Shown: piece by piece, positions 1 through 27,691 of the stretch | How positions within the stretch are numbered: position 1 is the stretch's first letter | Layout of the letters: every line of letters starts with the position of its first letter | NCBI GenBank assembly: GCA_963712115.1 | Contig: CAVQGX010000013.1 | Coordinates: forward strand, 1-27,691 | Length of the DNA: 27,691 bases | Direction: 5' to 3' | Origin: an uncultured delta proteobacterium | GTDB lineage: Bacteria > Desulfobacterota > Syntrophobacteria > BM002 | Made by a program: the position numbers and the translations under genes | The notes under the pieces: generated by a model | What the model was told of the DNA's origin: nothing | Seen by the model: only the letters and a program-made list of their open reading frames with translations | The model's database searches: none

Positions 1-15
1 AGCGAGTCTACGCCT

Positions 16-1110
16 TTAGGGTGCGGATAGGGTACGGATAGGTGCAATCTCGTCTAACTCGTCCACCTGACTTTTATGCTTACCAGGCAACCAGTGGGCA
101 TAAGTCTTGAGGGTGAAACCAGGGTCGTGGTGACCTAGTTGGTTGCTAATGTCCACTATGTTGTCACCTTTGGCCACTCGTAGCGTAGCGTAAGTATGTC
201 GGAGATCATGAATGCGGATAGTTCTAGGTGCGACATCTTTCGTGGCATTGTATAGAGTCCAGTAGTTTGGACGCCTGCCTTTCGCATCTTTAAATATAAC
301 TCCATCGAGACTAACAACCTTTGTGGCGCTTCTCAGTTTACGCAATGCTTCAATCACCATCGGAGTAAGGTCAACCTTACGTGACTTACCATTTTTCGGT
401 GGCCCTAACGTTTTCCTGGTATAACACCAACTCTTGCTGATCTCTGCAGTGCGCTCCTCGAAATCAATGTCAGACCACTCAATAGCAAGTATCTCGCCAA
501 TTCTTAACCCTGTCCGTAATGCAACCAGAAATAGCGTGTATAATACGTCAGAGAGTCGCTCCTTTGCGTTTTCAAGAAGGGTGCTTACCTCATCAGCCGT
601 CAGCGGGTCAATGTCTTTCACAGTGCCACTGCCAGTGTACTTGCCCATCCTTCGGCACGGGTTCACTTCGATCAACTCATCTTCTATTGCGCTGTTTAAA
701 ATGCCACTGATAACGCTGTTAACTGTTTTTCTTCTCGATGGCGAAAGCCCTTGCTGCTTTAGTTGGGCCATGAGAGTCTTTATGCCCACCCTTTTGACTT
801 CATCCAGGCGTTTACTACCAAATGCGGTTTTAACATAAAGCTCAAAAGCCTTCTGGTACTCGCTCCTGGTCGAGTCTCTCCATTCGTGGAAAGGTGCTTG
901 CAACCAATGCTTACCGTATTGTGCCATAGTCGGGCACTTCTCTCTGATCATCCCAAGATCACCCCTGGCAAGCCGTGCTTCCACTTCTCGTTTAACGGTA
1001 TTAGCAGCCCGCTTGTCGCCTACCTTCTTACTCCTACGATTGCCTTTGTGGTTGATGAATACCCACCATTCGCCGGAGCCCTTCTTTTTCTCTCTTACTA
1101 TGACTGCCAT
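16..1110 (-). CDS. int: Tyrosine recombinase / phage integrase with N-terminal arm-binding-type domain
   Basis: Catalytic residues visible: TGLRIGE (R), PKNGK (K), HDLRH, LGH, TYAH (Y). ATG at 1110 follows AAGGGAG. Confidence 0.95.
   Translation of the reverse strand: MAVIVREKKKGSGEWWVFINHKGNRRSKKVGDKRAANTVKREVEARLARGDLGMIREKCPTMAQYGKHWLQAPFHEWRDSTRSEYQKAFELYVKTAFGSKRLDEVKRVGIKTLMAQLKQQGLSPSRRKTVNSVISGILNSAIEDELIEVNPCRRMGKYTGSGTVKDIDPLTADEVSTLLENAKERLSDVLYTLFLVALRTGLRIGEILAIEWSDIDFEERTAEISKSWCYTRKTLGPPKNGKSRKVDLTPMVIEALRKLRSATKVVSLDGVIFKDAKGRRPNYWTLYNATKDVAPRTIRIHDLRHTYATLRVAKGDNIVDISNQLGHHDPGFTLKTYAHWLPGKHKSQVDELDEIAPIRTLSAP
17..46. repeat. 11-bp-period tandem repeat in the integrase 3' end, putative arm-type binding sites
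   Basis: TAGGGTGCGGA-TAGGGTACGGA-TAGGTGCA overlapping the last int codons. Confidence 0.55.
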
Positions 1111-1131
1111 TTGGATCACGCTCCCTTCTTT

Positions 1132-1200
1132 AAAAAGAAAAACCCGGCTTTTCCCACCTCAGCACGGAGGCCCTGGCCCTTGCGGTACCAGGAAGCCGGG
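1132..1200 (-). promoter_or_regulatory. Structured 5' leader of int (branched stem-loop followed by a U-tract)
   Basis: Minus strand: CCCGGCTT/AAGCCGGG outer stem encloses CCTGGTACC-GCAA-GGGCCAGG and CCTC-N6-GAGG hairpins, then TTTTTCTTTTT just before the int RBS. Confidence 0.55.
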
Positions 1201-1248
1201 AATCTCTTTTTGTATGGGCTGTTCATGTCGTGCCTTTCGGGAAATTGG

Positions 1249-1303
1249 TTGACAAGGTATTAATTTGGTAATACCATGCTATTACTCAGTATGTCTTTGT
1301 CAA
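1249..1303. promoter_or_regulatory. Overlapping face-to-face sigma70 promoters for the RHH gene (+) and int (-)
   Basis: Plus: TTGACA (1249-1254)-N17-TACCAT (1272-1277). Minus: TTGACA (1303-1298)-N16-TAGCAT (1281-1276). Palindrome TGGTAATACCA at 1266-1276. Confidence 0.65.
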
Positions 1304-1357
1304 GCTATTTTATTGACACCGATAACTAATCCTTGTAAGTAAAGGAGGATGTGGACA

Positions 1358-1510
1358 TTGCTAACCGTCAAAGTTGACCCCCGCATGAAAAATGCCATCC
1401 AGAAGGTAGCTCGCAAACATTTTATTTCAATGTCGGCAGCCATTAAACAAGCCATCGAAAAATACCTCCAGGAGCATGGCATCGACTGGAGAGAGGAAAA
1501 GGACGAATAA
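1358..1510 (+). CDS. Ribbon-helix-helix (CopG/Arc-like) DNA-binding protein, 50 aa, absent from the ORF track
   Basis: AAGGAGG at 1342-1348, TTG start. Translation MLTVKVDPRMKNAIQKVARKHFISMSAAIKQAIEKYLQEHGIDWREEKDE fits the beta-strand plus two helices RHH pattern. Confidence 0.8.
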   Translation: MLTVKVDPRMKNAIQKVARKHFISMSAAIKQAIEKYLQEHGIDWREEKDE

Positions 1511-1689
1511 GGAAATCCTCGTCAACCGACAAGCCTGGGGGCGTGGGGAGAGAACGGTCATTTCGAAGGGGGCCTGAGGCCCTGTACCCGGACGAGGTGT
1601 CGCCTATGATCACCTCGCCTTAAGGTAGTTCATCAAGCTCGATAGACTTCATCACTTGTCTCCTTGTCCCGTTAAAACTAATGCTTCAC

Positions 1690-2044
1690 TTAATCCTTCG
1701 CCTCGATGATGGCTTCTTGTCGCTCATCCCACTGCCGGAAGATATCAGCCCTTTTGAAAGCAGCGCCCTGGTCAGTTGCCATGTAATCCACGTAATCATA
1801 CAGAATTGAAACTAGGCACTCTCTACATATTGGAGTGAAGAAATCTGGACCCGCAGAGCCAGGGTCGGTACAGATTAACTGTGCTTCACAATGTCCGCAG
1901 ATCACATACGCTGGTATTAAATGTATTTGACGGCCAGGCATAAAACCGGGGAACAGAGTTAAATCTACACCTAGATGTTCGCAGCCCAAAATACTCGTCG
2001 CTCCCGCACTTGCATTTCATAACTTCACATCTCTTTTCCTTCAT
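1690..2044 (-). pseudogene. Cys-rich, probably Zn-binding hypothetical protein with a 1-nt frameshift near 1986-1990 (decay or sequencing error)
   Basis: AGGAAAGGAG RBS and ATG at 2044 give MKEKRCEVMKCKCGSDEYF. Removing one base joins this to GCEHLG...CGHC...CREC of the 1690-1989 ORF. Confidence 0.55.
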
Positions 2045-2058
2045 GACCTACTCCTTTC

Positions 2059-2667
2059 CTAATAAATATCTTCCTCCACATTGTGCCGCGCGAATGGAAA
2101 CTTGGCCAAACCAGCTAGCGCCCGGCCCAAGGCTTCAACCGCTGGGAAAAGAGCATCGCCATCGAGCCTCGCAGCTTCCAGCTGCCTGGCAAGTTCAGAA
2201 TCTTTATCCAAAACAAGCCTGCCTGTTCGGATGTGCTCGAAAACGATATGTCGGGCTTCATCCTTGTCCGCCAGGCTGACCTCCAAAAAGCCAGGTGATG
2301 GTTTAATTGTTTGGCCTCTAAAGACTTGCAGAGAAAACCTTTTATGAGTGGCATCGCTTTGAGCCCAGAAAAATAAACGGCAGAAATACTTCGACCAGGC
2401 CTTATTGAAGAAATGGCTAACACCATGGAACCGAATCTGGCCGTCTTGAATGATGTCGTCAACGGTTTGAAATTCAGCTTCGTCAAAAACAAAAATTTTG
2501 TTTGTCTTTACTTCTTGCCCTGCCAATACGACAAAGCCGTTGGACTCGGCAGTTGGCCAGTAAACCCCACCCCTGAGATAAAACTCAGCCGAATCATCGT
2601 GGTCACGGAAAAATAGGATGGAGGTTTCTCGATTTCTGTCGAAAACCGCTTTTCTTGGTCGCTTCAT
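2059..2667 (-). CDS. Hypothetical protein resembling a degenerate terminase RNase H-like nuclease domain; paralog of 2851-3453
   Basis: LRGGVYWP...GFVVLAG...GRLVLDKDSELARQL...AVEALGRAL aligns by eye with 2851-3453 and with the TerL C-terminal pattern. AGGGGAG RBS. Confidence 0.7.
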   Translation of the reverse strand: MKRPRKAVFDRNRETSILFFRDHDDSAEFYLRGGVYWPTAESNGFVVLAGQEVKTNKIFVFDEAEFQTVDDIIQDGQIRFHGVSHFFNKAWSKYFCRLFFWAQSDATHKRFSLQVFRGQTIKPSPGFLEVSLADKDEARHIVFEHIRTGRLVLDKDSELARQLEAARLDGDALFPAVEALGRALAGLAKFPFARHNVEEDIY

Positions 2668-2710
2668 AATTATTACTCCCTAACCCCCATAGATTCGCTC
2701 AGACTTTTAA

Positions 2711-2820
2711 TCTATAAAGGTGTGGATTATAAAACCCTCTTTCCTTATAAGTTGCCCCTTATAAAAGGACTTTATAAATCCGTTTATAAATTGCCCATCC
2801 TTATAGCCTCAATCCTTATA
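2711..2820. repeat. Array of 8 YTATA(A) motifs in the intergenic gap
   Basis: TATA cores at 2713, 2728, 2746, 2760, 2773, 2785, 2802, 2817 (spacing 12-18 bp), several as CCTTATA or TTTATAAA. Confidence 0.7.
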
Positions 2821-2850
2821 CTTCCGCATAAACACAGTAAGGTATCAGGG

Positions 2851-3453
2851 TTAGGCGAGGCAGCTCTCCAGGCTAAAGTCTTCGAGTTCTTTTTCCCATG
2901 GCATCTCCTTTATGCCAGACAATAAGTACCGAAGGGCGGTTATACCGTAGACCTCCTCAACTGGAGATTCATGCCGACCCGCCTGCAGTTGACTCGCAAG
3001 GACACCGTCTGTAGGAAGTTTTAATCGCTCGGCTGCAAGGAAATCTTGAATGAGGCGAAGGCCGTAATCGACTGCATCTGCGTGGCTGGCAGGTACAAGG
3101 GGGATCTTGCCCTGCAATTCCGGGGCTCTGCGAAGATAACTGATGAACCCCTCACTTTGAGCGTTCTCATCGAAATAGTAAAGCGATGGAAGGTAAGCCG
3201 AGAGTTCGTCAAGTACCGCAATGGCGCCAGCGATATCTGTAAAGAGCTTTTCCTCGACAATGTCCACCACTTCGGATCCCAGTAGCTTTAAGGCTAGCAA
3301 AACAACTCCCGGATAGTCTTGGTGGGGGAAAACAATGGCGCCACGAATGAGGCCATAGGTTTCAACTTTGCCATCCTCATAGGAGATCTTCGTTAATTCG
3401 ATGCCAGCCACCGACCCAAGCTGCTTGTTTCTGAATGCGCTGACAATCTTCAT
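2851..3453 (-). CDS. Hypothetical protein resembling a degenerate terminase RNase H-like nuclease domain
   Basis: IRGAIVFP...PGVVLLA...GLRLIQDFLAAERLKLP...LASQL...ITALRYLL. Starts 2 nt after the TerL stop. Confidence 0.75.
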   Translation of the reverse strand: MKIVSAFRNKQLGSVAGIELTKISYEDGKVETYGLIRGAIVFPHQDYPGVVLLALKLLGSEVVDIVEEKLFTDIAGAIAVLDELSAYLPSLYYFDENAQSEGFISYLRRAPELQGKIPLVPASHADAVDYGLRLIQDFLAAERLKLPTDGVLASQLQAGRHESPVEEVYGITALRYLLSGIKEMPWEKELEDFSLESCLA

Positions 3454-3455
3454 CT

Positions 3456-5042
3456 TTACCTCGTGTGTTTTGATGGATCAAAACCGGGGAACAGCAGATT
3501 CGGGCTATTCTGCCTCGCCATGGCCTCATAGTTGGAAGCGTGTCTGAAGTGGTCTGGGCCCAGGCGGACGTAGACGTATCTCTTGGATCCTGTCTCCTCG
3601 TCCTCCTCCAGTTTTTTGGCCACGTTGTGCAGGTGCTTTGCGAACTCCCTGGTGATCTCACACTCTTTGGGTAAGATGAGCTCCCCCTTCATAACCTCGT
3701 TGTGAGAGGCGTCCAGGCTTTCCGTCCGGTTGCAGGAAACAGTGAGATCTTTCTCATTCCAGGCGTATTGGCCTTTTCTGTGTTCCTGATAAAAACAAAG
3801 GTAGACCTTACTCGGGTGCCTTTCCGCAAAAGCTCGTGCATTCCTAGTCTCTGGGAGGGCATCCACCACGCAGCGAGAAACCTTGAAAGCCTTCATGAGC
3901 CGGTCTAGCTCTTCCCAATCCTTGTAGACAGCAATATGAAGCAGTCTACCGGCCTTGCCTGGGTGTTTCTTGCCAATAACCACGTGCAGATCCTTGCCTT
4001 GATCCACACCCATATAACAGGGCCCAGGGTCACTGCTAGCTATGCCATCGTTGCCGCACAGTGCCAACACTTCCTCCACGCTTAGCCGGTTCTCAGCTTC
4101 GACATAAGCGACTCCGATCTTCAAATTGTAAAAATCTTGGAGATTGTTGGTCGTTCTGAACTGGTGAAGGATCTCACCCGGATCCACGTACTGAGAAAAG
4201 AGCTGGCTGTAGTGGTAACCTCGCCTCTCTCTGATGGAAGGCCGTTTCGCTACCCACTCCCCCTGGCTAGGGTCTAGCTCGGATTTACAGCGCTCACAGG
4301 CACGTATCACCCTACCCCCCACCTCGAGTAAGCAATCGGGGAAGGTGTCCTCCAGACACGTAAAATGGCCGCATTTGGAGCATTTCAAAAGCCAGTACCG
4401 CTGATCTGTCTCCTGAAAAGCTTTATCGATCCCATAGTCTGGCAAGGTCGGGTTAGAGAGCTTTAAGACCTCCCTAAATTCAGAGTGACTCATACGTTCC
4501 ATAGCCATATCCATAGCGTTCTGTGGGGCCTCATCGAGCTCATCGAGGATCAGAAAGTCAACCGGAATAGACTTCAGACCAACCCTCGACTGCATACCCC
4601 TTAAATAAAGAAAGCTATTCCACACCTGCTTCAAGCCAGCGCTGTCGGTGTCCCGGATCCACTGAGCTATGGAGTCAGAGTTTTCATCAATCAACGGAGA
4701 TATACGACTTCGAGAGAAGTCAAGAACGTCTGTCCTACTGGGGAAAAGATATAAAATGCCTTTATAGCCCCGGTACCTGGCACCATAGAGGGCTTTCAGC
4801 ATGGCCCTGGTAGTGCAGCCCATTTGCGTGGCCTTCAGTTCAATTTGGTGGGGATGATCGTCTTCATACGGCCCCCTTAGATACTCGTGCCGGGTGAAAC
4901 TGAAAGACCTACCGTCAAGAATGATAGGCGTATTTACTGCCCAATCAGACAAGGACGAATCCTCGCTAGAGCTTTGGTCAAACTCCCGGCTAATCGAGCT
5001 CAATAGGGAATCGTATATCTCTTCGCTTTTTAAGCCTTTCAT
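3456..5042 (-). CDS. terL: Terminase large subunit, GpA-like
   Basis: Walker A-like KATQMGCT, Walker B ILDELDE, coupling motif SNPT, CxxC...CxxC Zn motif, nuclease motifs MGVDQG and PDHFRHA. Confidence 0.9.
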   Translation of the reverse strand: MKGLKSEEIYDSLLSSISREFDQSSSEDSSLSDWAVNTPIILDGRSFSFTRHEYLRGPYEDDHPHQIELKATQMGCTTRAMLKALYGARYRGYKGILYLFPSRTDVLDFSRSRISPLIDENSDSIAQWIRDTDSAGLKQVWNSFLYLRGMQSRVGLKSIPVDFLILDELDEAPQNAMDMAMERMSHSEFREVLKLSNPTLPDYGIDKAFQETDQRYWLLKCSKCGHFTCLEDTFPDCLLEVGGRVIRACERCKSELDPSQGEWVAKRPSIRERRGYHYSQLFSQYVDPGEILHQFRTTNNLQDFYNLKIGVAYVEAENRLSVEEVLALCGNDGIASSDPGPCYMGVDQGKDLHVVIGKKHPGKAGRLLHIAVYKDWEELDRLMKAFKVSRCVVDALPETRNARAFAERHPSKVYLCFYQEHRKGQYAWNEKDLTVSCNRTESLDASHNEVMKGELILPKECEITREFAKHLHNVAKKLEEDEETGSKRYVYVRLGPDHFRHASNYEAMARQNSPNLLFPGFDPSKHTR

Positions 5043-5493
5043 AAATACGCCTCTGGCACTCTGGGGTTTCTTTGCCTATTTCTTCTGTTATCTCCTTGAT
5101 GATCCCTTGCACTTCCTTGACTTGAAACAGCTTGTAGCCAATATCACCCACTGCGCTGATTAGCTTGCGTAACTCTGCGCAGAACTTTAGTTTCTGGTTC
5201 TGCCACTCCCTGTACTCGGCATCGTCCTTTGGTGGGATTGAGGTTTCGATCCATTCCACCTCCGCCTTTGCCTTTTCAGCGAGATACAACAAGTGCGTTG
5301 TTGCTTGGTCTTGGGCTGCCTCATACTTGGGGGCTTCTATGATGGCGGATCTCGTTGCAGAAAGGTTCATTCTTTTGAGCGCTTTGCTGACACCCCCCTT
5401 GGTATAGCCGAGCTTCTCGGCAATCGCAGTCACGCCTAAGCCGTCATCATAAAGTTCCCTTACTTTAATGAGGTCTATCGAAGGTGCTGGCAT
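4990..5493 (-). CDS. HTH protein, putative terminase small subunit
   Basis: N-terminal HTH (GLGVTAIAEKLGYTKGGVSKAL) with a helical C-terminus; directly upstream of and overlapping terL. Confidence 0.7.
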   Translation of the reverse strand: MPAPSIDLIKVRELYDDGLGVTAIAEKLGYTKGGVSKALKRMNLSATRSAIIEAPKYEAAQDQATTHLLYLAEKAKAEVEWIETSIPPKDDAEYREWQNQKLKFCAELRKLISAVGDIGYKLFQVKEVQGIIKEITEEIGKETPECQRRIYERLKKRRDIRFPIELD

Positions 5494-5507
5494 CTAAAAT
5501 CCTTTAA

Positions 5508-5544
5508 TGGAAACGCTGGAAACTTTGCGTGGAAACAGTTTCCA
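5508..5544. repeat. TGGAAAC repeat cluster with a perfect palindrome upstream of the terS-like gene
   Basis: TGGAAAC at 5508, 5517 and 5530; palindrome TGGAAAC-A-GTTTCCA at 5530-5544; another copy at 5639. Confidence 0.7.
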
Positions 5545-5673
5545 GAGGGTGAAAGTAAGCCTGGTTTCTACACCCTATGCGCTCCCTAAGCTATTAAAGT
5601 GATTCTAAGTAATTGTTATTTCAGTATTAATTCTGCCATGGAAACAAACTATCATTTTGTTTACGTCCCCTTT

Positions 5674-5979
5674 TTATTCGGCCAATCCCTCCAGTAGCTC
5701 CGTAGCTGCTTGACTGGTCGTACTCTGAACTTCAAAGGAATTGAGAAACTCATCTATCGCAAAAATCGAGATAAGGATTCTCCCACTGGGCAGACGTGAA
5801 TGCCGCAAACCACCCTTGAGCCAGGATCGAAAGACCTTCAAACTGACCCCGCTGTATCGTGCGGCCTCAGAAGGTTTCAACCAGCCTTGGATTTTATGTT
5901 CACCAACGACCTTCAAGTCTACCTTTGCCTTTACCCTTCCCCTTACCCACCTCCCGAGGGACCACCAAGCGAGAGGCAA
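5674..5979 (-). CDS. Excisionase/MerR-like HTH DNA-binding protein (true start probably further in)
   Basis: WLKPSEAARYSGVSLKVFRSW...LPSGRILI...IDEFL is a typical xis-like HTH pattern. Confidence 0.75.
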   Translation of the reverse strand: MPLAWWSLGRWVRGRVKAKVDLKVVGEHKIQGWLKPSEAARYSGVSLKVFRSWLKGGLRHSRLPSGRILISIFAIDEFLNSFEVQSTTSQAATELLEGLAE

Positions 5980-6073
5980 CCAATGAGTGTTCCTTTAGTT
6001 AATAAATAAAAGGACTATATATTATATGTAGGTTCCTAAAAACGAGTTTCCCTTGCGTTATCAGTTAGTTATT

Positions 6074-6186
6074 GGTGGCTACCTTACCGACTAGCCACTT
6101 TGTTACGAAATTCGCTGTTTTCGTTTTAACCATGCGGCTACACACCGACTAGCCACTTTGCCTAAAATCGGTTTCCCACTAGCCAC
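6074..6186. repeat. Iteron-like cluster, putative replication origin
   Basis: ACCGACTAGCCACTTTG exact at 6086-6102 and 6144-6160, ACTAGCCAC at 6178-6186, inverted GGTGGCTA at 6074-6081. An AT-rich tract lies near 5995-6030, directly downstream of the helicase. Confidence 0.7.
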
Positions 6187-6423
6187 CTGGCCATTTTGCG
6201 CTAACTGCCTGAGTAAATTTGTGTCAACCATGCGATTTTAACCTGGCTAGGAGTCTGTCGGAGTACCTCTTTATTGGACACTTGGTGGTCATCGTGGCCC
6301 TAATGGGACCCTAAAACGGCGAATGGAGTGGTCAACGTTAGTCAGAATGCCAGTGCGACTGAACCTTGCGTCCCTATTTTTCCATTGAGAGCTAGCTAGT
6401 CCGACACACTCCTAGTTTATGAA

Positions 6424-7719
6424 TTAGCCACCCTGCATTCTGGCATTCCAATACTTGACGCCATCAACCAGTTTTTCATTGATGTATCCCACAGTTAGAG
6501 CCTCTTTGATGCCGTCCTGGGCTAGTTTTCTGATACAGTCGGCTTCATCCTGTATAAGCCTACACAGCTCGTTCTGTGAGCCTAGGTATCCATTCCTGTC
6601 GCCATGTCTCTTAATCAGGTCGGCAATAAACAGCGGTGATGCCTTTCTCTGGTCACTGGTAACATGGTGAACGAAATTAGAATCACGCTCGAGGTAAACC
6701 GGTCTGCGCTGCGGCCCGTTGCGGATCTTGATATAGTCCACCATCCTTCCTGGTCCCGGATTGTCGGGCTTACCTGTATGTCTCAGGGTCACAATGGTGT
6801 CAGCCCAATCTCTTATGGCTGAAGCACCTCTGAGCCTGTAGCGCAGTGGAATTTCATCTTTTCGATTAGTTGCTGGTTGGCCGAAATGATGGATGATGAT
6901 TGATGCAGCCCCTGTTTTGCGGTTGAGGTAGGTGATGGCATCTAGGACGTTTCGCATGGCCACATTGTCATTTTCTTTCCGGTTGTGGAAAGAGACCAGC
7001 GGGTCCCACCAGACCACGGTGGCCCCTGAATCCCTTATCTGCTGCTCGGCATGGTCAAGGAACTCCCCACTCAGTAAGGAAGGCTTGCGGTATGACCTTG
7101 CATAGAAAATACGATTGTGGCAGGACTCGATGCCATAGCCCTGCATGATTTTCTTGGTGCGAAATTGCTCTACCTTTAAGGTGTTCTCTGTTTGAAACAC
7201 AAGGACGGTCTCTGCGTGGGGAGTTTTCATGCCGTAGACAGGCAGTCCCCCGGCCAGCAGTACAGACCACTCGACCCTCATAAGCGATTTTCCCACCTCA
7301 GACTCACCACCAAGGATCATGCCCCCACCAGCAGGCAATATGCCGTTGATAAGTATTGGTGGACCTTCTTTAATCTCAGCCTTGAGGATTTCATCAATTC
7401 CAACTGGTGAGTTTTTCGCTGATGTCTTTTTCTTCGCTGTCATTTTGTGGTCCCTGTTTTTTGCTTCTTCTTTGAGAATCCTAGCTGTCAGCCGCTTAAT
7501 TTCTCTGTCCAAGTAATCATCATCGGCAACGAGATTAGCCGCTTTCAATAAGACTCGATTCATGGCCAGTGCTTTAGCCAGTTGATGGCGCAGCGATTCA
7601 GCTAAGCTGTCCAGCCATTGCAGCCGGTACCTGCAGTCCATCTTACATTTGTCGCAGTCGCCCTTGATTTCATTTACCAACGCTTCAAACTTAGCCACAC
7701 TTAGCTTTTCGTCTTCCAT
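6424..7719 (-). CDS. AAA_25 / RepA-like (RecA-fold) replicative helicase
   Basis: Walker A GESEVGKS, QTEN, Walker B VVWWDP, ENDN, IIHH, RGASA motifs. ATG at 7719 follows GAAGGGG. Confidence 0.85.
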   Translation of the reverse strand: MEDEKLSVAKFEALVNEIKGDCDKCKMDCRYRLQWLDSLAESLRHQLAKALAMNRVLLKAANLVADDDYLDREIKRLTARILKEEAKNRDHKMTAKKKTSAKNSPVGIDEILKAEIKEGPPILINGILPAGGGMILGGESEVGKSLMRVEWSVLLAGGLPVYGMKTPHAETVLVFQTENTLKVEQFRTKKIMQGYGIESCHNRIFYARSYRKPSLLSGEFLDHAEQQIRDSGATVVWWDPLVSFHNRKENDNVAMRNVLDAITYLNRKTGAASIIIHHFGQPATNRKDEIPLRYRLRGASAIRDWADTIVTLRHTGKPDNPGPGRMVDYIKIRNGPQRRPVYLERDSNFVHHVTSDQRKASPLFIADLIKRHGDRNGYLGSQNELCRLIQDEADCIRKLAQDGIKEALTVGYINEKLVDGVKYWNARMQGG

Positions 7720-7834
7720 AACTAAAACCCCTTCAACTGAAGTCTGCGCCCCATCCAACGAGCCATGTTAGCTGTAAGCACCCCTGCAACGAATAACTCT
7801 AAAATCCACACCGTCAGCTTGTACTTGATCCGTC

Positions 7835-8092
7835 TCATTTGAAATCACTCACCACCTCGTCAACTATCTTGTCTAAATCAGGTTTGTATCGATGCCCCTC
7901 CATCCATTGATTAAACTCATCGAGTCTCACTAGGAAAGTGCCGCCATACTTGAAAGATGGAAGGTCGCCGCTTTTCACCGCTTCACGTAATCTAGTCAGT
8001 CCCACACCAGACCATACAGCTAAGTTTTTCAACTGCATATAGGCCGGTTCGATCTGGGATACCGCTTTGATTATGTGAATTTTCTTAGTCAT
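7835..8092 (-). CDS. Excisionase-like HTH protein
   Basis: LAVWSGVGLTRLREAVKSGDLPSFKYGGTFLVRLDEFNQWM fits the HTH_17/xis pattern. Confidence 0.8.
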   Translation of the reverse strand: MTKKIHIIKAVSQIEPAYMQLKNLAVWSGVGLTRLREAVKSGDLPSFKYGGTFLVRLDEFNQWMEGHRYKPDLDKIVDEVVSDFK

Positions 8093-8167
8093 AATTTCCC
8101 AATAAAAAAACCCACTCGCTACCAAAAGGCAGGGTGGGCTTTCTTAGATGCGGTTATAAATAATAAA

Positions 8168-9514
8168 GGTTCTTCTCCAAATTAGTTGTAGAAGGCCTGG
8201 TATATTTTCAACGTAAAGTAGCGCAGATCGTGAAATCCGTATGCTTTACGTTTGATGACTTTGATTTTGTTATTCACACCTTCCAACTTTCCAGTGTGGA
8301 TAGGATAATCGCAGTGATTGAGGATACCGTATTGGTATCGTTCCAACATCCGGACGAAGCCTGTCACCGATGGATGTTTTATGGACCGGGCCAGTTCGCA
8401 CCATTGATCAAGAGCCTTGCCGGCCCATGTCCTTGAGCGGTAGGTCCATATGTGTTTGAGCTTTTCCTTAAGAATCATCACCGTATTGATGACTTCATTT
8501 AACGCCAGCAACTCTTTGAGTTGTTGCCGATGGCTTTTGTGCCGCACGTTCCTGCGGTTTCTAAGCAGCAGGTACTTGGTACCTCTGTAGACGGCCTTGT
8601 CCTGTTCGGAGGCCTTGCGATACTCGCTGTTTCGAACTTTATCGATAACGCGGTTAAAATTGGCCACTACGTGAAACAGATCGAAGACGATTTTGGCCTG
8701 AGGCAGTTTTTTTAACGGCTTTGATAAACGGGTCCCACATATCCATGACGATTGCCTCAATGGCGTTGCGCTGCTTGGCATTGAACTGAGTGAAAAACCT
8801 CTCCAGGGTTTTGGCCTTGCGGTCTTTGCCGACAAAGACCACGCGGCCACTGAGATAGTCCAGTACAATGGTCAAGTAGCGGTGACCTTTTCGAATGGAG
8901 ATTTCGTCCACGGCTAAAATACGTAGCCCCTGGTAGTCGAGTTGACCATGATCGCGTTCCAAATAAAACTTGTCGATGGCTTTGACCGTTTTCCAATCCA
9001 GACCCAGGTGTCGAGCCACTTCGGATACGGTCATAAACTGGCACAGCTGATAGATATAAAGGGCCAATCGAGTCGTCCACCCGCAGATAAGGGTGAAACA
9101 ACTCTAAATCCTCGATATGGATGCCTTGACAGTGAGCACAAAACACCTTGCGATACTGGCAGGTGATCCACAGCCGCGCAGTGGCAAGGTGCAGGTCCCG
9201 AACTTTGCGCCGAGTCCAGCTGTGAACACCGCCAGCCCTCTGGCCGCATCCATGGCAGATAGGTTGAAAGCGCTTGTCGGGCTGCACCTGGATGTGAGCT
9301 CCAGTGGCCTCTGATGTAACCGTCTGATTGACAATTCTGATTCGACGAAAGGGAAAATAGGGTGCTATAGTGGGTACGGACATCGCCGGCCTCCTTTGTA
9401 TACGGTTTTTCTTGGTCGCTAAACCATATACCGTTAGGAGTTACCGGATGTCCATTCTGTTTTATTAAACCTCTCATCTTCCTCTATTTGACTCAACTAA
9501 TTTGGAGAAGAACC
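8168..9514 (-). mobile_element. ISL3-family insertion sequence, 1347 bp
   Basis: Perfect 21-bp terminal inverted repeats GGTTCTTCTCCAAATTAGTTG (8168-8188 and 9494-9514). Flanks ATAATAAA and AAGTTTTT do not match. Confidence 0.93.
8182..9383 (-). pseudogene. ISL3 transposase split across three frames
   Basis: Zn finger (CHGC...CAHC), LAVDE, MDMW, FDLFH, LEGVNNKIKVIKRKAYGF. Frameshifts near 9077 (extra G) and in the A7 run at 8707-8713. Confidence 0.88.
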
Positions 9515-9562
9515 AAGTTTTTCTACCTGATTCCGTGCGCTGGACGTTAATTATTTATACAT

Positions 9563-9578
9563 TGGCATCTTTATTGCT
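9563..9578 (+). promoter_or_regulatory. sigma54 (-24/-12) promoter
   Basis: TGGCATCTTTATTGCT, GG-N10-GC, upstream of the gene at 9758. Confidence 0.7.
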
Positions 9579-9757
9579 GTTTGGGGATAATGCTGGAGAG
9601 GATCATGCGACAAATCAAAAAAAGCATGGAATACCTTCTACTTTGGCTGGAGTAGAAACTTCTTAGGAAGCTATCCGGCTGCCATCTAAATGGGAACGGC
9701 AATCGAATTTGTAGCGTAGCTACATATCTTGCTGAAAGTGGCCTAGGAGAAGTCTGC

Positions 9758-10960
9758 ATGACAAATTGCTATCTCTCTTTTCAAATTGGATTTGAGAAAA
9801 AGACCGTCTATCGATTACAAGGACCGACGACGATTGGGCGGGGTTCAGACAATACTATTACTGTTCAGGTTCCGAGTGTGTCACGTAATCATGCCAAAGT
9901 CACTCTCAAGGGAGACACCTGGGTAGTTGAGGACCTAAAAAGTGCAAATGGCATTATGATCGACGGCAAGCGAGTTGATAAATTTACTCTTAGGTCTAAC
10001 GACACTTTCAAACTGGGAGAAGTTGAGTTTAGCTTCATCGAGAAAGAAACTCCCGTGGATAGTGACCAATTAACCAATACAGTGGAAATCTTATCAGCAT
10101 CAGCTGCGGACTTGGATATTCTTGCCGAGAAAGAAAAAGAAGTATTCTGGACTGAACGACTTCAGGATGTACTGTCCGCTATACCTTTTTTTTCTTCTTT
10201 AGATACGGTGGAACGTAATAAGCTGACGGATACTGCCACGCTTCATGGATTTAAAGCCGGAGAAATGATCATACGGGAAGGTGACCCAGGGAGATCAATA
10301 TATGTTGTTTTAAATGGACGGGTTAAGCTTTTTCTCACAAACTATCATGGCAGTGAGCTAGAGCTTTATATCCTTGGAAAGAGTGAGTTTTTCGGAGAGA
10401 TATCTCTTTTGACTGGTAAACCTCGTATAGCCTCCGTTGCGGCAATAGACTCCACTATGGTCATGGAACTCAGTTACGACTCCATGAGGGAGCTTGTCCA
10501 GGAGAATCCTGCCGTTAAGAAACTCTTGTCAGAGTATTACTATGATAGGCTGAAAAAGATTAAAAAGAAACGGTCCGAGACCGGAATGGAGGAACGAAGG
10601 CGTGATCCTCGCGTTAATGAGCAGCTTCCCGTATTCATTTTTATGTTGCCCAACACCACGCCAACTGACGAAGTAAAGAGCAGATCTTGGAAGGCTGATT
10701 CGGTTGACATCTCAAAAAGTGGAATTCTAGTAAGAGTCCCAAAGGCCGAGCCAGAAGAATTTCAGCCGAATGACCAAGTCCTTTTGGAAATTGATCTCGG
10801 AGCAGACCTGGGAAAGGTTCGGACTGCAGGCATTGTGCGTCGGGCCATGCTCCATCAGATGGAAGGAGGGATGACACTCGTAGGCATTAAGTTCGTCGGT
10901 ATGACAGACAGTGACAGCAAGAAGCTCAATAACTCCATCTTCGGCAAGACTCTTATCTAA
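9758..10960 (+). CDS. FHA + cyclic-nucleotide-binding + PilZ domain protein
   Basis: FHA (IGR...SRNH...SANG), cNMP (IIREGD...FGEISL...PRIASV), PilZ (RRDPR...DISKSG). AGGAG RBS. Confidence 0.9.
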   Translation: MTNCYLSFQIGFEKKTVYRLQGPTTIGRGSDNTITVQVPSVSRNHAKVTLKGDTWVVEDLKSANGIMIDGKRVDKFTLRSNDTFKLGEVEFSFIEKETPVDSDQLTNTVEILSASAADLDILAEKEKEVFWTERLQDVLSAIPFFSSLDTVERNKLTDTATLHGFKAGEMIIREGDPGRSIYVVLNGRVKLFLTNYHGSELELYILGKSEFFGEISLLTGKPRIASVAAIDSTMVMELSYDSMRELVQENPAVKKLLSEYYYDRLKKIKKKRSETGMEERRRDPRVNEQLPVFIFMLPNTTPTDEVKSRSWKADSVDISKSGILVRVPKAEPEEFQPNDQVLLEIDLGADLGKVRTAGIVRRAMLHQMEGGMTLVGIKFVGMTDSDSKKLNNSIFGKTLI

Positions 10961-11117
10961 TCCCCTGTCACACAAGTTGCGCAAGGCGGTTTTAAATCTC
11001 TTTTAGCACCATCCAGGTACTATGAAGCGAACTATTCCAAAAGATATTCCTCAAATATAACCTCTCTTTAAGATTAAGAAATCAGTAATTCCCCGGGATT
11101 TTAGTCTGGCTTAGCAC

Positions 11118-11174
11118 TACATACCTCTTAATATAAACTTCCAGCGGAACTAATTCTGACACAATATATGGAAA
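11118..11174. repeat. Module-boundary repeat R1 (diverged)
   Basis: TACATACCTCTTAATATAAACTT...CTGACACAATATATGGAAA matches the family consensus. Confidence 0.7.
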
Positions 11175-11353
11175 TGTGGCGAGGCATTACTAGTACTGAA
11201 AATGAATCATCCCCTCTACCACCCTCAGCAATGTACCAAGGGTATACCTGACGGGGGGTCAATTTGAGTTGAATTGTTTACCTATAAAAGGAGCCACTGA
11301 CGAGCAAGCTGTATTGAATGGGATATATTTTCAACCTTGGCCCTGCCAATCCG

Positions 11354-11599
11354 CTAAGATTTAAAACGATCTATCTTTGGTCGCCGTGAAGGGGTGTTTA
11401 CAGGTTGTTGCTCAGGCCGGGATGGAGTTCGCAAAGAAAATGAAAATGTATTTTCCACAGAAACAAAATTTGAATTGCAGCAACTACAGAAATAGTGCCT
11501 ACTCAGTGGTATGATGCGCATCCATAAACTTCTTCTAATATGAGTTTCTGGTATGCTCTTGCATCGAGGACAGGCTTCGCCGATGGTAAATTTTGCCAT
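11354..11599 (-). CDS. Small Zn-ribbon protein; paralog of 16307-16516
   Basis: CPRC...IRRSLWMR...HYFCSCC. ATG at 11599 follows GAGGGG. Near-consensus sigma54 site TGGCACAACTCTTGTA at 11684-11699. Confidence 0.7.
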   Translation of the reverse strand: MAKFTIGEACPRCKSIPETHIRRSLWMRIIPLSRHYFCSCCNSNFVSVENTFSFSLRTPSRPEQQPVNTPSRRPKIDRFKS

Positions 11600-11824
11600 T
11601 TGGGTGCCCCTCGCCCTTTCTCGGAAGAATGAGGAGTGAAGTTCATTAGACCTGGTTACGTTATCCGCGCGACAAGAAAACCATACAAGAGTTGTGCCAA
11701 AGTCGATTGCAAGGACAGGTGTGATTAGACTAGGCACGGTTTACCAGAAAAGGCATGCCTTGGCTATGTCTGGTCCCTATTCAATCGATACAATATATTG
11801 ATAACTCTACAAGATTTCTGCGCA

Positions 11825-12394
11825 TCACTGATTGTCTGCTGGACTTATCAGAAGTCTCTGTGCCGGATGGATAATTGCTTCAGGTTCAAGCTTATTGAGA
11901 CGTCGCAATTCATCTACTGTTAAACCATAGCGACGACTTATGCTATAAAGTGTCTCACCAGCAACCACTTCGTGGTAAACAGCCTTTGTTTGTTTTTTTG
12001 CAGTTTGAGCAGGACTGCTTTTCGAGGGCGTTTCTAGCGTCCCAAAAGTATCTATTAACGTATTAAACTGTTTATTCTTCTCCTTGATCTGCTCTAGGTC
12101 TGCTTCGATCCTATCAAGTCTATAAAGTCTCTCTTCGAGCTGTTTGATTCTCTTTTCCAGTGATCTCATCTTACTTCCTGAGTCAACATTACTATAGCGT
12201 TGGAAAAGCAATGTAACCAGGACAAACAGTCCCACGATGAACGCCCCTATTAAAAGAGAAAATCCTCTCTTGCCCGGTGGTTTCCCTGTGAACCCATTTC
12301 CCTTATTCTTCCTCCGGGCTGAATATCCCTCTTCTCCAGAAAAATCTACCTCAAAGTCTGCTTCGAGAGTGTCTATTTTGTCCCTTTGATTCAT
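11825..12394 (-). CDS. Membrane-anchored coiled-coil LysM protein
   Basis: One hydrophobic segment, a coiled coil, and C-terminal YHEVVAGETLYSISRRYGLTVDELRRLN...IHPAQRL. Confidence 0.9.
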   Translation of the reverse strand: MNQRDKIDTLEADFEVDFSGEEGYSARRKNKGNGFTGKPPGKRGFSLLIGAFIVGLFVLVTLLFQRYSNVDSGSKMRSLEKRIKQLEERLYRLDRIEADLEQIKEKNKQFNTLIDTFGTLETPSKSSPAQTAKKQTKAVYHEVVAGETLYSISRRYGLTVDELRRLNKLEPEAIIHPAQRLLISPADNQ

Positions 12395-12441
12395 TGCTAC
12401 CCCGCCGCTCTCAATATAATTGGTAATAAAACTTTCACCAA

Positions 12442-12457
12442 CGCAATCCCGATGCCA
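12442..12457 (-). promoter_or_regulatory. sigma54 promoter for the LysM gene
   Basis: TGGCATCGGGATTGCG, GG-N10-GC. Confidence 0.7.
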
Positions 12458-12459
12458 AT

Positions 12460-12485
12460 AAAAAAGGTGGAGTCAGTGACTCCGC
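12460..12485 (-). terminator. Intrinsic terminator after the FHA gene
   Basis: Minus strand GCGGAGTCACTGACTCCACC followed by a T-run. Confidence 0.6.
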
Positions 12486-12559
12486 TGTGGTTATTTACTA
12501 GTGCATAGATGTGACAATGAAGGAAAGGGGAGAGTCTCTTCTTAACCCTGGTTTCGCTC

Positions 12560-12943
12560 TTAGAGTTTAACTAATGTTCGTTCAATTGTGCCGAAGACAT
12601 CAGATTTACCGTCATGTTCTTTGGTTAAAGCTGATGCCCTTTTCTTCAGAGAGAAGGTGAATACTCTGACGTTGAGTTCATTGCCAAACTTGACAATGTC
12701 CTCGTCAGCTAACTCAGCTGATTGCACTTTTATCCCGTTCACAAAGGTGCCGTTTCTGATTTCTTTATCTAGGACAATTAGTTTTTCTCCTATTTTTTGA
12801 ATTATAGCATGGTGCATAGAGACAGCTGCATCTTTGGGTACGATGTCATTGTCGGGATGCCGACCAATTGTTAGTCTATCCCCTTCTTTGAGAGTGTAAT
12901 CTTTTAGCACAAGTTCTTTAAACCGCAATTCTAGTACGACCAT
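12560..12943 (-). CDS. Stand-alone FHA domain protein
   Basis: LTIGRHPDND...VSMHHA...RNGTFVNG...DIVKFG. ATG at 12943 follows GAGGG. Confidence 0.85.
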   Translation of the reverse strand: MVVLELRFKELVLKDYTLKEGDRLTIGRHPDNDIVPKDAAVSMHHAIIQKIGEKLIVLDKEIRNGTFVNGIKVQSAELADEDIVKFGNELNVRVFTFSLKKRASALTKEHDGKSDVFGTIERTLVKL

Positions 12944-12984
12944 CTTTCCCTCAGTTGATCCCAATTAGCTCATGTATGAACTAT

Positions 12985-13000
12985 TGCATCGTTCATGCCA
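12985..13000 (-). promoter_or_regulatory. sigma54 promoter for the FHA gene
   Basis: TGGCATGAACGATGCA, GG-N10-GC. Confidence 0.65.
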
Positions 13001-13021
13001 GTTAGACTTACTGTAAAACTT

Positions 13022-13110
13022 CACATCCCTTAATCTAAATTTTGGCTGGTCTTAACTCTGACACAAGATGTTGGAAAGAAAAAAGCGGGGCGAACTAGGC
13101 GGTGTTCTTT
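13022..13110. repeat. Module-boundary repeat R2 with a decayed terminator hairpin
   Basis: CACATCCCTTAATCTAAAT...CTGACACAAGATGTTGGAAAG then AAAAGCGGGGCGAAC...GTGTTCTT. Confidence 0.85.
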
Positions 13111-13134
13111 GAAAAACTAATACTGCTGACTATA

Positions 13135-13524
13135 TTATTCCCAAGGAAATTCTTCTTTGTACCAGGGTGCAGGCAAATTCACCTCGATTGGCGTAACATC
13201 TGGATAATGACTTGCAAGTTTTGGTTTTACTGCTTCTGCAACAAATCTAACTACACCACTACGGAAATTGCTGCCAGTCTTCGCCCAGGTTACATAGAGC
13301 TGGCGTTGCTCTCCAATGGCGCTTATGGCTTCATTATTGCGTTCCTTGGCCAGGCAATCTCTAATGCAGCCTTCTCCAGCTAGCAGGGCTACTGGGTTCT
13401 GCTCGCCGTACCAGATGATGAAGACCCCTTCTATTTCTTCAAAATGCTCGTGGTCTAAGTCCAAATCTAAAAGAGCACACCATGTGCCTGCTTCACACTT
13501 GTTCCATTCAAGAAAGACGTTCAT
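13135..13524 (-). CDS. Hypothetical protein with weak GIY-YIG-like pattern
   Basis: 129-aa ORF with GGAG RBS. EGVFIIWY...LLAGEG.IRDCL echoes the GIY-YIG layout without its canonical residues. Confidence 0.65.
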   Translation of the reverse strand: MNVFLEWNKCEAGTWCALLDLDLDHEHFEEIEGVFIIWYGEQNPVALLAGEGCIRDCLAKERNNEAISAIGEQRQLYVTWAKTGSNFRSGVVRFVAEAVKPKLASHYPDVTPIEVNLPAPWYKEEFPWE

Positions 13525-13583
13525 TCTGCAGCGCTCCAGTGAGATGCGTAGAGTCTTCTGAAAAGATAGTCACTGTTTTATCT

Positions 13584-14003
13584 TCACTGTGGTTTTGGAC
13601 CGATGTCTTTAGGGTTTATGGTTAGGGTCTTAAGGGCCTTCAACTGTTTGCTATCTATCTCCTCGTCCGGCTCTAGATGCTGCAATATTTCCTTGGCTAT
13701 GACTCTTCTGTCATCGCTGGAGATATTCAGGAAACGAATCCCCATACCACGAGGATTAGTCTCGTCATCAGGTCCGTAGATATTAGACCAGACTACTTCA
13801 GCTTTGACCTTCAGTCTCTTTTCTGGTGCTTTGATGACCATATCAAATACTGTGTTTAATTTTAGAGGATTGGCACAACACACATAAGCCCCACTTGCGC
13901 TAATGTCTTTCGTTACTCCTTCTATTACTTTGCCATCGACTTTCGCTAGAACAGGCCATTTAAACTTGGCCCTATGATGTGTGCGTTTTTCCTTTTCAAC
14001 CAT
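13584..14003 (-). CDS. PilZ domain protein
   Basis: RTHHR (RxxxR) and DISASG (DxSxxG), then VVW...GMGIRF. Confidence 0.9.
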   Translation of the reverse strand: MVEKEKRTHHRAKFKWPVLAKVDGKVIEGVTKDISASGAYVCCANPLKLNTVFDMVIKAPEKRLKVKAEVVWSNIYGPDDETNPRGMGIRFLNISSDDRRVIAKEILQHLEPDEEIDSKQLKALKTLTINPKDIGPKPQ

Positions 14004-14049
14004 AGTGTTACTCCGTGTCTAAAATTGCCTTTATTGGTTTACTTAAATG

Positions 14050-14065
14050 TGCAGGAAATATGCCA
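14050..14065 (-). promoter_or_regulatory. sigma54 promoter for the PilZ gene
   Basis: TGGCATATTTCCTGCA, GG-N10-GC. Confidence 0.7.
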
Positions 14066-14110
14066 TAGGTTTTAGGTCTAATTTGAGAGAAGAAACCGCA
14101 GTAGAAAAGT

Positions 14111-14196
14111 AAAAAAGCCCCCATCGAACCGGGCACGGATGGCTGATGGGGGCACAACTATAGGAGAGTGAGATCAGTAGATCTCAACTCTATTTT
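14111..14196 (-). ncRNA. Candidate sigma54-dependent small RNA, about 85 nt
   Basis: No ORF between the promoter at 14207-14222 and the terminator GCCCCCATC...GATGGGGGC-T6 (14111-14153). Internal GAGATC/GATCTC hairpin and a CUCUCCUA segment. Confidence 0.55.
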
Positions 14197-14206
14197 TACT
14201 TGTATA

Positions 14207-14222
14207 GGCAGGAAGAGTGCCA
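14207..14222 (-). promoter_or_regulatory. sigma54 promoter for the candidate sRNA
   Basis: TGGCACTCTTCCTGCC, GG-N10-GC. Confidence 0.7.
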
Positions 14223-14568
14223 AAATGACAAAAAAGCGTTTAAATATATCATTTCAATGATTTGACTGCCACGCTTTAAATCTCGGCAGTTTTGTCAAAT
14301 CGCCAAATTTGGCGAAATGCCAAAAGCCAAGTTGGTCTTTTGGCCAATTGCAGGCAGAGTGGATAGCTTGAAAAGAAAAACCCTTATCGATGACTGGCCT
14401 CCTCAACTTCAGTGCTCGGCCGATGGGGCTAAAATGGATCAGTTGAGCGAGCGACAACCTCAATTCAACTGCTTCATAAACGCAAACCTAATGCCAATGA
14501 AATAGAGGATTCCGGTGTGGATGGTTCTGTGAATAGTAAACTCACCTCGATGCTGCGAAAGTAGATAT

Positions 14569-14621
14569 TACATCCCTTAATTTAAACTTTTGCTCCTAGT
14601 GAACCAAATACAGAATGTGGT
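14569..14621. repeat. Module-boundary repeat R3
   Basis: TACATCCCTTAATTTAAACTT. Left flank AAACTCACCTCGAT resembles the R6 flank AAACGCACTTCGAT; right half diverged. Confidence 0.75.
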
Positions 14622-14777
14622 AGATGCCGATGAGGAGGCAGAGTTTAGATTAAAGTATGAGATGACTACTTCCGGGGGACCAATACGGATTTTGAGTCTT
14701 TAGGCCGAGTTTTGATGTGCAGGCTTGTAACGACGATGTTCTTTACTCATGCTGAAAAGGAGGGTAATAGCAGCATT

Positions 14778-15347
14778 TCACCGGGCGGTAAGTAAGTAGA
14801 AGCAAACGCCCAAAAATGTGCCTATGCTGTTTAGGATCCAGTCGGATAAAGAAGAGGTCCTCCCTGGTATGAGATATTGGATCATCTCCAAGCTCAGGCT
14901 GATGCTAATTCCGACTAGCACTGTCACAGCAACGGCACTTATCTTTTGCAAACGTTTATTATCCAGAAGATAGGACACCAAAAGATAGCCAAATGGTAAG
15001 AATCCGAAAACATTTATAACAGAGTCTGTGTTTAAAGAAACAGCTCCCACAGTCAGGAAATGTTTCTTGGTAAATATTCCAAAGCTGTGGGGCACAAGTC
15101 CCATAAATAAAAGACCTAAGAAATAAACAGCCAGTAAGACCCCATCCATCTTTGTCTGATTTGGAAAAAGTAGCCTGCGCAGTCTGGAGAGCATGACGAT
15201 TCCACCAACTACAACAATTGAAAGCTGTATCAGGCCAATGCCAGGACTCCCAATATGAAGAGAGCCCGCAGCAACCCCAAGAAACATAATACTGAGTCCC
15301 ACGACTAATAGGATAGTATCTGAATGAGTTAGTATATTTTTTTTCAC
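14778..15347 (-). CDS. VanZ-family membrane protein
   Basis: Several hydrophobic segments; NVFGFLPFG...EMIQYLIPGRTSSLSDWILNSIG. Confidence 0.85.
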   Translation of the reverse strand: MKKNILTHSDTILLVVGLSIMFLGVAAGSLHIGSPGIGLIQLSIVVVGGIVMLSRLRRLLFPNQTKMDGVLLAVYFLGLLFMGLVPHSFGIFTKKHFLTVGAVSLNTDSVINVFGFLPFGYLLVSYLLDNKRLQKISAVAVTVLVGISISLSLEMIQYLIPGRTSSLSDWILNSIGTFLGVCFYLLTAR

Positions 15348-15504
15348 CGTCTGGTCTCGGCTCCTCAGCGCTAAAAAGTGCTCTCAATCATCAAAGGTTT
15401 TGTGTATATCTCGAAAGGTCAAAAAAGGAAAGCAAATTCTGATAGAAGGCGTTAGGGAAAGTCGAGTTATGTGAAATCTACCCAAACCCCATGATACTTT
15501 AAAT

Positions 15505-15587
15505 CACATCCTTTAATTCACATTCTGCTGAAATTTAATTTACCACAAGATATTGAGAGTCATAGAAAAGCGGAGCCGAAGCTCCGC
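15505..15587. repeat. Module-boundary repeat R4 with terminator hairpin
   Basis: CACATCCTTTAATTCACATT...CCACAAGATATTGAGAG...AAAAGCGGAGCCGAAGCTCCGC. Confidence 0.9.
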
Positions 15588-15635
15588 ATGGTCTCTGAAA
15601 AATAGTTAAAGCCTATTTCTAGACTTCCTATCTCC

Positions 15636-15845
15636 CTATATTGATGAGTAACAAATATCTAGTGCAGAAGTAGGTGGTTCAATTCTGTTCAGCTCATTTC
15701 TGTGAATGAATTGTCTGACAGCTTCCTCATTTATGCATTTTGCATAAATAGACAGGCAGTTCTCTTTGCCGCACTTAGAATATTCCTTGGCATTTATTTC
15801 TGTCAGTTCATGATAGCTACATTTCATGCAATATTGTAGGACCAT
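15636..15845 (-). CDS. Small Cys-rich hypothetical protein
   Basis: MVLQYCMKCSYH...CGKENC...C. GGAGG RBS, own sigma54 promoter and downstream terminator. Confidence 0.7.
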   Translation of the reverse strand: MVLQYCMKCSYHELTEINAKEYSKCGKENCLSIYAKCINEEAVRQFIHRNELNRIEPPTSALDICYSSI

Positions 15846-15945
15846 TTCTTCTCTCCCTCCACGATTGAGCTGCTGCCGCCTATTGAAATATCTATAAAGA
15901 GTCGAATAACCAGGTTCCAATAGACCAAAGATGATTTATTGGATA

Positions 15946-15961
15946 GGCAATCACCATGCCA
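15946..15961 (-). promoter_or_regulatory. sigma54 promoter
   Basis: TGGCATGGTGATTGCC, GG-N10-GC. Confidence 0.7.
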
Positions 15962-16154
15962 AAGAAATTATTTTTAAACTTTTGCTGTGTTGACGGTTAG
16001 TTATCTCAGAATTAGCCATGCAGAGCTCGTGAGAAAGTGGTATTTTGAGTAATAGTATTGGAAAAAAGATTCCATCTTCTCTGTGTCAAAAGAAAAACTC
16101 ACTATTTTTGGAGATTAAATGGCTGGCTCAAACGAGAAGGGGCAAAGTTTGTAT

Positions 16155-16236
16155 TACATCCCTTAATTCACACTCTCCTAGAATTTAATCTGGCACAAGA
16201 TATTGAGAGTACAAAAAAGCAGAGCCGAAGCTACGC
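16155..16236. repeat. Module-boundary repeat R5 with terminator hairpin
   Basis: TACATCCCTTAATTCACACT...TGGCACAAGATATTGAGAG...AAAAAAGCAGAGCCGAAGCTACGC. Left flank CAAAGTTTGTAT is identical to that of R7. Confidence 0.9.
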
Positions 16237-16306
16237 CGGTGGAGTTTAAAAAGTAACTTTAAAAGGTGAATGCTGTTTTGCACTCGTTAATGGGCGGACT
16301 AAAACC

Positions 16307-16516
16307 CTACCTTACTACTCTGAACATTTTGAATAATCCTAGACAAGCCGCAACCATTAAGGAATGGCGAGAGCAGTGGATAAAAAGGTTACTACAGTGT
16401 CTACAGAGATAGTGCTCACTTGTTGCTATCAGACGCATCCAGAGCTTTCTTCTTATCCGCCTTAATTCGACACACTGGCATATTGGACAGCTCTTGCTTT
16501 TGGCTAACGACACCAC
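16307..16516 (-). CDS. Small Zn-ribbon protein; paralog of 11354-11599
   Basis: CPIC...IRRKLWMR...HYLCRHC. Confidence 0.7.
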   Translation of the reverse strand: MVSLAKSKSCPICQCVELRRIRRKLWMRLIATSEHYLCRHCSNLFIHCSRHSLMVAACLGLFKMFRVVR

Positions 16517-16566
16517 CTTCTAATCATCCCAAAATGAAGCAAAGCCGAAGGCCCGCAAACTGAGCA

Positions 16567-16923
16567 TTAGTCAAGTACGCTCTGAACATACTCGTGAAGG
16601 ATAGCTAGAGAAGATTCTTGGAGATTCAGAAACTTGATTCCTCCGGTGAAGCAGGTTGTTTCTTGTCCCGGGATAATGCCGTGGTTTTGCAACCAAGCTA
16701 CTTCACCACTTACACATAGTACTGTCTTGAAGCGGTCTGGCAGCTGAAATGCCACCTCCAATTCTTCATTCACGGAGAGGGGGTAATTGGTCTTAATACT
16801 CATCCCTCCAGTGCTCAAATTGCAGACTATTATCCCCACTTCATTGAGGTCTTCTTGACAGCAGCGTGCAATTAGAGAAATAAGCACTCTAGGGGCGTTT
16901 CGTCTGTTCTCCTGCTCTCGCAT
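16567..16923 (-). CDS. PilZ domain protein
   Basis: RRNAPR and NLSTGG motifs, then GEVAW...GIKF. Confidence 0.85.
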   Translation of the reverse strand: MREQENRRNAPRVLISLIARCCQEDLNEVGIIVCNLSTGGMSIKTNYPLSVNEELEVAFQLPDRFKTVLCVSGEVAWLQNHGIIPGQETTCFTGGIKFLNLQESSLAILHEYVQSVLD

Positions 16924-17215
16924 AGCACTTATCCAGGTAAGCAGTTCACAGCAGAAGTCAAGCAACAAGCAAGTTGTAAGAATTAGGTGAGGATGTAAGG
17001 TAAAGAAATGCAGGCTCTTAACTTATAGAAGAATAGACTGCATTTCAACAAAAAAAAGCGTTAATACATTTATACGTGCTAAAGTACTTACGTAGAAATT
17101 CTGACTTTTGCAAATGGACAATCATAGAGAAGGCGAAGTTTACACGACAACGAAGTGGCCTGTGTCAAATGAGATGCGGTATTGAGGGCAACTAGGTAAA
17201 AAGTGAGGTGTTAGA

Positions 17216-17476
17216 ATGCCAAGGATAACGATTGGTGAACAGATGGTGAATGCTTTCGTTGAATTGGGTGAGGATATAGATGCAATAGTAGATGAAATTA
17301 ACCATTCTCTAGATGCAAAAGCCTTCCCGACCAATAACGCAATTAATGAGGCTCAAAGATGCATTACCGCTTTAGGCATAGTGAACGCAGGTATCATATT
17401 TTTGCTCGACTCATTGGAACGACTCGATAGAGAGTTTGAGGGCCACGAGGGTGCAAAACCGCTGTTTTTGGAATAG
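17216..17476 (+). CDS. Hypothetical helical protein
   Basis: 86-aa ORF with GAGGTG RBS; a strong hairpin follows immediately. Confidence 0.6.
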   Translation: MPRITIGEQMVNAFVELGEDIDAIVDEINHSLDAKAFPTNNAINEAQRCITALGIVNAGIIFLLDSLERLDREFEGHEGAKPLFLE

Positions 17477-17484
17477 GAGGGGTG

Positions 17485-17663
17485 AAAAAAGAACCCCCAC
17501 CGAAGCCAGGATATCCGATGGGGGCTAACAAAGGGATATTCGAGGTGGGATAAGCAGGCGAAAATTCCCACCCCATTGATATGATATATAACAGAAGAGA
17601 TAAGTTCATACAAGAAAAAAAGAAAAGCCCCCAATGACCAGTCCAGTTGCGGCCAATGGGGGC
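17485..17663 (-). terminator. Two tandem GCCCCCA...TGGGGGY terminator hairpins related to the one at 14117-14153
   Basis: Hairpins at about 17493-17525 and 17627-17663, each followed by a T-tract on the minus strand. Confidence 0.6.
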
Positions 17664-17696
17664 TAGGGGCAATACACTTGAAGCCAACAAAGACAT

Positions 17697-17791
17697 TATT
17701 ACCCCTTAATCTTATTCCACTGGTGAGGTTGTCCCTGTCAATCCGAAAAACCACCATTTTAGCCAACAAAAAAGCGGAGCCGAAGTTCCGC
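17697..17791. repeat. Degenerate module-boundary repeat plus GCGGAGC terminator hairpin
   Basis: TATTACCCCTTAATCTTATTCCACTGG followed about 75 bp later by AAAAAAGCGGAGCCGAAGTTCCGC, then AGTGTTCTT. Confidence 0.55.
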
Positions 17792-17892
17792 AGTGTTCTT
17801 GCAAGAATCATAACCTCAGAGAGTCATGTTTAACCTCCTGCCTGCAAAATGAAAAATCTGGAGCAGGCATTATCCTCACCGCTTGGGCAGCA

Positions 17893-18186
17893 TCAAAAGC
17901 CGAATCTAATCTGGATTCTTGTTCTGTTGGGCGAGAGGTAAAGCCCAAAATTAGAGTAGTGACTGTTACGGAAATCGCGTGGTTTATAGTCATATCCGTA
18001 ATTGTAATAACGCTGGCTCGGATAATTATTCTGGTATCCGTTAAACCTCTGGTTCCTGGGACCATTTTTGTAGTAGTTTCTGTGACCAGAGCGATACTGG
18101 CCATTCCCTGCCTCCGATGGAGACGCCCAAACCACCAGAGACATTGCCAAAAGAGCGGCTATTATAATCTTACCGATGTTTTTCAT
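17893..18186 (-). CDS. Small exported protein with an N/Y/R/G-rich low-complexity mature region
   Basis: AAGGAG RBS, signal peptide MKNIGKIIIAALLAMSLVVWASPSEA, C-terminal alternating pattern IQIRFGF. Confidence 0.75.
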   Translation of the reverse strand: MKNIGKIIIAALLAMSLVVWASPSEAGNGQYRSGHRNYYKNGPRNQRFNGYQNNYPSQRYYNYGYDYKPRDFRNSHYSNFGLYLSPNRTRIQIRFGF

Positions 18187-18360
18187 TTTTATTCTCCTTT
18201 CATACTTATTAATCGAATGGAGGGCGAAAAAGGTTACAGGTGCATCAAGAAATTTACTCAGCTGAGGCAGCACGGAGGGGTGAAACATCCGGGCTAGAAT
18301 TGATTGGTCTAGGTTGAAAATTGCTAAGAGACTCTAATTCGAATGGAGAGTTGGCAAAAG

Positions 18361-18383
18361 AAAAAGCGGAGCCAAAGCTCCGC
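18361..18383 (-). terminator. GCGGAGC-family terminator hairpin
   Basis: Plus strand AAAAAGCGGAGCCAAAGCTCCGC followed by GTGTTCTT, as at 13.1 and 17.8 kb. Confidence 0.7.
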
Positions 18384-18600
18384 AAGTGTTCTTTAGGAAG
18401 TGAATAGCCTCACCGTGGGCAGGCGTGTCCAATTACCCCACACTTATTCAACACTAGATGTGGTGGTGACTTCTAAATAGCAAAAGTGTGGATTAAAGTA
18501 TGTAATGTTCACTCACCACTGAATAATCATTCGAGCTGTCTTCCCGATCCGACTGCAGCGAGTGGTAGGCGACCGCTGCATTTGTCTACTGGATTCCTCG

Positions 18601-19032
18601 CTACACGTCGAGAGACTTCTGAAGAATCGGTTTGATGTCAATGATCGGTGTGCCGTCCAGCGCCTCCAGTGGACGCACTCTGAGCCGCCCCTGAATGTCA
18701 ATCTCTAGAACCTCAACGCGATGCAAGCCTACAGGGTTTGGGCGGTTAGACGAACGCGTTGCAAAAACTCCGCGAAGAGGGTTCTCCGGGTTGTCGCGAG
18801 GATGGAGCTTCAGGATGTTGCGTCGCGCCTTATGGAACCAAGTTAGTAAGATCACCTCGCAGCCTGGAGTGATGCCATCAAGGCCGTCCGAAAAAGCGGG
18901 ATCAATTTCCACCCAAGCATCGGGCGCTCCTTTCCAGCCCTGAAGTGGGCAATCTTCCAGCCGCTTCAGTTTTGAGCGCACGATTCCAACTGGCTGAAGC
19001 AGGTATGGGTCAAGGTGATCGACGTCTATCAT
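18601..19032 (-). CDS. tsaA: TrmO/TsaA (YaeB)-family SAM-binding tRNA methyltransferase-like protein
   Basis: PVGIVRS, GVFATRSSNRPNPVG, LDGTPIIDIKP signature; GGAGG RBS. Confidence 0.9.
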   Translation of the reverse strand: MIDVDHLDPYLLQPVGIVRSKLKRLEDCPLQGWKGAPDAWVEIDPAFSDGLDGITPGCEVILLTWFHKARRNILKLHPRDNPENPLRGVFATRSSNRPNPVGLHRVEVLEIDIQGRLRVRPLEALDGTPIIDIKPILQKSLDV

Positions 19033-19077
19033 GGTGATGACACCCTCCGTTTATTTGGCCTCGACTGCGAATCACAT

Positions 19078-19135
19078 GCCTAACATATCTAATCAGCCAT
19101 GCGGGTTTTGTGTCGGTTGAATTAACCATATATCC
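19078..19135 (-). other. Degenerate attC-like site
   Basis: Minus strand AATTCAACCGAC...TGGCTGATT-AGATAT-GTTAGGC (paired L boxes plus a GTTRRRY core) just before the tsaA RBS. The R'' box has decayed. Confidence 0.6.
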
Positions 19136-19160
19136 ATTGTATCCTGATTGGCACAGTTGA

Positions 19161-19601
19161 TTACGTCAGAGTCCACGGTTTTGTGAAGTAGACTCTACGA
19201 ACTTCCGACGCCTTGGACTCGGCCCATTTCTCCACACCCATTTTATTGATTAAGCACAGATTAAAGACCTTGATATTATGTGGTAGTTCACCAGCCTTGT
19301 CGGCGCAGGGATGGAGGTTATCACAGGGAAACTCGTCGCAATCCCCGCAAAAGCTAACCCCTTTACTCTGTGAGCATTCATAGGCAGCACAGCGATGCGA
19401 TTCACCAAACAGATGATTGTGAACCGGTATTTGTCCATTGTGGTTCCGACATCCACGACAGAGCATTGTTTCTATAGGAATGTTAAATTCCTCAGACCAT
19501 TGTTCAGCTTGGTTCATTGCCTCCGGATCCTCATGGGCCAAAAAGAGGGTACAGTTGAAGCAATCCAGCCCGCAGGGTGCGGTCATTTGAAAGTAATCCA
19601 T
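19161..19601 (-). CDS. DUF3795-like Cys-rich metal or Fe-S binding protein
   Basis: APCGLDCFNC...CRGC...CAAYEC...FCGDCDEFPC. AGGAG RBS preceded by GTTGGCG. Confidence 0.8.
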   Translation of the reverse strand: MDYFQMTAPCGLDCFNCTLFLAHEDPEAMNQAEQWSEEFNIPIETMLCRGCRNHNGQIPVHNHLFGESHRCAAYECSQSKGVSFCGDCDEFPCDNLHPCADKAGELPHNIKVFNLCLINKMGVEKWAESKASEVRRVYFTKPWTLT

Positions 19602-20062
19602 AATTAGCTCTCCTTTTTGAATCTTTTGAAACGCCAACAAGTTATCATATGTTTACCATTATCTGAAATGATAGAATCCCCCATTTGGGGGATAAATGTT
19701 CTTTTTCTCTGTTATTGGGTGGCAAGGCGCCAAGATCAGTTGATGGCTCTTATCTATATGAGGATAAACGAAAGGACTCCAAAATAGTGGGTGTCGGAGT
19801 TGTGATCTAAGAGTTCACATATCTGGTACGTTTCTGAGGTATAGATTTTGGGGAGGCGAGGGAGCCTTTGGCGAGCTCGCCGAGGCTCCTCAACTCTATA
19901 ACTCGGGGCGTAACTGCATATGTTGTTCTCAGCCAGATTCTCAGTTAAGCATCTCGAAAAAAAAGTGAAGCTCCCTTGGTTAGTAGCCATCCGGTTTAGC
20001 CGGTGACATGATTTAGGGGCAGTCTGCAATGAAGCAGCTGCACAACTCAAAGGAGCTTCACC

Positions 20063-21511
20063 ATGAAAAAGCGAACCATTTATACGAATCAAAGTCAAGG
20101 GCTTCTTCGTCTCTTTGAGCAAGCAGCAAACAGTGCCAAAGTGATGTGCGTACCCATCGATTATGCGAAGAAGGACCATGTGGTCATGTTCTGTAACGGC
20201 TATGGTGATATTGTCAGAAAGCCGTTTTCGGTGAAGAACTCTCCGGAGGGTCTCGAGTATCTTGTCGATCAGGTAACCCGCTCTTGCCGTCACCGCCGAA
20301 TAAGAAAAGAGCATGTCTTCTTTGGCGGTGAAGATGCCAATTCATATGCAGAGAATTTTGCCAACACTCTGCGCTCTAAGGGATGGCTGGTGGCCCATGT
20401 AAATGCCCACGATGCAAAAAAGCAACGACAGAATCTTCAAGCCAGCACAGATCGTCTGGACTTGATGGGCATTGCCACCATGCTGCTCAACCGGCGAGCA
20501 AATTGCTCTCCTGCCCAAACTGGGATTTATCGTAACCTTCGGACTCTTGTGCGGCACAGAAAAAAGCTAGTTGTCATGAAAACTGAAGTTCGTAACCGAG
20601 TCCACGCTGTGGTCGATCGGCTTTTTCCAGGGTTTCTGAACGAGAAAAAAAGCGGGATCACCCCTTTTTCAAACAGTTCACTGTACTTGATGGAAAATAG
20701 CTTCAGTGCCCAGCAAATCCGCAGGCGCAAGCGCTCTACGCTTTGCAACATACTCAAACGTTACGGAACAGCTGATCCAGAAGCTACAGCCGCCAAAGTG
20801 CAAACCTATGCTGCTCAGGTGCTTACCATCCAGAACCAATACGCAGCTACCTTACAGATCTCCCTAGCCCATCACATCAAACTCTACCGCTGCTTGTTAG
20901 AGAATACTGAGCAACTTGAGAAAGAAATCGCCTTGCCGCTTGCTCAAAGCCAGGGTGCATTTCTAACCAGCATTAAAGGCATCGGCATTGTTTTGGCGGC
21001 CGGGATTACGGCTGAAATCGGCAGTCCCTTTGAACAAAAGCCGCTGAACAATCTGACTTCATACTCCGGTATTATCCCCAGGGTTAAACAATCTGGGGGA
21101 CCCAATGGAGCAGCCCATACGGGTCGAGTCAGCAAAAGGAGCAACCATCTTCTCAAAGACTCTGTGGTCCAGTCGGCTTTCCACATCGGCCGCTTTGGCC
21201 CAAAGGAGCTGGTAGTAGATTACAAGCGTCGTAAGGGAGCCGGACAGCACGCCGACTTCGGCATGGGCCGTCGATTCTTGCGCATGGCCATGTCTCTGAT
21301 GCGAACCTCACAAATCTATCTGCCACCTCATCTTCGAAATGATCAAGTCAGAGCACAAGAGCGGGCTGGCTACTACCTGGCTGTGTGGCCTCAGTTGCGC
21401 GAAAAATGGAATAAAGCCGATGCACTCAAAGTAGCCTTTGCAAAGCACAACCCCTTAGGTCAATGGCGACATATTGTACAGGAGATCTATGGGATAAAAC
21501 TCAAGCTATAA
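20063..21511 (+). CDS. IS110-family (DEDD) transposase / bridge recombinase, 482 aa
   Basis: PIDYAK (D), GGEDAN (E), STDRLD (D,D); C-terminal SIKGIG...AEIG...YSGIIPRVKQSG with the conserved Ser. AAGGAG RBS. Confidence 0.92.
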   Translation: MKKRTIYTNQSQGLLRLFEQAANSAKVMCVPIDYAKKDHVVMFCNGYGDIVRKPFSVKNSPEGLEYLVDQVTRSCRHRRIRKEHVFFGGEDANSYAENFANTLRSKGWLVAHVNAHDAKKQRQNLQASTDRLDLMGIATMLLNRRANCSPAQTGIYRNLRTLVRHRKKLVVMKTEVRNRVHAVVDRLFPGFLNEKKSGITPFSNSSLYLMENSFSAQQIRRRKRSTLCNILKRYGTADPEATAAKVQTYAAQVLTIQNQYAATLQISLAHHIKLYRCLLENTEQLEKEIALPLAQSQGAFLTSIKGIGIVLAAGITAEIGSPFEQKPLNNLTSYSGIIPRVKQSGGPNGAAHTGRVSKRSNHLLKDSVVQSAFHIGRFGPKELVVDYKRRKGAGQHADFGMGRRFLRMAMSLMRTSQIYLPPHLRNDQVRAQERAGYYLAVWPQLREKWNKADALKVAFAKHNPLGQWRHIVQEIYGIKLKL

Positions 21512-21554
21512 CCCCAGCCTGAAAACGCAGATGGCAGCAACAGCGAGAGAACTT

Positions 21555-21800
21555 TGTAGTTTCGGCGGACAGGATGGCTTTCAACATAACTGCCGCGGTG
21601 CTCGACAATGCGAGCGAGATCATCGACGGCTATGGCAAGAATGCCTCACCCTGTCCGTCCGAACCCTTATGGCTCCAAGGTACTCTGATCCTGGACAGAA
21701 CAGAAGATCTTGTCATACCAGTTTGCCAAAGTCGGACACCATGGGCGGGGGGTAACCACCGGCTACGCCGAACTGCAGATATCCATGACTGTGAGCTTTC
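21555..21800 (+). ncRNA. Candidate bridge/seek RNA in the 3' non-coding end (boundaries approximate)
   Basis: Stem TTCGGCGGACAGG/CCTGTCCGTCCGAA encloses GATGGCT (left target) and TGGCAAGA (reverse complement of right target). GGTACTCT and AGATA further on match the donor junction. Confidence 0.7.
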
Positions 21801-21900
21801 ACCTCGGTTTCACAAAAGCTCAAAAAAACCGGGCTAAACCGGCACAGGGGAAGTGTTGTCTCGAAAGAAGGGCAAAAAAAGAGTTGATCTTTTTCTGGTA

Positions 21901-22064
21901 CTCTTGCCAATATATGAACTTGGCCAGGATTGAAGGTATGAAAGGGAGATGTGACTTTACGTGGTGATGAGATACGGAAACGCACTTCGATCACTATCGA
22001 AGCTAATATTACATCCCTCTATCTAAACTCCACTGGAATTTCTTTTGGCGCTAGATCTTGAAAG
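21901..22064. repeat. Extended module-boundary repeat R6 (core 22010-22064)
   Basis: Collinear with 26893-27055 over about 165 bp; core TACATCCCTCTATCTAAACT...TTGGCGCTAGATCTTGAAAG. Confidence 0.85.
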
Positions 22065-22129
22065 TTACCAAGAGACCGCTGCGCTGAGAAAGCGCAGGCC
22101 GTGCTTAACCGAAAGGTGAGTTGCACAAT

Positions 22130-22638
22130 TTAGCGAAGCTGTCGCGCTGGCGGTTGCAACCCCGGATTTCGCGAAAATTTATAGGGACAATCTTCCAGTA
22201 CACTCCTGCGAAAGACGAGAACCTCTCCTGAAATCCCTAGAATCTTAACTTTTCTGATGCCGAGCTGGACGTTAAGGTGTGAATAGATGAATCCTGAAAC
22301 GACACCACAAACATTAATGATTTTCTCGTCTCCACCGGATAGGTTGGTTTTTATTGTTGCAGTGTCGCCTGTAACTTCAACATCGATGATGTTGTCGTAC
22401 CATGATGTCTTAAAACCTGTGACACCAAAGATGACTGCAAGGTACTGTCTTATCGCTCTGCGCGAGGCTGATTGGTCTTTGGTGTGGCCTCCGCAAGGAT
22501 AATCTTATGAGGGGAGTTAAAAACACGGGTCAAACTTGCTTTGGCAGCTGGCTTGGCTGGCGCAAGTGGAGTCAAAAAGAGTGCGGGTATTAAGACTAAG
22601 ACGATTGCGGAAATCAATCGGAGCGAGATGTATTCCAT
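22130..22638 (-). pseudogene. Exported hypothetical protein with a 1-nt deletion near 22455
   Basis: Signal-peptide ORF MEYISLRLISAIVLVL...PRAE continues after a -1 shift as AIRQYLAVIFGVTGFKTSWYDNIIDVEV... to TAA at 22130. Confidence 0.65.
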
Positions 22639-22662
22639 GTCATCACTCCTCATGAAAGCGAT

Positions 22663-22721
22663 GCATAACGTCCGAGATTAACGGCGCGGGTTACCACGGC
22701 GGTTGGAATGGCTTATTGGGC
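22663..22721 (-). other. attC-like site, 59 bp
   Basis: Starts 3 nt after the upstream stop: GCCCAAT-AAGCCATTCCAACCG...CCGTTAATCTCGGAC-GTTATGC, followed by the AGGAG RBS of the next gene. Confidence 0.65.
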
Positions 22722-22724
22722 AAA

Positions 22725-22988
22725 TTACGGATTTAAATCAAGAACTTCCTCTATTTTCTCAAACGGAAGGGATGCCGCTTCATTTACCTTCTTCACTGAC
22801 TCTGCATCTGGAGCCTCAAACAAACAAGTACACCGCGAATCTCCAGGATAAAAGTTACTTCGTATGTATTTAACTGGCGTTCCCTCCTTCGAGTACTTGT
22901 TGCTGGTATCTATCGCTGCTTTCTGAGCTTCTCCCAACTGTTCCATAGTTATACCCGGCAGGTTTCGTTGCACGGCATAGATAGGCAT
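22725..22988 (-). CDS. DUF4242-like small protein
   Basis: YAVQRNLPG...YIRS...CTCLFEAPDAESVKKVNEAASLPFEKI. AAGGAGGT RBS. Confidence 0.8.
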   Translation of the reverse strand: MPIYAVQRNLPGITMEQLGEAQKAAIDTSNKYSKEGTPVKYIRSNFYPGDSRCTCLFEAPDAESVKKVNEAASLPFEKIEEVLDLNP

Positions 22989-23230
22989 GACTTACCTCCT
23001 TCTTGGCCTAATAGTTGATTAAAAAGCCGCAACTTAGGGGACTACCAAAGAATATCTACTTAGCACCTTTGTCCCCCGCCATATATCATCGTAGGTCTTG
23101 GAATTCAAATCTTACCCAAATCTTAGACTACTCATGGGATTACTCTATACCCAAAATGCGCCACACGCTCTGTCGCGATGATGCTCTCTTTGAACTCAAA
23201 AGAGGGCGTCATAGGAACAGTGGTTATGAC

Positions 23231-24532
23231 TTATAAACCGTATTGTTCTTTTACGAGATGCGCAATACCTATCTGTTCCAGGCGGCTCATGGGGGTGAGC
23301 ATCGAGATGTGAACGATGCCAGGAAGACGACCGATTTCAACGCCTCCTGTGATGGTTACGCGGTTTCTCACCTCATCAATATCCATACCTGCTAACTTCG
23401 CCATTCGTTCGAGACCGTTCACTGTAGCCTGGTTCAAATCGGCACCCGAGCCCACCACCTGAATGGGAGCCACTTCAGTTTGGAGATTAAAGCCGTTCCT
23501 TTTGGCTAATGATCGGGCGATCTCTAACTCTTCGCTGGAAGGTAGTCTCGCCAGAGGCGGCAGGTCCTCCATTAGGGGTAATAAGATCGGTCCATCATTT
23601 GCCAGTTTTTTTATGACCTCGACCTCAACAGTGACCTCCGCAGAAACGTCCGTCGTATGACCAGCAATCTCTCCATCACCCTGCATCGCATGAACATCAC
23701 CTACGATTATGCCAGCTTGCTCAACCCTAACAGGCGCGATAACGATAGCACCTTCACCGACACTATCGATGTCCATGTGGGCATCACTTCTTTTCACCAG
23801 ATCTTCTTCGTTGATGGCATGGTCATGTGGGGCACCAATAAGAAACACCCCAAAGTCTCCGGCATTATGGGACGAGGGCATGGTAACCTCGGGCAAGGTT
23901 CCAAAATTCCCTATCATCGGCCGAATCTTCGATACAATGCCAGCAGGCATGTCTGCCAGAGCAAAAACCAATACGGAATGGCACGAAGATCCCACAGGTG
24001 CTCCTGAATAGTCTCCTGCATTTCTGGCTATTTCTTCTGCTACGTGTTTGGGAACTGTTACCCCCACTCTGCGATTATCATCAAAAACCATCGTATATCC
24101 ATTGGTTACATCAAATGCAGATATAGAAGTGTCGCAATCGGCACAGCGGATTGCATCCCTGCCGATTTCCTTTACAACTGTATTAGGATTGACCTTGCGA
24201 CACCCTGGACATTTTTTTGCAACAAATGGATCCCCAACAAAACTTCCTTCACGAGGAGTTTCAGTTCCAGACGATGAAGCTTTGGAAGTAATATTGATCT
24301 TTCTAATCTTTAGTGCCACACCGTCTCCAACTTCGGCGCCAGAAACAGCTACGGGACGGCTGACCGTGTGACCACTCTCAACCTCTGGCGTAATCATAGG
24401 ACCATAACAAGCCGGTTCCGTGCCCGTTACAATTAGACCACCATCTTTAACAGGGCCAAGCATGTCAGTCTCTGGACCTACTAGATCAACAAATTGACTT
24501 ACATTGACTATATCTTCACCCGATGATGTCAT
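23231..24532 (-). CDS. Acetamidase/formamidase (FmdA/AmdA) family protein
   Basis: PVAVSGAEVGD, HMDID, GDVHAMQGDGEIAGH motifs; CxxC...CxxC insertion; GGAGG RBS. Confidence 0.88.
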   Translation of the reverse strand: MTSSGEDIVNVSQFVDLVGPETDMLGPVKDGGLIVTGTEPACYGPMITPEVESGHTVSRPVAVSGAEVGDGVALKIRKINITSKASSSGTETPREGSFVGDPFVAKKCPGCRKVNPNTVVKEIGRDAIRCADCDTSISAFDVTNGYTMVFDDNRRVGVTVPKHVAEEIARNAGDYSGAPVGSSCHSVLVFALADMPAGIVSKIRPMIGNFGTLPEVTMPSSHNAGDFGVFLIGAPHDHAINEEDLVKRSDAHMDIDSVGEGAIVIAPVRVEQAGIIVGDVHAMQGDGEIAGHTTDVSAEVTVEVEVIKKLANDGPILLPLMEDLPPLARLPSSEELEIARSLAKRNGFNLQTEVAPIQVVGSGADLNQATVNGLERMAKLAGMDIDEVRNRVTITGGVEIGRLPGIVHISMLTPMSRLEQIGIAHLVKEQYGL

Positions 24533-25068
24533 TTGATCCCCTCCTCTCTGTCTTGACAGAGTCAAGATCTAACCTTTTCTAATTTCTCTGTGATCAGAAC
24601 TTTGCATAGTAATCGTCGATACACGGCGAACGGTTAGGTTTGCCTCTCCAAACCATCAATCATGTAAAGATGACTAAAGAAAACGATGAGTTGGTTTTCC
24701 TTACCTTCAGTTTCTGCGAAGCTCAGAAGAATTTTTTATGGCATTTATAGGAATCGTTAAAATCACGATAAAACCATGCTGCAAATCTTGTCAACCAGAA
24801 AAGCCGTGTGGCGGGAGTCAACCTGAGATCACATGACCAAGGTAAAGACTCGGTCAGGTATACATCTCGATCCGGACGCCCCTTTTTAGTAGTCTGCAAA
24901 GTCATACTGTGTGATGGGAATCTATGAACGACCCAGAGGTACCTTGGGGGCGGTCAGTTACGTGGAAGCTATGAGATGGATTAAGAATCTGTACTGATTC
25001 TCGGCATTTTTAAGATAAAGTTCTCCGCTTCGTCCGCACTGCTCACAGAAGAATAGCACATTGTACCT

Positions 25069-26208
25069 TTATAGAATTTCTTCAACCCTGTCCAAAGCTT
25101 GTTGAATATCAGCTGGCTGGTTGTAAAGGTGAGGAGAAAACCTGACAAAATCCTTTCTCGATGAAACCATAACTTGAGCCGCCTTAAGCTTTCGAGCCAC
25201 TTCCGCCGGATCTTTCCCCGGAAACCGTGCAGCCACAATGGAGGTCTGCTCTGCCTCATTGCGAGGCGAGATAATTTCCACGTTGCGCTCTTCCAAGCCT
25301 TCAATCAACAAATTAGCCAAATGTTTGTTGTACGAAAAAATGCGCGCCACACCGACATCCACCAAGTATTCTATTGAACGCGCCAAACCTATAGCACAGC
25401 CATAAGCCATGGTACTGTACTCAAAACGCTGTGCCGTTGTCGGGAACTCAACTCGGTCCGCCTGAAGATTCCACATTTCTCTATGACTTCGAAATCCTAC
25501 TAGTCCCGGGTCTAACTGATTCTGCAAAGCAGGCGCAAGATACATCACCGCTGCACCAAATGGTCCGCAAAGCCACTTGTAGCCGCCGGAGACTAAGGCA
25601 TCCACAGCACATGCTGGTGCATCTATTGGAACGGCACCGGCAGATTGAGTTGCATCTACCACCAGGAGAGCGTTGTGGTCATGCGCTACATCCGCCATCT
25701 CTTGCAGATCATAGCGCTGTCCACCACTGTATTCAACGTGCGAAACGCACACTACAGCAGTACGATTATCGACTAGTTGGATCACATCATCTGGGTTGGC
25801 ATAACTGTTTTGACCCTTAGCCAACCTAACCTCACAGTTCGTATGCCTTGCTACACGAAGCCAAGGATAAACTGTACTAGGAAATACGATATCCGTACTG
25901 ACCACATTGGTCTCAGACTCAGGGGCGACCGCCCAGGCCAATGAACTGATAAGTTCTGTTGCGCTCGAGCCTACTGCAATGTCCTCGGGCCGGGCGTTAA
26001 AAAGACGTGCGGCGGCACTATGTAAGTCACCGAATACGGTTGCTTCGGCAGTTTCATCAAAGTTTATGCTGCCATTTTCAGCAAGATCTTGTTGCCATTC
26101 GATGATGGCTTTTTCAGCGCCTTGGTACATTAAGGCCACATTGGCGGCATTCAAATATGTACATTTGTCGCTAGCAGGAAAATCTTTGGGATCGACAATG
26201 GAATCCAT
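25069..26208 (-). CDS. Class-V PLP-dependent aminotransferase (SufS/kynureninase-like)
   Basis: YLNAAN, VSHV, VDATQS, SGGYKWLCGP (PLP Lys), VRFSPHLYN. Confidence 0.92.
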   Translation of the reverse strand: MDSIVDPKDFPASDKCTYLNAANVALMYQGAEKAIIEWQQDLAENGSINFDETAEATVFGDLHSAAARLFNARPEDIAVGSSATELISSLAWAVAPESETNVVSTDIVFPSTVYPWLRVARHTNCEVRLAKGQNSYANPDDVIQLVDNRTAVVCVSHVEYSGGQRYDLQEMADVAHDHNALLVVDATQSAGAVPIDAPACAVDALVSGGYKWLCGPFGAAVMYLAPALQNQLDPGLVGFRSHREMWNLQADRVEFPTTAQRFEYSTMAYGCAIGLARSIEYLVDVGVARIFSYNKHLANLLIEGLEERNVEIISPRNEAEQTSIVAARFPGKDPAEVARKLKAAQVMVSSRKDFVRFSPHLYNQPADIQQALDRVEEIL

Positions 26209-26377
26209 CTACCTTTCCTTTATTATGTTGTTTAAAACTTCCATACTATCTCAAACTTCTCGCTCCACGATTGTGATCAATAGCCCCATTACTAAATCTC
26301 GTCAGCGGCATCACAACAGGGAGGTTGTTTGCCCTATCTGACCGTGTAAGGACATATCTAAGGCCGCAATTTCTTCA

Positions 26378-26695
26378 CTAAGATGAAGTTAGCTTGAGGC
26401 CCGCAATTCCTGTAATAATTAGGAAAATAAATAAAACTCTAGCTATTTCGCGAGACTCGCCAAAGAGTAAAATACCCATCAGTGCTGTGCCAACTGCTCC
26501 AATTCCAGTCCAAACGGCATATCCTGTACCTACTGGCAGGATTTTCAATGCTTGAGACAAGAAAAATACGCTTATAAACATGGCCACCAGCGTGATCCCA
26601 CTCGACAAGGGTTTAGTGAAACCTTCAGAATATTTCATAGCTATTGCCCAAACTACTTCGAATAAACCCGCAACAAAGAGATAAATCCACGCCAT
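26378..26695 (-). CDS. sugE: SMR transporter, SugE/Gdx subtype
   Basis: MAWIYLFVAGLFEVVWA, GTGYAVWTGIG, FGES; four hydrophobic segments; AAGGAG RBS. Confidence 0.9.
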   Translation of the reverse strand: MAWIYLFVAGLFEVVWAIAMKYSEGFTKPLSSGITLVAMFISVFFLSQALKILPVGTGYAVWTGIGAVGTALMGILLFGESREIARVLFIFLIITGIAGLKLTSS

Positions 26696-26892
26696 TGATT
26701 CTTTTCTCCTTTTCCCGAACACACTACTTGAGTTTAGACCTTAACTTAGTGCGAGATAGACATTAACTCTAGATGGCTAAAGACCTACGCAGCCTGTGGA
26801 TTGTTGTAGATAACCTCAGGCAACATGGTATCGGTTGGGAAGATAGTATCATCCAGTATGGTTGTTGATCAACCGTAGGGGAAAGTTCATGT

Positions 26893-27055
26893 CTCTTGCC
26901 AACATGTGAACTTGACCAGAACTAAAGATATGAGAAGGAGATGTGACTTGTCATGGTGATGAGATAAGTAAAGGTATTTCGGTCATTATCAAAGTTTGTA
27001 TTACATCCCTTAATTTACACTCAGCTTGAATTTAATTTGGCACAATATGTTGGAG
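26893..27055. repeat. Extended module-boundary repeat R7 (core 27002-27055), the copy nearest ssrA
   Basis: TACATCCCTTAATTTACACT...GAATTTAATTTGGCACAATATGTTGGAG. Confidence 0.88.
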
Positions 27056-27123
27056 GGTGTCAAGGAAGGGTGATTTAGAAGAGTGTGGCCAGATGATTTT
27101 GGATGGGTGACGGGTTATGCAGG

Positions 27124-27157
27124 GTGACCCACCAGTGACCCACCGATTGGGTCACTG
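27124..27157. repeat. Putative integrase arm-type sites next to the ssrA 3' end
   Basis: GTGACCCACC twice at 11-bp period (27124, 27135) plus inverted TGGGTCACTG (27148-27157). Confidence 0.6.
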
Positions 27158-27193
27158 TTTTACGCTTATCTTGCTGATAATATTGTATAAAGT

Positions 27194-27549
27194 TGGTGGA
27201 GGCGGCGGGAGTCGAACCCGCGTCCGGAAACCTTCCACTTAAGCTTCTACATGCTTATCCCGGGTTTTGTAATCTCACCTTCAGGGACTCCCCTCGGGAG
27301 GGATTCCCTTCAAGCCAGCCTACTTTGTTTGACCCGCTACCCATAGGCACCTGCAACGGGCGGTTCCGCTAGTCGACGCCCTTTACCAGCCCCGCGGACC
27401 AAGACTGGCAGGACGGTAGCCGTCTTAAGCGGCTACGGCGTACGCGTAGTTGTCTGCGTTTGCTTTATACCCCACCTGTTTTACGAGCAGGTAGGAACCT
27501 CGGCATGCCACTTAAGCTTCATGATCCCCGTCGAACCCGTTTCGCCCCC
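27194..27549 (-). ncRNA. ssrA: tmRNA, 356 nt
   Basis: 5' end GGGGGCGAAACGGGTTCGAC, 3' end GGGTTCGACTCCCGCCGCCTCCACCA, tag frame 27457-27425 encoding ADNYAYAVAA-stop. Confidence 0.97.
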
Positions 27550-27592
27550 ATAGCGAGATAGTAAGTTGGCGGAGATTTGAAGTGACAACACT

Positions 27593-27621
27593 ATTTTAGG
27601 TGTTCCACGCATCGTTGTCAA
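27593..27621 (-). promoter_or_regulatory. sigma70 promoter of ssrA
   Basis: TTGACA-N17-TAAAAT, about 45 nt upstream of the mature 5' end. Confidence 0.8.
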
Positions 27622-27691
27622 TAGAAGTCAAGTGAGGCGAAAGAGGTGGGAAAATCGACAATTGATTATTTCAACAGCCTGCTAGTGACTA

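Follow-up and report, generated by a model that had tools for sequence, protein, structure and literature searches.

Possible site-specific recombination sites bounding gene cassettes in an uncultured deltaproteobacterial genus, with one array beside ssrA

The window considered here (the whole stretch of 27,691 nucleotides that was analysed) belongs to G000, a MAG of an uncultured delta proteobacterium with 6% contamination, whose contigs are designated below by C-numbers. It carries an array of cassette-like genes separated by copies of an intergenic repeat, an IS110-family insertion sequence and the tmRNA gene (Table 1). The array genes encode a 127-aa ORF, LysM, FHA, a 129-aa ORF, PilZ, VanZ, a 94-aa ORF and a further PilZ, together with a 131-aa secreted-like ORF and TrmO_N, DUF3795, SCO4226-like, formamidase-like, class-V aminotransferase and SMR transporter products. 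The sole integrase gene of the window (16-1119) lies in a phage- or satellite-like block at the contig edge, 10 kb from the array and 26 kb from ssrA, and there is none at the ssrA-proximal array end. The 400-aa ORF adjoining the array (9758-10960) was considered as an integrase and rejected, its product being an FHA/cNMP-binding/PilZ protein; the 3' end of this gene adjoins the final site of the array. The insertion sequence stands ~105 nt from the repeat core at 22010 and has a 100% identical copy at C3:95498-97585.

Table 1. Features of the window array and its neighbour; T1 and T2 are the two types of the repeat
Feature	Position	Strand	Evidence or remark
Cassette-like genes, mostly minus strand	11354..26722	-	window array
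T1, degenerate, core with 2-nt insertion	11108..11176	+	nhmmer 42.7 bits, core alignment
T1	13016..13078	+	core CATCCCT-TAATCTAAATT at 13024-13041; nhmmer, core alignment
Doublet, T1 core 14570-14588 (+) facing inverted T2 core 14642-14660 (-)	14558..14665		core to core ~91 nt
T1, hybrid spacer CATCCTT	15495..15560	+	followed by minus-strand terminator hairpin 15570-15587
T1, perfect core	16144..16210	+	followed by weaker hairpin copy 16219-16236
Weak T1-like core with deletions	17698..17716	+	minus-strand terminator 17774-17791
T2 core 18485-18503, attC 5' half (R''-L'') ahead in gene sense, ~18542-18568	18485..18568	-
IS110-family insertion sequence	19817..21904	+	transposase 20063-21511; Pfam DEDD_Tnp_IS110, Transposase_20
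T1, degenerate	21999..22065	+	nhmmer
Degenerate T2-like core	24974..24995	-	between aminotransferase and formamidase modules
T1 nearest ssrA	26991..27057	+	nhmmer; core match
tmRNA gene (ssrA)	27194..27549	-	ARAGORN; Rfam RF00023, 207 bits

An earlier note, made from the letters of the window, had listed seven co-oriented copies of the repeat. All seven were recovered by nhmmer as T1 sites on the plus strand (42.7-61.8 bits, E 1e-10 to 1e-16) and the consensus was correct; the 19-nt core with at most 3 mismatches gave 5 matches in the window against 0 expected from 100 shuffles. The inventory was incomplete, as it had missed the inverted T2 sites at 14642-14660 and 18485-18503 and the degenerate one at 24974-24995. 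As for the two further degenerate copies suggested there, the one near 17697 does have a core, albeit a weak one with deletions, and core alignment did not support the one near 18285. The copies at 21999 and 26991 have ~100 nt of extra 5' flank in common. The hairpin GCGGAGC-CGAA-GCTCCGC, correctly reported 3' of several copies, resembles a terminator when read on the minus (gene) strand, and with a U-run it forms terminators of the sequence GCGGAGCUUCGGCUCCGC at 15587-15570, 17791-17774 and 18383-18366. The view that the repeats delimit gene modules with their own terminators is supported. Some adjacent genes at 22.6-26.9 kb of the window and on C43 of the relative G012 have no site between them, which counts against the cassette reading set out below.

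The conserved part of a T site consists of two 11-nt arms, left and right, on either side of an asymmetric 7-nt spacer (11-7-11). The left arm is degenerate and weakly conserved (consensus A.ACT....ATTA); the right arm of T1, TAATTCACACT, is near-invariant and is the inverted complement of the ideal left arm, and ~16 variable nt separate it from a second box, GCACAAGATATTG, on its 3' side. The sister type T2 has the spacer CATACTT and the right arm TAATCCACACT. The spacer reads CATCCCT in 90/99 T1 and CATACTT in 50/58 T2, and between two good arms it is always 7 nt long. Because the T1/T2 differences are fixed and not compensated, selection acts on a double-stranded protein-binding site and not on a stem. 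The internal inverted pair noticed earlier forms no stable hairpin: folded as single-stranded DNA, five T1 minus-strand copies and one plus-strand copy gave z values of +0.03 to +1.3 relative to shuffles. By its conserved part, the T site resembles the double-stranded core site of a recombinase, and putatively one of Xer/dif type, with inverted arms of ~11 nt, a spacer within 6-8 nt and one arm better conserved; in pdif sites, too, conservation is strong in one arm and poor in the other. A search of G000 for the E. coli-type dif motif, allowing as many as 7 mismatches, yielded no dif candidate. Rfam returned only the tmRNA above its gathering score, and positions 11000-19000 searched at E<=1 gave one chance match inside a PilZ gene.

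Using a profile built from the seven window copies (E<1e-3), we found 103 T1 copies on 35 of the 70 contigs of G000, which with 59 T2 make 162 sites. Scatter over the genome in both orientations, which the earlier note had named as evidence against its own reading, is therefore seen as far as copy number goes, but the sites are clustered and polar: 117/162 (72%) stand in 19 polar clusters that make up 2.5% of the genome, 113 of these 117 (97%) share the polarity of their array, T2 being always inverted relative to T1, and the largest chromosomal arrays reach 21 sites. Median spacing is 1075 bp, and 650-5855 nt within the window, as opposed to the regular 25-50 nt of CRISPR spacers. The core is present in 17/17 genomes of the genus and in the single genome available from a second genus, and was not found in three other genera of the family or in 19 genomes of other families. 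Some contigs begin or end in the repeat, and in the window loose ends of metagenome contigs fall at 16143-16153 and 16201-16203, around a T1 site.

The ends of shared blocks coincide with the sites. Among low-copy duplicated blocks, 52/855 ends lie within 10 nt of a core, compared with 0.14% of the genome, and blocks of high identity (92-100%, 0.4-9 kb) have, relative to the core, either their starts at -12 to +8 or their ends at 0 to +21. In the window, a block shared with C3:123609-124358 (96%) begins at the T2 core 18485-18503, a 99%-identical block common to C60 runs up to the left edge of the doublet's T2 spacer, the block 25050-27048 recurs at C36:7654-9663 (93%) with T1 cores at both of its ends there, and homology to the relative G011 stops within the core of the T1 at 13016. 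Eighteen block pairs were compared for exchange mapping. Where the downstream side is shared, differences occupy the left arm as far as position -1; in the most informative pairs with a common upstream side they begin at spacer position 4 (window 14642 against C60) or at right-arm position 1 (C2 against C4). This confines exchange to an interval of ~8 nt. The comparisons show that exchange between sites takes place inside the spacer interval, one neighbour keeping the left arm while the right arm and box 2 go with the other. For most events homologous or microhomology-mediated exchange is also possible, because most partner pairs have the same spacer and right arm. Some of the '99% duplicates' may be co-binned strain variants, given the contamination of this MAG, in which case the variation would still sit at the sites but the events would be of another nature.

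Modules also keep their sites while changing context between species. Gene-plus-site units are conserved in differing surroundings, the FHA gene stands alone between two T1 sites in the relative G007, and an array of G002 has syntenic flanks with content that maps to at least 10 scattered G000 contigs. A comparison of empty with filled orthologous sites was attempted, and the flanks of 'solitary' copies turned out to be modular themselves. The expectation that gene-content differences between strains, duplicates and species would map to the repeat was thus borne out, with exchange points inside the core; circular cassettes or hybrid junctions were not observed in the contigs, the only material searched.

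We consider it an even chance that the repeat is the T1 type of a family of ~60-bp site-specific recombination or junction sites bounding self-expressed gene cassettes. In gene sense, a cassette would comprise a promoter region, one or more genes, often a terminator hairpin and then the site, resembling an integron cassette with its attC. A tyrosine-type recombinase would cut at the spacer edges, the candidates being the housekeeping XerC/XerD pair or an unrecognised enzyme. Cassettes between co-oriented T1 sites could leave as circles and re-enter at any T1, and such excision and re-insertion would build the 19 polar arrays of G000, one of them by chance next to ssrA. The last T1 does end ~140 bp from ssrA, as noted earlier (27052-27057 against the tmRNA 3' end at 27194), and relatives diverge from the window exactly at that 3' end. 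The claim that the array is anchored or stacked there was nevertheless not upheld, in view of the 19 clusters and of the five relatives with complete core lists (closed G002 and G013; ssrA contigs of G005, G014 and G016), none of which has a core near ssrA. The tmRNA gene is a neighbour of the array, outside the element.

No recombinase co-occurring with the sites was found. The window integrase, put forward earlier as a candidate, is one of several mutually unrelated integrases near arrays; that of the C39 type is present in 3/17 genus genomes, and the G002 array has no adjoining recombinase. A putative XerC/XerD-like pair, 42% identical, is encoded on C62 and C30. IS110-family elements are known to target attC, REP and dif-type sites, and here such an element occupies the same position in the T1 right arm in 4/4 copies; the C54-type IS110 occurs in 5/17 genus genomes.

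The alternative that retains most weight, although we think it unlikely, is that the T1-T2 doublet, whose terminal inverted repeats are long and imperfect, represents a non-autonomous element of MITE or REPIN type that has spread intergenically. Solo T1 and T2 would then be its decayed halves, and modules would be shuffled incidentally when copies undergo homologous recombination, for instance after DNA uptake. The 22 doublets of G000 do fall into two size classes (13 of ~91 nt, 9 of 145-148 nt), are conserved end to end including an internal hairpin, as a MITE would be and against the reading as recombination sites, and extend their inverted repeat ~12 nt past the core into the flanks; the doublet of the window folds into a long hairpin (z -3.5). 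High copy number, restriction to the genus, the peak of metagenome depth over the repeat and the failure to find a dedicated recombinase also agree with such an element. However, no target-site duplication was seen in the doublet flanks inspected, no autonomous partner with such ends was found, and of four Y1_Tnp genes, the transposase class of RAYTs, only one, on C48, has a core within 3 kb, which belongs to an unrelated array site at a distance of 2.2 kb. Random insertion would hardly produce 97% polarity with one site per gene. Neutral decay does not account for three T1/T2 differences fixed in 50-90 copies of each type and across species, and solo T1 far outnumber doublets, only 24/103 having a T2 partner. 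Lastly, at the window/C60 junction one flank is joined to T2 and to T1, sites too dissimilar for ordinary, RecA-type homologous exchange.

It is improbable, in our judgement, that the site is mainly cis-regulatory or architectural. On that view it could be the operator for a DNA-binding protein peculiar to the genus, or could act together with terminators as an insulator where accessory genes are expressed independently of each other, and breakpoints would coincide with it only because it marks the boundaries of genes. Its palindromic arms are operator-like and its orientation relative to genes is fixed, both flanking ORFs being on the opposite strand in 55/103 copies and the 3'-side ORF in 79/102 copies that have one, by crude ORF calls. 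Sites stand just after terminator-like hairpins, ~50-250 nt upstream of the next gene, and the copy at 27003 has a sigma-70-like match ~50 nt away, on its downstream side in gene sense. Against this, the distance from site to next start codon is broad (5-1006 nt, median 244), sigma-70-like matches are no more frequent than in shuffles (20 against 23.9 +/- 5.2), and regulation leaves unexplained why unrelated modules join exactly in the spacer and why most sites are packed into so little of the genome.

The genome does contain a true integron, with an IntI (TIGR02249) scoring 487 bits against a cut-off of 265 and a linked array of canonical 115-bp attC sites with CTAAC...GTTAG boxes. At seven loci, behind different genes, the 5' half of a canonical attC is fused to T2. 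The boxes of attC are defined as RYYYAAC ... GTTRRRY; T sites, with arms ..ATTA / TAAT.., no AAC/GTT boxes and single copies that form no hairpin, were rejected as attC. That they are unusual or degenerate attC used by this integrase, with the arrays as CALINs, is thus very improbable despite the cassette-like layout and gene content and the seven fusions, as the IntI-proximal 2.3 kb holds no T site and five of five site-rich relatives (5-63 cores each) have no IntI at E<=1e-30, the latter being a weak point since CALINs can also lack IntI. The earlier exclusion of both attC and CRISPR is accordingly supported by folding, by spacing and by the separate true attC, and no Rfam family matched either.

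Returning to recombination sites as the preferred reading, a wider picture may be drawn, to which we would give somewhat less than an even chance: that this uncultured marine-sediment deltaproteobacterial genus possesses a second, integron-independent cassette platform, in which ~100-160 self-expressed cassettes per genome are moved at 29-bp double-stranded sites (11-7-11) of two heterospecific spacer types by the Xer pair or an unrecognised recombinase, coexisting with a classical integron and occasionally recombining into it to give the attC-half/T2 hybrids. To our knowledge, only integrons and the dif modules of Acinetobacter have short sites that bound exchangeable gene modules. Integrons require IntI and a folded single-stranded attC, and the movement of dif modules is still debated. 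If the proposal is true, a system that is chromosomal, spans the genus and has ~160 simple double-stranded sites in each genome would mean that cassette platforms arose more than once. With their clear polarity, two types and mapped exchange points, the T sites would offer a large natural data set on the rules of site choice, and they are small enough for direct testing in a reporter. The assembly and annotation of these sediment MAGs are affected as well, as variable regions fragment at the repeat and contigs start or end there.

Among known systems, tRNA/tmRNA-anchored integrative islands, including those with tycheposon-like tandem accretion, are matched by the window array in its position directly downstream of ssrA and in the divergence of relatives at the ssrA 3' end. 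Unlike in these islands, the repeat bears no relation to the ssrA 3' end, no duplicated ssrA fragment of at least 20 nt was found in the window, no integrase is ssrA-proximal, and 18 further clusters hold arrays of the same kind. With REP/REPIN elements and MITEs, such as the Correia elements of Neisseria, the T sites share many intergenic copies, doublet hairpins in two size classes and confinement to one genus; they differ in having no RAYT or Y1 transposase, in strong polarity with about one site per gene, and in that most copies are single, non-folding and of two discrete conserved types. A tie to rearrangement breakpoints is a further likeness, as is targeting by an IS110-family element (PMC11208160).

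Like integron cassettes and CALINs, the T arrays are polar, mostly with one small gene per site and the site at the gene 3' end; cassettes recur in other orders and genomes, an exchange leaves part of the site with the adjacent cassette, arrays are also found in genomes without an integrase, and IS110-family elements target the site. Unlike integrons, they have a simple double-stranded site and not a folded single-stranded hairpin, without R''/R' AAC/GTT boxes, each of their cassettes brings its own terminators and probably promoters as well, their array heads have no attI or intI platform, and the real integron of the genome uses other, canonical attC sites.

From pdif sites the T sites differ in their 7-nt instead of 6-nt spacer with two fixed types, in arms distinct from the E. 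coli-type dif motif, in the extra conserved box 2, in chromosomal arrays of up to 21 sites and ~160 sites per genome, and in their host, an uncultured deltaproteobacterial genus. The likeness to Xer-dependent dif modules of Acinetobacter plasmids (PMC6449649, PMC13141974, PMC12907356, PMC7399989) lies in accessory-gene modules bounded by short double-stranded sites with two inverted 11-nt arms and a short spacer, in sites that alternate or are inverted around modules, and in modules that are shuffled between contexts with no dedicated recombinase gene alongside. In both systems insertion sequences target the sites, specifically so for pdif (PMC10132070).

The seven copies of the repeat (T1) described in the earlier note are real: all were refound by a repeat finder (families D1, D4 and D5), and they score 42.7-61.8 bits with the profile built from them. 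The 19-nt core, the conserved part of the site, occurs five times in the window at up to three mismatches and never in 100 shuffles. Of the two degenerate copies proposed there, that at 17697 stands as a weak core with a deletion, but that at 18285 found no support. Inverted sister copies (T2), which had been overlooked, are listed in the table. The assembly that contains the window (G000; 4.9 Mb, 70 contigs, 48.9% G+C) is a MAG, 94% complete and 6% contaminated, and the window is one entire contig of it (C13). Searched with the seven-copy profile, G000 gave 181 matches at E<=10; 103 of them, spread over 35 contigs, reach E<1e-3. Several contigs begin or end within the repeat.

Allowing at most two mismatches, we found 162 sites of both types in G000. 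Scattering over the whole genome, which the earlier note would have taken as evidence against its reading, was therefore observed only in part: many contigs carry copies, but 117 of the 162 sites fall into 19 clusters (three or more sites with gaps of <=4 kb) that together occupy 124 kb (2.5% of the genome), and T2 is inverted to T1 with a polarity that agrees in 113 of the 117 clustered sites. The median spacing within clusters is 1075 bp, and the largest array (C3:106-128 kb) holds 21 sites. A match to a known RNA family, which would also have counted against that reading, was not returned by an Rfam search. Each of the 17 other genomes of the genus carries between 1 and 63 copies of the core (<=2 mismatches), which is also present in the one genome of a second genus and was found neither in three further genera of the family nor in 19 genomes of other families; a reversed control pattern gave no match in any genome searched, and viral contigs contained no exact core. 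The cassette system extends over the genus, and the window locus is one of its many arrays. Anchoring and stacking at ssrA, the tmRNA gene, had also been proposed, and must be abandoned in view of these 19 clusters and of core positions in relatives: ssrA lies >45 kb from the nearest core in two closed genomes (G002 and G013), no core is found on the ssrA contigs of three others (G005, G014 and G016), and in each of the 17 relatives the match to the window breaks off at the 3' end of ssrA. The link with ssrA is therefore peculiar to G000 and no property of the element.

The anatomy of the sites was derived from alignments and per-position information content (99 T1 and 58 T2 sites). T1 consists of a left arm of weak conservation (consensus gcAaAcTttagATTA), a spacer that reads CATCCCT in 90 of 99 sites, a right arm TAATTCACACT and, after about 16 variable nucleotides, a second box GCACAAGATATTG. 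In its ideal form (AGTGTGAATTA) the left arm matches the right arm exactly as an inverted complement, which gives the core an 11-7-11 layout around an asymmetric spacer. T2 follows the same plan, with the spacer CATACTT in 50 of 58 sites, the right arm TAATCCACACT and a second box of its own. Spacers between two good arms are always 7 nt long and solely of these two kinds. A T2 partner accompanies 24 of 103 T1 copies, and the resulting doublets, in which T1 faces T2, fall into distance classes of about 91 nt (n=13) and 145-148 nt (n=9), the latter containing a conserved internal hairpin. Three differences between T1 and T2 are fixed and not compensatory, which argues for a protein that would recognise double-stranded DNA rather than a stem.

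Modules between these sites recur elsewhere. The aminotransferase and SMR module at 25050-27048 of the window corresponds to C36:7654-9663 (93% identity), where T1 cores lie on both sides; 14649-15070 has a second copy on C60 (99%) and 17762-18511 matches C3:123609-124358 (96%). As G000 is a MAG with some contamination, certain 99% "duplicates" may be strain variants. Three adjacent window modules map to 344, 704 and 1232 kb in G011, another relative, whose homology to the window stops inside the core; in G007 the FHA gene stands alone with a T1 site on each side. The array of G002 is flanked by genes syntenic with C42 and C18 of G000, and the counterparts of its content are spread over at least ten other G000 contigs. 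When G000 was compared with itself, low-copy blocks had 855 ends, of which 52 lay <=10 nt from a core, positions that make up 0.14% of the genome; blocks of high identity begin between -12 and +8 of the core or have their end between 0 and +21. The proposal that variable gene content breaks inside the repeat is thus borne out by both block ends and the ends of inter-species homology. Two seemingly solitary copies (C37 and C14), considered for an empty-site comparison, have flanks that are themselves mosaic.

The point of exchange was mapped by base-level comparison of 18 block pairs, the strongest of the results. Pairs with a common downstream side differ in their left arms, in three cases as far as position -1; pairs with a common upstream side also share the left arm, and differences start in the spacer or farther right. 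At window 14642 versus C60 8688, T2 and T1 meet on one flank and differences start at spacer position 4; for C2 versus C4 the first difference is at right-arm position 1, and in the other upstream-sharing pairs it is further right. Every pair fits an exchange inside a spacer interval of about 8 nt, which would leave the left arm with one module and give its partner the right arm together with the variable stretch and the second box. In most pairs the partners are identical across spacer and right arm, so that those pairs may also have arisen by homologous exchange. Contigs of four public runs, each from a different study of sediment-type samples, were mapped to window 10900-27691. The bins containing the cores 16156 and 18485 had a depth exceeding that of most others 10- to 60-fold, and loose contig ends cluster at 16143-16153, 16201-16203, 18471-18472 and 18506-18515, which are repeat borders. 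The contig joints have short sides (19-30 nt) on repeat sequence, and we read them as other copies of the doublet and not as excision products.

Window genes between 11 and 27 kb are nearly all on the minus strand. The GCGGAGC-CGAA-GCTCCGC hairpins, taken earlier for terminators, are indeed terminator-like on this strand, where a U-run comes after each of them; 25 terminator-like sites were counted, and shuffled sequence yields 14.3 +/- 3.8. Read in gene sense, a gene is thus followed by a terminator, then by the repeat in reverse complement, and then by the next gene. By crude ORF calls, 83 of 103 T1 copies are intergenic and 55 of 103 have both neighbouring ORFs on the opposite strand, with median gaps of 146 nt from stop codon to site and 244 nt from site to next start. 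Among the cassette products are small signalling and envelope proteins (PilZ, FHA, LuxR-type regulators, cyclases, VanZ, LysM, OmpA/BON, PKD, M23), and also transporters and enzymes. At 12455-12490, between the LysM and FHA genes, lies a terminator hairpin of the family found inside the 147-nt doublets, with no T site beside it; the equivalent place in G007 carries a T1 site, which suggests that two cassettes may have fused here after site loss.

Features of the window and of other G000 contigs
Feature	Position	Strand	Remark
T2 copy	window 14642-14660	opposite to T1	
T2 copy	window 18485-18503	opposite to T1	
T2 copy	window 24974-24995	opposite to T1	degenerate
tmRNA gene (ssrA)	window 27194-27549	minus	
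FHA/cNMP-binding/PilZ protein ORF	window 9758-10960		adjoins array
Tyrosine integrase	window 16-1119		sole integrase of window; contig edge; in phage/satellite-like block
IS110-family element, ~1.29 kb	C36:18380		
IS110-family element, ~1.29 kb	C41:21546	minus	
IS110-family element, ~1.29 kb	C42:17060		
IS110-family element, ~1.29 kb	C48:7450	minus	
Second, distinct IS110-family element	window 19817-21904		482-aa transposase; ~105 nt from T1 core
Integron integrase (IntI) gene	C27:2356-3300		487 bits to TIGR02249 (cut-off 265)
attC-half/T2 hybrid	window 18542-18568		
attC-half/T2 hybrid	C27:118312		
attC-half/T2 hybrid	C31:156448		
attC-half/T2 hybrid	C42:183943		
attC-half/T2 hybrid	C54:12875		
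attC-half/T2 hybrid	C54:16756		
attC-half/T2 hybrid	C60:7138		

The sites, or the DNA beside them, are entered by mobile elements. All four copies of the ~1.29-kb IS110-family element sit at one and the same point in the T1 right arm (AGTG^TGAATTA), with both junctions seen in three, and this constancy shows the T1 core to be its specific target. The second IS110-family element, with a 100% identical copy at C3:95498-97585, interrupts 172 nt of conserved sequence on the 5' side of a T1 site, the intact version of which is at 26893-27064. The window also carries an ISL3-family element (8168-9514) with perfect 21-bp terminal inverted repeats and a transposase spread over two or three ORFs, and a phage- or satellite-like block (16-7758) encoding a tyrosine integrase, a GpA-type large terminase, an AAA_25 protein and a small HTH protein, whose attachment site is absent from the contig. 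There are other dispersed repeats: one of about 65-85 nt, unrelated to T1 (L076:3329-3411, equal to C37:101328-101410), has many copies at 88-97% identity in every genome of the genus and is no tRNA by ARAGORN, and two families of about 200 nt, represented in G011 by L067:3540-3740 and L067:10847-11033, each have many copies at 72-84% identity across G000 contigs.

Twelve tyrosine-recombinase matches were obtained in G000, including a XerC/XerD-like pair (C62 and C30, 42% identical), IntI and several integrases <=10 kb from arrays. A single array-linked integrase family is rejected, the array-near integrases being sporadic in the genus or unrelated to each other, except for the C39/C11 pair (39% identity); of the 17 genomes of the genus, three have the C39 type, which site-free genomes carry too. 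IS110 as the driver fails as well, the C54 type being present in only 5 of 17 genomes of the genus, a count that covers this type, to which the T1-targeting subgroup is ~30% identical; Y1 transposases lack flanking cores, which removes a RAYT/Y1 link. No recombinase adjoins the G002 array. Since nothing specific tracks the sites, this leaves a housekeeping Xer or an unrecognised protein as the candidates. With a 28-nt dif motif of E. coli type as the query, no dif-like site was found in G000 at <=7 mismatches.

G000 also has a classical integron (C27:1-3300, locus L001). Upstream of its intI lie small cassettes in reverse orientation and three or more canonical attC sites, each about 115 bp long and with CTAAC...GTTAG boxes; its array continues off the contig start, and the nearest relatives of its IntI are in "Deltaproteobacteria bacterium" MAGs. 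No T site lies in this intI-linked attC stretch, and T sites differ from attC. Folding of the attC type is refuted for single T1 sites, which as single strands fold no better than shuffles (z +0.03 to +1.3); the window doublet does fold (z -3.5). At E<=1e-30, with the model that recovered the G000 gene, IntI was not found in five relatives with 5-63 cores. The two systems touch at seven loci, where a canonical attC 5' half is fused to a T2 core, about 35 nt upstream of it, the 3' half being absent and the preceding gene different each time. A possible short, degenerate attC-like remnant, ending in CGGACGTTATGC, directly follows the SCO4226-like gene at window 22640-22700 (minus). Promoter readings are dismissed: compared with the sigma-54 consensus, TGGCAC-N5-ATTG on the plus strand fails by eye, with GG...GC spacing off by one and a direction leading into gene 3' ends, and for sigma-70 there are neither conserved hexamers inside the repeat nor enrichment in a promoter scan.

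Taken together, the junction sites look and behave like simple double-stranded recombination sites, and we infer both their recombinase and its reaction. The abstracts searched, and the passages of PMC10926707 that were available, do not describe the repeat. Of known systems, Xer-dependent dif modules and the cassettes of integrons come nearest, and by the tests made here the T-site system appears to belong to neither.

Follow-up and report, generated by a model that had tools for sequence, protein, structure and literature searches.

The window analyzed here, a stretch of 27,691 nt of DNA from an uncultured delta proteobacterium, carries an IS110-family, RNA-guided insertion sequence that lies within a palindromic intergenic repeat. 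The element, its gene and the sites at its two ends are as follows, each with the comparison that defined it.

19738-19751, plus strand: AGTTGATGGCTCTT, flanking repeat DNA 73 nt upstream of the true junction, which a preliminary description of this DNA took for the left target; the adjoining 19752-19816 occurs in no other copy or homolog
19813-19822, plus strand: left target (LT) GTTCACATAT, the left arm of the palindromic target repeat, complementary at 9/10 positions to the right arm ATATATGAAC (21910-21919)
19823-19824, plus strand: core CT of the left junction, placed by its position before GGTACG in the left junctions
19825-19830, plus strand: right donor (RD) GGTACG, the left end of the element; CT-GGTA complements the right donor guide
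19825-21904, plus strand: insertion sequence (IS110 family), 2,080 bp including the right-hand core CT (second copy, relatives, junctions, DNA contigs, homolog profile)
20063-21511, plus strand: gene for a 482-aa DEDD/Ser-type recombinase with D33, E90, D130, D133 and S344-G345 (Pfam, alignment to IS621, homolog conservation)
21897-21904, plus strand: left donor GGTACT with core CT, the right end of the element (second copy, junctions, donor-guide comparison)
21905-21919, plus strand: right target, TGCCA plus the right arm of the palindrome (TGCCAATATATGAAC) (junctions, repeat members)
26884-26902, plus strand: unoccupied paralogous site AGTTCATGTCTCTTGCCAA, in a repeat of 172 nt with 76% identity to 21901-22072

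The left end was placed by comparison with other copies. The same genome holds a second copy (C3:95498-97585, minus strand) whose 100% identity is confined to 19817-21904, and the alignments of nine relatives at 90 to 91% identity start at 19811-19822. Among copies 90 to 100% identical, the left junction read CT followed by GGTACG in 10/10 cases, and the core CT was present at these 10/10 left and at 11/11 right junctions, counts that exceed the number of independent loci given that the set of 91% relatives holds duplicate records (L014 = L004 and L012 = L006) and two pairs of near-identical left flanks. A conservation profile over 72 homologs gave an identity of 0.06 to 0.26 across 19733-19812 and of 0.63 to 0.73 from 19813 on, with a dip to 0.31 to 0.47 at 19913-19952 inside the element. 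Logan DNA contigs had loose ends at 19817 in both of the two DNA runs, and the circle-junction joint was found in none of the Logan contigs of the runs examined. Given the second copy, the relatives, the left junctions, the homolog profile and the contig breaks at 19817, the 65 nt at 19752-19816 are flank and, on these alignments, are part of the host repeat outside the element; the palindrome around 19813-19824 and 21905-21919 is likewise host repeat. When the 60 nt left of each candidate junction were aligned semi-globally to the paralog, both scores were at chance level (3.0 and 6.0; shuffles 3.4 to 3.5, standard deviation 1.6 to 1.7). The target is the left shoulder of the palindrome of ~27 nt, which has about eight members in the genome, two of them occupied. 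The abundant 60-nt repeat is a different sequence, ~100 nt to the right, and mostly occurs without the target. In a comparison by eye with integron attC sites, the repeat did not fit the R'/R'' consensus.

The recombinase gene ends in a stop codon at 21509-21511. Its product matched Pfam PF01548 (DEDD_Tnp_IS110; 1e-21, 77.8 bits against a cut-off of 29) over the N-terminal DEDD/RuvC-like domain and PF02371 (Transposase_20; 1.9e-10, 41.4 bits against a cut-off of 21.3) in its C-terminal part, which bears out the family named in the preliminary description. The catalytic positions, taken from the alignment to IS621, are conserved: D33, E90, D130 and G345 each occur in 119/119 homologs and D133 in 118/119, and at position 344 the residue is S in 56 of the 119 and T in the other 63. 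The protein could be aligned to IS621 and ISCro4 over the DEDD and S-G regions. It scored 130.7 bits against NCBIfam NF033542, under the curated cut-off of 140, which marks it as a divergent member of the IS110 family. In a plasmid collection, the best annotated matches were ISBth166 and other plasmid-borne Firmicutes IS110-family transposases; this comparison, of protein only, gave 25 to 28% identity and extended over residues 28-421, and the first 27 and last ~60 residues are specific to the 482-aa clade. The clade was confirmed in 95 stretches of genome contigs and 368 of metagenome contigs and is common in sediment Desulfobacterota; Desulfosarcina alkanivorans, for example, carries copies. 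To our knowledge, this recombinase is the longest reported in the family.

Downstream of the stop codon lies a 3' non-coding end of 393 nt, in which homolog comparison predicts a guide RNA with a left and right guide layout, as the preliminary description had proposed. Its parts are listed here.

21553-21779, plus strand: predicted bridge/seek-type guide RNA of ~227 nt, bounded by a covarying closing helix (21553-21566 with 21767-21779)
21572-21579, plus strand: invariant GGATGGCT module of the target loop, exact in 115/118 homologs; it includes the earlier candidate left target guide
21580-21591, plus strand: left target guide (LTG) TTCAACATAACT, of the same sense as the left target and core (homolog comparison)
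21592-21630, plus strand: inner stem-loop within the target loop, formed by 21592-21598 and 21623-21630 and capped by an apical hairpin (pairing in 99.3% of cells; 4 pairs with changes on both sides)
21631-21640, plus strand: right target guide (RTG) TATGGCAAGA, in which TGGCAAGA is the reverse complement of T-CT-TGCCA (homolog comparison, contig breaks)
21649-21657, plus strand: CCCTGTCCG, with two alternative pairings, with 21566-21573 (the stem of the preliminary description) or with 21743-21751
21657-21662, plus strand: GTCCGA, which forms with TCGGAC at 21732-21737 a helix around the donor loop (pairing in 95.9% of cells; 3 pairs with changes on both sides)
21669-21674, plus strand: second ATGGCT module, whose UGGC (21670-21673) pairs with GCCA at 21725-21728 (homolog alignment)
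21675-21686, plus strand: left donor guide (LDG) CCAAGGTACTCT, in which GGTACT-CT is identical to the element's right end (donor-guide comparison)
21710-21721, plus strand: right donor guide (RDG) TTGTCATACCAG, in which TACC-AG complements CT-GGTA of the left end (donor-guide comparison); its core segment TACCAG is at 21716-21721

The RNA presents the target loop first and the donor loop second, and the two are built alike: AUGGCU, a 12-nt 5' guide, G, a stem-loop, U, a 3' guide and (A/U)UGCC. A search of Rfam at the gathering cut-off, and also at E <= 10, returned no bridge-RNA family; the sole matches were to tmRNA, at another place in the window, and, by chance, to a snoRNA (E = 5.2). Logan contigs from RNA libraries, 90 to 95% alike, cover parts of the stretch only, and those that span 21620-21663 are at most a weak hint of expression.

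Matches between a single sequence and its own flanks carry little weight here. By our own arithmetic, ~0.7 exact 8-mer matches are expected by chance between a 45-nt target and the 627 nt of non-coding ends, and many matches of 6 to 8 nt between target and non-coding ends were found in the focal sequence. Such matches are not above chance, so only the comparison of homologs sorts guides (TGGCAAGA and GGTACTCT) from coincidences (GATGGCT and AGATA). We parsed 118 of 137 full-length loci; the other 19, mostly on short contigs, did not yield the full set of four motifs. Over 78 distinct events, the 7 nt of the left guide 5' of the core matched the cognate left flank at a mean of 4.35/7 positions, compared to 2.32 for non-cognate flanks, and 0/10,000 permutations over 63 guides reached the observed value. 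The right guide matched its cognate flank at 4.81/6 positions versus 2.04 for non-cognate flanks (73 distinct events, with 10/118 rows in which the anchor misplaced the guide left out), and again 0/10,000 permutations, over 24 distinct guides, reached the observed value. Both target guides thus fit their own flanks, which is the covariation that the preliminary description had put forward as a check, and its assignment of TGGCAAGA to the right target guide holds across homologs. A single conserved scaffold accommodates at least 24 distinct right guides and 62 distinct left guides, each fitting its own insertion site.

The donor guides followed the element ends in the same way. A left donor guide GGTACTCT accompanied a right end GGTACTCT in 57 cases, and GGTGCTCT accompanied GGTGCTCT in 22 to 24, so that the earlier reading of GGTACTCT as the left donor guide was confirmed. 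Right donor guides with TACTAG occurred with left ends CTAGTA in 4/4 cases. Guide G stood opposite end A in 8 to 10 cases, a combination that G.T wobble permits, and guide A opposite end G in 0. The fit is not perfect throughout. The focal left target guide matches ACATA and then CT of the left flank, with a mismatch at the base preceding the core; one sub-clade has its match on the left side shifted by one base; and the right flank of the C3 copy, GGTGCG, does not fit the right target guide. In support of the guide RNA, contigs of relatives break exactly at the position of the right target guide, at 21638 or 21647.

The fold of the RNA is conserved. Between 94.5 and 95.0% of cells were paired under the fold models, compared to 33 to 48% when the partners were slid by 1 to 3 columns, and 14 to 26 pairs had changed on both sides. 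None of the four guides falls within a covarying helix; in the RNAalifold consensus, GGUA of the left donor guide was paired with UACC of the right donor guide. The strand at 21649-21657 has two conserved, mutually exclusive pairings. One is the stem of the preliminary description (21561-21573 with 21650-21663), a feasible helix of 13 pairs with one bulge, which is thus only half of the picture. The other would pair CCCUGUCC (21649-21656) with a downstream copy, GGGCxGGG (21743-21751), and GGAUGG (21572-21577) with CCACC (21756-21760), which would place the donor hairpin inside a target junction instead of forming two tandem hairpins, or the RNA may switch between the two pairings; the element and its guides are the same in either case. 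We considered this nested or switching fold a serious contender, if somewhat short of an even chance. It pairs 95.0% of cells with 26 pairs changed on both sides, including pair 112/243, which changed on both sides in 13 sequences, and its covariation score is 0.259 versus 0.191 for the tandem model, although much of that excess comes from helices open to both models (the closing helix and 21657-21662 with 21732-21737). Both duplexes are stable in 97/97 homologs (-16.1 and -14.8 kcal/mol), yet the tandem duplex is the more stable in 73/97. Multi-loop guide sites, reported in IS1111 orthologues by Durrant et al. (PMC11208160), offer a precedent for nesting. However, the GGAUGG/CCACC pairing is invariant and so lacks covariation support, and symmetry with the donor loop (UGGC/GCCA) favors local GGC/GCC closure, which is paired in 98.3% of cells.

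The 5' leader and the two ends of the element contain further predicted features.

19827-19832, plus strand: -10-like hexamer TACGTT of a predicted circle-junction promoter; a TACnnT-type hexamer is found here in most of 64 distinct left ends
19833-19907, plus strand: long hairpin of the 5' leader (fold z = -2.8; alifold on 64 homologs, with compensatory pairs)
19965-19974, plus strand: GTGAAGCTCC, paired with 20052-20061 (GGAGCTTCAC) in the minimum-free-energy fold; the CUCC/GGAG part is paired in 98 to 100% of 64 homologs
21884-21889, plus strand: -35-like hexamer TTGATC of the predicted junction promoter, which would lie 17 nt from TACGTT in a circle

The left-end hexamer was TACCTT in 23, TACGTT in 16 and TACATT in 7 of the 64 distinct left ends, and the right-end hexamer was TTGACT in 23, TTGATT in 18, TTGCAA in 7 and TTGACA in 4 of 67 distinct right ends. 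A search of the plus strand within the element gave no sigma-70-like promoter. Pairing of GTGAAGCTCC with GGAGCTTCAC covers the ribosome-binding site. By analogy with the literature on IS621, ISEc11 and ISEc21, the circle junction would create a promoter (TTGATC, 17 nt, TACGTT), and the 5' leader may limit translation by covering the ribosome-binding site.

We are highly confident that the locus holds a 2,080-bp IS110-family element (19825-21904) whose recombinase is aimed by a structured RNA of ~227 nt from 21553-21779. Computation established the element's ends and its CT core, the conservation of the catalytic residues, the conservation and covariation of the RNA helices, and the agreement of the four guides with DNA across homologs. 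From the same three literature systems, the RNA would be made and bound by the protein, and the element would move via a circle. The first loop would read the target DNA and the second the joined ends of the element itself, with 21675-21686 corresponding to GGTACT-CT and 21710-21721 reading CT-GGTA. Recombination at the CT core would then place the circularized element at the left shoulder of the palindromic intergenic repeat, GTTCACAT..CT-TGCCAAg-ATGTGAAC.

A very improbable alternative is that the conserved 3' region works as DNA, for example as protein-binding ends, and that the guide-flank matches are flank sequence copied into the element. The RNA is indeed a prediction, and the transcript data consist of contigs. 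However, the variable segments are flanked by invariant modules, 170 to 320 nt within the element, and occupy loops of a fold with compensatory changes, and one target segment has the sense of the target and its partner the antisense, as described for IS621 (PMC11208160). The asymmetry at the left donor guide, with G opposite A seen and A opposite G never, fits RNA-DNA wobble pairing rather than DNA copying.

The version in the preliminary description (an element at 19752-21905 with a CTCTT core, GATGGCT and AGATA as guides and the target AGTTGATGGCTCTTGCCAA) is scarcely credible and, on sequence comparison, already refuted by the second copy: all of its strings are present (CTCTT at 19747-19751 and 21901-21905, GATGGCT at 21573-21579, TGGCAAGA at 21633-21640, GGTACTCT at 21679-21686 and AGATA at 21777-21781), 12/14 positions of 19738-19751 agree with the left half of the paralog, as a random 100-nt stretch would rarely give (~3e-4, our own arithmetic), and its reconstituted site has the usual 27-nt length of the repeat family, but 19752-19816 is unconserved and absent from the identical copy and all 9 relatives, and the true left arm at 19813-19822 pairs with the right arm. 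With the left end at 19825 instead of 19747/19752, the circle junction GGTACTCTTATCT is wrong, and of the proposed core only CT survives, not an element bounded by CTCTT. GATGGCT was rejected as the left target guide because GGATGGCT is exact in nearly all homologs whatever their target; it falls within the AUGGCU module that is present in both loops. AGATA was rejected as the right donor guide since its position is within or beside the 3' strand of the covarying closing helix at 21767-21779. The empty paralogous site at 26884-26902 does resemble the reconstituted site, differing at 2/19 positions, and is therefore no exact match. The element does sit in a repeat, but the argument that this marks an abundant site fails with so few palindrome members.

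Membership of the IS110 family is indicated by both Pfam domains, by D-E-D-D with S(T)-G, by the same core dinucleotide at both junctions and by loop segments of the predicted RNA that covary with target and donor DNA. Within the family, grouped by traits, the element mixes features of both groups, with guide order and end repeats like those of IS110 and RNA position and S/T-G motif like those of IS1111. The best inverted repeat was 4 to 6 nt in 53/57 elements, at shuffle level (shuffled mean 4.9), and the sole recurrent one was terminal GTAC(C). Long subterminal inverted repeats are thus lacking, as in the IS110 group (2 to 3 bp only) and in contrast to the 7 to 17 bp of the IS1111 group. The guides (21580-21721) lie downstream of the stop codon, in a long right end as in the IS1111 group, and not in the left end upstream of the gene as in the IS110 group. 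The bottom-strand-pairing guide is 5' of the top-strand-pairing guide, the IS110-group order and the opposite of the seekRNA order of the IS1111 group (compared with PMC11208160 and PMC11187229).

IS621 (IS110 group; Durrant et al. 2024, PMC11208160; PDB 8wt6) shares the DEDD and S-G recombinase, a single bridge RNA with target loop then donor loop, a core CT within the guides, a palindromic extragenic repeat as target and the lack of long subterminal inverted repeats; it differs in that its RNA is 5' of the gene and not 3'. Its protein is distant (E = 8.6e-5), with 328 aa in the PDB chain versus 482 aa here, and the RNA here differs in being ~227 nt long and closed by a terminal helix, with a duplicated GGACAGG strand that offers two pairings. 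The IS1111-group seekRNA elements ISEc11, ISKpn4 and ISPa11 (Siddiquee et al. 2024, PMC11187229) likewise carry the guide RNA in a long non-coding region 3' of the gene and share the G(L/I)-P----S/T-G motif, with T in 63/119 homologs here; they differ in their inverted repeats, in their guide order (the order here is that of ISEc21) and in proteins of 330 to 350 aa. ISPpu9 and ISPpu10 of Pseudomonas putida, both of the IS110 group, also insert into palindromic extragenic repeats (PMC12288879; 10.64898/2026.03.19.712850). They have a long structured 5' leader that limits translation, as may be the case here, more than one kind of junction, at which the footprint beside the C3 copy hints here too, and a bridge RNA upstream of the gene, unlike here; ISPpu9 also has a strong promoter of its own, whereas the plus-strand search of this element gave none of the sigma-70-like type.

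The 482-aa clade might be an undescribed third lineage of bridge recombinases outside the IS110 and IS1111 groups, with a 3' RNA, IS110-type guide order, end-to-end closure and a duplicated strand that switches the target loop between a closed hairpin and a nested junction, a proposal that we regard as unlikely, if worth entertaining. A literature search combining IS110 or bridge RNA with Desulfobacter-type names returned no paper with IS110 terms, and the clade may still be published. If the proposal is true, the target-loop switch could gate the timing of target and donor engagement. Bridge- and seek-RNA recombinases are under development as programmable tools for DNA insertion without double-strand breaks. 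For genome annotation, the true ends of the element are now fixed. The family is a natural experiment in which one conserved scaffold bears many guides, each fitted to its own site, and its mix of traits (RNA encoded 3' of the gene, guides in the IS110-type order, a lack of long end repeats and a long recombinase) bears on the divergence of the IS110 and IS1111 groups.

The element under study is real and belongs to the RNA-guided IS110 family of insertion sequences; it occurs in two identical copies in the window's own genome and is apparently active. The family assignment made in the preliminary description was borne out by profile searches, in which the 482-amino-acid recombinase matched Pfam DEDD_Tnp_IS110 at residues 32-189 (E = 1e-21) and Transposase_20 at residues 300-379 (E = 1.9e-10). 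The NCBIfam model "IS110 family RNA-guided transposase" gave 130.7 bits, slightly below its curated cut-off of 140. The solved ISCro4 and IS621 recombinases are distant relatives only (E = 4.1e-5 and 8.6e-5, respectively). Among 119 distinct intact homologs, the length of 482 residues was kept in 118, D33, E90, and D130 were invariant, and D133 was retained in 118. Residue 344 of the S-G motif (window 21092-21094), the presumed nucleophile position, is Ser in 56 of these homologs and Thr in 63. The element and its gene are as follows.

19825-21904: insertion sequence of 2,080 bp (CT cores, 19823-24 and 21903-04)
20063-21511, plus strand: recombinase open reading frame (482 amino acids)

We placed the ends at 19825 and 21904 on the basis of the second copy, the junctions of relatives, the conservation profile, and estuary contigs. 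The second copy, on the minus strand of contig C3 (95498-97585), is 100% identical to the window over 19817-21904 only, and the DNA preceding it is unrelated. The element had previously been drawn from 19747 or 19752 to 21905; 19752-19816 lies outside the identical second copy and is host DNA. Nine loci with 90-91% DNA identity, two of them entered twice under different ids, begin to align at 19811-19822 and stop at 21910-21921. The left junction is CT|GGTACGTTTC in 10 of 10 cases, with ACATAT before the CT in eight, GATCT in one, and ACGTCT in one; the right junction is CTGGTACT-CT| in 11 of 11, and TGCCA comes next in all of these except the C3 copy. Across 72 homologs, identity to the focal sequence was 0.06-0.26 in 19733-19812 and 0.63-0.73 from 19813 up to the start codon, except for 19913-19952 (0.31-0.47); at the right end, it was 0.75 in 21889-21908 and 0.31 further out. 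Contigs from two estuary DNA runs match rightwards from 19817 after unrelated sequence, and 19700-19776 was not covered by contigs of any of the four runs compared. At the right flank of the C3 copy (C3:95420-95510), the element's terminal GGTACT-CT is followed by GGTGCGTTTCT and only afterwards by TGCCAAGATGTTAAC. The 11 nt directly beside that copy agree in 10 positions with the left end of the element itself (GGTACGTTTCT) and look like the footprint of either a past excision that was imprecise or a tandem insertion. Given this resemblance, the right half of the C3 site suits the donor guide and not the target guide.

Unoccupied sites carry the palindrome GTTCACAT-(CT/CG)-CT-TGCCAAG-ATGTGAAC on contigs C2, C4, C12, C29, C36, and C58 and at window 26884-26902, and around the element the left arm (19813-19822) is complementary to the right arm (21910-21919) at 9 of 10 positions. 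The pattern CTTGCCAnnnTnTnAAC occurs nine times in the 4.9-Mb assembly; two occurrences are occupied by the element, and one looks like chance. ACATnnCT-TGCCA was found at 13 unoccupied places versus about 2.3 expected by chance. The empty paralogous site proposed at 26884-26902 does exist, but it mismatches the previously reconstituted site at 2 of 19 positions; the proposed left target at 19738-19751 truly resembles its paralog (12/14) but lies 73 nt off the junction. The suggestion that the target is an abundant repeat did not hold, as the repeat of about 60 nt (ATTACATCCCTTAAT...GGCACAAGATATTG), with dozens of matches over about 25 contigs of the genome, is a different module roughly 100 nt to the right and usually without the palindrome. 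Features of the surrounding region are listed here.

14558-14588, 15493-15555, 16143-16205, 21998-22060, 26990-27052: repeat of about 60 nt
15555-15588, 16204-16237, 16524-16557, 17759-17792, 18351-18384: A-rich run, then hairpin GCGGAGC-CGAA-GCTCCGC (five copies)
27194-27549, minus strand: tmRNA gene (Rfam RF00023, 207 bits)

The window's copies of the 60-nt repeat separate small unrelated minus-strand genes (DUF3795, TrmO_N, PilZ, VanZ, and an SMR pump), a layout that looks like a cassette array. The five hairpins may terminate transcription of the minus-strand genes, or they may form another small repeat family. The tmRNA gene is situated at the array's right edge; tmRNA genes are frequent integration sites of islands.

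The bridge RNA was mapped to the base, with support from covariation. Alignment of the 3' noncoding ends of 72, later 97, distinct homologs (protein identity, 60-93%) revealed a conserved scaffold with four short variable or donor-matched segments. These lie in the 12 nt behind each ATGGCT, the second of which (21669-74) starts the second loop, and in the 9-12 nt or so behind each inner stem.

21580-91: left target guide, TTCAACATAACT
21631-40: right target guide, ending in TGGCAAGA
21675-86: left donor guide, ending in GGTACTCT
21710-21: right donor guide, ending in TACCAG
21553-66 with 21767-79: closing helix, 9 of 9 pairs changed on both sides
21657-62 with 21732-37: helix enclosing the donor loop, from RNAalifold and pair counts

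The right target guide pairs with T-CT-TGCCA at 8/8 positions; for the left target guide, the partners are ACATA and CT, and one base ahead of the core is mismatched. Of the donor guides, the left is identical to GGTACT-CT (8/8) and the right complements CT-GGTA (6/6). Two guides read earlier from the sequence fall within these segments, the right target guide (21633-21640) and the left donor guide (21679-21686). The other two were misplaced: GATGGCT, taken as the left target guide, is part of GGATGGCT (21572-79), which 115 of the 118 parsed homologs carry without change, and AGATA (21777-81), taken as the right donor guide, lies at the 3' strand of the closing helix and is no guide.

Guide-target covariation over homologs, the test proposed in the preliminary description, was seen on both sides. 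Of 167 loci, 137 had a full-length gene, and 118 of these could be parsed for all four motifs; each element's own donor guides served solely to locate its ends, and the target guides were then compared with the flanks. Cognate pairs averaged 4.35 of 7 matches versus 2.32 for noncognate pairs on the left (78 distinct events) and 4.81 of 6 versus 2.04 on the right (73 distinct events, with 10 misparsed rows left out). With one representative per guide (63 left and 24 right), the observed sum was reached in 0 of 10,000 shuffles on either side. At homolog locus L147, for example, guide CGCGACAACT faces flank TGCGACAACT on the left, and guide complement ATCTTT faces ATCTTG on the right; L021, L096, L134, L030, L044, and L113 follow the same pattern. 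For the donor, 57 cases combine left guide GGTACTCT with element end GGTACTCT, and 22-24 combine guide GGTGCTCT with end GGTGCTCT. A guide G opposite an end A was seen in 8-10 cases and the reverse in none, an asymmetry that would be expected if the RNA bound the bottom DNA strand through G.T wobble pairs. A variant of the right donor guide, TACTAG, accompanies left end CTAGTA in 4/4. In environmental contigs of relatives, alignment to the focal RNA starts only just beyond the right-target-guide position, where these relatives carry CGTTGGAGA or CATTGC.

RNAalifold and direct pair counts also supported the two inner stems and the donor-loop base UGGC/GCCA. The long stem described previously was partly upheld: the alignment agrees with its upper part (CGGACAGG with CCUGUCCG), and 92.5% of cells are paired over the whole helix, but the stem has rival partners. 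The donor-enclosing helix competes with its lower part, and a second copy of the 5' strand, located downstream at 21743-51, could serve equally well as partner of the stem's 3' strand, giving a nested fold instead of tandem hairpins. The nested fold had the higher covariation score (0.259 versus 0.191), whereas the tandem duplex was more stable in 73 of 97 homologs (mean, -16.1 versus -14.8 kcal/mol). It is possible that the RNA switches between the tandem and nested pairings. Neither model pairs the target guides, and the donor guides are unpaired in the models used for pair counts; the RNAalifold consensus joins GGUA in the left donor guide to UACC in the right one.

No sigma-70-like promoter was found on the plus strand within the linear element. 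Joining of the ends would bring TTGATC (21884-89) to 17 nt from TACGTT (19827-32), and hexamers of the TTGACT, TTGATT, or TTGACA type and TACnnT occur at matching offsets in most of 67 right and 64 left ends, respectively. This putative junction promoter agrees with those reported for the IS110 family (PMC11187229; PMC12288879). In the 72 homologs, conservation of the 238-nt 5' leader equals that of the 3' end, and the leader contains a long hairpin with compensatory changes. A predicted 10-bp helix, GUGAAGCUCC (19965-74) with GGAGCUUCAC (20052-61), covers the recombinase ribosome-binding site and resembles the translation-limiting leader of ISPpu9, as outlined in PMC12288879. One RNA-library contig, 90-95% alike, skips 72 nt of the leader (window 19884-19957), consistent with the conservation dip at 19913-19952; relatives can apparently do without part of the leader. 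Near the right end, a terminator-like minus-strand hairpin with a T-run (21828-21843) could stop transcription entering from the right flank.

The element is sporadic, being present in 3 of 60 related genomes searched (its own not counted), and its nearest annotated plasmid relatives, such as ISBth166, share 25-28% identity. Homologs with 70-75% protein identity (L008, L026, L016, L018, L027, L029, and others) sit in bins labeled Promethearchaeota, Aenigmatarchaeota, Planctomycetota, Anaerolineales, and Bacteroidota, many on contigs of about 2-4 kb that are barely longer than the element. The explanation may be that a repeated mobile element was mis-binned, or that transfer truly occurred.

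The concept of RNA-guided IS110 elements has been known since 2024. The guide layout of the focal RNA is that of IS621 as described by Durrant et al. (PMC11208160), in which a target loop precedes a donor loop, the core lies within every guide, and guides on the 5' side read the bottom strand (8-9 nt) and those on the 3' side the top strand (4-7 nt). The RNA lies downstream of the gene, as in the IS1111 group, but its guide order is opposite to that given for IS1111 seekRNAs (PMC11187229). The same source describes IS1111-group proteins of 330-350 amino acids and subterminal inverted repeats; in the focal family, the best end repeat was no better than chance. Siddiquee et al. (PMC11187229) report T-G for IS1111-type and not IS110-type enzymes; they also mention a downstream noncoding region in some IS110-type elements and the possible existence of further families. 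At 482 amino acids, the recombinase exceeds the published size ranges (315-455 amino acids; about 300-460 in Durrant et al. [PMC11208160]). The element mixes traits of the IS110 and IS1111 groups, and the fold of its RNA merits experimental study.
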